Shown here in pieces: positions 1 through 64,000 of a DNA stretch of 64,000 nucleotides. Numbering within the stretch: the stretch's first letter is position 1; the number at the start of each line of letters is the position of its first letter. The notes below the pieces were generated by a model. That model had not been told where the DNA came from and did not search any database. It saw only the letters and a program-made list of their open reading frames with translations. Location of the stretch: assembly GCA_001784805.1 (NCBI GenBank), contig MFSE01000021.1, positions 4,241 to 68,240 on the forward strand, read 5' to 3'. The position numbers and the translations under genes were made by a program. The DNA comes from Candidatus Moranbacteria bacterium RIFOXYA12_FULL_35_19. Lineage in GTDB: Bacteria > Patescibacteriota > Minisyncoccia > Moranbacterales > UBA2206.

Positions 1-3000
1 ATCAAACTTGCTGTGCCAGTTTCGCACATTTGGTTTTTGCGTGGAGTGCCTTCTAAAATTGGTTTGGCGCTAGGTATGGGGGTGCAAGATTTGGAAAAGA
101 TCGTTTATTTTTCCAGCTATATTGTTTTGAATGTGGATGAAAATGAAAGAGAAAAAACATTGATGCAACTTGATCAAGAATTTAAAAATAAACAAAAAGA
201 AATAGTGAAAAATTTCTCGGCTGATACCAAAGAAGGTTTGGAAAAGCAGGAAGAATTGAAAAATATTTACCGTTCTTCCAAAGAGGAATTGAAAAATTTA
301 CATAAACTACAAATAATTTCCGAAATAGATTATTTCAATTTGTCCACAAAATACGCGCAAGTTTTTTCTGCTTCAATTGGAGCAGAAGCGATTAGAAATA
401 TTCTTTGCGGGATGGATGTGAAACAAGAAATAGAAAAACTTAAAAAAAGTTTGCAAGAAGATGAAAATCAAGACAAAACGAAAATACTTAAAAGGATAAA
501 ACTTTTTCAAGGATTTTTGAAAGCCGGGATGCAATTGGAATGGATGCTTCCAACAATTATTCCGGTAATTCCACCGGACCTTCGTCCAATGGTGGCTTTG
601 GATGGTGGACGCTATGCGACAAGTGATCTAAATGATTTATATCGAAGAATCATCAACCGCAATAATCGTTTGAAAAAATTGATTGAAATTGGGGCGCCGG
701 AAGTGATCACGCGAAACGAAAAAAGAATGCTTCAAGAAGCAGTAGATGCTCTTTTTGACAATAGCGCTAGGCGTTCTCAAGTGAGCGTGGCAGCTTCGAC
801 CGGTCAAAGAAGACCTCTTCGATCTTTAGCGGATACTCTCAAAGGCAAGCAAGGACGATTCCGTCAGAATCTTTTGGGAAAACGAGTAGATTATTCCGGA
901 CGAAGCGTGATTGTGGTTGGTCCGACTTTGAAATTGCACCAATGTGGATTGCCGAAAAAAATGGCTTTGGAACTTTTCAAACCATTTATTATCAATAAAC
1001 TAATCGAAAGAGAATTGGCTTACAATGTTAGAAGCGCCGGAAAAATGGTGGAAGGAGAAATGGAAGAGGCCTATGATATACTAGACGAAATAATTTCTCA
1101 TCATTATGTGCTTTTGAATCGTGCTCCAACCTTGCATCGGCTTTCTATTCAAGCTTTTCAACCAATTTTGATTGAAGGAAAAGCCATCCAAATTCATCCG
1201 ATGGTTTGCAGTGCTTTCAACGCTGACTTCGATGGTGACCAGATGGCGGTGCATGTTCCTCTTACTGACAAAGCGCGCTGGGAATCAAAAAATTTGATGC
1301 TTTCTTCACAAAATCTTTTGAAGCCAGCCAGTGGAGAACCGATTACCACGCCGACTTTGGATATGGTTTTAGGTTGTTATTATATTACGCATATAGTTTC
1401 CGGTACTAAAGGCGAAGGGAAAATATTTTCCAATTTTGATGAAGCGATTTTAGCCAATGAACTTGGACAAGTGGATGTACGAGCCAAGATAAAGGTCAGA
1501 CATGAAAAAGAAATGCTAGAAACCTCGGTGGGAAGGATAAAATTAAATTTGATTATTCCTAAAGAAATTGGTTTTATCAATCAGGAAATGACCAAAAAAG
1601 AATTGAAACTTTTAGTGGCGAAAGTTTTGGAAGTTTGCGGGCGTGAAGCGGCGGCTATTTTTGTGGATAAGATAAAAGATTTAGGATTTAGCTCTGTTAC
1701 TAAATCAGGAATCAGTTGGGGAATGGATGATTTGGTGATTCCGGAAAATAAAAAAGAGATAATAAAAAAAGGCGAAGAAAAAGTGGAAATAATCAAAAAG
1801 CAATACAATATGGGGCTTTTGACTGAAGAGGAAAGAAAAAATAAAGTGATTGAAATTTGGAATGACGCTAAAAATCAAATTACCGATGCGGTTCGCGCTT
1901 CTATTGATAAGGAAGGTCCAGTTTATTCTATGGTTTATTCTAAAGCCAGAGGTTCTGAATCAGTGGTAGTGCAGATGGCGGGAATGAAGGGACTGATGGC
2001 GGGACCAACGGGAGAAACTATTGAACTGCCGGTTAAGAGTTGTTTCAAGGAAGGCTTGAATGTTTTGGAATATTTTATCTCTACTCACGGAGCGAGAAAA
2101 GGTATGGCGGACACGGCCCTTCGAACAGCTACAGCTGGATATCTAACTCGAAGACTAGTAGATGTGGCGCAAGATATTATCGTTCGAGAAGAAGATTGTA
2201 AAGATAAAATCGGAGCTTATCTTTTCCGAGAAGATTCAGACAGAATTGGTCAAGGTTTTGCCAGCCGAATAATTGGTCGAGTACTTACAGAAGATTTGCT
2301 CGATCCTAAGACGGGAGAAATTATTGCGGAAAAAGGCAATATGATAACCAAAGAGCAAGGAGAAAAAATTGATAAGTTGGCGATTGCTAAAGTAAAAATC
2401 AGAACGGTAGTCACTTGCAAAACTTCGCGAGGAGTTTGCCAAAAATGTTATGGCACTGATTTGGGACGAGGAAATTTGGTGGAAATCGGACAAGCAGTGG
2501 GAATTGTGGCAGCGCAAGCCATTGGTGAACCAGGAACACAGCTAACTATGCGTACTTTCCATATTGGAGGTATTGCTGGATCTGACATTACCCAAGGACT
2601 TCCTCGCGTGGAAGAAATTTTTGAAGCCAGACCACCTAAGGGTGAAGCGATTATTTCTGAAGTTAACGGTAAAGTGCTTTCTGTGGAAAAACTGGATAAA
2701 AATTTTGTGATTAAAATTGAAGCGCAGGATAAACAAAAAACTATCAAGGAATATCAAATACCTTCCGGCAGTACGCTCAAAATTTCCGAAGGAGAATTGG
2801 TGGGCAAAGGTTCTCAATTGTCTGAAGGACATATTGATCTCAAAAAACTTTACAAGACAATGGGCTGGGAAGAAGTGTACCGCTATATCATTCGCGAAAT
2901 TCAGGAAGTTTATGCGGCGCAGGGTGAAGGTATCAATGATAAACACATTGAAGTGATTGTCCGCCAAATGTTCAGCCGGATATTGATAATCAAAGAAGGC

Positions 3001-3288
3001 GATTCCGTTTTTTCTGTCGGAGATATAATTGAACAAGATGAATTTTCGGAAGCTAACGAAGAAATCAAAAAAACTGATGGAGAAAAAGCTATTGGCGATA
3101 AGATGCTTTTAGGCATTACTAAGGTAGCGCTTTCGACTGACAGTTTCCTTTCGGCTGCTTCTTTCCAAGAAACGGCTCGCGTTCTCATTAACGCTGCCTC
3201 GCAAGGCAAACAAGATAAACTCCGCGGTCTCAAAGAAAATGTGATCATCGGAAAATTGATTCCTGCCGGGACGGGATATAGAAAATAG
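1..3288 (+). CDS. rpoC: DNA-directed RNA polymerase subunit beta' (5'-truncated at window edge)
   Basis: NADFDGD catalytic motif and conserved beta' regions; frame is open from the window start. Confidence 0.95.
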
Positions 3289-3334
3289 CTTTTAGGTTTT
3301 TAATTTAAAAACTCATAAAAAAGGAGAGTGACAG

Positions 3335-3523
3335 ATGACCGTTAAAAGTAACATAAAAGACGAAAAAGCGTGTACTCATTTAGAGGTTGTAAATGTTGAA
3401 TCGGGTAATATGCTTGAACCCTTTTCAGAAGAAACCTCTTTTCTCCTTGTAAATGCGCTAAGAGAGCATGACATTTTTAAGGCAAAATCTCTCAGCATTG
3501 CTGGAGGGAAAGTAATTCGTTAA
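3335..3523 (+). CDS. small hypothetical protein (62 aa)
   Basis: ORF with a strong AAGGAG Shine-Dalgarno 8 nt upstream; no recognisable family. Confidence 0.3.
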   Translation: MTVKSNIKDEKACTHLEVVNVESGNMLEPFSEETSFLLVNALREHDIFKAKSLSIAGGKVIR

Positions 3524-3531
3524 TTCCGTCC

Positions 3532-3562
3532 CCCAATAGCATAACCTCGTTATGCTATTGGG
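3532..3562 (+). terminator. stem-loop after the rpoC/small ORF (cccaatagcataac-ctc-gttatgctattggg)
   Basis: 14-bp perfect inverted repeat followed by an AT/T-rich tract. Confidence 0.45.
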
Positions 3563-3593
3563 ATAATTCTTTAAATTTTTTATCTTTGAATAC

Positions 3594-3626
3594 AAAAAAC
3601 GCCTTGGAAAATCTGGGGTGTTTTTT
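3594..3626 (+). terminator. intrinsic terminator-like hairpin; near-copy of the 7071-7104 terminator
   Basis: aaacgcc-ttggaaaatctg-gggtgtttttt; same loop sequence as the hairpin after the 5930-7063 gene. Confidence 0.4.
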
Positions 3627-3685
3627 GAAACTTTATAAAAATACAAAATATTGACAAACTTTATAAAGTTTAGTATAATAGCTTT

Positions 3686-4609
3686 ATGAATACTAAGGAT
3701 AAACTAAAAATAATCCAAGAGTTGTCAGGTCTCACTCAGACCAAAATGGCCGATAAAATAGGCGTTTCTTTTGTGGCGTTCAATAATTGGTGGACTGAAA
3801 AATCCCAGCCAAGAAAAAAACAGGAAACGGCTATTGATGCAATGTATCTTGAGTATACTGGGCAGAAAAAAATTCCCGAAACTGTTTTGTTGGCTAAAAA
3901 AGAATTAATTATTAAGGAATCAGCAAAGCATAAAAATATTTTGGGAACTATCTTGAAAAATCCAGACATTCGTGATCAATTTATGCTTTCTCTTACTTAT
4001 AATTCCAATAAAATAGAAGGATCAACACTATCAGAAGATGAAACTGCCGATATTATGTTTAATGATAGAGCTATACCGGACAAAAGCTTGGTGGAACAGC
4101 TTGAGGTTAAAAACCATCAAACAGCTTTAAAATATCTTTTCATTCAAATGAAAAATGTGAAAAAGATTGACGAAGATTTAGTTTTAAAATTACATAGTAT
4201 CTTGATGAACGGAATTAGAGACGATGCGGGAATTTATCGTCGTCATGGAGTGAGAATTGTCGGCTCGAATGTGCCAACGGCGAACTATCTCAAGATTCCA
4301 AAATTAATGGAAGAAATTTTTGTAGATATAAGCAAAAAACAAAAAGATATAATCAGTCATATTTCAAATATTCACGCTAGATTTGAACAGATTCACCCAT
4401 TCTCTGATGGCAACGGACGAATTGGAAGATTGATTTTATCAGTGATGCTTATAAAAAGCAATATTGCTCCGGCAGTGATAAAACAAGAAAACAAGCGTTT
4501 GTATTATACTTATCTTCGCACAGCGCAACTCAAAAATGATGTCACTCAGCTGGAAGATTTTATTTGTGATGCGGTGATGATTGGATTTAATATTGTAAAT
4601 CGGAAATAA
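3686..4609 (+). CDS. Fic family protein with N-terminal HTH (class II Fic, AMPylation motif intact)
   Basis: HPFSDGNGRIGR Fic motif; upstream SNKIEG matches the inhibitory (S/T)xxxE(G/N) helix; N-terminal XRE-like HTH. Confidence 0.85.
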   Translation: MNTKDKLKIIQELSGLTQTKMADKIGVSFVAFNNWWTEKSQPRKKQETAIDAMYLEYTGQKKIPETVLLAKKELIIKESAKHKNILGTILKNPDIRDQFMLSLTYNSNKIEGSTLSEDETADIMFNDRAIPDKSLVEQLEVKNHQTALKYLFIQMKNVKKIDEDLVLKLHSILMNGIRDDAGIYRRHGVRIVGSNVPTANYLKIPKLMEEIFVDISKKQKDIISHISNIHARFEQIHPFSDGNGRIGRLILSVMLIKSNIAPAVIKQENKRLYYTYLRTAQLKNDVTQLEDFICDAVMIGFNIVNRK

Positions 4610-4884
4610 TTTTTTGATTTTGACTTTAGTAAAAGCACTTACTCCTTCTTGGGCAAAGGAAGTGCTTTTTGAAATCGCTGAAAAATTCAAAAATGTGAAA
4701 TTGCTTAACACCGAAAACGAAACAGTGCAAGCAACACTGAAAACTTTGCGGGAATATTCGGATTTGAAGATATAAATTTTTTATAAAATAAAAAGCTCTC
4801 TGGGAAAGTCCAAATGCGTTTCTTGACTTTTGGATGTGATTGCATACAATTAAAACAGTTGACTAATTATTAAATCGCTAAATT

Positions 4885-5661
4885 ATGTCAGAATTAGGAT
4901 TTCCAGAATTTAAATTAGAGAATAAAAAAAATATTCAGGAAAAAGTACATCTTCGTGAAGATATTACGCCAATAGGCAAAGAAATAGCAGACTTTGCTAT
5001 TGAAAATGAAGAATTAGAAGATTTGCGAGAACAAAACGAAGGCGATGCTAATAATGTTGATTTTGAAAATGGGGATTTGGACGCACTGAAAGAAAAAGGT
5101 TTTAAGACCGCAGGTTACGGATCATATTTGATCTCACCTATTGACGAAAGAGACTGGTACTCTGATCGTTATTTAAATTGTACAGCAGTAGTAGCGATAG
5201 GTAGAGATAAAGACACAAATAAGGACATATCATTCTTAAGTCATCAAAATCCAGAATATTTTATTGATGGGAATAGTGATGAAGTGGAATTTTTTTCACG
5301 AGAATTAAGTAAATCTTTGGAAGAATTAAAAACATGCTCGCAAGGAGACACTGTCGAGGTTTTAATCTTAGGAGGAAATTTTAATCCTAGCGCTAAAGAA
5401 AAAGAAGGAGATTATCAGCATCGACACTATCAACAATCAATTGAGAAACTTAGTAAAATTATTCAAGAAACACTAGGATTTGATCCTAAAGTTTTAACAG
5501 GGCCAAATAATAATGTTGGGTCTGAAACGGTGATTCTTGTTGAAACGCAAAAAAGAAAGGTTTGGGTTGAAAGAAGTAAACAATTGCCTGAATTCAATCA
5601 ATCCTACCAGGCGAGTAAATTTAAGGAGGAAGAAGCAAGATGGTTAACGGCGGGAAAGTAG
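4885..5661 (+). CDS. hypothetical protein
   Basis: 258-aa ORF with no recognisable motifs. Confidence 0.4.
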   Translation: MSELGFPEFKLENKKNIQEKVHLREDITPIGKEIADFAIENEELEDLREQNEGDANNVDFENGDLDALKEKGFKTAGYGSYLISPIDERDWYSDRYLNCTAVVAIGRDKDTNKDISFLSHQNPEYFIDGNSDEVEFFSRELSKSLEELKTCSQGDTVEVLILGGNFNPSAKEKEGDYQHRHYQQSIEKLSKIIQETLGFDPKVLTGPNNNVGSETVILVETQKRKVWVERSKQLPEFNQSYQASKFKEEEARWLTAGK

Positions 5662-5695
5662 CTATTTTGAGTAAGGGTTTCGGATGAAGAATACT

Positions 5696-5929
5696 ATATT
5701 TTTCCTAAAGCTTCGCTTTAGGAAATTTAGATTCTATATTCTATGCTAAAAAATTGCACCGACAAATATCAAAATTCAGCTTAAAATTGAGAATGTAATC
5801 GCATAATTTATACTAATTTTATGAATTATTCATCCTAAAGCTTCGCTTTAGGAAATCTGGACGGCGCTTGACAAATATCAAAATTTGGTATAATATTAGG
5901 AATATAATCCTATAATTTATACTAATTTT
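5696..5929 (+). repeat. tandem ~110-bp duplication of a promoter/5' region, each copy starting with the palindrome CCTAAAGCTTCGCTTTAGG
   Basis: Copy 1 at 5700-5830, copy 2 at 5832-5929. Shared blocks are cctaaagcttcgctttaggaaat, gacaaatatcaaaatt and ataatttatactaattttatgaatta. Copy 2 carries TTGACA / TGgTATAAT. Confidence 0.7.
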
Positions 5930-7063
5930 ATGAATTACATCCCAAGATTAATAGAAAAACAAATAAAAGAGCGCTTATTCAAGGGTAAATTGATCATTAT
6001 ATATGGAGCTAGGCAAGTGGGAAAAACGACATTAGCTAAAAAAATATTAGCAGATTATGGCGAAGATGGCACATATTTTAATTGCGAACTGTTATCTGTT
6101 CAAAAAGGACTTTCAGAACCAGAAGCGGAAAAATTGAAAAAATTTCTGGGAAACTATAAAATTATTTTGTTGGATGAAGCGCAAAACATTCCTAATATTG
6201 GGAAAATCTTGAAAATCATAGTTGATACCTATCCCGAAATACAAATTATTGCCACCGGCTCGTCCAGTTTTGATTTGGCGCAAAAAATTTCCGAACCGAT
6301 GACAGGCAGAACTTTTACTTTCATACTTTATCCTATTTCGCTTCAAGAAATAAATCAACAAGAAAATTTGTTTTCTGTTGAAGCTAAGCTGGAAAATTTA
6401 TTGAGATTTGGTAGTTATCCGGAAATACTTTCTTTGGGAGAAAATGAATCAATAGAACGGCTTCAAGAAATTTCCTCTAAATACTTATATAAAGATGTAT
6501 TGAGCTTCGAAGGATTGAAAAAATCCAGTTTAGTAAGAAATTTATTGGAACTTTTGGCTCTTCAATTGGGCAATGAAGTTTCCTATAACGAGTTGGCGGT
6601 TAACTTGGGAGTTGATCGGCTCACAGTGCAAAAGTATATTGACATTTTGGAACAATCCTTTGTAATTTTCAAGCTTAGAGCTTTTTCGCGCAATTTAAGA
6701 AAAGAAATCACCAAATCAATCAAAGTATATTTTTATGATCTAGGAATTCGAAATAGTTTGATTGAAAATTATAATCCGCTAGATATCAGAAATGATGTCG
6801 GGGCACTTTGGGAAAACTTTTGCATTTTGGAAAGAAAGAAAAATAATGACGCAGAGTTTAACTTTGTAAATTCATATTTTTGGCGAACTTATGATCAAAA
6901 AGAAATTGACTATATTGAAGAAAGCGGAGGAAAAATTCGCGGTTTTGAATTTAAATGGAATGAAAAAAAGAATTTCAAGGCGCCAAAAGAGTTTATTGAA
7001 AAATATGACGCTACGGTGGAAAAAATTGATAGAAGTAATTATTGGAAATTTTTGGGTCTGTAA
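5930..7063 (+). CDS. AAA+ ATPase with C-terminal DUF4143-like domain
   Basis: Walker A GARQVGKTT, Walker B ILLDEAQ; architecture typical of the AAA_14/DUF4143 family. Confidence 0.75.
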   Translation: MNYIPRLIEKQIKERLFKGKLIIIYGARQVGKTTLAKKILADYGEDGTYFNCELLSVQKGLSEPEAEKLKKFLGNYKIILLDEAQNIPNIGKILKIIVDTYPEIQIIATGSSSFDLAQKISEPMTGRTFTFILYPISLQEINQQENLFSVEAKLENLLRFGSYPEILSLGENESIERLQEISSKYLYKDVLSFEGLKKSSLVRNLLELLALQLGNEVSYNELAVNLGVDRLTVQKYIDILEQSFVIFKLRAFSRNLRKEITKSIKVYFYDLGIRNSLIENYNPLDIRNDVGALWENFCILERKKNNDAEFNFVNSYFWRTYDQKEIDYIEESGGKIRGFEFKWNEKKNFKAPKEFIEKYDATVEKIDRSNYWKFLGL

Positions 7064-7070
7064 ACGCAAG

Positions 7071-7104
7071 AAAACGCCTTGGGAAATCTGAGGCGTTTTT
7101 TGAT
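7071..7104 (+). terminator. intrinsic terminator (aaaacgcct-tgggaaatctg-aggcgttttttg)
   Basis: 9-bp stem plus U-tract; sequence-related to the hairpin at 3594-3626. Confidence 0.6.
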
Positions 7105-7133
7105 TTTCAGATTTTGTGCTAGAATAGATTTAT

Positions 7134-9521
7134 ATGGGAAGACATAAGAAAAATAAAAATATCGAAGAGGATAATTCAGAAGAAAGTGCTAAAGAGAAAA
7201 AGCCAAGGATTAATCTCAAGGGGGACGCTAAAAGAAGCGCTTTGGCGGTGGTTCTTTTTGCTTTGGCAGTGCTTTCCGTTTTGGGGTTTTTTGGTTGGGC
7301 GGGATCTTTTGGAGGATTTTTGAATCGAATGGTTGGCTATTCTATCGGCTATGTGAAATTTATTTTTCCGCTTTCACTAATAATTGCCGGAATAGTACTT
7401 CTCCTTCGTCGGGAAACAGCTTTTTATGTGACAAAATTTATCGGTTTAGCAATGTCTCTTTTGAGTATCGCGGGAATTTTTCATTGGTTTTATAAAACTG
7501 AAGAAATGTTAAAAGTAGCCAGCCAAGGTCAAGGTGGAGGATATCTTGGTTACACAATGAGTTATTTTTTAGGAAAATATTTAGGCGAAGCTGGAAGTTT
7601 GGTAGTGCTTTTGGCTATTTTTCTGTTGGGAATAATTTTGACTTTCAATTTTTCTATCGTGCATTTCTTTTTGAAATTTAGAAAACAGAAAGACACAGAA
7701 GAAATGCAGAATAACACAGAAATAGAAACTCAAAATAATGCAGAAATAAAACAAAACGAAGCAGAAGTCTTGCCGGAAATTAAGGATGAAAAAATTTCGC
7801 AAGAAGCGGAAATTGAAAAAAATATTGGCAAGATTGAATTTGTGGAAGGACGCGATCAATTTGTTTCTCCACTTTTGGCGGAGCAGGAATTGATAACGCC
7901 AGAAATCACTCCAAAAAAAATAATGGAAAGGCGTTCTTTAGATATGGATTTTCCTGCCAAAGAATTTAAATTTCCGAAAAAATCAGGCAAGTCAAAATGG
8001 ACTTATCCAACAGCTGATATGCTGGAAAAAACTTTTGGCGCTGCTCAAGGAGGTGATATTGAAAATAATTTTGCGATTATTGAAAAAACTCTCCACGATT
8101 TTGGCATTCAAGTCGAGAGAGGTACGGTCAAGATAGGACCATCAGTGACGCAATATAGTTTTCGTCCGGCAGTGGGAGTAAAAATTGCTAAAATTTTAGC
8201 GCTTCAAAATGATTTGTCGTTGGCGCTAGCGGCTCATCCAATTAGAATTGAAGCGCCGATTCCAGGGCAATCTCTGATTGGGATTGAAATTCCTAACAAG
8301 ACGGCGTTGGTGGTTCGATTGCGGGAAATGATTGAGGAATCGCAATTTAGAAAAAGAACTTCAAGTTTACTTTTAGCGCTAGGTGAAGATGTGGGAGGTA
8401 ATTGCATCTTTGGTGATCTGTCCAAGATGCCACACCTAATGATTGCTGGAGCAACGGGAACAGGAAAATCAGTTTGTATAAATTCAATCATCACTACACT
8501 GCTCTATCAAAATTCTCCGGAGGATTTGAAATTTATTATGGTTGATCCAAAAAGAGTGGAACTTTCGCTGTATAACGGAATAGCGCATTTACTTACGGAT
8601 GTGATTGTAGAAAACAGCAAAGTGATTAACACTTTGAAATGGGCGGTGGGAGAAATGGAAAGAAGGTATCGATTATTGCAAGATGCTGGATCAAGAGATA
8701 TAAATTCATATCGGGAAAAACTTCATTCAGGTTATAAAATAAAACGGACTGATCCAGAAACTAAGGAGACTTTTGAAGAAGATTTGAAAAATTTACCCTA
8801 CATTGTGATTGTGATTGATGAATTGGCAGATCTGATGGGTAGTCACGGCAAAGAAGTGGAAGGGGCGATTGTTCGAATTGCCCAGATGGCGCGAGCAGTG
8901 GGAATTCATCTGATTGTTTCGACTCAACGCCCTTCAGTAGAAGTGATCACAGGACTCATTAAAGCTAATATTACTACCCGAATTGCTTTTCAAGTAGCCA
9001 CGCAAATTGATTCTCGAACAATTTTAGATATGGGTGGAGCGGAAAAACTTTTGGGTAATGGCGATATGCTTTATTTGAGCGCCAGCTCTCCTAAGCCAAA
9101 AAGAATTCAAGGAGTTTTCATTAGTGAATCGGAAGTGAAAAGAGTAGTGAGTTTTATAAAAGATAAAAACAAAGAGGATAAAAAAGAAGATGAGGAAGAA
9201 ATAAAAATAACAGAAAATTTTCAAAAAGAAATTACAGAATTCAAGGCGGAGGAAGAAAATGGAGAGGATAGCGAATTATTGGTGAAAGTCGAAGAAGAAA
9301 TTAAAAAAAGCAAGAAAGCCAGTGCTTCATTTTTGCAAAGAAGATTTCGAATCGGCTATGCACGCGCTGCTAGAATCCTAGATATTTTGGAAGAAAAAGG
9401 CGTGATTGGACCATCAGATGGGGCTAAGCCAAGAGAAATTTATGGCGTCGAGGAACAAGAAAATATAAACTACGAAGACAAAATCGAAGATCAGGAGAAA
9501 AGGGATAAGTGGGAGATATAA
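7134..9521 (+). CDS. ftsK: DNA translocase FtsK/SpoIIIE
   Basis: N-terminal TM segments, low-complexity linker, motor domain with Walker A GATGTGKS, C-terminal gamma winged helix. Confidence 0.9.
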   Translation: MGRHKKNKNIEEDNSEESAKEKKPRINLKGDAKRSALAVVLFALAVLSVLGFFGWAGSFGGFLNRMVGYSIGYVKFIFPLSLIIAGIVLLLRRETAFYVTKFIGLAMSLLSIAGIFHWFYKTEEMLKVASQGQGGGYLGYTMSYFLGKYLGEAGSLVVLLAIFLLGIILTFNFSIVHFFLKFRKQKDTEEMQNNTEIETQNNAEIKQNEAEVLPEIKDEKISQEAEIEKNIGKIEFVEGRDQFVSPLLAEQELITPEITPKKIMERRSLDMDFPAKEFKFPKKSGKSKWTYPTADMLEKTFGAAQGGDIENNFAIIEKTLHDFGIQVERGTVKIGPSVTQYSFRPAVGVKIAKILALQNDLSLALAAHPIRIEAPIPGQSLIGIEIPNKTALVVRLREMIEESQFRKRTSSLLLALGEDVGGNCIFGDLSKMPHLMIAGATGTGKSVCINSIITTLLYQNSPEDLKFIMVDPKRVELSLYNGIAHLLTDVIVENSKVINTLKWAVGEMERRYRLLQDAGSRDINSYREKLHSGYKIKRTDPETKETFEEDLKNLPYIVIVIDELADLMGSHGKEVEGAIVRIAQMARAVGIHLIVSTQRPSVEVITGLIKANITTRIAFQVATQIDSRTILDMGGAEKLLGNGDMLYLSASSPKPKRIQGVFISESEVKRVVSFIKDKNKEDKKEDEEEIKITENFQKEITEFKAEEENGEDSELLVKVEEEIKKSKKASASFLQRRFRIGYARAARILDILEEKGVIGPSDGAKPREIYGVEEQENINYEDKIEDQEKRDKWEI

Positions 9522-9522
9522 T

Positions 9523-9629
9523 TTTACGAACTACGAAAATAATACGAAATACGAAAATACGAAAATAAAATAAAATACGGAAAATGTGTATAAATTTTTT
9601 CGTATTTCGCTTATTTCGTAGTTCGTAAA
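9523..9629. repeat. TACGAAA-family intergenic hairpin element
   Basis: Arm acgaactacgaaaataatacgaaatacgaaaatacgaaa; loop; arm tttcgtatttcgcttatttcgtagttcgtaa. Confidence 0.8.
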
Positions 9630-9635
9630 TGCCTT

Positions 9636-10646
9636 ATGAATGGCTTTACTAAAAAAACTGTTCAAACTTTGACACTGGGGGAAAAATTGAAAAAACTTAG
9701 AAGCGACAAAAGAGTTTCCCTTAGTGAAGTTTCTCGGCTGACAAAAATTCAGCCGGCTTATTTGGAATATTTAGAAGAAGGATGTTGGGAAAAATTGCCG
9801 GCCGATGTTTATGTAAAAGGATTTTTGCGAAGCTACGGCGAATTTTTAGGAGTGGATGAAAATATTCTCATCCGGCTTTATGAAAGAGAAAAAGAAATCA
9901 AAGAAAATTTAAATAAAAATAAAAAAAATAATACTGAAAAAAGAAAGCCGATAAATATTTCACCTTTTATTTTTACGCCTAAAAAAATAGCCATTTTAGT
10001 AATTTCCGCGTTGGTTGTTTTAAGTTTATCTTTGCTCTATCGGGAAATAAATTCTTTTGCCAGTGCGCCAAGTTTGATTATCTTTAATCCTCAAGACAAC
10101 AGTCAGATTGCAGGAGATTCGGTTTATATTGAAGGCATAACAGATCGAGAGGCGCTTCTTTTTGTAAATGGCCAGCCGGTTTTAGTGGGGGACGACGGTC
10201 GATTCAAGGAAAATTTGACTTTACAATCCGGACTCAATATTATAAATGTGAGAGCGATAAATAAATTTGACAAAGAAACAGTTGAAAATTTGAATGTTAA
10301 TTCCAATTATGAAAAAAAAGAAGAGAATCAAAAACAGGAAGCAGATGAAAATGAAAATATTTCTAATTTAGATAATAAAAAAGAAATTCAAATAGAAATC
10401 AAAGTTGAACCTGGACCAGTTTGGATAAGCGCAGAGGCGGATGGCAAGTTGGTTTTTAGCGGAACGATGTTAAGTGGCGCAGTGCAAATTTTCAAAGCGC
10501 AGGAAAAAATAATGCTAAGTTCGGGGAATGGAAAATCAACTTTCATTATTCTCAACGGGCAAGATTTGGGAGCACTTAGTCCAAATTCAGGGGCGGTTAA
10601 GGAAGTGATTTTTACGCCAGAAACTGAGCACTTGCCAGAATTGTAA
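9636..10646 (+). CDS. rodZ: RodZ-like cytoskeleton protein (HTH + TM + DUF4115-like C-terminus)
   Basis: N-terminal HTH LGEKLKKLRSDKRVSLSEVSRLTKIQPAYLEYLE, central TM, C-terminal beta-rich domain. Confidence 0.7.
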   Translation: MNGFTKKTVQTLTLGEKLKKLRSDKRVSLSEVSRLTKIQPAYLEYLEEGCWEKLPADVYVKGFLRSYGEFLGVDENILIRLYEREKEIKENLNKNKKNNTEKRKPINISPFIFTPKKIAILVISALVVLSLSLLYREINSFASAPSLIIFNPQDNSQIAGDSVYIEGITDREALLFVNGQPVLVGDDGRFKENLTLQSGLNIINVRAINKFDKETVENLNVNSNYEKKEENQKQEADENENISNLDNKKEIQIEIKVEPGPVWISAEADGKLVFSGTMLSGAVQIFKAQEKIMLSSGNGKSTFIILNGQDLGALSPNSGAVKEVIFTPETEHLPEL

Positions 10647-10670
10647 TGGAGTGATACAATATCAGTGAGG

Positions 10671-10737
10671 TTTTACGAAATACGAAATAAGCTAAATACT
10701 AAAAATTTTTCGTATTTCGTTTATTTCGTATTTAGTA
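10671..10737. repeat. TACGAAA-family intergenic hairpin element
   Basis: ttttacgaaatacgaaataagc ... tttcgtatttcgtttatttcgta. Confidence 0.75.
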
Positions 10738-10769
10738 AAGAATAAAAAATAATAATTAAACAAAAGTCT

Positions 10770-11783
10770 ATGAAAGATTCAAACGAAAAGGATGACAAAA
10801 AATTAATTGCGGTGGTGGATGGAATTAAGGAAAAATTCGGCGAAGGGGTAATTATGAAATTGGGAGATGTAAAAAGAGTGGATGTGGCGTCAATTCCAAC
10901 GGGAGCAATTTCACTTGACATTGCTTTGGGCATCGGTGGAATTCCGCGCGGAAGAGTGGTCGAAATTTATGGACCGGAATCAAGCGGGAAGACAACTTTG
11001 ACTTTGCATATCATTGCTAACGCGCAAAAAGCGGGTGGTGTGGCGGCGTTTATCGATGCCGAGCATGCCCTTGATCCAGAGTATGCCAAAAGAATCGGAG
11101 TCAATATTAACGATCTTTTGATTTCTCAACCAGACAATGGCGAGCAAGCGTTGGATATTGTGGAAACACTTGTGAGCTCTGGCGAAATTAGTATCATCGT
11201 GGTGGATAGCGTGGCGGCGCTGGTGCCAAAAGCGGAAATTGAAGGTGATATGGGTGATTCGCATATGGGACGGCAAGCGCGACTGATGTCGCAGGCTCTG
11301 CGAAAACTCACGGCTATCATTGCCAGATCAAATTGCACTGTGATTTTCATCAACCAAATCAGAATGAAAATCGGAGTGATGTTTGGCAATCCGGAAACAA
11401 CTACGGGAGGCAACGCACTTAAATTTTATGCTTCAGTGCGAATCGAAGTAAGAAGAAGCGCGCAAATTAAAAAAGGTGAAGATATTGTAGGCAACAGAAC
11501 GAAAGTTAAAATTGTTAAAAATAAAGTTGCTCCACCTTTCAAAACTACCGAGTTTGATATTATGTATAATGAAGGTATCAGCGCTTCTGGAGATGCGCTG
11601 GATACGGGCGTAAAATACGAAGTAATTGAAAAGAAAGGCAACTCCTACAATTTTGGCGAGATAAAATTAGGAGTCGGACGCGAAACGGCCAAGGCTACAC
11701 TCAAAGCTGACGCTAAATTGGTAAAAGAAATTTCTAAAAATATTTACGAAAAAATAAAAGAAAAAGAAAAAGCGGAAGAATAA
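10770..11783 (+). CDS. recA: recombinase RecA
   Basis: GPESSGKTT Walker A; RecA L1/L2 regions; full-length similarity pattern. Confidence 0.95.
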
Positions 11784-11795
11784 AAAATAATCAAG

Positions 11796-11969
11796 TTACT
11801 GAAGAATTAAAATTTTTCCAAAATTGAACTCAAATTCTAAATTTTATAAACAAAAATTTCCCTCAATCAACGGCTACCAATGGAAATTTTTGGATAAAAT
11901 TTGAATTTTCCCGCCTGCCGGCGAGGCAGGTCAAACAGTAATTTCGCAAAAATTTTAATTCTTCAGTTA
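11796..11969. mobile_element. MITE-like element: ~21-bp terminal inverted repeats enclosing ~130 bp with an internal GC hairpin
   Basis: Left arm ttactgaagaattaaaattttt is the reverse complement of right arm aaaaattttaattcttcagta; internal cccgcctgccggcgaggcagg hairpin. Confidence 0.45.
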
Positions 11970-11998
11970 TTTTATAATAATAATTAAAAAATAATTTT

Positions 11999-12613
11999 AT
12001 GGAACAGCATCCATCAAAAGAAAGAACGCTGGTGATTATCAAGCCAGACGGAGTGCAAAGAAGTTTAATCGGAGAAATTGTCAAAAGGTATGAGCGGGTC
12101 GGGTTGAAATTGATTGGTATAAAAATGGCAATTCCTACTAGAGAAATGGCGATAAAGCATTATTATGAAGTGGGAGGAGATGCTTGGCTGGAAGAAGTTG
12201 GTAGAAAAGCAAGAGAGAATTATGAAAAAAAAGGTTTGCAATCACCTTTTGCAACTAATATGGAAAATGGCAAAGCGATTATGGAAGCGAATGCAAAATA
12301 TCTTAGTTCTGGTCCCGTAGTAGCAATGATTTGGCAGGGAAATCAAGCAGTAGCATTAGTGCGAAAAATTACTGGAAGCACGGAACCACTTTCTTCTGAT
12401 GTGGGAACTATTCGAGGCGATTTGACTCTCGACACTTATCAAATGTCTGATTTAGATCAAAGAAGTATTCGAAATCTAATTCACGCTAGCGGGAATGTAT
12501 CTGAAGCAGAAAAAGAAATTCCAATTTGGTTTGAAAAATCGGAAATCCTAAATTATACTCATCTACAAGAAAAAATTCTTTATGATGTTAATATGGATGG
12601 AATTTTAGAATAA
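11999..12613 (+). CDS. ndk: nucleoside diphosphate kinase, with ~30-aa internal insertion
   Basis: TLVIIKPDGVQR N-terminus, SGPVVAMIWQG and NLIHAS (active-site His) motifs; longer than canonical NDK. Confidence 0.8.
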   Translation: MEQHPSKERTLVIIKPDGVQRSLIGEIVKRYERVGLKLIGIKMAIPTREMAIKHYYEVGGDAWLEEVGRKARENYEKKGLQSPFATNMENGKAIMEANAKYLSSGPVVAMIWQGNQAVALVRKITGSTEPLSSDVGTIRGDLTLDTYQMSDLDQRSIRNLIHASGNVSEAEKEIPIWFEKSEILNYTHLQEKILYDVNMDGILE

Positions 12614-12635
12614 ATTATACTTTCAAGACAAACAA

Positions 12636-12668
12636 AAAATCCCTGAAAATATTTCGGGGATTTTTTTA
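12636..12668 (+). terminator. intrinsic terminator after ndk
   Basis: aatccctgaaa-atatt-tcggggatt followed by ttttttt. Confidence 0.6.
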
Positions 12669-12680
12669 GACGCTAGCTTT

Positions 12681-12848
12681 TTATTTGGCCATTGTTTTTA
12701 GACATTTCGTGCAGACTTTTTTCGATTTATTGCCAATAGTTTTAGTTTGCAGATTGATTTTGTATTTTCGAAGAGTCTTGATATTGGAATGACTAACTTT
12801 GTTTCCAACTTGGGAGCCTCGGCCACAAACATCGCATATTCTAGACAT
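12681..12848 (-). CDS. rpmB: 50S ribosomal protein L28 (55 aa; below the ORF-track length cut-off)
   Basis: Minus-strand translation [55 protein letters not shown] matches the bL28 pattern (MSRxCxVxGK...NxxSHxxxxTKR). Confidence 0.75.
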
Positions 12849-12850
12849 AA

Positions 12851-12927
12851 TCATGAATCATGAAACATATAACATGAAACAAAAATGAAACAAAATTGTT
12901 TCATGTTTCATGTTGAGTGTTACATGG
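12851..12927. repeat. CATGAAA-family intergenic hairpin element
   Basis: catgaatcatgaaacatataacatgaaacaaaaatgaaac / gtttcatgtttcatgttgagtgttacatg. Confidence 0.75.
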
Positions 12928-13037
12928 TTGAGTTGATTTATTACAAGATATAATGTAGCATACAAGGGTAATAAAAGCAAGTGTTCGCGATGCGAATCTA
13001 CGAATGCATGCGAATCTACGAATAATAAAAAAAGTCT

Positions 13038-13727
13038 ATGCTTAATGAAGTTGTCCTAATTGTTTTCTATATCGCCATTCTGCTTTATAGCGTGATTATT
13101 CATGAGGTGGCACATGGGTTGGCAGCGCTTAGGCTTGGCGATACGACAGCTAAATATGCTGGTCGGCTTACAGCTAACCCTTTGAAGCATTTGGATATGG
13201 TGGGTTCATTTTTTGCGCCACTCTTTATGTATCTTTCTTTTGGCTTTGCTTTTGGCTGGGCCAAGCCTGTGCCATATAACCCTTATAATCTCAAGAATCA
13301 GAAATGGGGACCAATGTTAGTGGCGCTTGCTGGACCGGGAATAAATTTAATAGTAGCACTTTTTGCTGCACTTTTGGCCAGATTTATCGCTCTCCCTATA
13401 TATCTTAAAAAAGATATTATTGAAAATGTTAATGAATGGTCAACGGTTTCTGAACTAATTTCCGGATCAGTGAGTACGATATTTTATGAAATTCTAAGTA
13501 TTATTGTAATTATTAATGTCTTCTTGGCTTTTTTCAATTTGATTCCCATCCCACCACTAGATGGTTCCAAGATATTGTTCACTTTATTTCCTGTTAGAAT
13601 TGAAATACAAGCCATGCTCGAACAATTTGGCTTTGCCCTGCTTTTGTTTTTTATTTTCTTTTTTTCTACGCCTCTTCGCATCTTCCTTGGCACCGCCATC
13701 AACGCTTTTCTAAATATCGCGATTTAA
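13038..13727 (+). CDS. site-2 protease family zinc metallopeptidase (M50)
   Basis: HEVAHG (HExxH) in a TM helix, multiple TM segments, second LDG-type motif. Confidence 0.8.
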   Translation: MLNEVVLIVFYIAILLYSVIIHEVAHGLAALRLGDTTAKYAGRLTANPLKHLDMVGSFFAPLFMYLSFGFAFGWAKPVPYNPYNLKNQKWGPMLVALAGPGINLIVALFAALLARFIALPIYLKKDIIENVNEWSTVSELISGSVSTIFYEILSIIVIINVFLAFFNLIPIPPLDGSKILFTLFPVRIEIQAMLEQFGFALLLFFIFFFSTPLRIFLGTAINAFLNIAI

Positions 13728-13893
13728 CTTGACTTTTGTCGAAAGATGATGTATAATAGATAGGTAATGAGAAAGCGGGTGAATGCCGCTTTTTTTATTT
13801 TTACCCTGTTGAATAAATTTTGCAGAGCAAAATTATTTTTCCTCCGGAAAAATTATTCAACAGGGTGAACTAATTATTAAAAAAAACAAAAAT

Positions 13894-14037
13894 ATGGAAA
13901 AAGAAAAATGCGACTGCCCCCAATGTAAAATTAGGGAGGTACAAGAACAAGAAGCAGAGGAAATGAATTTTGCCGTGCTCGTGGCTTTAGTGCCAGTTCT
14001 CACTATCACGCTTTTTAACACGGTTGGTTTGATATAA
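13894..14037 (+). CDS. small Cys-rich membrane protein (47 aa), unlisted
   Basis: MEKEKCDCPQCKIREVQEQEAEEMNFAVLVALVPVLTITLFNTVGLI: CxC..CxxC followed by one TM helix. Preceded by the hairpin ccctgttgaataa...ttattcaacaggg and followed by a bidirectional terminator. Confidence 0.3.
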   Translation: MEKEKCDCPQCKIREVQEQEAEEMNFAVLVALVPVLTITLFNTVGLI

Positions 14038-14057
14038 AAAGCGGATAAAAACTTCAA

Positions 14058-14096
14058 ATAAAAAAAATCTGAATTTTAAGAATTCAGATTTTTTAT
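14058..14096. terminator. bidirectional terminator (aatctgaatt-ttaa-gaattcagatt flanked by A/T runs)
   Basis: Perfect 10-bp inverted repeat with T-runs on both strands, between the small ORF (+) and efp (-). Confidence 0.6.
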
Positions 14097-14654
14097 TTAG
14101 GCGCGGGAAACATACTCGCCTCGTTCAGTGTTGATGATAATTTCGTCACCCTCTTTGATGAAAAGTGGAGTGGAAACTTTCAAGCCCGTTTCAACTGTCA
14201 CAACTTTTCCGCCGGTGGAAACAGTGTTGCCTTTTATTCCTGGGGGAGCTTCGATAACTTTCAAAGTTATTTTTACCGGTAGCTCAATGTTGATCGGATT
14301 GCCACTCCAATTCAAAATTGAAACTTCCGTGCCTTCTTTTAAATAATTGATATTGTCTCCCAAAGCACTTTTGGAAAGAGTAAATTGCTCATAGGATTCA
14401 TTGTCCATAAAATTATAATTGTCATTTTCTTTGTAGGTGTATTGAGCTTTGGTTTTAGAAATGTCAGCTTCCTCGACTGATTCGGCGCCTTGAAAAGTTT
14501 TTTCTAATACTGTTCCATTGGCAAGATTTTTAAGTTTTGTGCGAAGCACTGATCCGGCCCGTCCCGTTTTAGAATGCTCATGATAAAGCACGATATAAGG
14601 AATATCATTTAGAATAATATTAGTTCCGGTTTTGATGTCTGAAATATTTAACAT
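14097..14654 (-). CDS. efp: elongation factor P
   Basis: N-terminus MLNISDIKTGTNIILNDIPYIV...KTGRAGSVLRTKLKNL; three OB-like domains. Confidence 0.9.
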   Translation of the reverse strand: MLNISDIKTGTNIILNDIPYIVLYHEHSKTGRAGSVLRTKLKNLANGTVLEKTFQGAESVEEADISKTKAQYTYKENDNYNFMDNESYEQFTLSKSALGDNINYLKEGTEVSILNWSGNPINIELPVKITLKVIEAPPGIKGNTVSTGGKVVTVETGLKVSTPLFIKEGDEIIINTERGEYVSRA

Positions 14655-14738
14655 AAAAGCATATTAACATTTTAACATATTAACAAAAAAAACAAATTAA
14701 GCATGCTAAAATGCTAAAATGTTAATATGATAGAATGA
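14655..14738. repeat. GCTAAAAT/TTAACAT-family hairpin element (paired with 16145-16225)
   Basis: gcatattaacattttaacatattaac ... gcatgctaaaatgctaaaatgttaatatg. Confidence 0.7.
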
Positions 14739-14739
14739 T

Positions 14740-14961
14740 TTACCGTGCGACAAAAGGCACTAGCGCCATTGTTCTGGCTTTTTTTATGGCGTTAGCTAAA
14801 GTTCTTTGATGATGGGTGCAAGTGCCGTGTCGTTTAGGCGGATAAATTTTTCCTTGTGAATTCATAAAACGACGCAAAAGATAAGCGTCCTTGAAATCAA
14901 TTTTTTCAATCTTGTTCTGGCAAAAATAGCATAATTTTTTTTCAGTTTGTTGTGTTTCCAT
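14740..14961 (-). CDS. rpsR: 30S ribosomal protein S18
   Basis: CYFCQNKIEKIDFKD...RHGTCTHHQRTLANAIKKARTMALVPF. Confidence 0.9.
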   Translation of the reverse strand: METQQTEKKLCYFCQNKIEKIDFKDAYLLRRFMNSQGKIYPPKRHGTCTHHQRTLANAIKKARTMALVPFVAR

Positions 14962-14966
14962 AATTA

Positions 14967-15057
14967 TAGTTTTACGAAATACGAAATTAATACTAAATAC
15001 GAAAGTACGAAAGGGGAATTTAGTTGTTTCGTATTTCGCTTATTTCGTAGTTCGTAA
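14967..15057. repeat. TACGAAA-family hairpin element between rpsR and ssb
   Basis: ttttacgaaatacgaaattaatactaaatacgaaagtacgaaa ... gtttcgtatttcgcttatttcgtagttcgtaa. Confidence 0.85.
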
Positions 15058-15060
15058 TTG

Positions 15061-15546
15061 TTAAAAGGGTACATCTTCAATTTTTACTTCATTCTCTTCC
15101 TCGTCTAAGTTGATAGTGGGAATTTCTTCAGCGGGTGCTTCTTGACTAGTTGGGGTTGGCTTGGCTGGAGCTGGAGCAGGATTGTTATAAGAAGAAGGAG
15201 TTGCTCCATAGGCACTTCTTGGCTTTGAACCAAGTTGCATATTTTCTGCTATGATTTCTGTTTTATAACGATCAACCCCACTTTTATCGGTAAATTTTGT
15301 GGTTTGAAGTCTGCCTTCAATGTAGGCTTCTTGGCCTTTAATTAGATATTGTCCAGCAATTTCTCCCAGTCTTCCCCAAAGAACGATATTGTGAAATTCA
15401 GTGCGTTCTTGTTTTTGACCATTTTTATCTTTCCAAGTGTGTCCTGTCGCAAGACCAATCGAAGCCACTGTTTGTCCAGAGGGAGTATTTCTCACTTCTG
15501 GATCGCGCGTGAGTCGTCCGACTAAAATAACTTTGTTGACATTCAT
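15061..15546 (-). CDS. ssb: single-stranded DNA-binding protein
   Basis: OB-fold N-terminus, Gly/Pro-rich linker, acidic C-terminal tail ending DVPF. Confidence 0.9.
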   Translation of the reverse strand: MNVNKVILVGRLTRDPEVRNTPSGQTVASIGLATGHTWKDKNGQKQERTEFHNIVLWGRLGEIAGQYLIKGQEAYIEGRLQTTKFTDKSGVDRYKTEIIAENMQLGSKPRSAYGATPSSYNNPAPAPAKPTPTSQEAPAEEIPTINLDEEENEVKIEDVPF

Positions 15547-15550
15547 AATA

Positions 15551-15639
15551 GTTTTACGAAATACGAAATTAATACTAAATACGAAAGTACGAAAGAGGAG
15601 TTTTAATGTTTCGTATTTCGCTTATTTCGTAGTTCGTAA
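15551..15639. repeat. TACGAAA-family hairpin element between ssb and rpsF; near-identical to 14967-15057
   Basis: About 90% identity to the upstream copy over ~90 bp. Confidence 0.85.
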
Positions 15640-15642
15640 TTG

Positions 15643-16143
15643 TTAAATATTAAGTATTTCTTCTAACTTTTTATCAAGGTCGTCATTTTTTGGAGATTCT
15701 GGCTGGGTTTTTTCGGAATTTTTTTCGAGACTAACTTCGGGAGTTTCTTTTATTCCAGCCTTTTTTTCTATAATTTCCTTTTTTTTGGCTTTGTTTTTTT
15801 GAACAGTTTCTTTTTTGGTCAAATCCTCCATTCTTTCGTTTTTAGTTTTGAGTTCTGGCAAGTCTTGTGCTTTGCTCAAAATAAATCTGGCAATATTAGT
15901 GTTAAGATTAAATTTGGCGGTAATTTCTTTTAGATTTTGAGTATCTTCCAGATTGAATCGGCGGGCAATGTAGATTCCGTGATTTTCTTTGCCGACAGTG
16001 TAAGAAAGTTTTCTTTTTTCTAGCGTTTCTTTTTCCAGAAACTCTCCACCAGCATCTTTTACGATTTTTTCCACTTCAGACTTAATGTTTTCTAGCTCGT
16101 TTTCTTTCGAAGCGCCGACTAGATAGAAAATTTCATAGGTCAT
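15643..16143 (-). CDS. rpsF: 30S ribosomal protein S6 with C-terminal acidic extension
   Basis: MTYEIFYLVGASKENELENIKSEVEKIVKDAGGEFLEKETLEKRKLSYTV S6 core. Confidence 0.85.
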   Translation of the reverse strand: MTYEIFYLVGASKENELENIKSEVEKIVKDAGGEFLEKETLEKRKLSYTVGKENHGIYIARRFNLEDTQNLKEITAKFNLNTNIARFILSKAQDLPELKTKNERMEDLTKKETVQKNKAKKKEIIEKKAGIKETPEVSLEKNSEKTQPESPKNDDLDKKLEEILNI

Positions 16144-16144
16144 A

Positions 16145-16225
16145 TTGTCATTTTAGCATGTTAGCATATTAACAAAAAGTTATTAGCATTTGTTAAAATG
16201 CTAAAATGTTAATATGTTAAAATGA
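16145..16225. repeat. GCTAAAAT/TTAGCAT-family hairpin element (paired with 14655-14738)
   Basis: ttttagcatgttagcatattaac ... gttaaaatgctaaaatgttaatatg. Confidence 0.7.
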
Positions 16226-16239
16226 ATTAAATTAAATCC

Positions 16240-16340
16240 GTTCAAAGAAAGTCCTTGACGGATGGTAGTTTTCTTATCTCATCGGGGTCCGCCTTCGCTA
16301 AAGCTATGGCGGGACAAGCGAGAAAACTATTGGACTTTTT
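16240..16340. repeat. nested GC-containing palindrome (~95 bp)
   Basis: Outer aaagtcc/ggacttt, middle tagttttct/agaaaacta, inner gtccgcc/ggcgggac. Confidence 0.6.
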
Positions 16341-16384
16341 TGATTGATTATAGGTTAGCAATAAATTTAGTTTAAGTCAAGGGC

Positions 16385-16494
16385 TTTACGAAATACCCGC
16401 CTCGACTCGCGGAGACCGCTTGTCGACGCGAGGCGGGCGAAATAAGCGAAATACTAAAGTACGAAAAGGGAACTTAATTGTTTCGTATTTCGTA
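16385..16494. repeat. TACGAAA-family hairpin carrying a 42-bp GC-rich palindromic insert at 16396-16437
   Basis: cccgcctcgactcgcggagaccgcttgtcgacgcgaggcggg sits inside the AT-rich arms. The insert is related, in reverse complement, to the in-frame element in dnaE at 58494-58571. Confidence 0.75.
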
Positions 16495-16498
16495 AAAA

Positions 16499-17551
16499 CT
16501 AAATTTTGAATTCTATTACATCGCCATCATTTACTATGTATTCTTTGCCTTCCGTGCGTAGTTTGCCGATTTCACGAGCTTTGGCCCAAGAGCCAGCTTT
16601 CAAAAGTTCATCCCATTGGATAACTTCGGCGCGAATAAATTTATCTTTGAAATCATTATGAATGGCGGTGCCGGCAATTGGCGCGGTGGAATTTTTTCGG
16701 ATCGTCCAAGCGCGAGTTTCATCGGTTCCCGTTGTGAGAAAAGTGATCAGGCCTAAAATTTCATACGCCTTGATTATCAATTCATCTAAATTAGATTTTA
16801 TTCCAAGTTCATTTGCTTCATCTTCCGACATTTCCAAAAGTTCTTCTTCGATTTTGATATCTAATTTTATATGATTTTTATTTTCTAAGACAGGCGATAA
16901 TTTTTGGCTGATGTTGTCGGTGTTAAAAGCATAAAGAAAAGGTTTCATTGTGAGCAGAGAAAGTTCGCGGACGATAATTTCGGCATTCTCTTCGGATAAA
17001 TCTAAATTAGTTTCATTGGCTAGACGGCCTTCTTCTAAATTTTTTTGGATTTTTTGCAAAACGGTTAATTGAATGTCGGCTCCTTTTTTGTTTCCACGAG
17101 CATCTTTTTCAATTCTTGTGCGGACTTTTTTGACTGTTTCTAAATCGGCGATAATTAGTTCAGCGTTGATTATCTCAATATCATTTTCCGGATCAATAAT
17201 ATTGTGCACATGAATAATTTTGTCATTTTGAAAAACTCGAACCACTTGGACAATCGAATCCACTTCGCGAATAGTCGCCAGAAATTTATTTCCGAGTCCT
17301 TCACCCGTAGAAGCACCCTTGACCAAGCCGGCAATATCGACAAATTCGATAACGGTCGGAATAATTTTGGCGCTATGGGACATCTCGGCGAGTTTTTCCA
17401 AACGAATATCAGGCACTTTTACAATTCCAACATTAGGTTCGATGGTGCAAAAAGGATAATTCTGAATATCTACCGGATTTTTGGTAAGAGCCTTAAAAAG
17501 TGTAGATTTTCCAACATTAGGCAGTCCAACAATTCCAATTTTTAGCGACAT
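16499..17551 (-). CDS. ychF: ribosome-binding ATPase YchF (Obg-family GTPase)
   Basis: MSLKIGIVGLPNVGKSTLF G1 motif; TGS-like C-terminus. Confidence 0.9.
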   Translation of the reverse strand: MSLKIGIVGLPNVGKSTLFKALTKNPVDIQNYPFCTIEPNVGIVKVPDIRLEKLAEMSHSAKIIPTVIEFVDIAGLVKGASTGEGLGNKFLATIREVDSIVQVVRVFQNDKIIHVHNIIDPENDIEIINAELIIADLETVKKVRTRIEKDARGNKKGADIQLTVLQKIQKNLEEGRLANETNLDLSEENAEIIVRELSLLTMKPFLYAFNTDNISQKLSPVLENKNHIKLDIKIEEELLEMSEDEANELGIKSNLDELIIKAYEILGLITFLTTGTDETRAWTIRKNSTAPIAGTAIHNDFKDKFIRAEVIQWDELLKAGSWAKAREIGKLRTEGKEYIVNDGDVIEFKI

Positions 17552-17604
17552 AAGAATTTAGTTAAAAGTTAGAAAGTTCATAAAGTCTATAAAGCCTATA
17601 AAGT

Positions 17605-17638
17605 CATTGTGTATGGAGAAAGTTTCTTTGTCAATGAA
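17605..17638. promoter_or_regulatory. 34-nt divergent-promoter module (copy 1); contains an overlapping TTGTCA/TTGACA core
   Basis: cattgtgtatggagaaagtttctttgtcaatgaa; identical 34-mer at 23797-23830. Confidence 0.5.
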
Positions 17639-17818
17639 TGGAAATTAAAAATTAATCAATAAACTTTCCTAAAGCTCGGCTTTAGGAAAGTAAGAGCAGG
17701 AGATTAGAATTGAAGAGGTATAAATTCAAGGATTTATGCACTGCTTTTTGGGCAGTTTTTTTATTTGCCAAAAGCCTTGCTTGGGGGTATATTTGATGTA
17801 TAAAAATAAATTAAAAAT

Positions 17819-18259
17819 ATGAAAATTTTTGGTTATAGATCTAAAAAATGTCTCTCTTATTTAGCTTTTGGCGTTGCTATTGCTGTTGGAATTTTTGCAA
17901 CTTACAAACTGTTTTTTAATTCAATTGATTTAGACCTTGGAATGTTTTTGATTAAGTCAGTTTTAATTATTTTTCTTTTTATAGGGTGGGCAATGCATAT
18001 TGATCCAGACCGAAAAAAAGAAGAGGATGATAATTTAGACCAGAATGAAAAAATTTCTAAAGAAAGGATCAAAATTATTAATAAAAAACTTAGAAAGTCC
18101 TTTTTTTGCTATACAGTAATTAGTTTTCTTCTTATATCACTCATAATTTTTGTGATTGATGACGAATTGGTAACTTCAATTTTTGCAGGTTTATTCTTTT
18201 CTATTTTTCTTTCAGTTATAATAATTTCTTTTCAGAAATATTTTCGGGATCGGAAATAA
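17819..18259 (+). CDS. small integral membrane protein (4 TM)
   Basis: Four hydrophobic helices; no known motif. Confidence 0.5.
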   Translation: MKIFGYRSKKCLSYLAFGVAIAVGIFATYKLFFNSIDLDLGMFLIKSVLIIFLFIGWAMHIDPDRKKEEDDNLDQNEKISKERIKIINKKLRKSFFCYTVISFLLISLIIFVIDDELVTSIFAGLFFSIFLSVIIISFQKYFRDRK

Positions 18260-18310
18260 AATTGGGACTTTGGTATGATAAAATTATTGTAATTTATTTT
18301 AATAATATTT

Positions 18311-18550
18311 ATGGATAATAAAAAAAATATTTTGAAACTTTGTTTTCACTGCGACCGTAGTATATTGGAAAATGGGAGAATATCAATTAGTTCTATAACC
18401 CACGCCGGATTGAAAGATAATATTTTAAAAAGGCACAGGGAAAAAATGAAGGCGATTACTAATTATGATGATTATGAACCTTATCTTATGCACTTGCGTT
18501 GCTATGATGATATTGCATCTGGATTGGGATTTGGTGATGGAGAATATTAA
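18311..18550 (+). CDS. hypothetical small Cys-containing protein
   Basis: CFHCDRS motif; 17 nt upstream of the helicase gene. Confidence 0.4.
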   Translation: MDNKKNILKLCFHCDRSILENGRISISSITHAGLKDNILKRHREKMKAITNYDDYEPYLMHLRCYDDIASGLGFGDGEY

Positions 18551-18566
18551 AAATAATTAAAAACAC

Positions 18567-21110
18567 ATGCTTATTAGGGGTAATTGTATTAGATGTCACG
18601 AATATGGAAACCTTCAGCCTGATAGATCTTTTAGGAAAGGTGTTTGTGAAATGTGTATCGACAAGGAAGAACGAGAGAAGATAAAGAAAGAGGAAATATT
18701 GGAGAAAAGCAGAATGGAAGTAGTTCTAAAAGATCTTGCGCCTGCACTATCTTTTTTAGACAAAGATAATTACTTTGAAGCCGATTGGTTTGTACTAGGA
18801 AAGCAATCTAGTGAGCTACTCAAAGAATATGAAAAAATAAAATTAAAGTTTGTTAAGGCAGATTTACTAAATTTAGAAAGAAAGATTGGAGAAAAGGAAG
18901 GATATTTCGATGATGAAAAAGCAACTGTGCTTTCAGCAACAGGCAAAAATATTCTTGTTCAAGCTCGTGCTGGTTCTGGAAAAACAACAGTGGTGGCATT
19001 ACGAGTAAGGCAACTAATTAAATATTACAAAGCAAAACCCAATGAGATTTTAGTGCTTGCTTTTAATAACAAAGCAGCTGATGAATTTCGTGATCGCATA
19101 GAGAAATATTGTGGAAAGGGATTTGCGACAAAGTCAAATACGCTTACCTTTCATGCCTTGGCGCGTCGCATTGCAAATTCAAATAAGAATCTTTTGGATG
19201 GAGAAAAAATTATTGGCACCGAAAATGATTGTCGTGGACAAGACAAGAAACTCCAAATTGATTTTATGCAGGAATGCTTTAATAATGTTGAAGAAAGAGA
19301 GAATGGTATTATAGAGAAATTATTTTATTATTTCTTAAAAACTGTTTCAGAAAAAATGAGAGGAGCGTTTCGGGATGATAAGGACTACTATTTTTATTTG
19401 AGGAATTTGCAACAAACAACTATTGCGGGGGAATTTGTAAAATCTAAAGGCGAAAAATATATTGCCGATTTTTTATTTGAACATAGAATTTCCAAAAATG
19501 GAAAAGAGCTTGAATATGTTTACGAACATAATATAAAGGATTTTATTAAAAGTGCTCGTGCATATTCGCCAGACTTTTCATTATTTTTTTCTGATGATGA
19601 GAAAAAAGAAAAACTACAGGCCGTAATAGAGTACTTTGGTTTTACAGAAAAAAATAAGGGATTTCCTGGTTTTTTTGAAACGGAAAAAGAAGCACAAGAT
19701 TATTTGGACGAAGCTAAGAATAAAAGACAATTATTCCAAGGTAAAAAAATCGCGTTTATTGAGATTTCACAAGATCATTTTGATCAAATCGCGGTTAATA
19801 ATTTTAGGGATGAAGAATCTGAGCGATTTGAGTTTGAAAATATTATTCGACGAAAGCTGATTAAATTAGGTTTTGATATTTCAGAGAATAGATTGGGTAT
19901 AAAAGAGATATTATCTAAAATACCTAGAATGGAAAGGCGAAAAAAAAAGTTAGTTTTTCAAATTACTCAATTTATTAATAAAGCTCAAAAATTATCCTAC
20001 GATCCAGATAAGATTAGAGAAAAAGCTGAAATTGAAAAGAAGAATGGCGATTTAAGTTCACGAAACGAATATTTTTTAAAAATTGTTTCTCGTGTTTACC
20101 GAGAGTATTGTGACCAATTAATAAAACAATCCTGCACCGATTTTGATGGTCTTTTTGTTGATGCAATTAATAAAATAAAAAATGAGGGTGGAAAATGCAA
20201 GATAGTATCAAAATACGGAGAAGTAGAGATTGCGAATATAAAATATATTCTCATTGATGAGTATCAAGATTTTTCAGAGCTTTTTTATAGGCTTATTGAT
20301 GAAATTAGGAATGTAAGCTTGCCAGTTTCTCTTTTTTGTGTCGGCGACGACTGGCAGGCAATTAATGGTTTTGCTGGATCAGATTTAGAATATTTTGAAA
20401 ATTTTGAAAGAAAATATTTTATCGGTGGGCGCAGAATATCACTCCTAACAAATTATCGGAGTGGTGGGGACATTGTTCGGCATGCTAATTTATTAATGGA
20501 TGGTCGTGGCCCTAGCGGAGAACCAGAAAAAAATAAATCAAATGGCGCCATATATCTTTCCAAATTGCTCAGAGTGGAATTAAGATCAAATCAAGACTAT
20601 ATAAAAGAATTTAATAATGATAAAAAATATAGATTAGCGGCACGGTCGCTCGTTGGTTTGCAAGATAAAGCTAAGAAAACCCCATTAGAGATTAGTCGAT
20701 ATCTTAAAACAGTAGAAGCCATTGCAAGGAATATAGGCAATAAAGATATTTGCTTACTATTTCGTACTAATAGTCTTTATGGTGTAGAAATATCACGATT
20801 TACGAAGGTAATTCTAACATGGTGTCCTCAGCAGCATATTATTTGCTCAACTGTGCATAGTTTTAAAGGCAAAGAAAAGGAAGTAGTTATTGTTGTTGAT
20901 GCAAATCGCAAAAAATTTCCTAAAATTCATCCAGATAATGAGCTTATGGACTTGCTTGGGGTCAATATGTTAAAAGTGCTAGAAGAAGAGCGGCGATTAT
21001 TTTATGTTGCAATTACAAGAGCTAAGGAAGAATTATATTTGTTGTATGATGAAGAAATTGGTTATTCAGATTTTATCTCTCCTGAGAGGTGGCGATATTT
21101 GCAAATCTAA
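18567..21110 (+). CDS. SF1 UvrD/Rep/HelD-like helicase with N-terminal Cys4 zinc ribbon
   Basis: CIRCHEYGN...CEMCID zinc ribbon. Motif I ARAGSGKTT, motif II ILIDEYQDF, motif III GDDWQAINGFAG, motif IV TNYRSG, motifs V/VI TVHSFKGKEKEVV / YVAITRAKEEL. Confidence 0.8.
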   Translation: MLIRGNCIRCHEYGNLQPDRSFRKGVCEMCIDKEEREKIKKEEILEKSRMEVVLKDLAPALSFLDKDNYFEADWFVLGKQSSELLKEYEKIKLKFVKADLLNLERKIGEKEGYFDDEKATVLSATGKNILVQARAGSGKTTVVALRVRQLIKYYKAKPNEILVLAFNNKAADEFRDRIEKYCGKGFATKSNTLTFHALARRIANSNKNLLDGEKIIGTENDCRGQDKKLQIDFMQECFNNVEERENGIIEKLFYYFLKTVSEKMRGAFRDDKDYYFYLRNLQQTTIAGEFVKSKGEKYIADFLFEHRISKNGKELEYVYEHNIKDFIKSARAYSPDFSLFFSDDEKKEKLQAVIEYFGFTEKNKGFPGFFETEKEAQDYLDEAKNKRQLFQGKKIAFIEISQDHFDQIAVNNFRDEESERFEFENIIRRKLIKLGFDISENRLGIKEILSKIPRMERRKKKLVFQITQFINKAQKLSYDPDKIREKAEIEKKNGDLSSRNEYFLKIVSRVYREYCDQLIKQSCTDFDGLFVDAINKIKNEGGKCKIVSKYGEVEIANIKYILIDEYQDFSELFYRLIDEIRNVSLPVSLFCVGDDWQAINGFAGSDLEYFENFERKYFIGGRRISLLTNYRSGGDIVRHANLLMDGRGPSGEPEKNKSNGAIYLSKLLRVELRSNQDYIKEFNNDKKYRLAARSLVGLQDKAKKTPLEISRYLKTVEAIARNIGNKDICLLFRTNSLYGVEISRFTKVILTWCPQQHIICSTVHSFKGKEKEVVIVVDANRKKFPKIHPDNELMDLLGVNMLKVLEEERRLFYVAITRAKEELYLLYDEEIGYSDFISPERWRYLQI

Positions 21111-21141
21111 TTCAATTAAAAGATATAAAAATTTTAAACTT

Positions 21142-22662
21142 ATGAACATAGAAGAGGGTGAAAGGAAGGGGAAAAAATGGTGGAAATATTTGCTGTATTT
21201 TTTTTGTGGGTGGTTATTTTTTTTCGCCCTGGCATGTTTTTTAATTATAAAAGGTGGATATAATTTAAGAGCAGAGTTAAAAGAGGATTGGATTATAGTT
21301 TTTTTTATTACAATTTTCCCTGCTATTATTTCAATACTTTTAATTGATTTTATAATCGTAAAAGAAAAAATGTTTACAAATTTTTATTACTACTGGATAT
21401 ATTTTTCTGCAGGATTATTTCTTTTCTCTCTTTGGCTATATGGAGCAGAGGATAATTTACAAGCTTTGGGTATAATGGCTATTTTAATGGGGTTAATGAT
21501 TTCAATTGTTGCAAACATTTCCTATAAATTAATTATTGGAAAAAAAGACTTAGATGATGATGAGAAAAGCATTTGGCCAAATCTTAATATTCCAGTTTTT
21601 AGAAAAATAATCAATCTATTGCGTAGAAAAAATCAGCGATGGGATTTCAAAAAGATCGGTGCTATTTTTTTGATTATTTTAGTAGTGATTGTGGTGTTCT
21701 TATATCAGAAAATCAGAATTGAATCAGCCTTTTTTTGTAGCAAGGAAAGTGTTAATAGGGCAGTTAAGGGGGTTGTTTTGATTGAGGGCAGTGAAGGCAG
21801 TGGCAGTGGATTTTTTATCTCCCCTAATATGGTACTGACAAATAATCATGTGGTTAGTTTCAATAAAGATCTTAGTATAAGTGGTTATAATGGGCATACT
21901 TCTGATGTTCGAGTAGTTGCTACGGATACGGTTATGGATCTTGCTATCTTGGAGGTCAAGGGAATAGAAGGGACAAAAGAATTGGGGTGGAGAAAAAATC
22001 CTATAAAACAATTAGATGAAGTCTATGCCGTAGGTTTTCCTAGTGGTAGAAAAAATATTTCAATAACCAGAGGAATTGTTTCTGCCTTAACACTGGATGA
22101 TTTTAATAGTAATCAATATATTCAAATGGATGCCGCAATTAACCCTGGTAATTCGGGTGGTCCATTGCTAGACGGATGTGGAAAAGTTGTCGGTATTAAT
22201 ACTTCTTCTTTGCGAAATGCTCAAAATATCGGATTCGCCATAAGAGCTAATCAGATTGAAGCACGCGTTGCAAAGATGCTGGAGAAAAGCAAGTTAGCTT
22301 CCAGAGAGGAAATAGAAAAAAACTATCCTAGCGATCAAGCAGAGGTTGTGGCCAGATATTATGATGCTCTTGGTGCTGGTATGCTAGAGGAAGCTTATGA
22401 TTTTTATTCGATAGATCGCAAGAAAAAAATTCCATTTGAAAACTGGAAAGAAGGATTCGATAACACTTATTTTATCACATTAAAAAAAGTAGAATTAACA
22501 CCTAATGAAAATACAGTCTTTGCTTCACTTCTTGCAACTGATTTTGGAGAAGAATTTTATACTTTTATAACTAAGGAATTTGAAGGTCAATGGAAATTGA
22601 TTCGTGAAGATGGACTTTGGAAATTAAATGAATCACAGATAGATGAAATACAAGATAATTAA
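21142..22662 (+). CDS. membrane-anchored trypsin-like serine protease (S1C/HtrA-like catalytic domain, no PDZ)
   Basis: N-terminal polytopic TM region, then GSGSGFFISPNMVLTNNHVV (His), DLAILEV (Asp), GNSGGPLLD (Ser). The start at 21142 is chosen over the overlapping 21004 start. Confidence 0.75.
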   Translation: MNIEEGERKGKKWWKYLLYFFCGWLFFFALACFLIIKGGYNLRAELKEDWIIVFFITIFPAIISILLIDFIIVKEKMFTNFYYYWIYFSAGLFLFSLWLYGAEDNLQALGIMAILMGLMISIVANISYKLIIGKKDLDDDEKSIWPNLNIPVFRKIINLLRRKNQRWDFKKIGAIFLIILVVIVVFLYQKIRIESAFFCSKESVNRAVKGVVLIEGSEGSGSGFFISPNMVLTNNHVVSFNKDLSISGYNGHTSDVRVVATDTVMDLAILEVKGIEGTKELGWRKNPIKQLDEVYAVGFPSGRKNISITRGIVSALTLDDFNSNQYIQMDAAINPGNSGGPLLDGCGKVVGINTSSLRNAQNIGFAIRANQIEARVAKMLEKSKLASREEIEKNYPSDQAEVVARYYDALGAGMLEEAYDFYSIDRKKKIPFENWKEGFDNTYFITLKKVELTPNENTVFASLLATDFGEEFYTFITKEFEGQWKLIREDGLWKLNESQIDEIQDN

Positions 22663-22754
22663 TTTGAAAATGGGCTAGTTATTTTTATTAAAGGTCGAAG
22701 GTGCTAAACTACCTCAAACGCTTAAAATTAAATTAAAAATTAAATTAAAAAAAT

Positions 22755-23507
22755 ATGAAAAAAATATTTATGCTCCTAGGTATCATGCTGTTTGTTGGTT
22801 TGGCTAATCATTGTGAGGCAAGTACATTTTTTGATGATTTCAATGATGGAAATGCTGATGGGTGGTCGGCTCATAGCCCATATCCTGGACGCAGTGATTT
22901 TGGAAATTGGAGAGTTGAAGATGGAATCGTAAAGCAAGATAATGGAGGGGATCATTATAAATTTCTTTTAGATAACCAGCCTATGTCTAGCCAATCCGTT
23001 GAAGCAAAAGTTCTATGGCATGATAATGGTTATGCAGGAATTACAGTTTGGTACCAAGACGATAAAAATTGGGTGGATGTATTTTACCCTTACGGCATAG
23101 GTTTTCGTGTTATGGAGGTAATCGACGGCAACTTTTACTATGGCGATTATCCAACTATATTTAGCGAAAGAAAGTGGCAAGATTTAAAAATTGATGCCAA
23201 TAGTATTACTGGAGAATTGGCGATATACTTAGATGACGAATATATTGCAACGCATACAGTTGTTACTCCTAATAGAACTGGACTATCTGGGATTAGTAGT
23301 GGAAATGCTGGCGGAAGCTTTGACGATTTTAGTTTAACTTCAAAACCTATTCTTGTTGGTCCTCCGACTAAATTGAATCAATGTGCAAAAAAAGGATGGA
23401 AAACTTTCAACAATCCTTCATTTAAGAATCAAGGAGCTTGCGTGAGCTATGTCCAGAAAGCAATTCTAAAAAAGATAAAAAAGGCCATAAAAAACGCTAA
23501 TAAATAA
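22755..23507 (+). CDS. secreted LamG/DUF1080-like (concanavalin-fold) protein
   Basis: Signal peptide MKKIFMLLGIMLFVGLANHCEA; FDDFNDGNADGW...W.VEDG pattern typical of DUF1080. Confidence 0.5.
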   Translation: MKKIFMLLGIMLFVGLANHCEASTFFDDFNDGNADGWSAHSPYPGRSDFGNWRVEDGIVKQDNGGDHYKFLLDNQPMSSQSVEAKVLWHDNGYAGITVWYQDDKNWVDVFYPYGIGFRVMEVIDGNFYYGDYPTIFSERKWQDLKIDANSITGELAIYLDDEYIATHTVVTPNRTGLSGISSGNAGGSFDDFSLTSKPILVGPPTKLNQCAKKGWKTFNNPSFKNQGACVSYVQKAILKKIKKAIKNANK

Positions 23508-23552
23508 AAGAAAGCATTAATAGTAAAAATAAGACTAAAACACTACAAATAA

Positions 23553-23586
23553 AAAGACGGATCCCCAAATTAGATCCGTCTTTATA
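23553..23586 (+). terminator. intrinsic terminator (aaagacggatc-cccaaatta-gatccgtcttt)
   Basis: 11-bp perfect stem followed by a T-rich tract. Confidence 0.65.
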
Positions 23587-23723
23587 GTTGGTTAATTTAC
23601 TACTTCTCTTTTTACGCTGTGGGTATGTGGAATAGTTTGCCAATTCGGAGCCGGAAGATCTAACTGGAACTCAAAAGGGACTACCTTATTCTCAAAATAA
23701 TGTTGGGTTGTGCTTTGAGTGTG

Positions 23724-23833
23724 CCAATTTTTAGCGACATAAAATTTAGTTATATAGTTTAAAAGTTATAAAGTTAGTATAGGGGGAATATAAACTCATT
23801 GTGTATGGAGAAAGTTTCTTTGTCAATGAAGGG
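23724..23833 (-). pseudogene. duplicated ychF 5' end (first 17 nt / 6 codons MSLKIG) plus its upstream divergent-promoter region
   Basis: ccaatttttagcgacat is identical to the ychF start at 17535-17551. It is followed by the related spacer and the identical 34-mer at 23797-23830. Confidence 0.6.
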
Positions 23834-23880
23834 AAATGTGGTATAATTTGTTTAGCGAAATAAAACTTTTAAAATTATTT

Positions 23881-24729
23881 ATGTCAGAAAAAAAAATACA
23901 AAAAAGAAATATAGAAAAAAGTGTTAAAATAAAAGTGCGAAAAGTAAAGAGTGAAAAAAATAAACCTGCCTCGTCGGCTCACAGGAAACCAAAAATTGCG
24001 ATTGTGAGTTTGACATCTTGCGAGGGTTGTCAGTTTGCTCTTTTGGATTTAGGGCAAAGATTTTTGGATTTCGCCAATTCGGTAGAAATGGTGGATTTTC
24101 GTTTGATTGAAGATGAAGAAGATTTGGGAAAAAAACTCGATTTAGTTTTAGTGGAGGGAAATCCCGTAACAAAAGATAATATAAAAACTTTGAAAGAAGC
24201 CAGAAAAAGAAGTCGAATTTTAGTAGCCATGGGAAATTGTGCGGCCATGGGCGGAATACCAGAAATAAAAAATTATCAAGAAAAAACCAATACGATTAAG
24301 CATGTCTATAAATATATTGCAGGCGTGTCCAATCCAGAGATAAAAGAAATTGATAATTTTGTGAAAGTTGATTTTTCTTTACCTGGTTGCCCAATAAATC
24401 CGGAAGAATTTTTGCGATATGTGCCGGAATTATTAAACGGCAAAATTCCAATTATCCTCGATCAGCCGGTTTGTGTGGAATGTAAAAAAGCCGGAAATCA
24501 ATGTTTGCTATTGGATAAAAAACCATGTTTTGGTCCAATGATTTTGGGTGGTTGCAATGCAGTTTGTCCTAGCGCTGGCATGATGTGTCAAGGTTGTCGC
24601 GGACTTCGACCAAAGGGCAATGTTTCGGCTATGCGAGCGACATTGAAAAATATGATGACAGATGAAGAATTTGAAAATGTTTCAGAGATATACGGGTTAA
24701 GAGATAGTATAGAAGAAAAAACAAAGTAG
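23881..24729 (+). CDS. [NiFe] hydrogenase small subunit, cytoplasmic (group 3-like; no Tat motif)
   Basis: KIAIVSLTSCEGCQF proximal-cluster cysteines; C-terminal CxxC...C ferredoxin-like clusters. The start could also be 23836. A TTGTCA-16-TGgTATAAT promoter lies at 23819-23846. Confidence 0.85.
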   Translation: MSEKKIQKRNIEKSVKIKVRKVKSEKNKPASSAHRKPKIAIVSLTSCEGCQFALLDLGQRFLDFANSVEMVDFRLIEDEEDLGKKLDLVLVEGNPVTKDNIKTLKEARKRSRILVAMGNCAAMGGIPEIKNYQEKTNTIKHVYKYIAGVSNPEIKEIDNFVKVDFSLPGCPINPEEFLRYVPELLNGKIPIILDQPVCVECKKAGNQCLLLDKKPCFGPMILGGCNAVCPSAGMMCQGCRGLRPKGNVSAMRATLKNMMTDEEFENVSEIYGLRDSIEEKTK

Positions 24730-24735
24730 CATCCC

Positions 24736-24766
24736 TACGAATTACGAAAATTTACGAATGTACGAA
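24736..24766. repeat. left terminal inverted repeat flanking the GxxExxY gene
   Basis: ctacgaattacgaaaatttacgaatgtacgaa; the reverse complement of 25167-25198 matches at 28/32 positions. Confidence 0.8.
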
Positions 24767-25159
24767 AATAAATATAAAATTAAAAAAGACATATTATATC
24801 CACAGGAAGTTTTTGAAATTGTGGGGATTATGTATGATGTTTGGGATAAGGTTGGTTATGGGCATAAAGAAATTTTTTATGAAAAGGCTGCTGCAGAAAT
24901 ATTTAGAAAGAAAAATAAAAAATTTAAAGAGCAATTAAGATGCAAAGTAAAATTAGGAGATAAGGATTTGGGAATATACATTTTTGATTTTATTTATGAA
25001 GAAAAAATAGTCATTGAATTAAAACAGGGAGAAAATTTTTCAAAACAAAATATTAATCAAGTTTATGCTTATTTGAAAGCGACTAATCTGAAACTTGGGT
25101 TGCTTATCAATTTTACAAGAAAAGGTGTAAAGTTTAAAAGAATTGTAAATATAAAATAA
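24758..25159 (+). CDS. GxxExxY family protein (PD-(D/E)xK nuclease-like, TIGR04256-type)
   Basis: VGYGHKEIFYEKA (GxxExxY), DFIYEEKIVIELK (D..E.K), and C-terminal LKLGLLINFTRKGVKFKRIVN family signature. Confidence 0.85.
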   Translation: MYENKYKIKKDILYPQEVFEIVGIMYDVWDKVGYGHKEIFYEKAAAEIFRKKNKKFKEQLRCKVKLGDKDLGIYIFDFIYEEKIVIELKQGENFSKQNINQVYAYLKATNLKLGLLINFTRKGVKFKRIVNIK

Positions 25160-25166
25160 TTAAGAA

Positions 25167-25198
25167 TTCGTACATTCGTATGATTTCGTAATTCGTAG
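25167..25198. repeat. right terminal inverted repeat flanking the GxxExxY gene
   Basis: ttcgtacattcgtatgatttcgtaattcgtag; ends 4 nt before the hydrogenase large-subunit ATG. Confidence 0.8.
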
Positions 25199-25202
25199 AG
25201 TT

Positions 25203-26462
25203 ATGAATATTAAGATTAATCACATAGCGAAAATGGAAGGGCATGCTGGTTTTATGGCGAGCGTAATGCGTGGTGATGTGAAATCTTCCAAACTGGAAGT
25301 GCAGGAAGGAATCCGCTTGATCGAAGGAGTTTTGATCGGCCGGCATTTTTCGGATATGCCCGTGATTGCCCAAAGGATTTGTGGAATTTGTCCTGTAGTG
25401 CATAATTTGACTGCGATAAAATCTATCGAAAATGCTTTTGGTATCAAAGTGAGTGAAGAAACAGAAAAACTTCGTGAGATAATGGAACTGGGGCAGATTA
25501 TTCATTCGCACGCACTGCATCTTTTCTTTTTGTCGCTGGCGGATTTTTTTAATATTGATAATGATTTGAAATTGACGGAAAAATATCCGCAGGAAACAAA
25601 AAAAGCCATCAGAATCAGGGAGTATGGAATGGAAATAGTGCGAGCGATTGGCGGAAGAGTGATTCACCCCTTGACCAATGAAGTGGGCGGATTCAAAAAA
25701 ATTCCTGATGTTTCCGAATTGAAAAAATTGGTTTTTTCTTCCGGAGAAATTTTAGAAGACGCCATTGATTTGGGAAAATTTTTCAAAAAAATAATCCTGC
25801 CAGATTTTTGGCGGAAAACTGAATATGTGGGTCTTTTGAAATCCGGCAAATATGCGATTTATGATGGAGATGTTGTTTCCAATTTCGGTTTGCATATTCC
25901 TGTTAGCAGTTTTGAAAATAATTTTCATGAATTGCAAAAACAAAAAGAAGTGATAAAAAGAGTGGAGCATAATGAAAAAAGTTATATGGTCGGAGCAATT
26001 GCCCGAGTCAATTTGAACAAAAATAAATTGCGACCGTCGGCACACCGATATTTAGAAAGTTTGGAATTGAAATTTCCTAATTATAATCCGTTTAACAATA
26101 TTTTATTTCAAATGGTGGAGGTAATTCATGTTATTGAAGAGTCATCGCTTCTGATCAAACAAATCCTTCATTCTAATATGGAAAATGTTTTGACAAAACC
26201 GTATGAGATAAAAGAAGGAGTGGGAGCAGCCGCGGTGGAAGCGCCCAGAGGGACACTGTATTATCACACAGAAATCGATGCCAAGGGCTATGTTAAAAAT
26301 GTTAATATTATTACGCCAACGGCCCAATTTTTGTCAAATTTAGAAAATGATATTGCTCAATATATTCCGAGTGTTATGAAATTAAAAAATAAAGATAGGG
26401 AAAGAAAATTGCGGGCTTTTATTCGAGCGTATGATCCGTGTATATCATGTGCAGTACACTAA
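25203..26462 (+). CDS. [NiFe] hydrogenase large subunit (ends at the terminal His; no cleavable C-terminal extension)
   Basis: N-terminal RICGICPVVH (RxCGxCxxxH), C-terminal DPCISCAVH (DPCxxCxxH) followed by the stop; EGH near the N-terminus. Confidence 0.9.
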   Translation: MNIKINHIAKMEGHAGFMASVMRGDVKSSKLEVQEGIRLIEGVLIGRHFSDMPVIAQRICGICPVVHNLTAIKSIENAFGIKVSEETEKLREIMELGQIIHSHALHLFFLSLADFFNIDNDLKLTEKYPQETKKAIRIREYGMEIVRAIGGRVIHPLTNEVGGFKKIPDVSELKKLVFSSGEILEDAIDLGKFFKKIILPDFWRKTEYVGLLKSGKYAIYDGDVVSNFGLHIPVSSFENNFHELQKQKEVIKRVEHNEKSYMVGAIARVNLNKNKLRPSAHRYLESLELKFPNYNPFNNILFQMVEVIHVIEESSLLIKQILHSNMENVLTKPYEIKEGVGAAAVEAPRGTLYYHTEIDAKGYVKNVNIITPTAQFLSNLENDIAQYIPSVMKLKNKDRERKLRAFIRAYDPCISCAVH

Positions 26463-26463
26463 T

Positions 26464-26556
26464 TCATGTAACATATAACATGAAACAATTTTTTAATAAT
26501 TTAATATTGTATGAATTGTGTAGCTTGTTGTATGCTACATGTTTCATGCTACATGA
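26464..26556. repeat. CATGAAA-family hairpin element
   Basis: catgtaacatataacatgaaaca ... tgtttcatgctacatg. Confidence 0.7.
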
Positions 26557-26933
26557 TTATGACAGAACTTAATCAAATTTATAAATGCAATGTTTGCGGG
26601 AACATTGTAGAGATGACTCATACTGGAATAGGTGAGTTGGTTTGTTGTGGACAACCGATGGAACTTAAACAAGAAAAAACGGAAGATGAAGGAATGGAAA
26701 AACATGTGCCCATAATTGAAAAAACGGCCATCGGCGTGATTGTGAGTGTAGGAAAAATTGCTCATCCGATGGAGTCAGCTCATTATATCGAATGGATTGA
26801 AGTAATCACGGAGCATCGAGTCTACAGAAAGCATCTTGAACCTAGTCAAGAACCATCGGCTGAATTTTGTCTGGAAGCGGAACGCATTGAAGCTAGGGCT
26901 TATTGTAATGTGCATGGACTTTGGAAATCCTAA
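26553..26933 (+). CDS. dfx: desulfoferrodoxin (2Fe superoxide reductase)
   Basis: N-terminal desulforedoxin CNVCGN...CCGQPM; C-terminal SOR domain HVPIIEKT...H..E..H; the start is trimmed from 26511 to avoid hairpin-encoded residues. Confidence 0.85.
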   Translation: MIMTELNQIYKCNVCGNIVEMTHTGIGELVCCGQPMELKQEKTEDEGMEKHVPIIEKTAIGVIVSVGKIAHPMESAHYIEWIEVITEHRVYRKHLEPSQEPSAEFCLEAERIEARAYCNVHGLWKS

Positions 26934-27001
26934 TAATCACGAATGGGAAAACGAATGGATGCGAATTATTCGAGTAAATTCGTTTAAACATTAGCGACAA
27001 T

Positions 27002-27283
27002 TTGAATATCGTGCATGACTTTATTTTAGCTAAAGAAATAATTGATGAATTGAAAAGAATTTCTCAAGAAAAAAAACTTGGGCAGATTCGCAGTGTGAAT
27101 GTGGAGATCGGGACAATCGCTTTGGCGCATGATGGATTTGAGGAACATACCGAAGACATATCACTGGAAAATTTACAGTTTGGATTGCAAAGTATTGCAA
27201 AAAACACTGAATTTTCGGAGGTTAAATTCAATATCAAAAAAGTAGCGGGAGAGAATTGGAAAATAACGGAGGTTGAGGTATAA
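27002..27283 (+). CDS. HypA-like N-terminal domain protein lacking the zinc-ribbon (putative Ni-insertion accessory)
   Basis: MNIVHDFILAKEIIDELK..IRSVNVEIGTIA resembles the HypA MHE..A..I N-terminal domain; no CxxC pairs. Confidence 0.35.
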   Translation: MNIVHDFILAKEIIDELKRISQEKKLGQIRSVNVEIGTIALAHDGFEEHTEDISLENLQFGLQSIAKNTEFSEVKFNIKKVAGENWKITEVEV

Positions 27284-27288
27284 TAAAG

Positions 27289-27386
27289 ACATATAACATG
27301 TAACATACAACATGTAACATGCAACAAAAGGCAAGAATTTCATAAATTTTTATGCTATATGTTTCATGCTTCATGTTTCATGAATT
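27289..27386. repeat. CATGAAA-family hairpin element
   Basis: acatataacatgtaacatacaacatgtaacatgcaac ... gtttcatgcttcatgtttcatg. Confidence 0.7.
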
Positions 27387-28379
27387 ATGATTAAGCTTGC
27401 AATCAACGGTTTTGGCCGGATTGGCCGACCAAGTTTCAAAATCGCTTTTTCCAAAGATGATGTGGAAATTGTGGCGATAAATGATTTGACGGATCTCAAA
27501 ACTGTGGCGCATCTTTTGAAATACGATTCTTCCTATGGTATTTATGAAAAAGAAATTTCCGTGGATGAAGAAAATTCAGAACTTATTGTAGATGGAACGC
27601 GGATAAAATATTTTATGGAGCCTGATCCAACAAAGTTACCCTGGAAAGATTTGGGGGTGGATGTGGTTTTGGAATGCAGTGGAGTTTTTGATACGCACGA
27701 AAAGGCGCAAAAACATCTTTCGGCGGGAGCAAAAAAAGTTGTTCTTAGTGCGCCGGCCAAAGATGATACGCCAGTTTATATTCTAGGCATCAATAAACAG
27801 GAATATAAAAATGAGGAAATTATTTCCAATGGATCTTGCACCACTAATTGTTTGGCGCCGATGATAAAAGTGCTCGATGATAATTTTGGAGTAGAAAAAG
27901 GTTTTATGACAACCACGCATTCCTATACTAATGATCAAAGGTTGCAAGATTTGCCTCACAAAGATTTGCGGCGCGCTCGAGCGGCAGCGCTTAATATTAT
28001 TCCAACCACGACTGGTGCAGCGAAAACTGTAGGAAAGGTTATAAAACACCTAGTGGGGAATTTAGACGGGATATCGTTACGCGTGCCAACGCCCGTAGTT
28101 TCAATTGTTGATTTTATTTGCAATCTCAAAAAAGAAGCGACTAAGGAGGAAATTAACCAAGCTTTCAAAGAGGCCTCGAAGAATGGTCTAAAAAATATTT
28201 TAGCAGTGAGTGAAGAAGATCTTGTCTCAATGGATTTCAAAGGCAATCCTAACAGCGCCATTGTGGATTTGCCTCTTACTATGGCCAATGGAAATTTAGT
28301 AAAAGTTGTCGGTTGGTATGATAATGAATGGGGATATTCCAATCGATTGGTTGAAATGGCAGAGTTTATCACAAAATAA
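27387..28379 (+). CDS. gap: glyceraldehyde-3-phosphate dehydrogenase
   Basis: INGFGRIGR NAD-binding motif; SCTTNCLAP catalytic cysteine motif. Confidence 0.95.
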   Translation: MIKLAINGFGRIGRPSFKIAFSKDDVEIVAINDLTDLKTVAHLLKYDSSYGIYEKEISVDEENSELIVDGTRIKYFMEPDPTKLPWKDLGVDVVLECSGVFDTHEKAQKHLSAGAKKVVLSAPAKDDTPVYILGINKQEYKNEEIISNGSCTTNCLAPMIKVLDDNFGVEKGFMTTTHSYTNDQRLQDLPHKDLRRARAAALNIIPTTTGAAKTVGKVIKHLVGNLDGISLRVPTPVVSIVDFICNLKKEATKEEINQAFKEASKNGLKNILAVSEEDLVSMDFKGNPNSAIVDLPLTMANGNLVKVVGWYDNEWGYSNRLVEMAEFITK

Positions 28380-28458
28380 AAAGTTATCCACAACTCAAGA
28401 CTTGCTAAAATTGAATATAGTGATATAATATCATTGTAAAAAATGTTATTATAAAAAA

Positions 28459-29307
28459 ATGAAAAAAGAAAAAAATAATATTGAAAATGATAGTCAAATT
28501 GCTATTTTTAGAGGCAAGAAGATTAGGAAAATTATTTTTCAAAAAGAATGGTGGTTTTCAGTGGTGGATATCGTGGGCGTATTAACGGGGAGTGTAGATG
28601 CGGGAGCTTATTGGAGAAAGTTAAAACAACGACTAATAGAAGAAGGAAGTGAAGTCGTGACATTTTGTCACGGGTTGAAGCTAGAGGCTCCTGATGGCAA
28701 GATGCGAGAAGCTGATTGTGCTAATACTGAAGGAATGTTTAGGATTATTCAGTCTATTCCTTCTCCAAAAGCTGAACCAATGAAGCGTTGGCTGGCTCGG
28801 GTCGGTTATGAAAGAATTCAGGAAATTGAAGATCCAGAATTGGCAACCAAAAGAACAAAAATATTATACAAACTCAAAGGCTATCCTGACGATTGGATCG
28901 AAAAAAGAATGCGCGGGATTGCGGTGCGAGAAGAATTGACGGACGAATGGCAAAAACGCGGAGCGCGAGAGCAAAAAGATTATGAAATTTTAACGGCGGA
29001 AATAACACGGGCGACTTTTGGAATTACGCCATCGGAATACAAGAAGCACAAAGGGCTGAAAAGAGAAAATTTGCGTGATCATATGGATGATTTTGAATTG
29101 ATCTTGACTATGCTAGGAGAACGCACCACGACTGAAATTCATCGCACTAATGATTCTAAAGGCGTGCCAAGGCTCAAAGATGACGCTAGGGTTGGCGGAC
29201 AAATTGCCGGTTCAGCCCGAGCGCAAATAGAGAGAAAGCTCAAAAGATCAATTGTGTCAAAAAAGAATTTTTTGAAAAATAATAATCGCAAAAAAATAAA
29301 AAAATAA
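28459..29307 (+). CDS. BRO-N domain (phage antirepressor-like) protein
   Basis: FRGKKIRKIIFQKEWWFSVVDIVGVL...EGMFRIIQSIPSPKAEPMKRWLARV fits the BRO-N pattern; basic C-terminal tail. Confidence 0.6.
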   Translation: MKKEKNNIENDSQIAIFRGKKIRKIIFQKEWWFSVVDIVGVLTGSVDAGAYWRKLKQRLIEEGSEVVTFCHGLKLEAPDGKMREADCANTEGMFRIIQSIPSPKAEPMKRWLARVGYERIQEIEDPELATKRTKILYKLKGYPDDWIEKRMRGIAVREELTDEWQKRGAREQKDYEILTAEITRATFGITPSEYKKHKGLKRENLRDHMDDFELILTMLGERTTTEIHRTNDSKGVPRLKDDARVGGQIAGSARAQIERKLKRSIVSKKNFLKNNNRKKIKK

Positions 29308-29352
29308 AATATTTTTTTATTATGAAATTTGTAATGGATTAACATTTACTTT

Positions 29353-31299
29353 ATGGAAAACCCCAATTTTCTCAAACAAAAATTCAATCTTCACAATGCT
29401 AAAGAAGTCAAGGCGGCGGCTAAGCACCCTGATGAAAAAATTCCCAACAATCCAGATGACCAAATCCAAAATTATCTGAATCGTTTGGAAAACTTAGTCA
29501 TCGATTCGGAAAAGAAACAAAAAAGAAAAATGCTTGACGGAGAGCAACGCCCACGAGCTCTTTTTCTTCTGCGAGAAATGCTCCTGAATAAATATGTAAG
29601 ACAAAATAAAGAAAAAATGGCGGAGGGTGCCGTTAGAGTGGAAGAGCGAGCGGCCAGAGAATTGGGAATTGACGCGCATTATGGCGAAGATGAAATTGAA
29701 CAAAGAGGCAATATTGCAGTTAGTGATTTGGAAAAATCATTAGATAATTGGATAACTTATCTCACTGATGCTAACGAATCATATCCGACTTGGTTTCGTT
29801 ACTATGCTTTTCGTAGCATTTTAGGTCTTGGCGATTATGATAAAGACAAAGGAGAATTCCCTAATCGTTCTCAAGGTACAGCTAAACTTTTTCCTGATAT
29901 TGATCGAGGAGCTTTGGCTTACATCCGAGATATCATTGAAGCGGAAAAAGATCCAATAATTTTGGAAAGACTAAAAAAAGCCCAACAAGCTAATCAAACT
30001 CCCGAAGATCAACAAATCACCAAGGAAAAAGCTGAAAAATTTGCCAAACTTTCTTTTGCCAAGCAATATAAAGAAGGAATCAAGCAAGCTGGCGAAATTA
30101 CTCCCGAAATGCGAGAGATTACCGAAGGCAAGTGGGTGAAATATCAAAAAGATACTGATCCCACCGCTCTTTGGGTAAGCTTGCAAAACAAAGGTACAGC
30201 TTGGTGCACGAAAGGTTTTGCCACTGCCGAAACTCAACTGCAAGGCGGAGATTTTTATGTTTATTACACTCTCGACAAACAAGGCAAACCAACTATTCCG
30301 AGAATTGCCATCAGAATGCAAGACAATCAAATTTTTGAAACTCGTGGTGTTTCTGATAATCAACAAAATCTTGAAAGCAATATGATTGACATTGCCGAAA
30401 AGAAAATGGATGAACTTCCTGGTAAAGAAAAATACAAAAAAACTTCTGCTGATATGAAACAACTGACTGAAATTGAAAAGAAAACCAAATCTAATCAAGA
30501 ATTAACCAAGGAAGAATTAGTTTTTCTTTATGAAATAGATGATAAAATTCAAGGTTTTGGATATAATGAAGACCCAAGAATAAAAGAGATTAGGGAGCAA
30601 AGAAAACCAAATATCCAAAAAGACGCATCAATCATTCTTGAATGTGAATCCAATCAAATCGCCAATAAACCAGAAGACATCAATGAAAATACCAAGGCAT
30701 ATATTGGAGAACTAAAATCAGAAATTTTCGAATCAATTCAAAAATATAACATTGAAAATATTTATACCTCATTTCCTGAAGGTAAAATAGAAAAATTTGA
30801 GATGGAACTAGGAGGAAGAACAAAACCAGAAATTGAAAGTGAATTGGAAAAAAGAAAAAAAGCAGAGGGAGATGAAAAAATATACACTTCTGATTATGCT
30901 GAAAGTATGCTAAAAAAACCAGAATTTTTTGTGCAAGAAAAAAAAGAACAATCCAGTTTCGTTAAAATAAAAGTAGGAGATCTCGGTTTTCCTAATGGAG
31001 CAACTGTGCAAGAAATTTATGAAAAAGCCGAAAAACTAGGCTTGGAACTGTGTCCACCAGAAACAGGACCAACAATCAGATTGGATTATGAGAAAATTTT
31101 TCAAAAAGAACAACCAAGAAGAGAATATTTTTGGATTGCGATGAAACAAATAGCCGGCTCTGACGGCTATCCGAGCGTGTTCCGTGTGGGTCGCGGCGAT
31201 GGCGGCGAGTCGTGGCTGGGTGACCGTTGGGCGCGGCCTGACGGCGAGTGGGGTGCTGGCATTGGGGTTGTCTTTCGCCTCCGCAAATTTGAAACTTAA
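29353..31299 (+). CDS. DGR target protein with C-terminal C-type-lectin-like (DUF1566/FGE-like) variable domain
   Basis: The C-terminus ...SDGYPSVFRVGRGDGGESWLGDRWARPDGEWGAGIGVVFRLRK is encoded by VR; no signal peptide; N-terminal 590 aa unassigned. Confidence 0.8.
   Translation: MENPNFLKQKFNLHNAKEVKAAAKHPDEKIPNNPDDQIQNYLNRLENLVIDSEKKQKRKMLDGEQRPRALFLLREMLLNKYVRQNKEKMAEGAVRVEERAARELGIDAHYGEDEIEQRGNIAVSDLEKSLDNWITYLTDANESYPTWFRYYAFRSILGLGDYDKDKGEFPNRSQGTAKLFPDIDRGALAYIRDIIEAEKDPIILERLKKAQQANQTPEDQQITKEKAEKFAKLSFAKQYKEGIKQAGEITPEMREITEGKWVKYQKDTDPTALWVSLQNKGTAWCTKGFATAETQLQGGDFYVYYTLDKQGKPTIPRIAIRMQDNQIFETRGVSDNQQNLESNMIDIAEKKMDELPGKEKYKKTSADMKQLTEIEKKTKSNQELTKEELVFLYEIDDKIQGFGYNEDPRIKEIREQRKPNIQKDASIILECESNQIANKPEDINENTKAYIGELKSEIFESIQKYNIENIYTSFPEGKIEKFEMELGGRTKPEIESELEKRKKAEGDEKIYTSDYAESMLKKPEFFVQEKKEQSSFVKIKVGDLGFPNGATVQEIYEKAEKLGLELCPPETGPTIRLDYEKIFQKEQPRREYFWIAMKQIAGSDGYPSVFRVGRGDGGESWLGDRWARPDGEWGAGIGVVFRLRKFET
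31154..31286 (+). repeat. DGR variable repeat (VR)
   Basis: 133 nt aligning to 31628-31760; about 22 mismatches, every one at an adenine of TR. Confidence 0.9.
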
Positions 31300-31315
31300 A
31301 TTTTTTGAATTTTTG

Positions 31316-31333
31316 ATCCGCCAGTTGGCGGAT
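31316..31333 (+). promoter_or_regulatory. GC-rich hairpin 30 nt downstream of VR (atccgcc-agtt-ggcggat)
   Basis: 7-bp GC stem with a 4-nt loop, placed just 3' of the VR-TR homology as in characterised DGRs. Confidence 0.6.
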
Positions 31334-31627
31334 TGAAACTTTGAAACTTTATTACTTTGACACTTTCTTTCGCGCGAATTTTTTGGTATCATTAATTTGG
31401 ATTGGTTGCATCGAACGGTTACGACTTTTCGAGACCTTTCTCGCAAGCGCAAATTGAGAGCGCGGACGGTCAAGACTTTCCGCGGAGGATTTGCGTCAAG
31501 TTTTCTAAAAAGAAAAAATTTGGTGTGCTGTGCTGGTGGATTTTAGATTCCAAATAAAATACAGCGTTGCTCCTTTTGCCAAATAGCGAATTGAGTAGGC
31601 AGTGGAATAGATGGCATGGCATACAAA

Positions 31628-31760
31628 ACCGACTCTGACGGCTATCCGAACGTGTTCAATGTGAATCGCAACGATGACGGCAAGTCGTGGCTGAATGACA
31701 ATTGGGCGAAGCCTGACAACAAGTGGAATGCTGACAATGAGATTGTCTTTCGCCTCCGAA
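31628..31760 (+). repeat. DGR template repeat (TR)
   Basis: Adenine-rich (AAC/AAT codons in the VR frame); ends with gtctttcgcctccgaaag (IMH*-like); lies in a locally GC-richer, probably structured transcript region. Confidence 0.9.
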
Positions 31761-31778
31761 AGTATTTTCTTTTCCGCA

Positions 31779-32129
31779 TTATTCAAAAGTGCGGTTTTTC
31801 TTTGGCGAATTTTCCAGTTTATTTTTCCAGCCCCATAACATCCTGCCAACTTCTTCAAGTTTGAGTGCAATTTCTTCGTATTGTTTATGAGAAATCAGTT
31901 TTGCGTCCCATGCTACGGAAATGATGAACTTAAGTTTGTCCAAAAGGAAAATACATTCAGAAATTTTTTCAATCTTTTCTTCTTTTTTGGAAAAATAAGT
32001 GATATAGCCAAGTTCTAATAAATCAAGAAGTTTATTTTCAATTCTTGCGCCGATGGTGTAGCGCGCATTTTTCTGTATATGAGGAACAATATTAATCCAA
32101 ATCAAATATCCCTCTTTGATTCTTTGCAA
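31779..32129 (-). CDS. avd: Avd-like accessory variability determinant (four-helix-bundle, TIGR02436-like)
   Basis: 116 aa; the C-terminus ISHKQYEEIALKLEEVGRMLWGWKNKL matches the family pattern ..EE.L....EI.KML.GL; opposite strand to TR/RT and overlaps the RT start by 14 nt. Confidence 0.6.
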   Translation of the reverse strand: MQRIKEGYLIWINIVPHIQKNARYTIGARIENKLLDLLELGYITYFSKKEEKIEKISECIFLLDKLKFIISVAWDAKLISHKQYEEIALKLEEVGRMLWGWKNKLENSPKKNRTFE

Positions 32130-33192
32130 AATCGAAGCATTATTCGAGAGAGAGAGAGAGAGTAAAAGGCTTTTCCATATTTATGATGATATCATCTCTT
32201 TTGAAAATTTGCTAATTTCGTGGCAAGAATTTTTGTGTGGAAAAAGAAAACGTAAAGATGTGGCAGAATTTTCTTTGAATTTTATGGACAATATTTTCGC
32301 GCTTCATAAAGAACTCAAAGAAAGAACTTATCAACACGGTGGATATCAAGCTTTCAAAATTAGCGATCCAAAACCGAGAGATATTCATAAGGCCAGTGTT
32401 CGTGATCGACTAGTACATCACGCTATTTATCGGATTGTATACCCATATTTTGAGGAGAAATTCATTTTTGATTCTTATTCTTGCCGAATCAAAAAAGGCA
32501 CGCATAAAGCGATAAATCGTTTTCGATATTTTAGCCTAAAAGTTTCAAAAAATAATACTCAAACTTGTTGGATTTTGAAATGCGACATCAGAAAATTTTT
32601 CGCCAATATTGATCACCAAGTTCTCAAAAATATTTTAGCCAAAAATATCGTGGATGAAAATGTTTTATGGCTTATGACGCAAGTTATTGATAGTTTTACC
32701 TCGCCCCAGCCCTCTCCTTGTAAAGGAGAGGGGATTAAAGGTCTTCCGCTGGGCAATTTAACTAGCCAGCTTCTGGTGAATATTTATATGAATGAATTTG
32801 ATCAATATGCGAAAAGAGAATTAAAAACGAAATATTATATCCGCTACGCTGATGACTTTGTGATTTTTCACGAAAACAAAAATTATTTAGAAGATCTTAT
32901 CTCTGAAATTTCTAAATTTTTGGAAAATAAACTCAAACTTTCTCTCCATCCGGATAAAGTTAGCATAAATACGCTATCTTCGGGCGTTGATTTTCTTGGC
33001 TGGGTGAATTTTTCGAAACATAGAATTTTACGGACAAGCACAAAAAGAAGGATGATAAAAAAAATTAAGAAAAATACCACGCCAGAAGCAGTTGCTTCTT
33101 ATTTGGGTTTACTTTTGCATGGAAATACATATAAATTGGCAAATAAAATAACAAAGCTCTATTTTGAAAAGAAGAAGATTTCCAATATTTGA
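32116..33192 (+). CDS. DGR reverse transcriptase
   Basis: NLL..W.EF..GKRKRKDVAEF N-terminal region, RDRLVHHA, CRIKKGTH, LPLGNLTSQLLVNIY (DGR-specific SQ motif), IRYADDFVIF. Confidence 0.9.
   Translation: MILCKIEALFERERESKRLFHIYDDIISFENLLISWQEFLCGKRKRKDVAEFSLNFMDNIFALHKELKERTYQHGGYQAFKISDPKPRDIHKASVRDRLVHHAIYRIVYPYFEEKFIFDSYSCRIKKGTHKAINRFRYFSLKVSKNNTQTCWILKCDIRKFFANIDHQVLKNILAKNIVDENVLWLMTQVIDSFTSPQPSPCKGEGIKGLPLGNLTSQLLVNIYMNEFDQYAKRELKTKYYIRYADDFVIFHENKNYLEDLISEISKFLENKLKLSLHPDKVSINTLSSGVDFLGWVNFSKHRILRTSTKRRMIKKIKKNTTPEAVASYLGLLLHGNTYKLANKITKLYFEKKKISNI
32146..32162 (+). repeat. (GA)8 dinucleotide microsatellite inside the 5' end of the RT ORF
   Basis: gagagagagagagagag within codons 11-16 of the annotated RT start. 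Confidence 0.9.
32710..32733 (+). repeat. GC palindrome (ccctctcctt-gtaa-aggagaggg) in-frame in the RT, just before the SQ motif
   Basis: Encodes SPQPSPCKGEG. The Bordetella-type RT has no equivalent residues here. Same ccctctc/gagaggg termini as elements in miaA, dnaE and 33265-33319. Confidence 0.7.
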
Positions 33193-33264
33193 AAAAAATG
33201 GTATAATATCTATAAGAGTTGAAGAAATATAAAATAAAATTATTAAAATTTTTGTGAGGTCTTA

Positions 33265-33319
33265 TCCCTCTCTGTCTCGATGAGTACATTGAGACATCTC
33301 TCCCTAAGGGAGAGAAGGA
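33265..33319. repeat. GC-rich compound palindromic element (family 1), intergenic copy
   Basis: tccctctctgtctcgatgagtacattgagacatctctccctaagggagagaagga. Confidence 0.75.
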
Positions 33320-33332
33320 TAATAGAAAATCT

Positions 33333-34904
33333 ATGTACGACATTTTAATTAAAAACGGAAAGATAATTGATGGCACGGGGAAGCTGGGGTTTTTTGCAGA
33401 TGTTGCGATCAAAGAAGATAAGATTATAAAGATTGGCGAATTGCATAATGAAAAGGGAGAAATTGAAATTGATGCCATGGGAAAAATTGTTTGTCCGGGG
33501 TTTGTGGATGTGAATAATCATAGCGATACTTTTTGGCAGATATTTTTGAATCCTGATTTGGAAAGTCTGGCCTATCAAGGCATTACCACGATTATCGGCG
33601 GAGCCTGCGGATCTTCGCTGGCACCACTCGCAACTCCTCTGACCATTGAATCAATTCAAAAATGGGTAGATCTTAGAAATATAAATTTTAGCTGGTTGTC
33701 CATGAAAGAATTTCTAAAAATAATGGAGGTTAAAAAAATATCAGTTAATTTTGCAACATTAGTGGGTCATGAAAATTTACGGCGAGGGATATTGAAAAAC
33801 GAATTGCGTTCGCTTAATCCAAAAGAAATAAAATTTATTGAAAAAACATTTCAGGATTCTTTGCAGGCAGGTGCGCTCGGACTTTCTACGGGTCTTGTTT
33901 ACACTCATGCTCGACTAGCGACAAGTGAGGAGCTGATGAATCTCGCTAATATTGTTAAAAAATATGACGGAGTTTATGTAACGCATATTCGCGATGAAGC
34001 CAGAGAAGTTATTGAATCGGTCGAAGAGGCGATTAAAATTGGCCGAGAAGTCAAGATGAAACTACATATCGCTCATCTCAAGATAATGGGAAAAGAGAAT
34101 TGGAAAAAAATGAATGAAGTTTTGGAACATATTTCCTTAGCTAAAAAATCTGGAATAGATATCTCTTTTGATGTGTATCCTTATACCAATACCGGTTCGG
34201 TATTGTATGCAATGCTTCCAAGTTGGGTAGCGGAAGGCGGGAGAAAAATAATGCTTCATCGTCTAAAAGACCCAGCTATTCGGATAAAAGTTATAACAGA
34301 AATGAAAAAATCCGGTTTTGAATATGAAAAAATTGAAATTGCATCCAGCCTGATGGATAAAACTTTGACAAGCCGAAAAATAACGGAAATTGCAATTTCG
34401 CAAAATAAAACAGTGGAAGAAGCGATTATTGATGTTTTAATTGCTTCAGAAGGTCGAGTAATAACTTCCATGGAAATTTTAAGTGAAGAAAATGTGAGAA
34501 TGGCAATTGCTCATCCGCTTTCAATGATTGCGTCCAACGGAGCTGGGTACAGCTTGAATCATGCAAAAACTGGAGAGCTGGTTCATCCAAGATCATTTGG
34601 CACATACATCAAAGTTTTGGAAAAATATGTTTTAGAGGAAAAAATAATTTCTTTTGAAGAAGCTATTCGAAAAATGACCTCGTTTCCGGCAGAAAAATTT
34701 GGAGTTGTCAAAAGAGGAAAACTGGCAAAAGGATTTTTCGCTGATGTTTTAGTTTTAGATAAAAATAAAATTTCTGCTCCAGCCGATAAGGAACGACCAT
34801 ACCAATATTCACAAGGAGTTGATTATTCTTTGGTAAATGGTAAAATGGTTATTCAGGAAGGGAAATATATGGGGATGAGGAATGGGAAAGTAATAAGGCG
34901 GTAA
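33333..34904 (+). CDS. amidohydrolase family, N-acyl-D-amino-acid deacylase (D-aminoacylase)-like
   Basis: MYDILIKNGKIIDGTG...VCPGFVDVNNHSD metal-binding HxH-type motif and overall architecture. Confidence 0.8.
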   Translation: MYDILIKNGKIIDGTGKLGFFADVAIKEDKIIKIGELHNEKGEIEIDAMGKIVCPGFVDVNNHSDTFWQIFLNPDLESLAYQGITTIIGGACGSSLAPLATPLTIESIQKWVDLRNINFSWLSMKEFLKIMEVKKISVNFATLVGHENLRRGILKNELRSLNPKEIKFIEKTFQDSLQAGALGLSTGLVYTHARLATSEELMNLANIVKKYDGVYVTHIRDEAREVIESVEEAIKIGREVKMKLHIAHLKIMGKENWKKMNEVLEHISLAKKSGIDISFDVYPYTNTGSVLYAMLPSWVAEGGRKIMLHRLKDPAIRIKVITEMKKSGFEYEKIEIASSLMDKTLTSRKITEIAISQNKTVEEAIIDVLIASEGRVITSMEILSEENVRMAIAHPLSMIASNGAGYSLNHAKTGELVHPRSFGTYIKVLEKYVLEEKIISFEEAIRKMTSFPAEKFGVVKRGKLAKGFFADVLVLDKNKISAPADKERPYQYSQGVDYSLVNGKMVIQEGKYMGMRNGKVIRR

Positions 34905-35039
34905 AGAAAATTTTTAATTTGAAATTTTGTAATTTTTAGTTAATTTGAAATTTTTAATATTAAAAATTCATTAAAAATTTCTAATTAAAAACTAAAAATT
35001 AAATAACAGTAACTTAATTTAATGGAAAATATATAGGAA

Positions 35040-36437
35040 ATGGATATCATTGATCTAAAAAACAAGCGAATTACAGTTATGGGTTTGGGTCTTCATGGAG
35101 GCGGTGTGGGAACCGTCCGTTTTTTATTTGAAGTGGGAGCGAAAATTACGGTAACGGATTTGAAATCCAAGGAAGAATTAGCCTCTTCGCTTGAGAAATT
35201 AAAAGATTTGAAAAATATTTCTTATGTTTTTCAACAACATCGTCCGGAAGATTTTCTTAGTGCTGATATGGTAATAAAAAATCCAAGTGCGCCATGGAAC
35301 AATAAGCAAATAAAGTTGGCGTTGGAAAATAAAATTCCAGTGGAAATTGATTCCAGTCTTTTTTTCAAATTATGTAAAAATCCAATAATCGGTGTTACGG
35401 GCACCAAGGGAAAAACAACTACCGCCACTTTGATTTATGAAATTTTGCGTTTAGCCGGAAAAAATCCAATCAAAGTCGGCATTGGTCAAACTTCTGTATT
35501 GGATAAACTCAAAGAGCTTAAAAAAGATTCAGCTGTTGTTTTTGAGCTTTCCAGCTGGCGATTATCTGCTTTGGGAAAAAATAAAATTAGTCCAGAAACG
35601 GCGTTAATTACCAACATTTATCCAGATCATTTGAATTATTATAAATCAATGGATGAATATATTACGGATAAAAAAAATATTTTTCTTTATCAGAAAAATG
35701 AAAATAGTTGTGTGATAAATAATGATAATGAATTGATCAAAAAATTTGAAGGAGAGATAAAATCAAAATTGATTAAGTTTTCAAAAAATAAAATTTCAGA
35801 AGGCAGAGCGGTTTATCTGGACAAGGGTGTGATTTATTTCAATGACGGAATGGATGAAAAAAAGATTGTAGAGGTAAGCGAAATAAAAATAAAAGGCGAG
35901 CATAATTTGGAAAATATTATGGCCGCCTCGGCTGTTTCTTTGGCTATCGGAATAAAAATAGAAATAATTCAAAAAGCCATTAAAGAATTTTCTGGAATAG
36001 CACATCGGCTGGAATTGGTGCGAGAATTAGATGGAATAAAATATATAAATGATACGGCAGCAACCACTCCGGAAGCGGGAATTTCTGCGCTTAAATCTTT
36101 CTCGGAGCCAATAATTCTAATAGCTGGAGGTTCAGATAAAAATTTAGATATGACTGAATTTTCTAAAATTATTTGTAAGAAGGTAAAAGGCGTGGTTTTT
36201 TTGAAAGGTGTGGCGACGGAAAAAATAATTACAGAAATGAAAAAAAATGATAGTTGTCTAGATGCAGAAAATCTTAGAATAGTTGAATCAATGGAAAAAG
36301 CGGTGGAATTGGCAAGGTCGGTGGCGGAAAAAGGCGATATAATTTTGCTTTCTCCTGGTTCGGCCAGCTTTGGATTATTCATTAATGAATTTGATCGAGG
36401 GGATAAATTTAAGGAGGTGGTGGGAAAATTGAAATAA
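35040..36437 (+). CDS. murD: UDP-N-acetylmuramoylalanine--D-glutamate ligase
   Basis: GVTGTKGKTTT P-loop; Mur ligase middle and C-terminal domains; N-terminal Rossmann GLGLHGGG. Confidence 0.9.
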   Translation: MDIIDLKNKRITVMGLGLHGGGVGTVRFLFEVGAKITVTDLKSKEELASSLEKLKDLKNISYVFQQHRPEDFLSADMVIKNPSAPWNNKQIKLALENKIPVEIDSSLFFKLCKNPIIGVTGTKGKTTTATLIYEILRLAGKNPIKVGIGQTSVLDKLKELKKDSAVVFELSSWRLSALGKNKISPETALITNIYPDHLNYYKSMDEYITDKKNIFLYQKNENSCVINNDNELIKKFEGEIKSKLIKFSKNKISEGRAVYLDKGVIYFNDGMDEKKIVEVSEIKIKGEHNLENIMAASAVSLAIGIKIEIIQKAIKEFSGIAHRLELVRELDGIKYINDTAATTPEAGISALKSFSEPIILIAGGSDKNLDMTEFSKIICKKVKGVVFLKGVATEKIITEMKKNDSCLDAENLRIVESMEKAVELARSVAEKGDIILLSPGSASFGLFINEFDRGDKFKEVVGKLK

Positions 36438-36439
36438 AA

Positions 36440-36464
36440 AAACTCCTATCCGGGAGTTTTTATT
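36440..36464. terminator. bidirectional terminator (aactcc-tatccg-ggagtt with flanking A/T runs)
   Basis: Between murD (+) and the tRNA genes (-). Confidence 0.55.
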
Positions 36465-36466
36465 TG

Positions 36467-36540
36467 TGGGCGATTCAAGATTCGAACTTGAGACCTCGTC
36501 ATTATCAGTGACGCGCTCTAACCAACTGAGCTAATCGCCC
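36467..36540 (-). tRNA. tRNA-Ile (GAU); CCA not encoded
   Basis: gggcgattagctcagttggttagagcgcgtcactGATaatgacgaggtctcaagttcgaatcttgaatcgccca cloverleaf. Confidence 0.9.
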
Positions 36541-36590
36541 GCATGTGGACCCTATCCCGCTTTAAGCGGGATCACCCCTCAGATTTTATG
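36541..36590 (-). repeat. degenerate duplicate of the tRNA-Ala 3' end (T-arm replaced by a cccgcttaaagcggg hairpin)
   Basis: ggggtgatc[...]gatagggtccacat repeats the last ~33 nt of tRNA-Ala. Confidence 0.6.
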
Positions 36591-36663
36591 TGGACCCTAT
36601 CGGGCTCGAACCGATCACCCCCTGCTTGCAAAGCAGGTGCTCTACCAAATGAGCTAAGGGCCC
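36591..36663 (-). tRNA. tRNA-Ala (UGC) with G3:U70; CCA not encoded
   Basis: gggcccttagctcatttggtagagcacctgctTTGCaagcagggggtgatcggttcgagcccgatagggtcca; anticodon UGC. Confidence 0.9.
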
Positions 36664-36706
36664 AAATTTTCAAAACTATATTTTATTGTAAAGCAAAAAA
36701 ACAGTA

Positions 36707-36735
36707 TTGACAAGAGTATATACATAATATATAAT
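36707..36735 (+). promoter_or_regulatory. sigma70-type promoter for the secE-nusG-rplK-rplA cluster
   Basis: TTGACA-17 nt-TATAAT, followed by the hairpin aagcccggaggggctt in the leader. Confidence 0.6.
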
Positions 36736-36781
36736 CAAGTCAATAAAGAAAGCCCGGAGGGGCTTTTAAAAGACCCTAATT

Positions 36782-36967
36782 ATGAACAAGATATTAAATT
36801 TTTTGAAAGATGCCAAGGTGGAACTGACAAAAGTTAATTGGCCAACACGCAAAAAAACAATCAACTATACAATAATTGTAGTTGGTATTAGTTTGGCGGT
36901 GGCGGCGTTTTTAGGTGGACTGGATTATTTTTTTGGGTATTTACTTAAGATATTTATTTTAAAATAA
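36782..36967 (+). CDS. secE: preprotein translocase subunit SecE
   Basis: VELTKVNWPTRKK motif plus a single TM helix. Confidence 0.85.
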   Translation: MNKILNFLKDAKVELTKVNWPTRKKTINYTIIVVGISLAVAAFLGGLDYFFGYLLKIFILK

Positions 36968-36977
36968 TTATACAATT

Positions 36978-37523
36978 ATGGCAAAACAATCTCAACATCA
37001 TGGCCGAGCTTGGTATGTATTACATACTTACTCTGGCTATGAAGATAATGTATCAAGAAATTTGCGTCAAAGAATTGAATCAATGGATATGCAGGATTTA
37101 ATTTTTGATGTGATGGTGCCGATTGAAAAGAAAATTAAAATTAAAGCGGGAAAAAGAACAGTGGTAGAAGAAAAAATATACCCAGGGTATGTTTTGGTAG
37201 ATATGATAGTCACGGATGCTTCTTGGTATGTAGTTCGAAACACGCCAAATGTTACGGGTTTTATCGGACTAGGAACAACACCTACGCCTGTTGATCCGCG
37301 GGAAATTGAAACGCTCAAGAAAAGAATGGGTGTGGCGGAACCGAAATATAAAATTGATGTCAAATCAGGCGACTCGGTTAAGATTATTGATGGACCATTT
37401 AAGGAATTTGATGGCAAAGTGGATGAAGTCGATGAACAAAAAGGCCGAATCAAAGTGTTAGTTTCTATTTTCGGACGGGAAACGCCGGTCGAGTTGGACT
37501 TTTTGCAAATAAACAAGATATAA
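36978..37523 (+). CDS. nusG: transcription antiterminator NusG
   Basis: NGN domain WYVLHTYSGYE; C-terminal KOW GDSVKIIDGPFKEFDGKV. Confidence 0.9.
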   Translation: MAKQSQHHGRAWYVLHTYSGYEDNVSRNLRQRIESMDMQDLIFDVMVPIEKKIKIKAGKRTVVEEKIYPGYVLVDMIVTDASWYVVRNTPNVTGFIGLGTTPTPVDPREIETLKKRMGVAEPKYKIDVKSGDSVKIIDGPFKEFDGKVDEVDEQKGRIKVLVSIFGRETPVELDFLQINKI

Positions 37524-37600
37524 CAGAAAAATACAGAAAATAGCAGAACAACACAGAAAAATTCTGTGTCATTCTGTAGGATTCTGTGTAGCTCTGTGCA
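37523..37600. repeat. ACAGAAA-family hairpin element
   Basis: aacagaaaaatacagaaaatagcagaacaacacagaaaa / ttctgtgtcattctgtaggattctgtgtagctctgtg. Confidence 0.7.
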
Positions 37601-37606
37601 AATAAA

Positions 37607-38029
37607 ATGGCAAAGAAAATTAAGACAGTTATCAAGCTTCAAATTCAAGCGGGTAAAGCTAATCCGGCGCCTCCAGTTGGGCCAGCGTTAGGTCAACACG
37701 GATTAAATATCCAAGAATTTTGTGTTAAGTTTAATGAAGCGACCAAAGACAAAATGGGCGATATTATTCCAGCAGAAATTACGGTTTTTGAAGATCGAAC
37801 ATTTAGTTTTGTTTTGAAAACTCCTCCAGCTTCGGATCTTTTGCGAAAAGCGGCTGGCATTGAAAAAGGGGCGGGCAATCCTTTGAAAGATAAAGTGGGA
37901 ACAATTTCCAAAGCGAAACTGCGAGAAATAGCGGAAAAGAAAATGCCTGATCTAAATGCCGTGACAATCGAAGGCGCAGAAAAAATAATTGCTGGAACGG
38001 CGAGGAGTATGGGGATAAAAATTGAATAA
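37607..38029 (+). CDS. rplK: 50S ribosomal protein L11
   Basis: [34 protein letters not shown]. Confidence 0.95.
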
Positions 38030-38032
38030 GCT

Positions 38033-38127
38033 CCTACAAAATTACAAAAACATACAAAAATACAAAAGTACAAAAAATTAGAATTTCGTAATTTTGTACT
38101 TTTGTAAAAATTTGTATTTTTGTAGGG
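38033..38127. repeat. TACAAAA-family hairpin element (pair partner at 38973-39066)
   Basis: acaaaattacaaaaacatacaaaaatacaaaagtacaaaa / gtacttttgtaaaaatttgtatttttgtagg. Confidence 0.75.
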
Positions 38128-38197
38128 TTATAAATATTAATTAAGTGGGAGAATCTAACTGTTTTAAAAAAGATTCATTATTACCACAGAAAACTAT

Positions 38198-38887
38198 ATG
38201 AAAAGAAGTAAAAAATATCGAGCAGTAGAAGAGAAAATTGACCGCAATAAAGTTTATTCTTTGGAAGAAGCGGTAAAGATTGTGAAAGAAAATAAAATTG
38301 CTAAGTTTGATGAGTCAATTGAAATTCACATAAAGACTAATGTTGACACAAAAAAAGGTGATCAGCAAATTCGTGGCACGGTGGAGCTTCCGCACGGAAC
38401 AGGAAAATCAAAAATAATCGCGGTGATCACTTCAACGCATGCTAAAGATGCCAAAGAGGCTGGTGCGGACATTGTCGAAGGCGAAGAATTTATCGAAAAG
38501 ATAAAATCCGGTAAAGCTTTTTCCGGTAAAGATAAATTTGATATTCTTGTGGCTACTCCCGAAATGATGCCAAAGTTGGCGCCTGTGGCCAAAATTCTTG
38601 GGCCAAAAGGTTTGATGCCAAATCCAAAAACTGAAACCGTAACCACTAAAATTAAGGAAACGGTCTTGGCTCTCAAAAAAGGCAAGGCAGCTTTCAAGAA
38701 TGATGATGGAGGTAACATTCATCAGACTGTGGGAAAAGTTTCTTTTGAGGATGCAAAATTAATTGAAAATATTAAAATTCTAATATCTAATATCGAAAAA
38801 TCTAAACCAGCAACTCTTAAAGGGAAACTAATTTCAGGAATAACTATTTGTTCAACGATGGGGGTAGGATTGAGAATTAGTATCTAG
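38198..38887 (+). CDS. rplA: 50S ribosomal protein L1
   Basis: Full-length L1 pattern (AVEEKIDRNKVYSLEEAVKIVKEN..., GTVELPHGTGK). Confidence 0.9.
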   Translation: MKRSKKYRAVEEKIDRNKVYSLEEAVKIVKENKIAKFDESIEIHIKTNVDTKKGDQQIRGTVELPHGTGKSKIIAVITSTHAKDAKEAGADIVEGEEFIEKIKSGKAFSGKDKFDILVATPEMMPKLAPVAKILGPKGLMPNPKTETVTTKIKETVLALKKGKAAFKNDDGGNIHQTVGKVSFEDAKLIENIKILISNIEKSKPATLKGKLISGITICSTMGVGLRISI

Positions 38888-38902
38888 TATTTAGAACAAA
38901 GG

Positions 38903-38925
38903 GCACTATTTAGTGCTTTTTGTAT
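38903..38925 (+). terminator. intrinsic terminator after rplA (gcacta-tt-tagtgc + ttttt)
   Basis: Stem-loop followed by a T-run. Confidence 0.5.
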
Positions 38926-38972
38926 TGACGAAAAACAATAAAACTGATAGAATTATTAGGTGTTTTTATCCA

Positions 38973-39066
38973 CTACAAAATTACAAAAACATACAAAAAT
39001 ACAAAAGTACAAAAAAGTAGAATTTTGTAATTTCGTAATTTTGTAAAAATTTGTATTTTTGTAGGT
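38973..39066. repeat. TACAAAA-family hairpin element (near-identical to 38033-38127)
   Basis: ctacaaaattacaaaaacatacaaaaatacaaaagtacaaaaaagtagaattttgtaatttcgtaattttgtaaaaatttgtatttttgtagg. Confidence 0.75.
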
Positions 39067-39074
39067 TCACAATT

Positions 39075-39641
39075 ATGTCAAGCAAAATAGTTATAGGGCT
39101 TATAGGAGAAAAAGGTTCTGGGAAAGGTACTGTTTCGGATTATCTGATTGAAAAATATGGCGCGATTCATTATGGAACTTCCAAGATTCTGCGGCGCACT
39201 TTGGAGGATTTACATGTTCCTGTCACTCGGGATAATTTAGTGAAACTTGCATTAGTGCTCAAGGAAGGTTATGGTCCGTCAATCATTATCGATTCTTTGA
39301 TAACGGATATGGAAAAAAATGGATCAGATATTATTATTGCCGATGGAATCAGAATGCACGGCGATGTCGAACCTTTTCGCAAAAAATACAAAAGGAATTT
39401 CTTTTTAGTTTATGTGACTGCTGATTTGAAATTGCGTTACGCGCGAACGAAAAAAAGAAAAGAAAAAGATGGAGAGGATAAAACTACTTTCGAGCAATTT
39501 CTTGAAGAGGAAGGCAAGCTTACCGAAGTTTCTATTCATGAAATTGGAAGAAGCGCAGAATTCAAAATGAATAACAACGGTACAGCCGAAGAACTCAAGG
39601 CGCAAGTGGATAAAATGATAAAAAAGATAAAAACTCACTAA
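39075..39641 (+). CDS. P-loop nucleoside/nucleotide kinase family protein (dephospho-CoA kinase / dNMP kinase-like)
   Basis: IVIGLIGEKGSGKGTV Walker A; small alpha/beta kinase size; start taken at MSSKIV (39075) rather than inside the hairpin. Confidence 0.5.
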   Translation: MSSKIVIGLIGEKGSGKGTVSDYLIEKYGAIHYGTSKILRRTLEDLHVPVTRDNLVKLALVLKEGYGPSIIIDSLITDMEKNGSDIIIADGIRMHGDVEPFRKKYKRNFFLVYVTADLKLRYARTKKRKEKDGEDKTTFEQFLEEEGKLTEVSIHEIGRSAEFKMNNNGTAEELKAQVDKMIKKIKTH

Positions 39642-39792
39642 TTCTAGCTAAGCAAAAGCTAAAAAAAGTGGGTAAAGCATTAAAATAATAAAGAATAAAT
39701 TAAGGCAAATGTCAAATTTGCTTTTTTTTGACGAACATTTTTTTAGGTGATAATATGAATAAAGAGTTCTCTTTATTTTTTCACTTTAACCA

Positions 39793-40317
39793 ATGGAATA
39801 TGAGGAGGGGAATATGAAGGATATTCTTTGTCCAAGAGAAAAAATAATATTAAGCCCAAGTGAATTGAAGCATAAGCTGGATTTTTTTAGAAAACTTGGA
39901 GCGAAAATTTGTTTAACAACTGGGGCGTTTGATATCCTTCATGAAGGACATCTGAAGTATTTTCTTGAAGCTAAAAAATACGGAGATGCTCTTGTTGTGG
40001 GGGTTGATTCAGACATTTTTGTAAAAAAACAAAAAGGAGAAGGGAGGCCAGTTAATAAACAGGAGAATAGAGAATTTGTTGTGGCTGGATTTGGGTGTGT
40101 GGATTTAGTCACAAGAAGAGATGATATTATGGATTTGATACGAATAATTAGGCCAGATTATTTTATCAGATCTAAAACCACAGCAGCTGATATTGAAGGA
40201 AGGCAGGATTGTGTTTGGGTAAAAGAAAATTGCGGGCAAGTAATTATTCTTGACCCAATGTCAGAAAATCACACCTCTCGGATTATTGAAATTGTGCAGA
40301 GGAGCAAAGGGGTATAG
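39793..40317 (+). CDS. cytidylyl/adenylyltransferase (HxGH nucleotidyltransferase) family protein
   Basis: TGAFDILHEGHLKYF (HxGH); small alpha/beta NT fold as in TagD/RfaE-II/PPAT. Confidence 0.65.
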   Translation: MEYEEGNMKDILCPREKIILSPSELKHKLDFFRKLGAKICLTTGAFDILHEGHLKYFLEAKKYGDALVVGVDSDIFVKKQKGEGRPVNKQENREFVVAGFGCVDLVTRRDDIMDLIRIIRPDYFIRSKTTAADIEGRQDCVWVKENCGQVIILDPMSENHTSRIIEIVQRSKGV

Positions 40318-40343
40318 GGGAGCTTAAATATTTAAGCTCCCCA
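40317..40343 (+). terminator. perfect 13-bp palindrome hairpin (ggggagcttaaata/tatttaagctcccc)
   Basis: Immediately after the 39793-40317 gene. Confidence 0.4.
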
Positions 40344-40356
40344 ACCAACATAATTT

Positions 40357-40836
40357 ATGAAAATATTTGAACCAAGCAGAGCTATTTACAGAAAAAAAAC
40401 AAGTAGAATTAAAATTTGTGAATTTTGTAATTTAAAAAATATAAAAAAACAAGAAAGTAAATTTCTATCGGGGAAATACTGGAGAGTTTTAGTCAACCTG
40501 TATCCATATATGGATGGAAATTTAATGCTTATTCCCAAAAGACATATTATAGATACGAACGAACTGAATAGCGACGAAAAGGCGGAATTTTTTGAAGTTT
40601 TAGAAAAGACAAAAAATAAACTAGGGAAAATATTTAAGACAAAAGATTTTAATATTGGTTTGAATTTAGGTAGAAATGCAGGTGCATCAATCGAGCATTT
40701 GCATTGGCAAATAATTCCTAGAAAGTTTAAAATTGAAAATGCGAGTAACATTTTCGCTGATATTCAAATTATGACGATGCTCCCAGGGGAGTTTAAAAAA
40801 ATATTAGATGCAGAAATTAATTTAAGAAATAATTAA
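40357..40836 (+). CDS. HIT family hydrolase
   Basis: Histidine-triad EHLHWQIIP. Confidence 0.75.
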   Translation: MKIFEPSRAIYRKKTSRIKICEFCNLKNIKKQESKFLSGKYWRVLVNLYPYMDGNLMLIPKRHIIDTNELNSDEKAEFFEVLEKTKNKLGKIFKTKDFNIGLNLGRNAGASIEHLHWQIIPRKFKIENASNIFADIQIMTMLPGEFKKILDAEINLRNN

Positions 40837-40847
40837 TAAATAAAAAT

Positions 40848-41402
40848 ATGGTAGATAAAAACAACCCGAAAACAAAAAGAACGAGTTGGGACGAAACTTT
40901 TATAAATTTGGCTATTATGGTTTCAAAAAGAGCCGCTTGTAAATTTCATGAAACAGGTTGTGTTTTTGTGGACAATAATCACAGGATTATTTCTATGGGA
41001 TATAACGGTCCGACTGAAGGAGATTATCATTGTATTGATGTTGGATGTGCCAAAATAGATGGTGATCCAAAAACTAAAAAACTCAAAAGATGTCGAGGGG
41101 CGCATGCTGAAATTAATGGAATAATAAATGCTCAAGATAGTCGAAGATTAAAAGGCGCTACTTTATATAGCGTCTTATCTCCTTGCTATGATTGTATGAA
41201 AGCGCTCAATAATGTTGGAATTAAGGAGATTGTTTATTATAAAGGTTATGAAAGAATTCAGACAGGCGGGGAAAAGAAAGAAGAAGAAGATGAATCTCTT
41301 GAATTAGCTGAGAAAAGAGGAATAAAAATTAGGAAATATGAAGGCAGAGTACTTTTAAAAGAGGATAATGTAGGAAATTCATGCGTTTGCCCTAATTGTT
41401 AA
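40848..41402 (+). CDS. dCMP deaminase (cytidine/deoxycytidylate deaminase family)
   Basis: Zinc-binding HAEINGI and PCYDCMKAL motifs. Confidence 0.8.
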   Translation: MVDKNNPKTKRTSWDETFINLAIMVSKRAACKFHETGCVFVDNNHRIISMGYNGPTEGDYHCIDVGCAKIDGDPKTKKLKRCRGAHAEINGIINAQDSRRLKGATLYSVLSPCYDCMKALNNVGIKEIVYYKGYERIQTGGEKKEEEDESLELAEKRGIKIRKYEGRVLLKEDNVGNSCVCPNC

Positions 41403-41423
41403 TTTAATTTAATTTAATTTTTT

Positions 41424-42422
41424 ATGGAACAAAATAAAAAACATCCAGAATATCAATATTTAGATTTAATGCGTGACTTAATTGATCATGGAGCAGAGCA
41501 AGTTGATGCTGGAACCGGAGTTAAGACCTATAGTTTATTTGGTAGACAGTTACGCTTTGATTTGAATGAGGGTTTCCCATTATTAACAACAAAAAAAGTT
41601 TTTTGGAAAGGTGTTCTGTATGAACTCTATTGGTTTGCATCAGGACAATCTAATATAAAATATTTAGTAAATAATAATATCCATATTTGGGATGATTATC
41701 CTTTTAGAATTTATATGGAAAAAATGGAAAAGGGCGAGGAGCCAGAAATGACAAAAGATGAGTTTATAGAAAAAATAGCTAAGGATGATGAATTTGCAAA
41801 AAAACATGGAAATTTACCACATGTTTATGGAGATATGTGGAGAAATTGGCCGGCAAAAAATGGAAGAAAAATTGACCAGCTACAATGGATGATTGATAAT
41901 GTCAGAAAAGATAAAAGCACACATAGTGCACTTCTAAATGTTTGGAATCCAGAATATTTATATGATATGGCATTAAAAGAGGAAGCTTGCAGATTCCCAA
42001 TTTGTCACAATATGTTTCAAATTAATGTAAATAATGGGAAATTATCCTTACAACTTTATCAAAGAACAGCTGATATTTTTCTTGGAGTACCTTTTAATAT
42101 CGCCAGTTATGCTCTTTTGGCAATGATTATTGCCCAAATAACCGGATATGAATTAGGTGAATTTATTCATACATTTGGTGATGTTCATATTTATGAAGAT
42201 CATTTTGCTGCCGCCAGAGAACAACTCGAAAGAGACCCTCGTAATTTTCCTAAAGTAAAAATTGATTCATCTATTAAAGAAATTGATGATTTTACTCCTG
42301 ATAAAGTAGAGCTTATTAATTATGATTCCCACGAATCTATAAAAGCACCTCTTTCTCCAACTGGAGGAATTGTTACAGATAGCTGGAAAAAATTTGTTCA
42401 AGATGCTAAAAATAAAAAATAA
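41424..42422 (+). CDS. thyA: thymidylate synthase (ThyA type)
   Basis: FPICHNMFQ (catalytic Cys), RTADIFLGVPFNIASYALL, DVHIYEDH. Confidence 0.9.
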   Translation: MEQNKKHPEYQYLDLMRDLIDHGAEQVDAGTGVKTYSLFGRQLRFDLNEGFPLLTTKKVFWKGVLYELYWFASGQSNIKYLVNNNIHIWDDYPFRIYMEKMEKGEEPEMTKDEFIEKIAKDDEFAKKHGNLPHVYGDMWRNWPAKNGRKIDQLQWMIDNVRKDKSTHSALLNVWNPEYLYDMALKEEACRFPICHNMFQINVNNGKLSLQLYQRTADIFLGVPFNIASYALLAMIIAQITGYELGEFIHTFGDVHIYEDHFAAAREQLERDPRNFPKVKIDSSIKEIDDFTPDKVELINYDSHESIKAPLSPTGGIVTDSWKKFVQDAKNKK

Positions 42423-42425
42423 ATT

Positions 42426-42896
42426 ATGATTTCAATGATTTGTGCGATTGGAAAAAATCGCGAAATAGGTTTTCGGAATAAGTTACTTTGGAATTTACCG
42501 GAAGATATGAAACATTTTGTTCAAGTTACTTCTAATCATACCGTGATTATGGGTGAAAAAACTTTTCAATCTATTGGAAAACCGTTGCCTAATAGAAAGA
42601 ATATTGTTGTGAGTTTGAGCAAAGATTTTCAAGCACCAGGCTGTGAGATTAGCAATGATCTTTTCGCGGTTCTGAATAAATATAAAAATGTTGAAGAAGA
42701 AGTTTTTGTTATCGGTGGCGGAATGATTTATAAGTTATCTTTACCTATGGCGGATAAATTATATTTAACATTAGTAGATGATGCTCCAGAAGCTGACACA
42801 TTTTTTCCAGATTATTCGGAATTTAGGAATATTTTAAAAAAAGAAGAAATTAATAATGGAAAATATAAATTTAAATTTATAGAATTAATAAAATAA
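42426..42896 (+). CDS. folA: dihydrofolate reductase
   Basis: MISMICAIGKNREIGF...LLWNLPEDMKHF...VIMGEKTFQSIGKPLPNRKNIVVS. Confidence 0.85.
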   Translation: MISMICAIGKNREIGFRNKLLWNLPEDMKHFVQVTSNHTVIMGEKTFQSIGKPLPNRKNIVVSLSKDFQAPGCEISNDLFAVLNKYKNVEEEVFVIGGGMIYKLSLPMADKLYLTLVDDAPEADTFFPDYSEFRNILKKEEINNGKYKFKFIELIK

Positions 42897-42903
42897 AAAA
42901 ATT

Positions 42904-43572
42904 ATGAAATACGAAGTTGAAATTAAAAGTCTTTTACAGACAGAAGAAAATGCTCAAAAACTTAGAGATAAGTTAGCTGAGCAAGGTATTAAGTTATCAA
43001 ATAAATATAAGCAGCTGAATCATTATTTTTTGAATGACGGAGATTTTTCTAAATTAGAAGAAAAGCTTTTGTCGCTCTTTGATAATGAGAAAAAAGAAAA
43101 ATTAAAAAAAATATTAGAAGAAGGAAAAGAACATTCACTTAGAACTAGAGAAATGAATGGAGAAGCTTTTTTTGTAGTCAAAGCTTCTGTCGATGACACA
43201 ACTTCATCGAATGGAATTTTGCGAATGGAGTTTGAAGAAGGAGTGGAAATTTCCTTGGACGAGCTAAACAAAATTTTGGAAGATGCGGGTTTTAGTTATC
43301 AAGCTAAGTGGTCTCGAGAAAGAGAAGAATACGGGAAAGATGATTTCTATATTACGATTGATAAAAATGCAGGATACGGTTATCTTTCAGAATTTGAAAT
43401 TCAAACAGAAGTGCAAGAAAAATTAGATGAAACAAAACAAAAAATTATGGATTTTATGGGGGAACTTGGACTTAAAGAACTTTCTCAAGATAGGCTTGAG
43501 CGAATGTTTGAGTTTTACAATAAGAATTGGCGAGATTATTATGGGACAGAAAAAGTTTTTAATATAGAATAA
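42904..43572 (+). CDS. CYTH-domain (triphosphate tunnel metalloenzyme) family protein, putative
   Basis: N-terminal EVEIK (ExExK) signature plus downstream acidic residues. Confidence 0.4.
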   Translation: MKYEVEIKSLLQTEENAQKLRDKLAEQGIKLSNKYKQLNHYFLNDGDFSKLEEKLLSLFDNEKKEKLKKILEEGKEHSLRTREMNGEAFFVVKASVDDTTSSNGILRMEFEEGVEISLDELNKILEDAGFSYQAKWSREREEYGKDDFYITIDKNAGYGYLSEFEIQTEVQEKLDETKQKIMDFMGELGLKELSQDRLERMFEFYNKNWRDYYGTEKVFNIE

Positions 43573-43617
43573 GAGAAGAGTTAGAAAATAATTATTAGAG
43601 ATATTTGTGCTATATTA

Positions 43618-45102
43618 GTGCAAATTAGCGATCCTATGAAGTATACTCCCGTTATCGGCATGGAAATCCATGTTGAGCTAAAAACTAAATCGAAAATGTT
43701 TTGTCAGTGTAAAAATGGTTTGGGGCTTGAAAAAAAGCCAAATATTGATATTTGTCCTGTTTGTACGGCGCAACCAGGAACACTGCCGGTGCCAAACATT
43801 CAAGCAATTGAATTTGTTCAGTTGGCTGGTTTGGCGTTGGGTTGCAATTTGCGTCAAATTTCAAAGTTTGATCGTAAGAACTATTTTTATCCGGATATTC
43901 CCAAGGGCTATCAAATTTCTCAATATGATCAACCATTCTGCGAAAAAGGAAAATTGAAAATAAATGACAAAGAAATTGGGATCACTCGCATTCATCTCGA
44001 AGAAGACACGGGAAAATTAATTCATCCAAAAGGAGTAGAATATACTCTAGTGGATTTTAATCGGGCGGGAGTACCACTGATGGAGCTGGTGACGGAACCA
44101 GACATTGAAACGGGCGAAGAAGCGCGAATTTTTTGTCAAAAATTGCAACAGATTTGTCGCTATTTGGAAATTTCTGATGCCGACATGGAAAAAGGTAATA
44201 TGCGTTGTGAAGCCAATATTTCACTTTATAAAGAAGGTGAGGAAAAATTATCAGGTACGAAAGTGGAAGTGAAAAATATCAATTCATTTAAGTTTGTGGA
44301 AAAAGCCATCAATTTTGAAATAGAAAGGCAAACAGAACTTTTGGATAAAGGTGAGAAGATTGTTCAAGAAACTCGCGGATGGGATGCGAACAAGGGCGAA
44401 ACAATTTCGCAGCGAAAAAAAGAATCGGCGCATGACTATCGCTATTTTCCGGAACCAGATATTCCGCCGTTTAGTTTCGATGAAGAATATATAAATGATC
44501 TAAAAAGAAAATTACCAGAATTGCCGGCGCAAAAAGAAGAAAGATTTCGAAAGGAATATAATCTTCCCGCAGGCGATGTGGATGTTTTAACGAATGATAA
44601 AGATTTGGCTGAATATTTCGAACAAGTCGTAAGTGAGATTAAAGAAAAGATAAAATGTAAAGAATATGAATGTGTTGAAGACAAAGCAATAAAATTATCC
44701 GCTAATTATGTGATAACAGAGCTTAGAAAATATATGGTTTTGGAAAATCACAAAATTCAAGATCTGAAAATTACGCCAGAAAATTATGCGGAACTAATTT
44801 GTATTGTCGCAGGGGGAAAAATAAATTCCAGCGCGGCGCAAGCAGTGCTTGCCGAAATGTATAAAACAGGAGGGGACCCCTCACAAATTATCGAAGAAAA
44901 AAATTTGGCGCAAATGGATAATTCAGAAGAGCTGGAAAAAGTTATTGATGAATTATTGGCTAAAAATGAAAAATCAGTCGCTGATTTCAAGTCCGGCAAG
45001 GAAAACGCACTAAAATTTTTAATTGGGCAAACTATGGCGATGACAAAAGGCAAAGCTAATCCGCAAATAGTGCAGGAAATAATTAAGAAAAAACTAATTT
45101 AA
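43618..45102 (+). CDS. gatB: Asp-tRNA(Asn)/Glu-tRNA(Gln) amidotransferase subunit B
   Basis: VIGMEIHVELKTKSKMFC N-terminus and full-length GatB pattern. Confidence 0.9.
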   Translation: MQISDPMKYTPVIGMEIHVELKTKSKMFCQCKNGLGLEKKPNIDICPVCTAQPGTLPVPNIQAIEFVQLAGLALGCNLRQISKFDRKNYFYPDIPKGYQISQYDQPFCEKGKLKINDKEIGITRIHLEEDTGKLIHPKGVEYTLVDFNRAGVPLMELVTEPDIETGEEARIFCQKLQQICRYLEISDADMEKGNMRCEANISLYKEGEEKLSGTKVEVKNINSFKFVEKAINFEIERQTELLDKGEKIVQETRGWDANKGETISQRKKESAHDYRYFPEPDIPPFSFDEEYINDLKRKLPELPAQKEERFRKEYNLPAGDVDVLTNDKDLAEYFEQVVSEIKEKIKCKEYECVEDKAIKLSANYVITELRKYMVLENHKIQDLKITPENYAELICIVAGGKINSSAAQAVLAEMYKTGGDPSQIIEEKNLAQMDNSEELEKVIDELLAKNEKSVADFKSGKENALKFLIGQTMAMTKGKANPQIVQEIIKKKLI

Positions 45103-46110
45103 AAACTTTTTCACTTCTTTTTCTACATCCTTGTATTTCGGAAGCCAAATTATTCTTTTGTCTTTTTGAAACCAAGTCATTTGGCGCTTGGCGTAATTTT
45201 TTTCGGCGAGATAAATTTGTTCAAATAGTTCCCTGTTAAATACGGCTTCGCCTGTTTCGCTTCGCTCAAATTTAACAGGGTAAACCTCTTTGCGTAAATA
45301 TTCCGAGATTATCTTATAACCTAAACCGAAACTTTCCAATCTTTTCCAGCTGATTTTATTTTCGAAATGTAATTTTTTAACTTCCTTGATCATGCCTGCG
45401 AAGAATCTTTGCTTCAATCTTTTTTGGATATTCTGATAAAGTTTTTCTTTGGGGAGGTTGATTCCTATTTGTAGTGTTTCGTACTTTCGTTTATTTCGTA
45501 GTTCGTAAATGCTAGGGATTTTGCCGATACTTTTACAAATTTCAATAGCGCGAATGAGACGGACTGGATTTTTGGCGTCAATATTTTTTGCGCGAACCGA
45601 ATCTAATTTTTTTAGCATCTGGAATAATTTTTTGGCTGAATAATTATGTAATTTATTACGTAATTCCCAATCTGGTGCAACTTCTGGATAAATGACATTA
45701 TCAACCAGTGCTTTTATCCAAAAGCCGGTGCCACCACAAATAATCGGGATTTTCTCGCGCCCTAGAATATCTTTGATTATTTTGTCAGCATACTTTTTGA
45801 ATTTAGCCGAATTATATTCGGTCTTTGGACTTATAATGTCAATACCGTAATGAGGAATTCTTTCTGAGTAAAAAGTTCCCCCCTCTCTGTCGCGAGTACG
45901 CGACATCTCTCCCAAAGGGAGAGAGGGATATGAATTATCTTTTTCAATTTTTCCAGTACCAACATTCATGCCACGATAAATTTGGCGAGAATCCGCACTA
46001 ATTATTTCTCCGTTAAATTTTTTGGCAAGTTTAATTGCCACAGCTGATTTGCCAGATGAGGTTGGACCGAGAATAACAATTATTTTATTGTTTGCATAAG
46101 ATTCGCGCAT
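45094..46110 (-). CDS. miaA: tRNA dimethylallyltransferase, with in-frame repeat-element insertions
   Basis: IVILGPTSSGKSAVAIKLA P-loop, ADSRQIYRGMNVGT; insertion PSLPLGEMSRTRDREGG encoded by the GC palindrome. Confidence 0.9.
   Translation of the reverse strand: MRESYANNKIIVILGPTSSGKSAVAIKLAKKFNGEIISADSRQIYRGMNVGTGKIEKDNSYPSLPLGEMSRTRDREGGTFYSERIPHYGIDIISPKTEYNSAKFKKYADKIIKDILGREKIPIICGGTGFWIKALVDNVIYPEVAPDWELRNKLHNYSAKKLFQMLKKLDSVRAKNIDAKNPVRLIRAIEICKSIGKIPSIYELRNKRKYETLQIGINLPKEKLYQNIQKRLKQRFFAGMIKEVKKLHFENKISWKRLESFGLGYKIISEYLRKEVYPVKFERSETGEAVFNRELFEQIYLAEKNYAKRQMTWFQKDKRIIWLPKYKDVEKEVKKFLN
45478..45515. repeat. TACGAAA-family half-element inside the miaA coding sequence
   Basis: gtttcgtactttcgtttatttcgtagttcgtaaa matches the repeat consensus gtttcgtatttcgcttatttcgtagttcgtaa; encodes SIYELRNKRKYET. 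Confidence 0.7.
45878..45927. repeat. GC-rich compound palindromic element (family 1) in-frame in miaA
   Basis: cccccctctctgtcgcgagtacgcgacatctctcccaaagggagagaggg; about 22 extra residues relative to E. coli MiaA between GTGK and HYGIDI. Confidence 0.8.
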
Positions 46111-46115
46111 TTGTA

Positions 46116-47258
46116 TTATAATAAATTTCGTAAAACTTTTTCTCTTCTTTTTTTCTCATCCCAGGAAATTGGGTCGCCTAATTTATAGGCAGTGGTTCCG
46201 GGGCGAGGGGAATATTTATTGATGTAGGCTTCGTTAAATTGCACTTTTTTAAAAACTTTGACTGATTCCTGAAAATCTTTTTCAGTTTCACTAGGAAAGC
46301 CAACAATTACATCAGTGGTAAAACTCACGCTGGGGATTATTTTTTGCGCTTTTTTAATTAAATCTAGATAATGTTTTTGGGTGTATGGCCGATTCATGGC
46401 TTTCAAAATTTTGTTGCTTCCAGATTGAATGGGCAGATGAATTTCTCGGGAAATATTTTTATTTTTGGCAATTACTTTCATTAACTTTTCGGAAAAGTCT
46501 TTAGGGTGAGAAGTCAAGAATTTAAATTTAATTTCAGGAAAAGATTGAGCGAGGGAATTAAGAAGTTTCGGAAAATTATAATTACCCGCCTCATCGGCGG
46601 ATGAATTCTTATCGATAAATCGATAAGAATTCACATTCTGTCCCAACAAAATTATTTCTTTGCAATTTTTTTTCGCTAGATTTTTAATTTCTTTTAAAAT
46701 ATCTTGAATTGGTCTTGAAATTTCTCGACCTCGGGCATAAGGCACGACGCAGTATGAGCAGAAATTATTGCAGCCAGTCATAATGGGGATATAGGCGGTG
46801 TGTTGGTTGGTGTATTTTGGGATAATAGTTAGATAATTGTCATTGCGAGGGAGCGTAGCGACCGTGGCAATCTCATTCTTAGCAATATTTTGCTTAATAT
46901 TTCGAGATTGCTTCGCTATGCTCGCAATGACATCAGGAAAATCCTTTATCTCGCAAAATAAATCAACTTTATCTTTTAATCTTCTCTGCACATCTTTTCG
47001 ATTAGCAAGGCAACCCGTAAGAATTATAAGTGGTTTTTTTGTTTCATGCTTCATGTTGCGTGCTACATGAATATTATGTATTTGCCCATAAACACGATCC
47101 TCCGCCATTTGTCGCACACCGCAAGTATTGAAAATAACCAAATCAGCTTTGTTTATTTCTTTTGTCGGTTTAATTTTTTGCGATTCTAAAAAGCCTGCAA
47201 TTCGCTCGGAATCACTCTCGTTCATTTGACAACCGAAGGTTTTAATGTAATAATTCAT
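46116..47258 (-). CDS. miaB: tRNA-i6A37 methylthiotransferase (radical SAM MTTase), with in-frame repeat-element insertions
   Basis: MNYYIKTFGCQMNESDSE N-terminus, CNNFCSYCVVPYARG radical-SAM motif. Confidence 0.9.
   Translation of the reverse strand: MNYYIKTFGCQMNESDSERIAGFLESQKIKPTKEINKADLVIFNTCGVRQMAEDRVYGQIHNIHVARNMKHETKKPLIILTGCLANRKDVQRRLKDKVDLFCEIKDFPDVIASIAKQSRNIKQNIAKNEIATVATLPRNDNYLTIIPKYTNQHTAYIPIMTGCNNFCSYCVVPYARGREISRPIQDILKEIKNLAKKNCKEIILLGQNVNSYRFIDKNSSADEAGNYNFPKLLNSLAQSFPEIKFKFLTSHPKDFSEKLMKVIAKNKNISREIHLPIQSGSNKILKAMNRPYTQKHYLDLIKKAQKIIPSVSFTTDVIVGFPSETEKDFQESVKVFKKVQFNEAYINKYSPRPGTTAYKLGDPISWDEKKRREKVLRNLL
46839..46931. repeat. 93-nt palindromic element (family 3) in-frame in miaB
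   Basis: gtcattgcgag...ctcgcaatgac termini; the reverse complement is ~85% identical to 63313-63405 in argS; encodes VIASIAKQSRNIKQNIAKNEIATVATLPRNDN. Confidence 0.85.
47040..47075. repeat. CATGAAA-family half-element inside the miaB coding sequence
   Basis: gtttcatgcttcatgttgcgtgctacatgaa encodes NIHVARNMKHE. Confidence 0.6.
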
Positions 47259-47332
47259 TTTCTAGTTCTTAAGAAGATAGTACTCTAAATAGAGTACTAA
47301 AATATAAACATTTAGGCAACAAGGAGGAGGAT

Positions 47333-47623
47333 GTGATGGATAAGGAACATTTAAGAATATTAGAAGAAGCTCACCGGACGGGAGGTGCTGTTAATATTAT
47401 TTTTAAAAAGAGTAATATTATACCCGATTCTGTTGGAGTGATTACGGAGATACTTGATCTGTATAATAATGATGAGCCGTGGATAGAATTGTTTAATGGA
47501 GAAGAAGGATTGAGATATAACTGTCGATCTATCGAAAAAGTCGAAGCTAAATCTATAAAAGATTTGCTTCGTATGTTCAAAGAAAAGATAGCGAAGGTAA
47601 AAAGATTTTTAGATAATGTTTGA
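47333..47623 (+). CDS. hypothetical protein
   Basis: 96-aa ORF diverging from miaB; the palindrome tagtactct-aaat-agagtacta lies in the shared upstream region. Confidence 0.4.
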   Translation: MMDKEHLRILEEAHRTGGAVNIIFKKSNIIPDSVGVITEILDLYNNDEPWIELFNGEEGLRYNCRSIEKVEAKSIKDLLRMFKEKIAKVKRFLDNV

Positions 47624-47640
47624 AAAAAAGTCAAACTACT

Positions 47641-47677
47641 AAAAAAAGTGGGCATGTTCCTTGGAACTGTCCACTTT
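47641..47677. terminator. bidirectional terminator (aagtgg-gcatgttccttggaactgtc-cactt)
   Basis: Between the 47333 gene (+) and thrS (-). Confidence 0.5.
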
Positions 47678-47733
47678 TAATTTTTATAAAGAAGGTATAT
47701 AGGAAGATTGAAGTGTACCTTTTTTTATTTTTT

Positions 47734-49530
47734 CTACTTAATTTCTGCAATAACCTTTTCAATAAACTTTTCAACTTTCATAACTTCTTGCTTGCCCGCC
47801 ATAGCTTTAGCGTCGGCGGGCTCTTTTTCCTTTCTTGATCGAACAGCGACAGAATTATCGGCTTCTTCTTTTTCTCCCACTACTAGCATGTATGGAATTT
47901 TTTGTTTTTCGGCTTCGCGAATTCTTTTGCCAAGCGATTCTGATTCGTCGCTAATTTCTACACGAATATTATTTTCTAATAATTGCGAATATATTTTTTG
48001 CGCGTAAGAATTAAATTTTTCACTCACTGGTAAAATAGCCACTTGCACTGGAGAGAGCCAAAGCGGAAACGCGCCAGCGAAATGTTCAATGAGAAGAACC
48101 AAAAATCTTTCGTAAGATCCTAAAATTGCACGATGCACCATAACTGGAGGAACTTTTTCACCTTTTTCATTTATATACTCAAGGCCGAATCTTTTTGGAG
48201 TGGCAAAGTCAATTTGGACAGTAGGAATTTGAATTTCTCGTCCAGTCGCATCCTTAAACATAAAATCTAATTTTGGTCCATATAATGCTGCTTCGCCCTC
48301 TCTTTTTTGAGCATCTAATTTTATTTCATCAGAGATTTCTTGAAGCATTTTTTCACAAATGTCCCAGTCTGATGATTCGCCTATATATTTTTCTGGATGA
48401 TCATAGTCTCTAACAGAAAGAGAAACCCAATGATTATCCCATAAACCAATAGAACTATATAAATCCTTAATAATATTTACCATATTTTTAATCTCATTTT
48501 TTACTTGATCAACTCTACAAAAAGAATGACCATCTTCAACTGTGATGGCATAAACCCTAGAGAGTCCACCGACCTCGCCGGTTTTTTCAGCTCGGTACAT
48601 TTTATCTGATTCCATATATCTTATAGGTAAATCTTTGTAGGATCTTGTTTTAGAAGCATAAAGCTGGGTATGATGAGGGCATTGAACTGGTTTTAGGACA
48701 AAATTATGTTTTTTATCTGATGTCACATGAAACAATTCATCGCCAAATTTTTTAGCATGCCCAGAAGTTTCAAAAAGTTCAATCTTTGCTAATGCCGGAG
48801 CCGATACTTTTTCAAATCCATAATGGCGACAAATTTTTTCTACTTCTTTTTTAAGCTCCTCTATTATAGTTGTTCCTTTGGGAGTAAAAAGGGGAAGTCC
48901 TGGACCGACTAAATCAGAAAAACAAAACAGATCTAATTCTTTCCCAAGTTTTCGATGATCTCTTTTTTCCGCTTCTTCGAGCATATGCAAATATTCATCT
49001 AATTCTTTTTTAGTTTCAAAGGCGACGCCATAAATTCGCTGAAGCATTTTGTTTTTTTCATCTCCTCGCCAATAGGCACCGGAAATTTTGGTGAGTTTGA
49101 AGGCGTCAAAAGGAATTTCGCCAGTAGAATCAAGATGTGGGCCAGAGCAGAGGTCGATGAAGTTGCCGGATTTGTAAACAGAAACCATTTTGTCTGCCGA
49201 TGAGGCAGATTTTTTCTCTAAATCCTTAATCAACTCAACCTTATATGGTTGTTTCGCCTTTTTGAAATCTTTCAAAGCTTCTTCGATTGAAATTTCTGCT
49301 TTTTCAAAAGGATGATTGGCTTTGATAATAGCTTTCATTTTTTCTTCCAAAATTTCCAAGTCTTCTGGAATGAGAGTTCGCGGAAGATCAAAATCATAAT
49401 AGAATCCGTTTTCAATCGCTGGTCCAATGGCAAACTTAGCTTCCGGAAACATTTGGAGAACTGCTGATGCTAAAACATGGGAAGTTGAGTGGCGCAAGAT
49501 GTCTAAATTAGTTTGTGATTTTTTTGGCAT
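47734..49530 (-). CDS. thrS: threonine--tRNA ligase (no N-terminal TGS extension)
   Basis: Class II aaRS motifs, HRKLGKELDLF, anticodon-binding C-terminus. Confidence 0.9.
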   Translation of the reverse strand: MPKKSQTNLDILRHSTSHVLASAVLQMFPEAKFAIGPAIENGFYYDFDLPRTLIPEDLEILEEKMKAIIKANHPFEKAEISIEEALKDFKKAKQPYKVELIKDLEKKSASSADKMVSVYKSGNFIDLCSGPHLDSTGEIPFDAFKLTKISGAYWRGDEKNKMLQRIYGVAFETKKELDEYLHMLEEAEKRDHRKLGKELDLFCFSDLVGPGLPLFTPKGTTIIEELKKEVEKICRHYGFEKVSAPALAKIELFETSGHAKKFGDELFHVTSDKKHNFVLKPVQCPHHTQLYASKTRSYKDLPIRYMESDKMYRAEKTGEVGGLSRVYAITVEDGHSFCRVDQVKNEIKNMVNIIKDLYSSIGLWDNHWVSLSVRDYDHPEKYIGESSDWDICEKMLQEISDEIKLDAQKREGEAALYGPKLDFMFKDATGREIQIPTVQIDFATPKRFGLEYINEKGEKVPPVMVHRAILGSYERFLVLLIEHFAGAFPLWLSPVQVAILPVSEKFNSYAQKIYSQLLENNIRVEISDESESLGKRIREAEKQKIPYMLVVGEKEEADNSVAVRSRKEKEPADAKAMAGKQEVMKVEKFIEKVIAEIK

Positions 49531-49619
49531 TTCTTTACGAATTACGAATCTCGTACACCTGCCTGCCGATAGGCAGGAATATACGAAATAAGAATTCTAA
49601 ATTATTTAACTTAAGCTTA

Positions 49620-49960
49620 AAACAACAAAACCCCGTCTCAAAAATTCAAAGTACTACGCATAGTACAGAATTCTTGGGACGGGGCTCTTTTTTTATTTAC
49701 GTAAATAAGTAAGTATTATAATACGTATTAAAATATGTAATTCCCGCGGTTCCACCCAGATTTATTTACCTTGTCATCCTGAACTTGTTTCAGGATCCCG
49801 AGAGAGATGCTGAAATAAATTCAGCATGACAGATAAAGACACTTTTTGACTAAACGCTAGTTCTAGCGGAAGCTCCGCGATTGGTGAGGTCGCATCGACG
49901 CTTCTAAATAAGAGTCTAATATTTTTTACTGTTTTAGTCAAATGGGGCTTTACGCATTTC
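49620..49960 (-). promoter_or_regulatory. T-box riboswitch leader upstream of thrS
   Basis: Minus strand reads aaatcUGGGUGGAACCGCGGgaa (T-box motif) at 49743-49762. Downstream terminator ccccgtc...gacgggg + UUUUGUUGU at 49621-49700. ACC triplets in the upstream stem. Confidence 0.6.
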
Positions 49961-50017
49961 TTTTTATATGCTAGAATAAAATTTCTAAAATAATAAGCAA
50001 TTTAGGTAAAAATCATT

Positions 50018-51229
50018 ATGAAAACTCCAGAGGAAATTAGAAAACACAAGAGAAATCAGAATATTATTTCCGCATTAATATTAATTTTAGGAACTTTTTT
50101 TGCTTATATTTTTTTTGGTCCGAAAAATCAGGATAAGCAAATAGAAAGTGTTCAGGAAACAGCTTCTTTGGTTAAGGTTATGACCATTTCGCAGGATTCT
50201 TCAAAAAAAGCTAAATTAGAAAAAACAGTTTCTCTAAGCGCTGGTGGAGGACAAGCTCAAGTCATTTCAGAATTTTCCGGAAGAATAAAAGCGGTTAATT
50301 TTGAAGTAGGAGAAAAAGTTAGTGAAGGACAAGTGTTAGCTATTTTTGATCAATCCGAAAGTCAAAATTCTCTAAGGGTTTCTTTGGAATCAGTTGAAAA
50401 AAATTATCAGTTGACTAAGGATAATTTAGAAGAGACTAAGGATTTAGTGGAAAAAAATATCGATCTAGCTAATCGCGCAGTTAAGATAGCTGAAATTGGA
50501 AAAGATCAAGCCAATACGGATGATGAGAAAAATTTAGCTGAACAAAATTTGAAAATTGCTAAAGATCAAAAAAAGCAAGCGGAGGTTTCAGCTGAAATTC
50601 AAATTAATGGAGCAAAAATTCAGTTGGAACAAGTTGCTCAAGCCTTGAAGCAGTCAAAAATTGCTTATGAGAAAACAATTATAAAGTCTCCAATTTCTGG
50701 GGTAATTAATTCAAAGAAAATAAACCCCCAAGATTTTCTAAGTCTAGGGCAAGTCGTAGCTTCAGTTGTGGGAGAAGGAAAGGTTGAAACCGTGCTGTAT
50801 CTAAATCAAGAGGAAATTGATCGGATAAAAATAAATGATAGCGTAGAGATAGTAATTGATGGAAAAAATTATAGTGGAAAAATAGATTCGTATTCGAAGA
50901 TTGCTAATGAGAATAATGGTCGTTTTGAAGTGAAAATAGTTTCTACGGATAATATATCTAGAAACGCTAATCAGACGGCGGAAGTTTTTTTGAATATATA
51001 TTTAGCCAATCAAGCTTCATTTTTTGTGCCGTTGGACTCAGTTAACATCGGGCAAACTAAAAAAGAAGTTTTCGTTGTAAGGGACGGAAAGGCTGTGGCG
51101 AAAAATGTTGAACTGGGGAAAATAATCGGAACGCAAATAGAAATTTTAAGTGGCCTCGAAAACGGAGAGGTTCTAGTAGTTGAAAATAGTCGCAATTTAC
51201 AAGATGGACAATTAGTAAAGTTAAAATAA
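50018..51229 (+). CDS. efflux RND periplasmic adaptor (HlyD/membrane-fusion family)
   Basis: N-terminal TM, long coiled-coil, beta-barrel C-terminus; translationally coupled to the RND permease. Confidence 0.8.
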   Translation: MKTPEEIRKHKRNQNIISALILILGTFFAYIFFGPKNQDKQIESVQETASLVKVMTISQDSSKKAKLEKTVSLSAGGGQAQVISEFSGRIKAVNFEVGEKVSEGQVLAIFDQSESQNSLRVSLESVEKNYQLTKDNLEETKDLVEKNIDLANRAVKIAEIGKDQANTDDEKNLAEQNLKIAKDQKKQAEVSAEIQINGAKIQLEQVAQALKQSKIAYEKTIIKSPISGVINSKKINPQDFLSLGQVVASVVGEGKVETVLYLNQEEIDRIKINDSVEIVIDGKNYSGKIDSYSKIANENNGRFEVKIVSTDNISRNANQTAEVFLNIYLANQASFFVPLDSVNIGQTKKEVFVVRDGKAVAKNVELGKIIGTQIEILSGLENGEVLVVENSRNLQDGQLVKLK

Positions 51230-51230
51230 A

Positions 51231-54200
51231 ATGGAAGAAGATATAATGCGAGAAAAAGAAAAACTTGAAAAGGAGGCGAAGGAATTTGAAAATTCTCCTT
51301 GGCTTTTTTTTGTGAGAAAAAGCAAACTAACATACCTTGTGATTATTTTTCTTTTGATATTTGGAATTTCTACTATTAAAAATTTACCAAAAGAACTTAA
51401 TCCAGAAGTTGAAATTCCAATTGTGCTAGTTATTACGGCATACCCGGGAGCCTCTCCAAGTGATGTCGAAGATCAGATTACTGATAAGATAGAAAGTCAG
51501 ATAGGTGATTTGGAAGGGGTAAAAAAAATTACATCAGATTCTTCATTAGGTGTTAGCGCTATCACGGTTGAATTTGAAGCTGGGGAGGATTTGGATGTGT
51601 CTGTGCGAAAACTTAAGGATAAGGTTTCTGAAGTGACTGACTTGCCAGAAGATGTAATAACGCCAATTGTTAAAGAAATTAATTTAAACGATCAGCCAAT
51701 TATAACGGCGGCTATTTCGGGCGCTAATTATGATTTGACTGAACTCAAGACTTTTGCCGAAAATTTGAAAGATAATATAAAAGGAGTTCCTTTTGTTTCA
51801 GATGTCGTAGTGGTGGGAGGAGTTGAAAAACAAATAAGGATTGATATAAATTCCCAAAAACTTTCTGCCTATGGTTTTTCTCTGCAACAGATAATCGCAA
51901 TTATTTCAGCTAATAATTTAGATTTTCCAATTGGAGAAATTGCATTAGAAAATTCAAACTATTCAGTTCGTATGACTGGCCAACTCAAAAATGTTGGGGA
52001 AATTTCCATGCTTCAAATAGGGGAAAAATTAGGCGTGCCAATTTATCTTGAAGATGTGGCAAAGGTGACAGACACTTTTGAAAAAGTAAGTTCAAAATCT
52101 AGAATTTCTACAAACGGAGGAGAGGCGCTGAACGCTGTTTCAATTCAAATTTATAAAAGAACAGGTGGGGACATAATAAAAGTGGCAAGCGAGGCAAGAG
52201 AAAAAATTGAAAATGCTCGCGGAGCAGATTATCCTCAAGATGCGAAGGTGACTATTACATTGGATTTTTCTGAAATGATAAATGAGAGTATCGACACTCT
52301 AAGTAGTAATGGAATTCAAACAGTAATCCTTATTCTGGTTTTACTTTTCTTTTTCCTAGGTTTAAGGGAGGCTCTTATCGCAGGACTTAGCGTGCCATTT
52401 TCTTTTTTTGTGGCGTTTATTACGATGAGCATTTTTGGGGAGAGTTTAAATTTTATCTCACTCTTTTCATTAGTGTTAGCACTGGGGCTCTTAGTTGATT
52501 CAGCCGTAGTGATTGTAGAAGGGATGTATGAAAAAGTTTCTGTTTTTGGTCTTAGCGGATTTCAATCAGCTGTTTTGACAATTAAAGAGTATTCTGCGCC
52601 ACTTCTTTCAGGGATGCTCACAACAATTGGAGCTTTTATCCCACTTCTTTTTGTGATTGGAATTTTCGGTCAATTTATCAAGACTATTCCCGTAGTAGTG
52701 ATATCAACTCTTACGGCCGCTCTTTTCGTTTCTCTCACCATAATCCCAGCTATTGGAGCGGCAGTGATGCAACCTATAAAAAATGGTAACGAAGAAAAAG
52801 GAAGAATAGGCAAATTATTAGCGCGCATAAATTCAGAAATATTCCAAAAAATTTGTCAAAAAATATCTTTTATTTGCAAATCTAAACCAAGAAAAAGAAG
52901 AATGGCCACCCGTGCTTTTGAAAAAATTTCAAATAGCTACTGTGATTTTATTCCAAAAATCATTTCAACAAAAAAACAGAGAGTAAGAGTAATAGCGGGA
53001 GTGTGGATACTTCTTGCGGTTAGTTTTCTTTTGCCGTTGACGGGAGTTTTGAAGATGCAATCTTTTGTTCCGGCTGATACCGAATTCTTTTTTGTAAATT
53101 TAAAGATGCCCAATGGTACGGTTCTAGAAAAAACTGACGAGGTTGTTAGAAAAATTGAAGATATAATTAGGAAAGAACCCCAGGCGGATAATTTTGTGAC
53201 TAATGTTGGTGCGGGACTTGGATCTGCTTCGGGAATTTCTGGTGGGAATAATTCCTCTTCTAGTAACAGAGCTTTTTTGCAAGTTAATTTGACCAAGAAA
53301 GAGAATCGAGATGAAAAGAGTTTTGAAATTTCTAGTCGAGTTAGGAAGGAACTGGAGCGGGAGATAACTGAAGGCGAGATTATAATCGAAGAACAAGAAT
53401 CGGGCCCTCCAACTGGCGCAGCAGTTGAGGCAAGAGTCGAGGGACCTGATTTATTAGTACTTAGCCAAATAGCTTTAGATTTGAAACGGGAGTTAGAAAA
53501 AATTCCCACAGTTATTGATGCTAAGACTTCTATAAACCAAGCTTCTGGTGAATTTGTTTTTATCCCAAACAAGAAAGTTATTGCGGAGAATGGATTGAGC
53601 GTGGCTCAATTAGGTTTAGAAATTAGAAACGGAGTGAATCGAAACACAGATGAAAATATCAAAAAAGAAGGAGAAGAAATTTTTATAAATATTGGGCTAG
53701 AAGAAGACAAACTGAAATCAATTGAAGGCCTCAAGGATATTTCTGTGATAACTCCGAGAGGAAAAAAGATGTTTATCTCAGAATTAGGTCGTATTGAGCT
53801 TCAGCCATCACTGGCTTCTATTGAACATTATGACAAGGAAAGAATTATTTCGATAACAGGCGGAACCGATGGCGGAAATCCAACTGAAATTACCAATATC
53901 TTCAAAGAAAAAATATCGAAGATGGATATACCTGCAGGTTATCGGATTGATTTCGGCGGGGAATCTCAAGAATTGCAAGAAGTTTTTATGGATATGTTTA
54001 CTAAAATGATTATTGGAATAATCCTGATTTTGTTTATTCTCATAATTCAATTTAATTCTTATCGTCAAGTGCTAATCATTCTCTTTACCATCCCTTTGGC
54101 AATGATCGGCGTGATTTGGGGAATGGCACTGGCACGTTTAACTGTTGATATTCCGTCGTTTATCGGGATTGTTTCGCTAGCTGGAATCGTTGTTAACAAT

Positions 54201-54482
54201 GCGATAATTTTGATTGATGAAATTAATCGGGAATTATCAAGAGGAAAATATGTTATTGACGCAGTAATCAATGCTGGCAGAGTGCGACTTCGTCCAGTAT
54301 TTTTGACGACTGTCACAACAGTTTTTGGATTACTTCCACTTTCTATTACCCAACCCGATTGGCGCAATATGGGTTTTACAATTATTTTTGGACTAACCTT
54401 TTCAACTTTTCTGACATTGGTTATTGTCCCAACACTTTACATTAGTTTTTATAAAGGAAAACTAAAGAAAGAAAACATATAA
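51231..54482 (+). CDS. RND family efflux permease (AcrB/AcrD/AcrF-like)
   Basis: 12-TM architecture with two large periplasmic loops; 1083 aa. Confidence 0.85.
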   Translation: MEEDIMREKEKLEKEAKEFENSPWLFFVRKSKLTYLVIIFLLIFGISTIKNLPKELNPEVEIPIVLVITAYPGASPSDVEDQITDKIESQIGDLEGVKKITSDSSLGVSAITVEFEAGEDLDVSVRKLKDKVSEVTDLPEDVITPIVKEINLNDQPIITAAISGANYDLTELKTFAENLKDNIKGVPFVSDVVVVGGVEKQIRIDINSQKLSAYGFSLQQIIAIISANNLDFPIGEIALENSNYSVRMTGQLKNVGEISMLQIGEKLGVPIYLEDVAKVTDTFEKVSSKSRISTNGGEALNAVSIQIYKRTGGDIIKVASEAREKIENARGADYPQDAKVTITLDFSEMINESIDTLSSNGIQTVILILVLLFFFLGLREALIAGLSVPFSFFVAFITMSIFGESLNFISLFSLVLALGLLVDSAVVIVEGMYEKVSVFGLSGFQSAVLTIKEYSAPLLSGMLTTIGAFIPLLFVIGIFGQFIKTIPVVVISTLTAALFVSLTIIPAIGAAVMQPIKNGNEEKGRIGKLLARINSEIFQKICQKISFICKSKPRKRRMATRAFEKISNSYCDFIPKIISTKKQRVRVIAGVWILLAVSFLLPLTGVLKMQSFVPADTEFFFVNLKMPNGTVLEKTDEVVRKIEDIIRKEPQADNFVTNVGAGLGSASGISGGNNSSSSNRAFLQVNLTKKENRDEKSFEISSRVRKELEREITEGEIIIEEQESGPPTGAAVEARVEGPDLLVLSQIALDLKRELEKIPTVIDAKTSINQASGEFVFIPNKKVIAENGLSVAQLGLEIRNGVNRNTDENIKKEGEEIFINIGLEEDKLKSIEGLKDISVITPRGKKMFISELGRIELQPSLASIEHYDKERIISITGGTDGGNPTEITNIFKEKISKMDIPAGYRIDFGGESQELQEVFMDMFTKMIIGIILILFILIIQFNSYRQVLIILFTIPLAMIGVIWGMALARLTVDIPSFIGIVSLAGIVVNNAIILIDEINRELSRGKYVIDAVINAGRVRLRPVFLTTVTTVFGLLPLSITQPDWRNMGFTIIFGLTFSTFLTLVIVPTLYISFYKGKLKKENI

Positions 54483-54486
54483 AATA

Positions 54487-54515
54487 AAAAACTAGGCGTT
54501 GGCCTAGTTTTTTGA
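54487..54515. terminator. bidirectional terminator (aaaaactaggc-gtt-ggcctagtttttt)
   Basis: GC stem with A/T runs on both sides, between the RND permease (+) and the AI-2E gene (-). Confidence 0.65.
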
Positions 54516-54525
54516 TTTTGTATAA

Positions 54526-55638
54526 CTATTGATTCATTTTTTCTAATTCAGTTTTGAATTCAATTTGGTAAATTTCTAAAAGAGAGACAAGTAGGACAAT
54601 AATGACTGGACCAAGAAGAATTCCAATTAGTCCAAAAAGAGCGATTCCGCCGAGGGTGGAGAAGAAAACTAAAAGAGGATGGAGGCTAGTTTCTTTGCCG
54701 ACTAATTTTGGTCGAAGAATATTGTCTATCGTGCTCACAGCCAAGGCGCCAAAAGATAAAATTAGTATCCCTTGCCAGACATTTCCTAAAAAGAGCATGA
54801 TGATTCCCGCGGGAAGCCAAATGAGGGCAGCGCCTAGCATCGGGATGAGTGAAACAATAGTGGTGATCACTCCCCAGATAACAGGAGAGGGTACGCCAGT
54901 TATCCAAAGAACGAAAGACATCAAAATTCCTTGGATGATGGCGATAATCAAAGAGCCTTTGAGAGTGGCTTTAGAAACAGAAATAAAATTATCCAAAAGC
55001 TTACTTTCCTGATTGTTTCGAAGCGGGCTAAGGGACATTATTTTTTTAATGATGGCGTCGCTGTCTTTGAAAAGATAATAAAGCGAAAAGAAAACTACAA
55101 AAGCCATAAAAACAAAATGAGTTACGCTCTGATATGTTTTTCGAAGAGCCGAGAAGATAAAATTGCTGGCATTTTGAACGCCCTGAACTATTTTTCCAGA
55201 ATTATCAGTGCCAATATTTTGCACATCAAGAGTTTTTATATCTATCCCGAGATTTTTCAAAAATTGATTTTGTGAAGCGGAGCTAAGATAGGTTTGCCAA
55301 TCAGACTGTTGGACATTTCGGTAAAGATCAGAAGCTTCTTTGGCAACTAAACTGGCGGTTAAGAAAAAAGGAAGGACTAAAATAAAAAATAAAATAACGC
55401 AAAGTGTCAAAGATGCTAGTGACGGGCGGTTGCCAAATTTTTGATTAATTTTTTCATACCATTTTTTGAAAAGTTGCGAGATGATAAAGGCCAGAAAAAG
55501 AGCGACTAAAAACGGCTTAAAGACCAAATAAGCGCATATTCCAGCCAAAATAATGAGGATTAATAAAAAAGCGGAGTTTAAATTAGTTTTCATATTTTTT
55601 GTAAATTTAGTTTGTTTAATGATTCTATTATACAGCAA
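54526..55638 (-). CDS. AI-2E family transporter (PerM/YhhT-like)
   Basis: 370 aa, about 8 TM helices, central hydrophilic loop typical of the family. Confidence 0.65.
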   Translation of the reverse strand: MLYNRIIKQTKFTKNMKTNLNSAFLLILIILAGICAYLVFKPFLVALFLAFIISQLFKKWYEKINQKFGNRPSLASLTLCVILFFILVLPFFLTASLVAKEASDLYRNVQQSDWQTYLSSASQNQFLKNLGIDIKTLDVQNIGTDNSGKIVQGVQNASNFIFSALRKTYQSVTHFVFMAFVVFFSLYYLFKDSDAIIKKIMSLSPLRNNQESKLLDNFISVSKATLKGSLIIAIIQGILMSFVLWITGVPSPVIWGVITTIVSLIPMLGAALIWLPAGIIMLFLGNVWQGILILSFGALAVSTIDNILRPKLVGKETSLHPLLVFFSTLGGIALFGLIGILLGPVIIVLLVSLLEIYQIEFKTELEKMNQ

Positions 55639-55771
55639 ATTTAACCTTGCGGAAAGTGCCTATTGCGCACATTTACAAAAAGCCTTATAATACAAGGGTA
55701 AATAGGGGAATAAATAATAATTAATTAAGTTTCATTCTTTTCTCACAAAAAAGAACGAAGCAAAAAAAGCA

Positions 55772-56053
55772 ATGACAAAAATGACAAAGTCACAACTGAT
55801 GTCAGCTTTGGCTGAAAAAACCGGACTTTCCAAAAAGGATGTCATCGGTTTTATGGATACGCTGGTTGAAATGGCGTATTCAGAAGTGAAGAAGAACGGA
55901 GTTTTCGTTCTTCCTGGTTTTGGAAAAATGGTCAAGGTTAACCGAAAAGCTCGAGTGGGAATCAACCCAGCTACAGGAGCAAAAATTAACATTGCTGCAA
56001 AAACTGTAGCAAAGTTCCGATTGGCAAAAGCTGCCAAGGAAGCTGTGATGTAA
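55772..56053 (+). CDS. hup: DNA-binding protein HU
   Basis: MTKSQLMSALAEKTGLSKKDV...GFGKMVKVNRKARVGINPATGAKINIAAK. Confidence 0.9.
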   Translation: MTKMTKSQLMSALAEKTGLSKKDVIGFMDTLVEMAYSEVKKNGVFVLPGFGKMVKVNRKARVGINPATGAKINIAAKTVAKFRLAKAAKEAVM

Positions 56054-56123
56054 TTTTACTTGAAACTGAAAAAGGCCTTGCGAAAGCCTGCCTCATCGGC
56101 AGACAAGCGGGGTCTTTTTTTAT

Positions 56124-56210
56124 GTTTTACGAACTACGAAATAAGCGAAATACGAAACAATAAAACTTTCTTTTCGTATTTCGTTAGTTTCGTAGTTCGT
56201 AAATTAAAAA
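56124..56210. repeat. TACGAAA-family hairpin element
   Basis: ttttacgaactacgaaataagcgaaatacgaaac ... ttttcgtatttcgttagtttcgtagttcgtaa. Confidence 0.85.
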
Positions 56211-56227
56211 TCTGTTATAATTAAAAA

Positions 56228-56779
56228 ATGCAAAAAGAAATTATTTTAAACAACCAAAAAATTCCTTATACTTTTCGCAAAAGCCGACGATCGAGATGTA
56301 TGCGCCTAACAATCAAAACTGACGCGACTTTGGTGGTGAGTGTGCCATGGCTGTTGAGTGGAAAAAAGGCGGAAGATTTTATCATGCAAAAGGCGGATTG
56401 GATTTTGGGGAAGATAAAACATTTTCAAAATAAGGAATCGAGCTTGCCGTCGGCAACGAGAAAAGATTATTTGAAATATAAAAATTTGGCGCGTGAGATT
56501 GTTGAAAAAAAGTTGAAATATTTCAATGAATTTTATGGTTTTTCATATAATCGAGTTTTCATTCGCAATCAAAAGACTCGTTGGGGGAGTTGTTCTAAGG
56601 TGGGCAACCTAAATTTCAGCTACCGGATAATCTATCTTTCCGAAAAACTTTGCAACTATATAATCGTCCACGAACTTTGCCACCTCGGCGAGTTCAATCA
56701 CTCCCAAGATTTTTGGGATCTCGTGGCAAAAACCGTGCCGGAGTATAAGAAGATAAGGAAAGAGATTAAGGGAATGTGA
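56228..56779 (+). CDS. YgjP/SprT-like (DUF45) zinc metallohydrolase
   Basis: C-terminal IIVHELCHLGEFNH (HExxH). Confidence 0.7.
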   Translation: MQKEIILNNQKIPYTFRKSRRSRCMRLTIKTDATLVVSVPWLLSGKKAEDFIMQKADWILGKIKHFQNKESSLPSATRKDYLKYKNLAREIVEKKLKYFNEFYGFSYNRVFIRNQKTRWGSCSKVGNLNFSYRIIYLSEKLCNYIIVHELCHLGEFNHSQDFWDLVAKTVPEYKKIRKEIKGM

Positions 56780-56785
56780 TTTTTG

Positions 56786-56850
56786 TTTTAAAAAAAGATA
56801 TGAAAAAAAGAGGCTTTTGACGGTTGTGTCGAAGCCTCTTTTTGCTGTAA
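56786..56850. terminator. bidirectional terminator (aagaggctt-ttgacggttgtgtcg-aagcctctt)
   Basis: Between the ygjP-like gene (+) and the 56856 gene (-). Confidence 0.5.
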
Positions 56851-56855
56851 TGGAT

Positions 56856-57404
56856 TTATGGGAGCTTTTGGTTTCTTGTGAATTCTCGATATGTTTCTTC
56901 CGCGGATATGTGGTGGCATCCACAGAGGCCTTCCTTAGCTTCTTCTAAGGTGTAATTTTCAACAAGACACTTATCGCATATTCCACCTCGCTGAGGCCAT
57001 AGAATATTATGATAAGCGGGACATTTTTTGCATTTTCTCCAACCGTGAATAACCTCTCTCCCTCTTTCAATGAGGTCATCTTCAATTTCTTCCAGAATAG
57101 ATATCTTGGAGATTGTAAGATACAGAAAAATTGCAATGATTACTGTGATAATAGGATTGGAGATGGTTAGTATTGTTTCATAACCGCAATAAAATAGTGT
57201 CACGAAGCAAAAAATAATAGCCATAAATACTAGTGCATAAAGCACTAAAGCAAATATTTTAAGTTTTATTATCAATGTCGCTGTCTCCGATTGATGCCGA
57301 TATTGCAAAGAACTTTGTTTCATTTTTCCACCTCCTGGATAAAAAATGATTGTTATTATAAAATCGCCTAATGGCAGTGTGGCATATAAAATTGTTTTTT
57401 TCAA
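56856..57404 (-). CDS. membrane protein with C-terminal Cys4 zinc-ribbon
   Basis: Two or three TM helices, then CKKCPAY...CDKC...CGCH. Confidence 0.45.
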   Translation of the reverse strand: MKKTILYATLPLGDFIITIIFYPGGGKMKQSSLQYRHQSETATLIIKLKIFALVLYALVFMAIIFCFVTLFYCGYETILTISNPIITVIIAIFLYLTISKISILEEIEDDLIERGREVIHGWRKCKKCPAYHNILWPQRGGICDKCLVENYTLEEAKEGLCGCHHISAEETYREFTRNQKLP

Positions 57405-57419
57405 GTGTCTGTCTTTTTT

Positions 57420-60400
57420 TTACCAAATATCAACCTTCCCCTCCGGCACAATTATTTTCAAAGCTTTTTCGAGCTCTGTGGTGTTTTGGATGCAGTAGGG
57501 GGTTTCGAGCTTGGATCCGCCAATGGAAAGATATACTTTCATAGCACCTAGTTCGCAACGATCAAATAGGGAGGAGAGATTTTTTAGGATGGCTTTGTCG
57601 AAATTTGGTGGGAGGGTAATAATTAATCTGGAAGATTTATTTGCCCTCTCTTGTCCCGACAAAGTCGGGATATACTCTCCCAAGGGGAGAGGAGGATTTT
57701 GAAGAGATTTTTTTGTAGGCTCACCGCCATTGTTTCTTTGCGTGTGGAGAATTCTTTTGAAATTTTCTAATTCTTGCTGGTTGATTGATTTGGCGCTGTC
57801 GCAAAGCAATTTGAATTCGCCGTCTTTGTCGGAAATTTTTCCCGTGGCTAAAATAATTTTGTCTACTTCCCAGATTGAACCGGTGGCTTCTAGAGTTTTG
57901 GGAAAAATCAAAATTTCCATTTGAGAAGTCGTATCTTCAATGGTGGCAAAAGCCATCATTTTTTGATTTTTGAGATAAATCTTTTTTATTTTGGAAATTA
58001 TTCCGCCGATGGAAACGGTTTGTCCAACCAGTTGAGGATTTATATTTCGAATTGGCACGGCCATTTTTTCTAAATAATCTTGATAATCTCGAACCGGATG
58101 ATCGCTAATATAAAGTCCAAGGAGTTCCTTTTCCCAAGCAAGCTTTTCTTTTTTAGAAGCCTCCACGGAAATCTCCAATTTTATTTCTGGCAATTTCATA
58201 TCTGCTTCTCCAAAAAGACTATTTTGTTTAGTACTTGAAATTTTTTCCAAATTTTTGGAGTGAGCGAGAATGTTTTCAATAGAAGATAAAACGGCATTTC
58301 TTTCGGCCAATTCTTCTAGCGCACCAACTTTTGAGAGAGCCTCAATGGATTTTTTATTCAAATCTTTATGCTTTACTCTTTCAATGAAATTAGTTAGACT
58401 CAAAAATTTTCCGCCTCTTTTTCTTTCTTCGACAATTTCATGAGCGACTGTGTGGCCGACATTTTTTACCGCATTTAATCCAAAGCGGATTTTCCCGCCT
58501 CGCGTCGACTCGCCTCGATCCGACAATCGAGTCGGAGCGGGCGAGCGATCGTCTCCGCGAGTCGAGGCGGGTTTAGTATTATTTTCTTCATTCATGATCA
58601 CGGCAAACTGCTCAAAACTTTCATTGACATTCGGGGACAGAACTTCGATGCCCATTTCTCGACACTCGGCAATTTCAATGGCGACACGATCAATATTGTC
58701 TTGATCAGAAGTGAGAAGCGCGGCCATAAATTCGGCTGGAAAATGCGCTTTCAGATAAGCGGTTTGATAGCCGACTAGCGCATAACACGCGGCATGACTT
58801 CTATTAAACCCATATCCCGCAAAAGGTTCGATGTAGGCAAAAACTTTTTCTCCAATAGTTCCGGCGATGCCTTGTTTCATACAGCCTTCAATGAATTTAT
58901 GTTTTTGCTCGGTAATCAGCGCAAAGATTTTTTTACCCATTGCTTTTCGAAGTACATCGGCTTCACCAAGAGTGAATCCGGCCAAGGCTTGAGCGATTTG
59001 CATCACTTGCTCTTGATAGACTGCCACACCGTAAGTTTTTTCTAAAATCGGTTTCAAATTCGGATGCAAATATTTAATTTCTTTCTCGCCGTGTTTTCTG
59101 GCGATAAAATCCGGAATCCAATCCATAGGACCGGGGCGATATAGCGCTACCATAGCAATAATGTCTTCAAGAACATTGGGCTTCAAGAGTTTTAGATATC
59201 TTTTCATTCCAGAACTTTCTAGTTGAAATACGCCGGTGGTGCGAGCTTCTTGCAAAAGGCGAAAAGTTTTTTTGTCATCCAGTGGTATATCGTCAATGTT
59301 GATTTCTTTTTGGCGAGTTTTTTTTACGATCTTAAGCGTGTTTTGAATAATAGTTAAATTTTTTAGTCCCAAAAAGTCCATTTTCAAAAGGCCAATTTTT
59401 TCCACAAAACTATATTTAGTCGAAGAAGAATATTGCGTCACAGTGCCGTCGCCTTTGCCGGTTATTTTTTGCAACGGAGTATATTCACTCACAGGTTCTT
59501 TGGTGATAACTACTCCGCAAGCATGCATCGAGGCATGACGCACCACACCTTCGAGCCGTCCGGCGCTGTCAATTAATTTTTTTCCTCCCTCATTATTTTT
59601 ATGCAAATCGCTAAATTCTTTGACATTTTCTAAAGCATCGGAAATTGTAGAAAACATCGGAATCATTTTAGCGGTTTTGTCGCAAAAGTCATAAGGCAGA
59701 CCGAGCGCCCGACCAGCGTCGCGGATGGCAGCGCGGGCGGCCATAGTTCCAAAAGTGATGATTTGCGCCACATGATCATTGCCATATTTTTTTCTCACAT
59801 ATTCCAAAACTTCATCTCTTCTGTCATCGGCAAAATCCATATCGACATCAGGCATAGAAATTCTTTCAGGATTCAAAAATCTTTCAAATAGTAAATCGTA
59901 TTTTATCGGATCAATATTAGTGATACCGATGAGATAGGAAACGAAACTTCCGGCAGCGCTACCGCGGCCGGGGCCAACCACGATGCCTTGTTCTTTGGCC
60001 CAATTGACAAAATCTTGCACGATCAAAAAGTAAGAAGCAAAACCAGTTTTTCTAATCACATCTAATTCATATTCCATTCTTTGTTTTTGCTCGGAGTCAA
60101 TATTCTCGCCAAATCTTTTTTTGAGTCCATCTTCGGTAAGACGCCGAAGATAAGTTTCAGCCGTATAACTTTGCGGAACATCAAATTCCGGAAGTTGAGT
60201 CTCCCCAAGTTTTATAGTAAGGTTGCATTTATCCACGATTTCTTGAGTATTAGCCAGTGCTTCGGGAATATTTTTGAAATGCTCGGCCATTTCCTCGGGG
60301 CTTTTGAGATAGAGCTCAAAAGCCATCAAATTCATGCGATTAGTTTCAGTAACTTTTTTGTTAGTCTGAATACACAGTAAAATATCTTGAATTTCATTGT

Positions 60401-61043
60401 CTTCTTTTTTTACATAGTGAATGTCATTGGTAGCGACTAGAGGAATATCTAATTTTTTAGAAATTGCGACAAGGGCATTATTGGCAATACTTTGGTTTTC
60501 AAATTTCGGATGATGTTGGATTTCTAAATAAAAATTACCTTTACCAAAAATTTCTTGATATTCTAGCGCCAACTTTTCTGCTTTTTCAAGATTGCCGGAA
60601 ATGGCGGTGGAAGGAACTTCTCCTTCGGCGCAAGCTGATAGCCCGATTAGTCCTTCAGAATATTTTCGAAGAATTTCTTTGTTGATTCTGGGTTTGTAAT
60701 AGAATCCTTCCAAATGAGCAATGGAAATTAGTTTCATCAAATTCTTATAGCCTTTTTCATTTTTGCAGAGTAAAATCAAATGATAGCGAGTTTTATCTTC
60801 TTGAGTATTATTTTTACTTAGATAATCTCCCGCGGTGAGATACATTTCACAGCCGATAATTGGTTTTATTCCTCGCTCTTTGGCTTTGATATAAAACTCA
60901 ATGGCGCCATAAAGCACGCCATGATCAGTAATGGCGAGAGAATCCATTCCCAATTCTTTGGCACGATCAAGAATGTCATCGACCTTGGCGAGACCGTCTA
61001 ATAGTGAATAGTGAGTATGGACATGGAGGTGGGTGAATTTCAT
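57420..61043 (-). CDS. dnaE: DNA polymerase III alpha subunit, carrying two in-frame GC-rich palindromic insertions
   Basis: PHP domain MKFTHLHVHTHYSLLDG, polymerase core, OB-fold; 1207 aa. Confidence 0.95.
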   Translation of the reverse strand: MKFTHLHVHTHYSLLDGLAKVDDILDRAKELGMDSLAITDHGVLYGAIEFYIKAKERGIKPIIGCEMYLTAGDYLSKNNTQEDKTRYHLILLCKNEKGYKNLMKLISIAHLEGFYYKPRINKEILRKYSEGLIGLSACAEGEVPSTAISGNLEKAEKLALEYQEIFGKGNFYLEIQHHPKFENQSIANNALVAISKKLDIPLVATNDIHYVKKEDNEIQDILLCIQTNKKVTETNRMNLMAFELYLKSPEEMAEHFKNIPEALANTQEIVDKCNLTIKLGETQLPEFDVPQSYTAETYLRRLTEDGLKKRFGENIDSEQKQRMEYELDVIRKTGFASYFLIVQDFVNWAKEQGIVVGPGRGSAAGSFVSYLIGITNIDPIKYDLLFERFLNPERISMPDVDMDFADDRRDEVLEYVRKKYGNDHVAQIITFGTMAARAAIRDAGRALGLPYDFCDKTAKMIPMFSTISDALENVKEFSDLHKNNEGGKKLIDSAGRLEGVVRHASMHACGVVITKEPVSEYTPLQKITGKGDGTVTQYSSSTKYSFVEKIGLLKMDFLGLKNLTIIQNTLKIVKKTRQKEINIDDIPLDDKKTFRLLQEARTTGVFQLESSGMKRYLKLLKPNVLEDIIAMVALYRPGPMDWIPDFIARKHGEKEIKYLHPNLKPILEKTYGVAVYQEQVMQIAQALAGFTLGEADVLRKAMGKKIFALITEQKHKFIEGCMKQGIAGTIGEKVFAYIEPFAGYGFNRSHAACYALVGYQTAYLKAHFPAEFMAALLTSDQDNIDRVAIEIAECREMGIEVLSPNVNESFEQFAVIMNEENNTKPASTRGDDRSPAPTRLSDRGESTRGGKIRFGLNAVKNVGHTVAHEIVEERKRGGKFLSLTNFIERVKHKDLNKKSIEALSKVGALEELAERNAVLSSIENILAHSKNLEKISSTKQNSLFGEADMKLPEIKLEISVEASKKEKLAWEKELLGLYISDHPVRDYQDYLEKMAVPIRNINPQLVGQTVSIGGIISKIKKIYLKNQKMMAFATIEDTTSQMEILIFPKTLEATGSIWEVDKIILATGKISDKDGEFKLLCDSAKSINQQELENFKRILHTQRNNGGEPTKKSLQNPPLPLGEYIPTLSGQERANKSSRLIITLPPNFDKAILKNLSSLFDRCELGAMKVYLSIGGSKLETPYCIQNTTELEKALKIIVPEGKVDIW
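57643..57695. repeat. GC-rich compound palindromic element (family 1) in-frame in dnaE
   Basis: gccctctcttgtcccgacaaagtcgggatatactctcccaaggggagaggagg encodes PPLPLGEYIPTLSGQERA; compare the miaA insertion SLPLGEMS. Confidence 0.8.
58494..58571. repeat. GC-rich palindromic element (family 2, cccgcctcg...cgaggcggg) in-frame in dnaE
   Basis: 78 nt = 26 codons (TKPASTRGDDRSPAPTRLSDRGESTR), absent from E. coli DnaE at this position; the reverse complement matches the intergenic copy at 16396-16437. Confidence 0.8.
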
Positions 61044-61046
61044 AAT

Positions 61047-61132
61047 GTTTTACGAAATACGAAATAAGCGAAATACGAAACGATTAAACTTCATTTTCGT
61101 ACTTTCGTATTTCGTTCATTTTGTAGTTCGTA
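61047..61132. repeat. TACGAAA-family hairpin element upstream of dnaE
   Basis: ttttacgaaatacgaaataagcgaaatacgaaacg ... ttttcgtactttcgtatttcgttcattttgtagttcgtaa. Confidence 0.85.
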
Positions 61133-61219
61133 ATTTGAGCGAAATAAAAACTGGTTCAAGCTAGTTGATAATCCAGTCGTTTAAAATAAAATAAAGTTTT
61201 GTCATATGATTATGTTCTC

Positions 61220-61700
61220 CTCATAGCCCGGGTTGCCCCGTTGGGTTTTGCAGGAGAATTAATAGCGATGCATATAGTTTAGCATAAAAATGAAACTTGA
61301 CAAAAAGCTGATGATAATATAAAAATTAAATATGTAGAGGGGCTCGTTTTTTGAACCCCATGGCGAAAACTATTTTTTTTTCTGCAGGAGTCCATGCTGA
61401 TGGGCTCCTGCAACAAGGAGGTGTAACATGAAAAGTCGTGGACACCCGGCGGTTTTCACCGCCAACACCAGAAGAGCAGTCTAAGTTGCCAAAGTGGCAG
61501 GATCCCTGAGTCGGCATTGCCCATTCAGGGTTCCTGCTCGCATATTGAGCCTTTAGTAGAAAGTTTCTTGTCTTTTATCCAAAAGACAAGAACAATACTT
61601 GAGGTTCTTTTTTTATGGAAAAATAAAAAAAGGGCTTCGCGCGGTTGTTGCGGAAACCCTTTCATGGGTTTTTTGGTGCCCTGTTTTAAGGGCACTGGAT
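61220..61700 (+). ncRNA. GC-rich structured region, candidate non-coding RNA (identity unresolved; RNase P RNA is one possibility)
   Basis: Local GC well above the surroundings. Multiple long hairpins, e.g. cagga-t-ccctga-N14-tcaggg-t-tcctg, ggcgg-ttttca-ccgcc, cttgtctttt-atcc-aaaagacaag. Ends with aaaccc-tttcat-gggttttttgg. GAGUCCAUGCU..GGGCUCC weakly resembles the P4 5' strand. Confidence 0.35.
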
Positions 61701-61970
61701 GTTGAATAGTTCGATTTTTTGCGGGAGCATCTCCTTCTTCATAAAAGTCGGAGAAATTAAATATTTTTCCCGTTGAAGATTAAATTCCTTAATATCAGAA
61801 TTTAACTCACATTTTTCTTCCTCGGGAATATCCTTTTGAGCGTTGGTAATTTGTGCCGAAAAGGAATTTAGTTCCTCAAGAATTTTAATTTCAGGATCGT
61901 CGTGATTTTTTCCGCAACCGAAAAGTATTATAGAAATAATGATACCGATAAAAATAACTCTTTTTTTCAT
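61686..61970 (-). CDS. putative lipoprotein
   Basis: MKKRVIFIGIIISIILFGCGKN signal peptide with lipobox Cys. Confidence 0.5.
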   Translation of the reverse strand: MKKRVIFIGIIISIILFGCGKNHDDPEIKILEELNSFSAQITNAQKDIPEEEKCELNSDIKEFNLQREKYLISPTFMKKEMLPQKIELFNIQCP

Positions 61971-62120
61971 TAGAAAACTCCTTTCTTTAGAGATCCGATT
62001 TTCTGATTAGTTTTAAAAAACATGGGAAAGAGTGGAGATAACTGACGAGGCAATTCCATCTCTCATCCGTCTTTCTTAAGATCTCGCGAATTACTACGCA
62101 GAATCCATCTGGTAATGTGA

Positions 62121-62360
62121 TCACTTGATCAATTTCCAGCTTTTTGTTTTTGCTGGAATATATTCTTGACAATCGCCAAGATCAATTCCGCTTTTAATAT
62201 CTCCTCCGATGCGACGAAAAGTTTTTGTAAAAATCTGATTTAACTTCTCGTCCCTTAATGTGCAGTTTACAACGGTCTTTTTTACGGAAAAATATAATAC
62301 AGCCAGAGATTTTCCGTAAAATTTCATTGTTGCGCCTTTATCTATGGAGCCTATAATCAT
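62121..62360 (-). CDS. hypothetical protein
   Basis: 79-aa ORF upstream of the lipoprotein gene on the same strand. Confidence 0.3.
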   Translation of the reverse strand: MIIGSIDKGATMKFYGKSLAVLYFSVKKTVVNCTLRDEKLNQIFTKTFRRIGGDIKSGIDLGDCQEYIPAKTKSWKLIK

Positions 62361-62431
62361 AACGGTTTCCTCCCTAATAGTTTATTGTTAAAAAACTTCC
62401 TCCTATTTTAACTATAGGTTATAATAGAATT

Positions 62432-63091
62432 ATGATTAAAGCAACCTTTAAATTAGAGGAGGAATTTTTAAGCAAAGGATATAAATTTATCATTGGTATT
62501 GATGAAGTGGGGAGAGGACCATTGGCTGGTCCTGTTGTTGCGTGCGCGGCTTCGATTAGGACATCGGATGTCCTCTTTGGACATCCGATGTCCAAAGAAT
62601 TTGAATTGATTCGTGACTCCAAAATGCTTTCGGAAAAGCAGAGGGAAAGCCTGTTTGATTTTATAGCTGAAAATTTTTATGTGGGCGTGGGGATTTGTGA
62701 TCATCGGACAATTGACCGAATAAACATCTTAGAAGCGAGCTTTTTGGCGATGAAGAGCGCGGTTTCGCAACTGAAATCAAAAATAAAAAATTTAGATAAT
62801 TCTAAATTAATAATATTATTAGATGGCAACAAAAAAATTCCCAACTTTTCTTTTGAACAACGGGCGATTGTGAGTGGAGATAAAATTGTAAAATCAATTT
62901 CGGCCGCTTCGATTTATGCCAAAGTGACCCGTGATCGCATGATGGGCGAAATGCATAAAATTTATCCCGAGTATAATTTTGCCCAGCACAAGGGCTATGG
63001 CACAAAAATCCATATGGACGCCCTCAAAAAGCACGGCCCCTGCGAAATCCACCGCAAAAGTTTCCGGCCAGTGAGGAAGTGTATGGTATAA
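62432..63091 (+). CDS. rnhB: ribonuclease HII, with small in-frame palindromic insertion
   Basis: GIDEVGRGPLAGPVVACA catalytic N-terminus; DSKMLSEKQRE; full-length RNase HII pattern. Confidence 0.9.
   Translation: MIKATFKLEEEFLSKGYKFIIGIDEVGRGPLAGPVVACAASIRTSDVLFGHPMSKEFELIRDSKMLSEKQRESLFDFIAENFYVGVGICDHRTIDRINILEASFLAMKSAVSQLKSKIKNLDNSKLIILLDGNKKIPNFSFEQRAIVSGDKIVKSISAASIYAKVTRDRMMGEMHKIYPEYNFAQHKGYGTKIHMDALKKHGPCEIHRKSFRPVRKCMV
62559..62593. repeat. two tandem 15-nt palindromes (ggacatcggatgtcc, ggacatccgatgtcc) in-frame in rnhB
   Basis: Encodes RTSDVLFGHPMS, absent from E. coli RnhB between AAV and DSKKLS. Confidence 0.7.
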
Positions 63092-63129
63092 AGTTGATTT
63101 TAGTTAGTATTTGAGATAATATGAAGTTA

Positions 63130-64000
63130 TGAAACACGAAATTCAAAAACTTATTAAAAAAGCAGTAAAAGAGCTTGGCTATAAAATAGACGAGGTTGAA
63201 GTTGACTATCCGAAAGTCGAAAATTTTGGTGATTATACGACGAATGTGGCGATGGTTTTGGCCAAGGGTGCGAAGAAGAATCCAATGGAAATTGCTGAGG
63301 AAATAATTGCTGTCATTGCGAGCGAAGCGAAGCAATCTCATAGTGTTAAGACTAATCTTGCTAAGAATGAGATTGCCACAGTCGCTATGCTCCTTCGCAA
63401 TGACAATAAGCTTTTCGAAAAAGTTGAGGTTGTGAAGCCGGGGTATGTTAATTTCTATCTGTCGAAAAAATATTTGCAAGATAAAGTTCAAGAGATAAAT
63501 AAACTAGAAAATAAATTTGGCGATGGCGAAAAGAAAAAAGAAAAAATAATGGTTGAATATTCCCAGCCGAATACACACAAAGAATTTCATATTGGGCATT
63601 TGCGAAATGTTTTTATTGGAAATTCTTTGGTTAATATTTTAAAGAAAGTTAAAAATAATGTTATTTCGGCTAATTATATTGGCGACACGGGAACGCATAT
63701 TGCTAAGTGTCTTTGGGGGATGGTGAAATTTTATTCAGACGAAAATTTAGACAGTATCAAGAATAAAGCGGAGTTTTTAGGAAAAGCTTATTCGCAGGCG
63801 TCAAAGGCTATCGAAGAAAATTCAGAACTCGAAAAAGAATTTAAGGATTTGCAAAAACAATTTGAAGCAGGCGATAAAAAATTAATTGAAATATGGGAAA
63901 AAACCAAACAATGGTCGTTGGATGAATTCCAAGAAATATACAAAGAATTAGGAGTGGATTTTGATGTTTATTTTTGGGAAAGTGAAGAAGAAAAAGCTGG
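63130..64000 (+). CDS. argS: arginine--tRNA ligase (3'-truncated by window edge), with in-frame 93-nt palindromic insertion
   Basis: FHIGHLRN (HIGH) motif; N-terminal add-1 domain; ORF runs off the window end. Confidence 0.85.
63313..63405. repeat. 93-nt palindromic element (family 3) in-frame in argS
   Basis: gtcattgcgagcgaagcgaagcaatctc...gagattgccacagtcgctatgctccttcgcaatgac; encodes VIASEAKQSHSVKTNLAKNEIATVAMLLRNDN, about 27 aa more than E. coli ArgS at this site. Confidence 0.85.

Follow-up and report, generated by a model that had tools for sequence, protein, structure and literature searches.

Introduction

In-frame palindromic repeats have already been described for the Rickettsia RPEs and for CGTC/GTAG REP dimers (PMC3733652); the present case adds an example but no new principle. 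Elsewhere, REPs are found chiefly at gene 3' ends, and an RNA-level action is assumed for them (PMC3733652). CGTC/GTAG REP dimers encode 20-30 residues within genes, including those of tRNA synthetases, and have no linked transposase; the CGTC-tagged dimers (Di Nocera et al. 2013) include Neisseria dRS3 and Rickettsia conorii RPE-6 and RPE-4 (PMC3733652). RPE-1 and others (Ogata et al. 2000, 2002) are known here as cited in PMC3733652 and PMC10969869, according to which RPE-1 is about 100-150 bp long and confined to Rickettsia, the RPE peptides are thought to be surface-exposed and tolerated, and the copies are old and decaying. REPINs (Bertels and Rainey 2011, PMC3116915) are non-autonomous, lineage-specific elements headed by GTAG, with which a single-copy RAYT gene, itself flanked by REPs, is associated. 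Intragenic MITEs (ERIC, Coxiella QMITE1 and others) resemble insertion sequences, their terminal repeats being longer and accompanied by target-site duplications (PMC10969869).

The repeat analysed here occurs in Candidatus Moranbacteria RIFOXYA12_FULL_35_19, an ultra-small groundwater bacterium of the candidate phyla radiation (CPR), within a 64-kb stretch of DNA that was analysed as a whole and is called the window. Among described repeats, it comes closest to the CGTC-tagged REP dimers (Di Nocera et al. 2013). Shared features include a CGTC head (often TGTC, and in that superfamily also CCTC) followed by a hairpin with two A-T pairs at the base of its stem; a short tail behind the stem, which in the dimers has 3 nt and the consensus CCA, a sequence seen in many but not all members of the present family; an organisation mostly as inverted doublets, their heads facing outward across spacers of 20-100 bp, beside which single units occur; the lack of a linked transposase, with copies in many phyla; and in-frame doublets of 20-30 residues with a V-I.. 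start and a ..N-D or ..H-D end, in tRNA synthetases and repair enzymes. In CGTC-1 to CGTC-4 the stem is unbroken over 8-9 bp and closed by a loop of 4-5 nt; the present arm has a composite stem with a GNA triloop, and the family is therefore not one of these four. Further differences are that VIAS.AKQS, HCE.SEAI and SLR..R have no match among the intragenic peptides published, that the tail of the window copies is CTC and not CCA, and that the 2013 survey did not cover CPR hosts.

Like the RPEs as cited above, which reside in a small-genome, host-dependent organism, the element is a palindromic repeat in frame in unrelated housekeeping genes. It differs from RPE-1 in being shorter and present in at least 15 phyla, a separation made on the published description, and from RPE-4 and RPE-6 in its peptides, theirs being VIPWLDHGI, SFPRKRES, DSRFRGND and VIPAKAGI. 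With REPINs it shares a build of two inverted REP hairpins around a spacer, able to fold as a single long hairpin, and the absence of target-site duplication, but it has a CGTC/TGTC head, no RAYT-like or other recurrent neighbour, and termini conserved across phyla. Intragenic MITEs are likewise small, carry terminal inverted repeats and can fuse in frame with host ORFs; the present element, unlike them, has REP-like arms and no duplication. In the literature searched, the terminal string was found only as unrelated primer sequences, searches combining CPR with REP, RPE or MITE returned no paper on both, and a 2024 MITE survey mentions neither CPR nor intragenic copies.

Two copies of the element in the window

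The two copies lie in a MiaB-like gene and in argS (Table 1), which code for unrelated essential enzymes and are the hosts named in an earlier note on this DNA, and the domains of both proteins agree with that assignment. The note had placed the miaB copy correctly and the argS copy at 63313-63405; the latter exists, one base further left. With one copy reverse-complemented, 80 of 93 positions are identical (86%, binomial P ~4e-29), in line with the ~85% identity and the common orientation in the host frames reported before. Together the copies form the longest inverted pair of the window (105 nt, 85%). A nhmmer profile built from 525 family arms finds 4 arms in the 64 kb, all belonging to these two copies, and the 11-nt terminus GTCATTGCGAG occurs 4 times with at most one mismatch against 0.45 expected. 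The terminal inverted repeat, described earlier as perfect over 11 bp, is perfect only in the miaB copy and has one mismatch in the argS copy (TTCGCAATGAC), while the inner GCAATCTC/GAGATTGC stem that had been noted is present in both.

Table 1. Coordinates of the element copies, their parts and the surrounding genes in the window
Feature	Position	Strand	Description
miaA (IPPT)	45094..46110	-	directly downstream of the miaB-like gene; within thrS-miaB-miaA-gatB synteny
Host gene 1, MiaB-like radical-SAM methylthiotransferase	46116..47258 (ORF)	-	UPF0004 and Radical_SAM domains; TRAM domain absent
Element copy 1	46839..46931	-	93 nt = 31 codons; encodes MiaB residues 110-140, VIASIAKQSRNIKQNIAKNEIATVATLPRND; palindrome including flanking T/A 46838-46932
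Copy 1 short arm	46904..46931	-	GTCATTGCGAG-CATAGCGAA-GCAATCTC; (T)GTC head, ATTGC/GCAAT outer stem, GC-ATA-GC mini-hairpin
Copy 1 central spacer	46875..46903	-	29 nt, AT-rich
Copy 1 long arm	46839..46874	-	GAGATTGC-CACGGTCGCTACGCTCC-CTCGCAATGAC; in reverse complement GG-GA-GC / GC-GA-CC inner stem, GTA loop
Host gene 2, argS	63129..64000 (continues past window end)	+	Arg_tRNA_synt_N and tRNA-synt_1d domains
Element copy 2	63312..63404	+	93 nt = 31 codons; encodes ArgS residues 62-92, VIASEAKQSHSVKTNLAKNEIATVAMLLRND
Copy 2 short arm	63312-63339	+	
Copy 2 spacer	63340-63368	+	29 nt
Copy 2 long arm	63369-63404	+	

Both copies are translated in the same sense, in phase 0 and starting at GTC, the residue after each peptide being N; the two 31-aa peptides given in the note are correct. 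All four arms have a TGTC head. Folded as ssDNA, each copy reaches -22 to -26 kcal/mol (z -4.8 to -6.9). An assembly artefact is rejected because orthologous copies are present in independent metagenomes.

Architecture of the repeat family

Two hairpin arms in inverted orientation, separated by a variable spacer, make up the element, a doublet of 77-105 nt with termini (T/C)GTCATTGCGAG. The family arm reads (C/T)GTC-ATTGC-GA-[variable stem]-GNA-[stem']-GAA/GTG/GCG-GCAAT-C(C/T). Its composite stem consists of a fixed 5-bp outer ATTGC/GCAAT, present in every arm and beginning with two A-T pairs right after the head, a GA/GAA purine internal loop, a covarying inner part of 1-11 bp and a mostly 3-nt GNA loop, of which GAA, GCA, GTA and GGA are the commonest. 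Among the 137 of 139 elements with enough flank, position -1 holds C 88 times and T 44 times, position +1 holds G 85 times and A 45 times, and the head is therefore CGTC or TGTC. The tail is GCAAT-CCA in many members and GCAAT-CTC in the window copies and in a subfamily from a stricter pattern scan. Solo arms are also present (L245, L248, L264, L270 and L274).

Support for the arm hairpin rests on covariation, since single arms folded with nearest-neighbour DNA parameters do no better than shuffled sequence (z ~0); a covariation count replaced thermodynamic folding of single arms. In 334 distinct inner-arm segments, whose stems measure 1-11 bp, Watson-Crick or G-U pairs account for 76% of stem positions and G.A for 19%, compared with pairing of 22-27% in shifted registers and 36% in shuffles. 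At gathering thresholds and at permissive E-values alike, Rfam contains no relevant match. The element is very probably a REP/RPE-like repeat doublet tolerated in frame, a judgement that concerns its identification and not its mode of dispersal.

Range and genomic placement

The terminal pair is matched by >120 viral contigs, and the stricter pattern by >120 genome contigs from at least 15 phyla, including the Patescibacteria loci L126, L127 and L174. The family also occurs on Alphaproteobacterial plasmids and in Helicobacter prophages, and one replicon of Novosphingobium resinovorum carries at least 40 copies. A 19-base pattern gave 35 metagenome matches, about a third of which are chance, in unrelated genes.

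ORF occupancy is uninformative in the viral-contig set, whose median GC is 63% and in which long spurious ORFs are common, and the test was therefore confined to low-GC loci. There, intergenic copies are the majority, with 18 of 21 between genes and 3 of 21 in frame. If such a majority holds for the family, the window pair, with both copies genic and none intergenic, is unusual, though the coding density of the window is about 83%. Beyond the window, in-frame copies occur in LeuRS (L174), in RecG (L254) and in a PAS-GAF-HD signalling protein (L212). The LeuRS of L174 contains two copies of the present family together with one classic CGTC-1-like doublet (VIPAQAGIQ...LDPRFHGDD). RPE-like residence in frame at what appear to be tolerated sites thus extends over five proteins with MiaB and ArgS, the window pair falling in loops of low pLDDT.

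The earlier view of a frame-preserving element does not hold. The 229 distinct family members fall into length classes of 81/80/68 modulo 3, with no bias towards divisibility by three, and this, together with the 18 of 21 intergenic copies, makes the in-frame, stop-free copies survivors of selection. Because members are intergenic, read in other frames (SLR.., HCE..) and found in unrelated genes of many phyla, what the two genes share is a palindromic repeat family at the DNA level and not a protein domain.

Mobility

Mobility of the family is inferred from its very wide dispersal. The earlier proposal of a mobile element family stands to the extent that a widely dispersed DNA-level family exists, but target-site duplication, a transposase and near-identical copies are missing, and the miaB copy is old. 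In the flanks of 139 elements no target-site duplication is found beyond chance, exact repeats of 2 nt occurring in 8 elements (chance level), of 3 nt in 1, of 5 nt in 2 and of 4, 6 or 8 nt in none. The 53 window ORFs include no transposase, and the window has no Y1-transposase match. Across 275 loci there is no recurrent neighbour protein and no adjoining full-length insertion sequence with the same termini; clustering of neighbour ORFs returns phage structural proteins and spurious high-GC ORFs and no transposase. No identical copies and no presence/absence polymorphism, which would mark recent movement, were seen, the source genome being covered by the window.

These results bear on a conventional MITE, that is, an IS deletion derivative moved by a DDE transposase recognising the 11-12 bp terminal inverted repeats. 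The clear terminal inverted repeats, the small size and the many dispersed copies, including those on plasmids and viral contigs, are as expected of such an element, but the chance-level duplications and the missing transposase and neighbour protein speak against it, as do arms that are hairpins with covarying stems of variable length and that also occur solo, which is typical of REPs and unlike transposase-binding ends. A MITE origin is therefore improbable. For the REP/RPE-like doublet, dispersal on ssDNA hairpins by an enzyme supplied in trans is conceivable though doubtful, and is suggested by the C-G-closed GNA triloops, the absence of target-site duplication and the solo arms. GNA triloops closed by C-G are typical of very stable DNA mini-hairpins.

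Host proteins and the old miaB insertion

In ArgS, the element is located in a loop of the N-terminal Arg_tRNA_synt_N domain. In the alignment with E. coli ArgRS (4OBY), the flanking residues 61|93 of the ArgS encoded in the window correspond to 65|70, a net gain of 27 residues that agrees exactly with the excess noted before. None of the relatives examined, comprising 82 representatives and 17 closer ones, has the insert. The AlphaFold2 model has a mean pLDDT of 89.3, falling to ~51-55 at residues 71-90. One public ArgS gene call begins inside the element.

In MiaB, the element takes up the linker that joins the UPF0004 domain to the radical-SAM domain. This linker is hypervariable; canonical MiaB also has one, with unrelated sequence, and MiaB relatives show unrelated sequence at the site of the element. 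The insertion junctions are identical in four lineages (the window, L276, L277 and L278), and the conserved gene order thrS-miaB-miaA-gatB shows the insertion in L276-L278 to be orthologous. The miaB copy is an old, vertically inherited, decaying insertion common to four lineages. Its termini are mutated in some lineages, 21-nt hairpins have been inserted into its arms, and palindrome decay is visible as GAGCTTGC and AATAAC in L276 and as GTCATCGCGAG...CTCAAGATGAC in L278. The AlphaFold2 model has a mean pLDDT of 86.6, with values <50 at residues 126-138.

Both peptides are modelled in low-confidence loops, their first 7-11 residues prolonging the preceding helix. The MiaB segment occupies an existing linker rather than simply adding a loop. 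A conserved protein domain is rejected, as Pfam domains flank both inserts and do not cover them.

A different proposal is a selected protein module, in which the 31-residue peptide is kept or spread by recombination as a useful surface, for a shared partner or a CPR-specific interaction, with the DNA palindrome secondary. The helix extension and the common frame of the two window genes fit such a module, and the 3' end of every in-frame copy found is in that same frame and reads EIA..(L/A)PRND. Since every independent in-frame case exits in this hydrophilic R-N-D frame and the MiaB insert has stayed open in four lineages, some selection may act on the peptide. The proposal as a whole is nevertheless very improbable, given that most members are intergenic or in other frames. 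Searched with a profile of the two peptides, 5.8 billion proteins yielded no catalogue of host proteins and no more than four short spurious ORFs, which lie over intergenic copies. In addition, the window and L276 elements differ by 7 amino-acid changes versus 1 silent change (counted by eye), model confidence is low across most of the peptide, and the same loops hold unrelated repeat-like motifs elsewhere, namely palindrome-like peptides in the linker of other MiaB orthologues and unrelated repeat-like peptides in the ArgS loop of other lineages.

A regulatory RNA or DNA hairpin kept in genes, whose long stem would affect transcription, the stability of the mRNA or the pace of translation where two domains meet, is very improbable: it would suit the strong predicted folds, the location of both insertions at domain boundaries and the 3'-end REPs thought to act as RNA, but the long stem is probably not maintained, as the palindrome decays in the orthologous MiaB copies of L276 and L278, no Rfam family matches, and GNA triloops are a sign of DNA rather than RNA hairpins.

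Proposed route and significance

For a REP/RPE-like doublet tolerated in frame, spread would take place as DNA, with the peptides as a by-product. The termini bring no stop codon on entry in any frame and close one of three frames on exit (TGA in CAATGAC), so a genic copy with a suitable length and a stop-free spacer gets translated. Such a copy would persist only at sites where some 30 additional residues do no harm, namely in surface loops or interdomain linkers, as may be the case for the loop lengthened in ArgS and the hypervariable linker occupied in MiaB. Once fixed, the palindrome would decay and the segment would evolve as a loosely constrained linker.

Protein-coding palindromes are hereby extended from Rickettsia and a few other phyla to CPR. 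The near-invariant hairpin termini reach from Patescibacteria to Alphaproteobacteria, Chloroflexi and Bacteroidota, as well as viral contigs, and with termini so conserved the old question of the way in which CGTC-type repeats move becomes easier to address. In practice, such inserts mislead gene callers, lengthen proteins in alignments and can give false signals of a shared motif between unrelated proteins.

A bolder and rather unlikely reading is that the (C/T)GTCATTGCGAG doublet represents undescribed pan-bacterial mobile DNA, borne by phages and plasmids and copied by an enzyme acting on GNA-triloop ssDNA hairpins, its termini conserved across at least 15 phyla, and that in CPR it repeatedly rewrites, with several other palindrome families, one and the same set of permissive loops in essential enzymes of translation and tRNA modification. 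If true, it would be a regular source of new protein segments in reduced CPR genomes.

Two related copies inside coding sequences

The element represents a family of hairpin doublets that is dispersed and mostly intergenic; open copies of suitable length persist in loops and linkers of essential proteins, where they later decay. Its two copies in the window (table below) are identical at 80 of 93 positions (binomial P ~4e-29), in line with the similarity described in the earlier note, and form the longest inverted pair of the 64-kb window (105 nt at 85%). The argS copy is present as described there, with its true start one base before the position given. The 11-bp perfect terminal inverted repeat claimed for the element holds in the miaB copy, reaching 12 bp with the flanking T/A, and contains one mismatch in the argS copy. 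With one mismatch allowed, the 11-nt terminus occurs four times in the window against 0.45 expected, and a profile of 525 family arms (an arm being one of the two inverted hairpin units of a doublet) has just four matches in the 64 kb, namely the arms of both copies. In each copy one arm is short (GC-ATA-GC or GC-GAA-GC) and the other long (GG-GA-GC, loop GTA or ATA, GC-GA-CC), and each copy is predicted to form a long DNA hairpin (-22 to -26 kcal/mol, z -4.8 to -6.9).

Both copies are read in phase 0, beginning at GTC, and encode the peptides VIASIAKQSRNIKQNIAKNEIATVATLPRND (MiaB residues 110-140) and VIASEAKQSHSVKTNLAKNEIATVAMLLRND (ArgS residues 62-92). The observation as a whole is confirmed, and its interpretation is right in substance, with the terms 'frame-preserving' and 'mobile' overstated.

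Element copies, host genes and other repeats in the window
Feature	Position	Strand	Remarks
Element copy 1	46931-46839	minus	reads GTCATTGCGAG...CTCGCAATGAC
Element copy 2	63312-63404	plus	reads GTCATTGCGAG...TTCGCAATGAC
MiaB-like ORF	46116-47258	minus	UPF0004 and Radical_SAM domains, no TRAM; miaA directly after
argS ORF	from 63129	plus	ArgRS N-terminal and catalytic domains
Diversity-generating retroelement	29353-33189
Retroelement target ORF	29353-31296		variable repeat ~31150-31285
Retroelement template repeat	~31625-31760
Reverse transcriptase (RVT_1)	32116-33189
Second palindromic family	9517-9647, 10661-10757, 14963-15076, 15545-15658, 16438-16493, 56115-56221, 61038-61152
Second palindromic family, partial 28-nt copy	45485-45512		within miaA ORF
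CATG-rich repeat	12846-12897, 26525-26561, 27344-27394
CATG-rich repeat	47036-47074		within MiaB-like ORF

The MiaB linker

Across 120 CPR MiaB orthologues, the stretch from the conserved ..KDFP.. to ..NYL.. is hypervariable. The same element is found in five orthologues (P0006, P0008, P0010, P0015, P0025), and two have variants of it (VIARNKATKQS..RFARDDN). Other linkers contain peptides that appear, judged from the peptides, to be repeat-derived (CHPELVSGS..QVRHDN, CHPERSEGS..PQND, ENWKLEIPA), the first resembling the published CGTC-2 peptide RHSELVSGS, and in a few orthologues the linker is very short. The Bacteroides MiaB structure 7MJZ has its own linker of ~30 residues at the element's position, so the element in MiaB fills the interdomain linker and adds no new loop. 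In an AlphaFold2 model built from 95 sequences (mean pLDDT 86.6), residues 110-120 prolong the preceding helix, and pLDDT falls below 50 at 126-138.

At the DNA level, three orthologous loci (L276, L277 and L278) share the junctions and the gene order thrS-miaB-miaA-gatB, marking this as one old insertion. The palindrome is decayed, reading GAGCTTGC and AATAAC in L276 and GTCATCGCGAG...CTCAAGATGAC in L278, and of the changes between the window and L276 in the element, counted by hand, seven alter the amino acid and one is silent. Hairpins of 21 nt, equal to seven codons and of the form CCTGCC-N4-7-GGCAGG (CCTGC/GCAGG in L276), have since been inserted into the arms of the orthologous element at these loci; two lineages have them in the 5' arm and one has them in the 3' arm. 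LPAGRQG-like peptides, similar to those encoded by these hairpins, are present in other MiaB linkers. The product of the MiaB-like ORF is 100% identical to a protein assigned to Candidatus Moranbacteria bacterium RIFOXYA12_FULL_35_19, a CPR organism. The MiaB-like protein stops just after the radical-SAM domain, as do most CPR orthologues; PF01938 (TRAM) occurs in just 2 among the 120 MiaB matches listed.

The ArgS insertion and in-frame copies elsewhere

The ArgS segment is absent from all 82 full-length ArgS representatives and from all 17 closer relatives, with identity up to 65%; the nearest relatives read ...EIILGNIQDDKFEKIEVVKPGY... at that site. As the earlier note had stated, ArgS is longer than the E. 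coli enzyme at this site, by a net 27 residues, the alignment breaking between query residues 61 and 93 against 65 and 70 in ArgRS 4OBY. One ArgS relative, P0277, carries another peptide of repeat-like character in the corresponding loop. The AlphaFold2 model (44 sequences, mean pLDDT 89.3) continues helix 52-68 into the first seven element residues, with an average pLDDT of 51-55 for residues 71-90 and flanks of at least 94. The public call of the window ArgS (P0275, 504 aa) begins at MLLRNDN within the element, although the frame is open from the argS start in the table, and thereby lacks the first 86 residues, including the first 61 of the N-terminal domain.

Further in-frame copies are found in LeuRS of Parcubacteria GW2011_GWB1_42_6 (VIASSERAKQSRSDAANREIASSQAPRNDD), in a RecG helicase (locus L254, CHCERSEAISKLNNEIATVAVLPRNDM) and in a PAS-GAF-HD protein of a Thermodesulfovibrionales genome. 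These copies always exit in the R-N-D frame; of the remaining exit frames, one stops at TGA and the other reads LAMT. The LeuRS gene at locus L174 (1023-3800) holds three separate in-frame palindromic doublets, two of the element's family and one classic CGTC-1-like (TGTTATTCCCGCACAAGCGGGAATCCAG..., VIPAQAGIQ...LDPRFHGDD). Among the genome and metagenome loci, a RecG-like ORF is the sole neighbour protein to recur near the element, at three loci (L154, L241, L254).

Family architecture and distribution

Elements from viral contigs share the core GTCATTGCGAG-(C)GAAGCGAA-GCAATC(C/T), followed by a variable spacer and the reverse complement of the arm. By the flank logo, the palindrome is one base longer at either end (C/T before, G/A after), and the head, or first tetranucleotide, is therefore CGTC or TGTC. 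Direct repeats flanking the elements are not more frequent than expected by chance. The 334 distinct inner segments gathered between GTCATTGCGA and GCAATC follow a single plan, in which two complementary stem strands (1-11 bp) enclose a loop (mostly GAA, GCA, GTA or GGA) and GAA/GTG/GCG comes after the second strand. Of the stem positions in this register, 76% are Watson-Crick or G-U pairs and 19% are G.A, against 22-27% pairing in shifted registers and 36% in shuffles, indicating that every arm is a hairpin by itself; by standard energy parameters, single arms do not exceed shuffles. Solo arms occur among family members. Lengths modulo 3 are unbiased (81/80/68, n=229 distinct elements), and Rfam holds no family matching the element.

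The terminal pair with a gap of 55-85 nt occurs in at least 120 IMG/VR contigs among the matches listed. A stricter pattern, requiring the terminal pair and both inner stems, is found in at least 120 genome contigs among the matches listed, with hosts in Alpha-, Gamma- and Deltaproteobacteria, Dehalococcoidia, Anaerolineae, Chloroflexia, Planctomycetes, Bacteroidota, Patescibacteria, Elusimicrobia, Atribacterota, Zixibacteria, Hydrogenedentes, Nitrospirota, Firmicutes, Cyanobacteria, Margulisbacteria, KSB1, Aminicenantes and one MAG labelled Halobacteria. Alphaproteobacterial plasmids have full copies, with at least 40 sites on a single Novosphingobium replicon; the prophages of Helicobacter canis have single arms. 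Long ORFs carry information in low-GC loci, and of the 21 family members found there 18 are intergenic and 3 lie inside long ORFs.

Relation to known repeats and mode of spread

CGTC-tagged REPs, defined by Di Nocera et al. 2013, have a head that is sometimes TGTC, a stem starting with A-T pairs and a 3-nt tail; they occur mostly as doublets in several phyla, have no linked transposase and include Rickettsia RPE-4 and RPE-6 and Neisseria dRS3 (PMC3733652). In-frame CGTC doublets of 20-30 residues are listed for many genes, including GlyRS and IleRS (PMC3733652), so translated in-frame palindromes are already known as a phenomenon. The element shares the head, A-T stem start, doublet form, lack of a linked transposase and in-frame behaviour with this class. 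Its stem and loop dimensions, however, fail those of CGTC-1 to CGTC-4, and its peptides are missing from the published table; it is accordingly filed as a further family of the CGTC-REP kind, outside these four. What is new is the CPR host, a family that has a composite hairpin and is very widely distributed, and the fact that different repeat families have repeatedly used the same loops.

Copies may spread by a REP-like process on single-stranded DNA, acting in trans. We infer that this process is favoured over a DDE-type MITE, given the lack of target-site duplication, the GNA-triloop arms, the solo arms and the lack of a nearby transposase, none being found in the window or near 275 element loci. 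GNA triloops are characteristic of highly stable DNA mini-hairpins, d(GCGAAGC) being an example. A typical MITE is rejected for want of target-site duplication, and a REPIN-RAYT system because the GTAG head is lacking and the window and the 275 loci show no RAYT gene. Viral contigs and plasmids are plausible vehicles from phylum to phylum.

Other repeats in the window

In the repeat of the diversity-generating retroelement, the inspected mismatches are A in the template copy. The second palindromic family (~100-130 nt) is built of ACGAAAT/ACGAACT-like units (TTTACGAA.TACGAAATAAGCGAAATACGAAA ... reverse complement) and lies mainly between genes or at gene ends. A CATG-rich heptad-like repeat has copies mainly upstream of genes; its copy within the MiaB-like ORF encodes NIHVARNMKHETKK, a segment common to the orthologues P0007 and P0086, with a shorter loop in most others.

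Follow-up and report, generated by a model that had tools for sequence, protein, structure and literature searches.

A palindromic GC-rich insertion in dnaE of a Moranbacteria genome, a probable member of a dispersed family of hairpin-forming repeats in Patescibacteria

The dnaE gene of Candidatus Moranbacteria bacterium RIFOXYA12_FULL_35_19, a groundwater organism of the candidate phyla radiation (CPR; Patescibacteria), carries a GC-rich palindromic segment in frame, and the question raised by this locus is how such a segment came to lie in the gene of an essential replicase, and whether it is kept there for the benefit of the polymerase, of the host or of the segment itself. The analysis covered a stretch of 64,000 nt of contig MFSE01000021.1 (the window), for which a preliminary description had been made from the sequence alone; coordinates of the features are collected in Table 1. 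The 78 nt are best explained, with a probability of roughly 0.8, as a non-autonomous, hairpin-forming mobile repeat of Patescibacteria that was inserted in dnaE and is translated with it.

Table 1 Coordinates of dnaE, of the inserted element with its parts, and of the second family copy in the window
Feature	Position	Strand	Remarks
Intergenic family copy, 42 nt	16396..16437		Opposite orientation to the dnaE copy
dnaE (DNA polymerase III alpha, 1207 aa)	57420..61043	-	ORF and Pfam domains
DnaE domains	PHP 5-178, NTPase/palm 298-559, fingers 562-725, HHH_6 798-915, OB 1010-1085 (residues)		Pfam
GC-rich composite palindromic element	58494..58571	-	78 nt; exact insertion relative to the L009/L010 orthologues
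Left terminus CCCGCCTCGCGTCGAC	58494..58509		Common to all family copies
Extra inner hairpin module TCGCCTCGATCCGACAATCGAGTCGGAGCGGGC	58510..58542		About 33 nt; limits uncertain to within a few nt
Loop remainder and right terminus GAGCGATCGTCTCCGCGAGTCGAGGCGGG	58543..58571		Comparison with other copies
Upstream flank in the sense of dnaE, encoding ...E N N T K	58572..58589	-	Alignment, 2HPI, model

The element has a GC content of 71.8%, where the window as a whole has 35.4% and dnaE 39.8%. It encodes DnaE residues 824–849 (PASTRGDDRSPAPTRLSDRGESTRGG) on the minus strand and is free of stop codons in all six frames. As DNA it folds into a long imperfect hairpin (−30.8 kcal/mol, z = −4.6; none of 200 shuffles folded as well) with a perfect 9-bp terminal inverted repeat (CCCGCCTCG/CGAGGCGGG), and for the mRNA a fold of −47.5 kcal/mol was calculated. 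The in-frame GC palindrome that the preliminary description had recorded was thereby recovered, and its claim of 26 added residues was borne out by alignment to DnaE orthologues, the check it had proposed: a clean gap of exactly 26 codons was found in L009 and L010, the closest insert-free orthologues (DnaE 85–86% identical), and the segment is consequently not one that all DnaE orthologues share. The junctions read ...ACTAAA(element)AAAATC... in the filled and ...ACCAAG/AAAATC... in the empty state, with the lysine codons on both sides of the insert already present at the empty site.

The dnaE copy is a composite, consisting of a 45-mer with a second hairpin of about 33 nt nested in its loop: once this inner module is taken out, CCCGCCTCGCGTCGAC and GAGCGATCGTCTCCGCGAGTCGAGGCGGG together give the canonical 45-mer of the family. 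The 42-nt window copy has exactly this left terminus, and so do three copies of the sister genome L007 and about 120 from further genomes. The ends of the element match the intergenic copy, as had been claimed, over 16 nt on one side and 21 nt on the opposite side, and the dnaE copy holds some 33–36 internal nt beyond it. The intergenic copy (nhmmer, E = 3.9e-13) lies between the genes for S6 and YchF, where it is inserted in an AT-rich hairpin of the TTACGAAATA type. A gapped pattern built from both termini matched only these two sites in the window (0 expected from 100 shuffles), and no further degenerate copies were detected in the window, L009 or L010 by nhmmer with the family profile.

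In a genome scan, these termini, CCCGCCTCGCGTCGAC...CGAGTCGAGGCGGG, were found at more than 115 loci among the matches listed. The termini, CCCGCCTCGCGTCGAC and (GTCTCC)GCGAGTCGAGGCGGG, are GC-rich, pair with each other and enclose a short inner stem-loop. Their conservation is in part an ascertainment effect, because the search pattern fixed 22 nt of them; the unselected flanks CCCG...CGGG were present in 119 of the 122 matches listed, at 87–100% per position. Copies are typically 36–45 nt long (modal lengths 45, 42 and 39) with 72–76% GC, and a composite subfamily spans 57–89 nt, with inner modules like that of dnaE in L088, L085, L025, L040 and L073. The 33-nt module was not found standing alone outside composites in the fetched loci. 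RecG and two further genes each have an orthologous site that is filled by a simple form in some genomes and by a composite in others. Within the 45-mers, columns 19–22 pair with columns 29–32, and three of these four pairs change on both sides (GCGG/CCGC, GTGG/CCAC, GCAA/TTGC, GCGA/TCGC), amounting to 16 double changes, a value reached by none of 500 shuffles. No Rfam family was matched at gathering thresholds (a permissive search gave chance-level miRNA hairpins far below threshold), and no description of such CPR elements was found in the available literature; the family is apparently a large, so far undescribed group of tiny mobile palindromes.

In every case that could be checked, the hosts were Patescibacteria. 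They are divergent, as judged from copy-bearing TopA proteins of only 40–44% identity, and one Moranbacteria MAG holds at least 15 copies. Two deviating host labels look wrong: the UvrA of a supposed member of the Bdellovibrionales is 71% identical to a Moranbacteria UvrA, and the best named relatives of a RecG labelled Gammaproteobacteria are all Patescibacteria. Burkholderiales and Bathyarchaeia were the other non-CPR labels on element-bearing MAGs. Three matches in high-GC genomes (Streptomyces, Coriobacteriales, Myxococcales) were without the CCCG/CGGG flanks and were discarded as chance hits. Viral contigs yielded no family copy, so a phage vector has nothing to support it.

The sites occupied differ between close relatives. 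Where the window genome is syntenic with L007 (DnaE 91% identical), four sites are occupied and none is common to both genomes, and L007 carries in the same DnaE loop a hairpin-forming insert of 87 nt, which is unrelated to the family and of which no other copies were found in the fetched DNA. Together with the empty site, the identical allele on at least 20 independently assembled contigs, the loci listed above and the in-frame copies, the difference in occupied sites supports the earlier proposal that the insert belongs to a dispersed palindromic family. No target-site duplication was observed at the two filled/empty comparisons available, dnaE and the intergenic site L007:496 versus L001 (at the argS site of L007 the insertion point is ambiguous by 2 nt), and 121 copies had no conserved flank outside the element. 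Some orthologous sites, in UvrA and RecG, are occupied in divergent genomes, and this may be due to long retention or to a preference for certain sites instead of free movement.

The same data were considered for a DNA or RNA motif that benefits the host (a motif for protein binding, structure or regulation, or else a signal for recombination or uptake), maintained by host selection and only incidentally present in coding sequence. Such a motif would account for termini that are near-identical in spite of the divergence of the hosts, for a covarying inner stem, which implies selection on structure, for orthologous sites filled in several divergent genomes, and for intergenic copies in AT-rich hairpins beside gene ends. 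A mobile element recognised as a hairpin, however, equally predicts conserved ends and a covarying stem, and the low and irregular density (2 copies per 64 kb in the window, none in 38 kb of L009 and L010), the shifting positions between genomes with 91% identical DnaE, and the placement of half of the copies in the coding sequences of unrelated genes, with both orientations and all frames represented, make host selection for a motif very improbable.

Within the protein, the insert had been located between the polymerase core and the fingers, an assignment that did not hold. It lies beyond the fingers, inside the HHH_6 match, which is about 30 residues too long for its profile, and when the protein is aligned to Pol III alpha of Thermus aquaticus (2HPI), the entire segment falls into a gap at the turn FKVVG/EEILFGL, near residue 884; by this alignment the insert is placed after the fingers, at a β-hairpin turn just ahead of the helix-hairpin-helix motif. 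The upstream flank and positions 58476–58493 (K I R F G L) correspond to the two strands of this β-hairpin, the turn of which was invaded. The E. coli alignment given in the preliminary description (...GEIVYGIGAIKGVG) is consistent with a turn position before the helix-hairpin-helix. In an AlphaFold2 model that was weak overall (mean pLDDT 60.9), residues 818–849 had pLDDT values below 50 and were without secondary structure, flanked by two strands. A second dnaE insertion had been proposed at about 57640–57700 (“family 1”). An intein or mini-intein was rejected, the insert being 26 low-complexity residues with no Pfam match while inteins need at least about 130 residues and conserved terminal blocks; true inteins (PF14890) occur in other Moranbacteria DnaE proteins (P0034, P0038, P0041).

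Other inserts were found in the same loop in 13 of the 60 Moranbacteria orthologues examined. Tolerance of an insertion by an essential replicase had been called striking; in-frame insertion is indeed tolerated, but the word overstates a single case, because in-frame palindromes are common in the lineage and the inserts in this loop in about one fifth of the orthologues examined are unrelated ones. The independent lengthening of this loop in many orthologues might also be taken for adaptation, that is, for a lineage-specific extension of 26 residues recruited to contact DNA, the clamp or a replisome partner and kept by selection. The insert adjoins a DNA-binding helix-hairpin-helix motif in the β-binding domain, the loop is rich in arginine, and every sampled member of the species has this allele. 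Recruitment of this kind is nevertheless very improbable: DNA coding for the same peptide recurs in the genes of dozens of unrelated proteins as well as between genes, the 85–86% identical relatives do without the loop, the 91% identical relative has unrelated sequence there, the loop is predicted to be unstructured, and a later co-option, though conceivable, has no support.

Copies inside long ORFs accounted for 61 of 123. Lengths were a multiple of three for 53 of these 61 and for 36 of the 62 outside (Fisher p = 5e-4), an enrichment that is partly circular, because one continuous frame across the element was required for a copy to count as gene-internal; no convincing case of a copy splitting a gene between two frames was found, which bears on this circularity only indirectly. 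Stops were present in only 38 of 726 element reading frames. The six frames were used unequally inside ORFs (32, 13, 6, 6, 3 and 1 copies; chi-square p = 1.5e-12), the dominant one giving PASTRGD..STRGG (family peptide PASTRGDDRSSTRGG). Host genes include uvrA, uvrB, a uvrD-like gene, recG, topA, gyrB, dnaG, secA, secDF, lepA, glmS and a mur ligase, and argS carries an in-frame copy in L007. From these reading frames, the family is predicted to add loops of 13–26 residues to many housekeeping proteins across CPR bacteria.

Programmed bypassing is exemplified by T4 gene 60 and the byp elements of Magnusiomyces mitochondria, and a segment present in the DNA could likewise be absent from the protein through bypassing or removal from the mRNA. 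The calculated mRNA hairpin of the dnaE copy is very stable, and the identical AAA codons flanking the element could in principle serve as take-off and landing codons. Both lysine codons, however, pre-exist at the empty site of the orthologues, and the dnaE copy differs from bypass elements in its length of 3n and its six stop-free frames. Gene-internal copies in general keep the frame and are free of stops, those of other lengths being intergenic, and one reading frame is strongly preferred; frame-keeping and frame preference count against bypassing because an untranslated segment would face neither constraint, so this reading is highly improbable.

The dnaE allele appears to be fixed in the sampled population. 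At least 20 contigs, from various samples, assemblers and archives (ENA, JGI, NCBI, Logan), code for an identical protein of 1207 aa, strain variants of slightly different sequence carry the same insert, and no insert-free allele of the species was found in the 90% protein cluster, in which all members covering the site are filled. A scan of JGI metagenomes gave no match for an empty or shorter allele, and none for the filled allele used as positive control, the species being absent from that collection. Because an insert-free allele of the species was not found, mobility at the dnaE site is deduced from phylogeny only. Although assemblers can be led astray by short GC-rich repeats and the genome was assembled from a metagenome, a repeat-induced chimera, which the preliminary description had listed for exclusion, or a binning error is effectively refuted, because the independently assembled contigs agree on the allele, strain variants share it, and the insertion is exactly in frame with flanks colinear with the orthologues.

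As a mobile repeat, the element would have entered dnaE in the lineage of the window genome, after its split from the 85–86% identical relatives, between two lysine codons in the turn of a surface β-hairpin before the helix-hairpin-helix, leaving no target-site duplication. Being a multiple of three in length and, owing to its high GC content, free of stops in every frame, it would be read through, adding a hydrophilic, probably disordered loop of 26 residues that the polymerase tolerates. By its reading frame the dnaE element is probably translated, and the loop is likely to be neutral or nearly so; an mRNA hairpin of the calculated stability is a sizeable obstacle to translation. Spread of the family would need a trans-acting enzyme that recognises the single-stranded hairpin, and a HUH/Y1-type or other structure-specific mechanism fits better than a DDE transposase, because duplications are lacking and the hairpin seems to be required. 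No transposase or other partner gene was present among the annotated genes of about 60 kb in and around the window. A PDDEXK_3 nuclease was rejected as mobilising partner, its three homologues in 802 kb of element-bearing loci adjoining no element. A bolder version, which we regard as possible though doubtful, holds that the family is a currently active, CPR-wide hairpin element that moves by a mechanism not yet described for bacterial repeats, in which a GC hairpin of 40 nt is recognised and no target-site duplication is made, that is capable perhaps of nesting, and that systematically adds PASTRGD..STRGG loops. The loops would then go into essential proteins of replication, repair, secretion and translation.

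CPR genomes are among the smallest and most streamlined known, and to our knowledge it is still unsolved how elements like the Rickettsia palindromic elements (RPEs) move and why proteins tolerate them. An active element, if confirmed, would offer a tractable route to RPE-like movement, and in ultra-small bacteria it would be a real source of new protein loops. CPR genomes that have copies or lack them number in the thousands and permit phylogenetic profiling for the mobilising enzyme, and some Saccharibacteria are now culturable and genetically manipulable. In practical terms, the inserts inflate and distort alignments of marker proteins (DnaE, UvrA, SecA, TopA, GyrB, ArgRS), mark permissive surface loops of essential enzymes, and may create breakpoints in metagenome assemblies.

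Typical MITEs are 50–500 bp long, originate from IS elements that have DDE transposases, and produce duplications of the target site. The CPR element resembles MITEs (Correia, ERIC, BOX, Nezha) in its terminal inverted repeats of 9 bp and differs from the DDE-type ones in the absence of a duplication at dnaE and L007:496. Bacterial MITEs have been described as short non-autonomous repeats with terminal inverted repeats and occasional in-frame fusions (PMC10969869). With REP/REPIN sequences, which are associated with RAYT, IS200/IS605-like Y1 transposases, the element shares an imperfect palindrome of 20–45 nt, the lack of target-site duplication and, probably, recognition as a hairpin and dependence on an enzyme encoded elsewhere; no RAYT gene was seen among the genes annotated in the window and its surroundings, about 60 kb in all. 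REPs are extragenic by definition, number hundreds per genome and have a GTAG or CGTC head (PMC3733652), whereas the CPR element is intragenic in half of its copies and numbers about 15 or more per genome of about 1 Mb. Its ends are CCCG and CGGG, and CGTC occurs only internally, at consensus positions 10–13.

Yeast mitochondrial GC clusters such as GC42 are scattered hairpins of about 40 nt, rich in GC although the genome around them is very AT-rich, and merged or composite forms exist, and their substitutions fall in loops or are compensated, implying selection on the hairpin, with the mechanism of mobility unresolved (PMC4478555). The CPR element is similar in its GC content of 72–76% against 35% in the window and in an inner stem with compensatory changes. 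GC clusters belong to fungal mitochondria, are mostly intergenic and have duplicated AG target flanks, whereas the CPR element is bacterial, half coding and without duplication at two empty sites, so the resemblance is one of analogy, not homology.

RPEs of Rickettsia (Alphaproteobacteria), for which the mobilising enzyme is likewise not known (PMC10969869), are dispersed palindromic repeats in a small AT-rich genome, with many copies in frame in unrelated housekeeping ORFs, at fold-compatible sites and with a conserved peptide, all of which is matched here; the proportion of copies in ORFs, about half, is also similar to that reported for R. conorii. RPEs measure about 100–150 bp, compared with 36–45 nt (composites up to about 90 nt) and 72–76% GC for the element of Patescibacteria, in which all six frames are open and used; the two were set apart by description, not by consensus sequence. 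If the mobile-repeat explanation is correct, CPR bacteria possess Rickettsia-like “coding palindromes” that are three times smaller than RPEs and extend across many CPR classes.

The 78-nt segment in dnaE was recovered exactly as quoted in the preliminary description, with a GC content of 71.8% in a window of ~35%. It folds as a long imperfect hairpin (DNA −30.8 kcal/mol, z = −4.6, 0/200 shuffles as good; RNA −47.5 kcal/mol) and encodes DnaE residues 824–849, PASTRGDDRSPAPTRLSDRGESTRGG. The proposed match of its termini to an intergenic hairpin was borne out: the intergenic 42-mer, taken in reverse complement, agrees with it at every base of its first 16 and last 21 nt, the dnaE copy being longer internally. 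Only these two stretches of the window matched the two-terminus pattern (chance expectation: none), and a family-profile search returned no further or degenerate copies there.

In an alignment of 60 orthologues, the usual Moranbacteria DnaE turn at this site comprised 4–5 residues, e.g. FAVITDAENNTKKIRFGLNA. The filled site (...ACTAAA[78 nt]AAAATCCG...) was compared with the empty sites of two orthologues of 85–86% identity (...ACCAAG/AAAATCCG... in L009 and ...ACAAAA/AAAATTCG... in L010), from which it follows that the inserted DNA is exactly the palindrome, placed between two lysine codons without target-site duplication. An assembly chimera, the possibility raised beforehand, was excluded, as at least 20 contigs (ENA, JGI, NCBI and Logan assemblies) carry a gene for the identical 1207-aa DnaE and fragmentary strain variants of the same 90% protein cluster also carry the insert; among these contigs and cluster members no insert-free allele of the species was seen. 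The exact protein is also recorded in groundwater Moranbacteria MAGs, including GCA_001784915.1, and a MAG named Candidatus Moranbacteria (sister genome, L007) encodes a DnaE of 91% identity.

Species-representative genomes were scanned with 12 + 10 fixed nt and a variable gap, and at least 115 stretches matched. CCCG and CGGG flanks, which were not fixed by the search, were present in 119 of the 122 matches listed (87–100% per position), identifying these as true relatives; three matches in genomes of >60% GC lacked the flanks and were discarded as chance. Hosts among the matches listed were chiefly Moranbacteria (one MAG having 15 copies or more), with further labels of Saccharibacteria, Nomura-, Pacei-, Levyi-, Gottesman-, Woese-, Buchanan- and Parcubacteria. 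Judged by sequence, the hosts are deeply diverged; TopA proteins with copies are 40–44% identical. Copies also occurred in MAGs labelled Bdellovibrionales, Gammaproteobacteria or Burkholderiales (GC 33–46%). The labels of the two tested, CAZFCX01 and CAZFZQ01, appear wrong because their proteins are closest to Patescibacteria: UvrA of the "Bdellovibrionales" MAG is 71% identical to a Moranbacteria UvrA, and the best named relatives of RecG of the "Gammaproteobacteria" MAG are all Patescibacteria. No copies were found in viral contigs, and Rfam holds no family for the element. A single-cell Patescibacteria genome contains two 47-nt copies 326 nt apart, the same both in sequence and in their flanks (L110, 2011–2057 and 2337–2383), which looks like a local tandem duplication including the element.

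The matches listed comprised 98 distinct sequences, most commonly of 45 nt (25), 42 nt (20), 39 nt (16) and 38 nt (11), with composites of 57–89 nt. The termini pair mutually (CCCGCCTCG/CGAGGCGGG); RNAalifold preferred a shifted pairing register over this terminal pairing. The 45-mers carry a 4-bp stem in the middle, in which three pairs vary on both sides with pairing kept (GCGG/CCGC, GTGG/CCAC, GCAA/TTGC, GCGA/TCGC); 16 double-change cells were counted, a value reached by 0/500 shuffles, and slid controls were far lower. Because the search pattern fixed the outer stem, the latter is uninformative, and as the inner stem was the sole part left free, its covariation can be taken as real evidence of selection acting on the hairpin. 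The dnaE copy consists of a canonical 45-mer (loop GAGCGATCGTCTCC) and an extra inner module; similar nested modules were found at L088, L085, L025, L040 and L073. Composites seem to originate inside resident copies, to judge from three orthologous protein sites with a simple form in one genome and a composite in another (see table).

Across the stretch that L007 has in common with the window genome, four sites are occupied, none in both genomes. L007 has three copies in 18 kb: two 42-mers within intergenic AT-rich hairpins and an in-frame 45-mer in argS (NVAMVLA-RLDSRRQSLVDARRV-KIAKKNP), where the window genome is empty. The copy at L007:496 corresponds to a clean 42-nt gap (...AAATA/CGAAA...) without duplication. 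Flanks of 121 copies among the matches listed showed a weak purine/element/pyrimidine tendency and nothing more; intergenic copies often lie within TTACGAA(A/T)TA-type AT-rich hairpins. The window 42-mer is inserted in a TACGAAATA-type hairpin. At the orthologous hairpin the loop has opposite orientations in L007 and in the window genome, the segment enclosed by the arms having flipped.

A DDE-type MITE is unlikely, since duplication is absent in dnaE and at L007:496. Together with selection on the hairpin, this absence would point to an enzyme-substrate relation in which folded single-stranded DNA (or RNA) is recognised, as it is by REP/RAYT or IS200/IS605 systems. Among ~60 kb of annotated genes in and around the window no transposase was found. 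Small PDDEXK_3 nuclease genes were rejected as partner, not being associated with the elements; they lie among housekeeping genes (one between two NiFe-hydrogenase subunit genes, one adjoining ileS), some Falkowbacteria have the domain as an internal fusion in RecG, and the genes appear to be a selfish family in their own right. The reverse transcriptase encoded in the window is part of a diversity-generating retroelement, which explains the GC island at 31151–31285. Its 648-aa target protein has no Pfam match, and the GC-rich 3′ end is repeated at 78% identity as a variable/template repeat pair.

Among the matches listed, 61 of 123 copies lay inside ORFs of 150 codons or more that extend 25 codons or more to either side of the element. 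Lengths were multiples of three in 53/61 of these and 36/62 elsewhere (Fisher p = 5e-4). As this test is partly circular, copies between long open frames were also counted by phase: 39 were in phase and two, doubtful, in different phases, so that essentially none was out of phase. Stop codons occurred in 38 of 726 element reading frames among the matches listed, and both window copies are open in 6/6 frames, largely owing to GC richness. All six frames are used in ORFs, very unevenly (chi-square p = 1.5e-12, with counts not fully independent because some copies are orthologous): PASTRGD..STRGG, the frame used in dnaE, in 32 copies, PPRVDE..RVEAG in 13, ARLDSRR..VDARR and RLASTS..ESRRA in six each, PASRRQ..ASRGG in three and another peptide in one. 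Such frame conservation and bias would be expected of translated segments whose peptides are filtered by selection, and argue against the insert being bypassed in translation or excised from RNA. Host genes identified by Pfam encode UvrA (several), UvrB, a UvrD/AddA-like helicase-nuclease, RecG, topoisomerase I (three), GyrB, DnaG, SecA (two), SecDF, LepA, GlmS, Mur ligase, LytR, Wzy and a radical-SAM enzyme.

The insert had been placed between polymerase core and fingers, which was incorrect: the Pfam fingers span residues 562–725, and it is an HHH_6 match of excessive length (798–915) that contains the insert. Aligned to Thermus aquaticus Pol III alpha (2HPI) and M. tuberculosis DnaE1 (5LEW), it drops out at a hairpin turn (...FKVVG/EEILFGLSAVKNVG...) immediately preceding the helix-hairpin-helix motif. 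In a weak AlphaFold2 model of residues 700–1000 (mean pLDDT 60.9), 818–849 had pLDDT <50 and no secondary structure, bracketed by strands 814–816 and 851–853. Other, unrelated inserts occupy the same loop in 13/60 orthologues, among them an 87-nt hairpin-forming one in L007; this beta-hairpin turn is a recurrent permissive hotspot. Tolerance may thus reflect the turn site, the predicted unstructured loop and its openness to other inserts. Inserts at this turn (loop equivalent to window 58476–58589) measure 6–40 residues in ~1/5 of Moranbacteria DnaE, several with a "TDLTQTNAD..NPRSVS" look as in other repeat families. Three Moranbacteria DnaE (P0034, P0038, P0041; 1362–1639 aa) contain intein domains (PF14890, PF14528), so that in related lineages the gene is home to classical inteins as well.

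The "family 1" segment of the preliminary description encodes PPLPLGEY..LSGQER and falls in the C-terminal linker of DnaE, a variable region. Relatives of this peptide, PLPSGEDV..SRQER, are present in P0001–P0005 and P0020–P0026, which makes the segment older than the insertion of family 2. The argS insertion of the window (arms GAAATAATTGCTGTCATTGCGA/TCGCAATGACAATAAGCTTTTC), encoding ..IAVIASEAKQSHSVKTNLAKNEIATVAMLLRNDN.., is absent from L007 ArgRS.

Features of the window and compared loci (L) and proteins (P)
Feature	Position or locus	Strand	Remarks
dnaE	57420-61043	minus	ORF, 1207 aa
Element in dnaE	58494-58571		78 nt
Extra inner module	58510-58542		~33 nt, second hairpin
Intergenic element	16396-16437		42 nt
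"Family 1"	57640-57700	minus	DnaE residues ~1113-1135; small, hairpin-rich, CCTCTCCCCTTGGGAGAG...TCCCGACTTTGTCGGGA...AGAGAGGG
Third kind of palindromic in-frame insertion	63300-63416	plus	~117 nt; argS (start ~63129, runs off window)
AT-rich intergenic hairpins	10672-10739, 14660-14729, 16141-16216, 38033-38126, 56119-56210, 61050-61133		TACGAAATA-like units, abundant
Diversity-generating retroelement	29353-33192
GC-rich 3′ end and its repeat	31141-31286, 31616-31761
bAvd	~31779-32129	minus	retroelement
Reverse transcriptase	32260-33192		retroelement, after bAvd
PDDEXK_3 nuclease genes	window 24758-25159; L001 4412-4795		proteins P0191, P0197, P0235
Oddly labelled MAGs	CAZFCX01: L013, L114, L117, L121; CAZFZQ01: L022, L085; JAMPXW01: L116
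RecG site	P0126-P0131		empty P0128-P0131; 39 nt P0127; 57 nt P0126
Second orthologous site	L013, L112, L030		45 nt L013, L112; 87 nt L030
Third orthologous site	L114, L040		45 nt L114; 69 nt L040
DnaE with other loop inserts	P0001, P0010, P0015, P0019, P0021, P0027, P0028, P0030, P0038, P0049, P0055, P0058, P0060

The single dnaE insertion is unremarkable within its lineage; the interest lies in the family to which it points. No report of such elements in CPR was found in the literature searched, whose coverage was incomplete, and a prior description is possible. In functional behaviour the family is like the Rickettsia palindromic elements, from which it differs in size and host. It resembles yeast mitochondrial GC clusters such as GC42, which differ by target duplication and host. 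Unlike REPs, which are extragenic by definition, it is not confined to intergenic DNA, and unlike MITEs it inserts without duplication.
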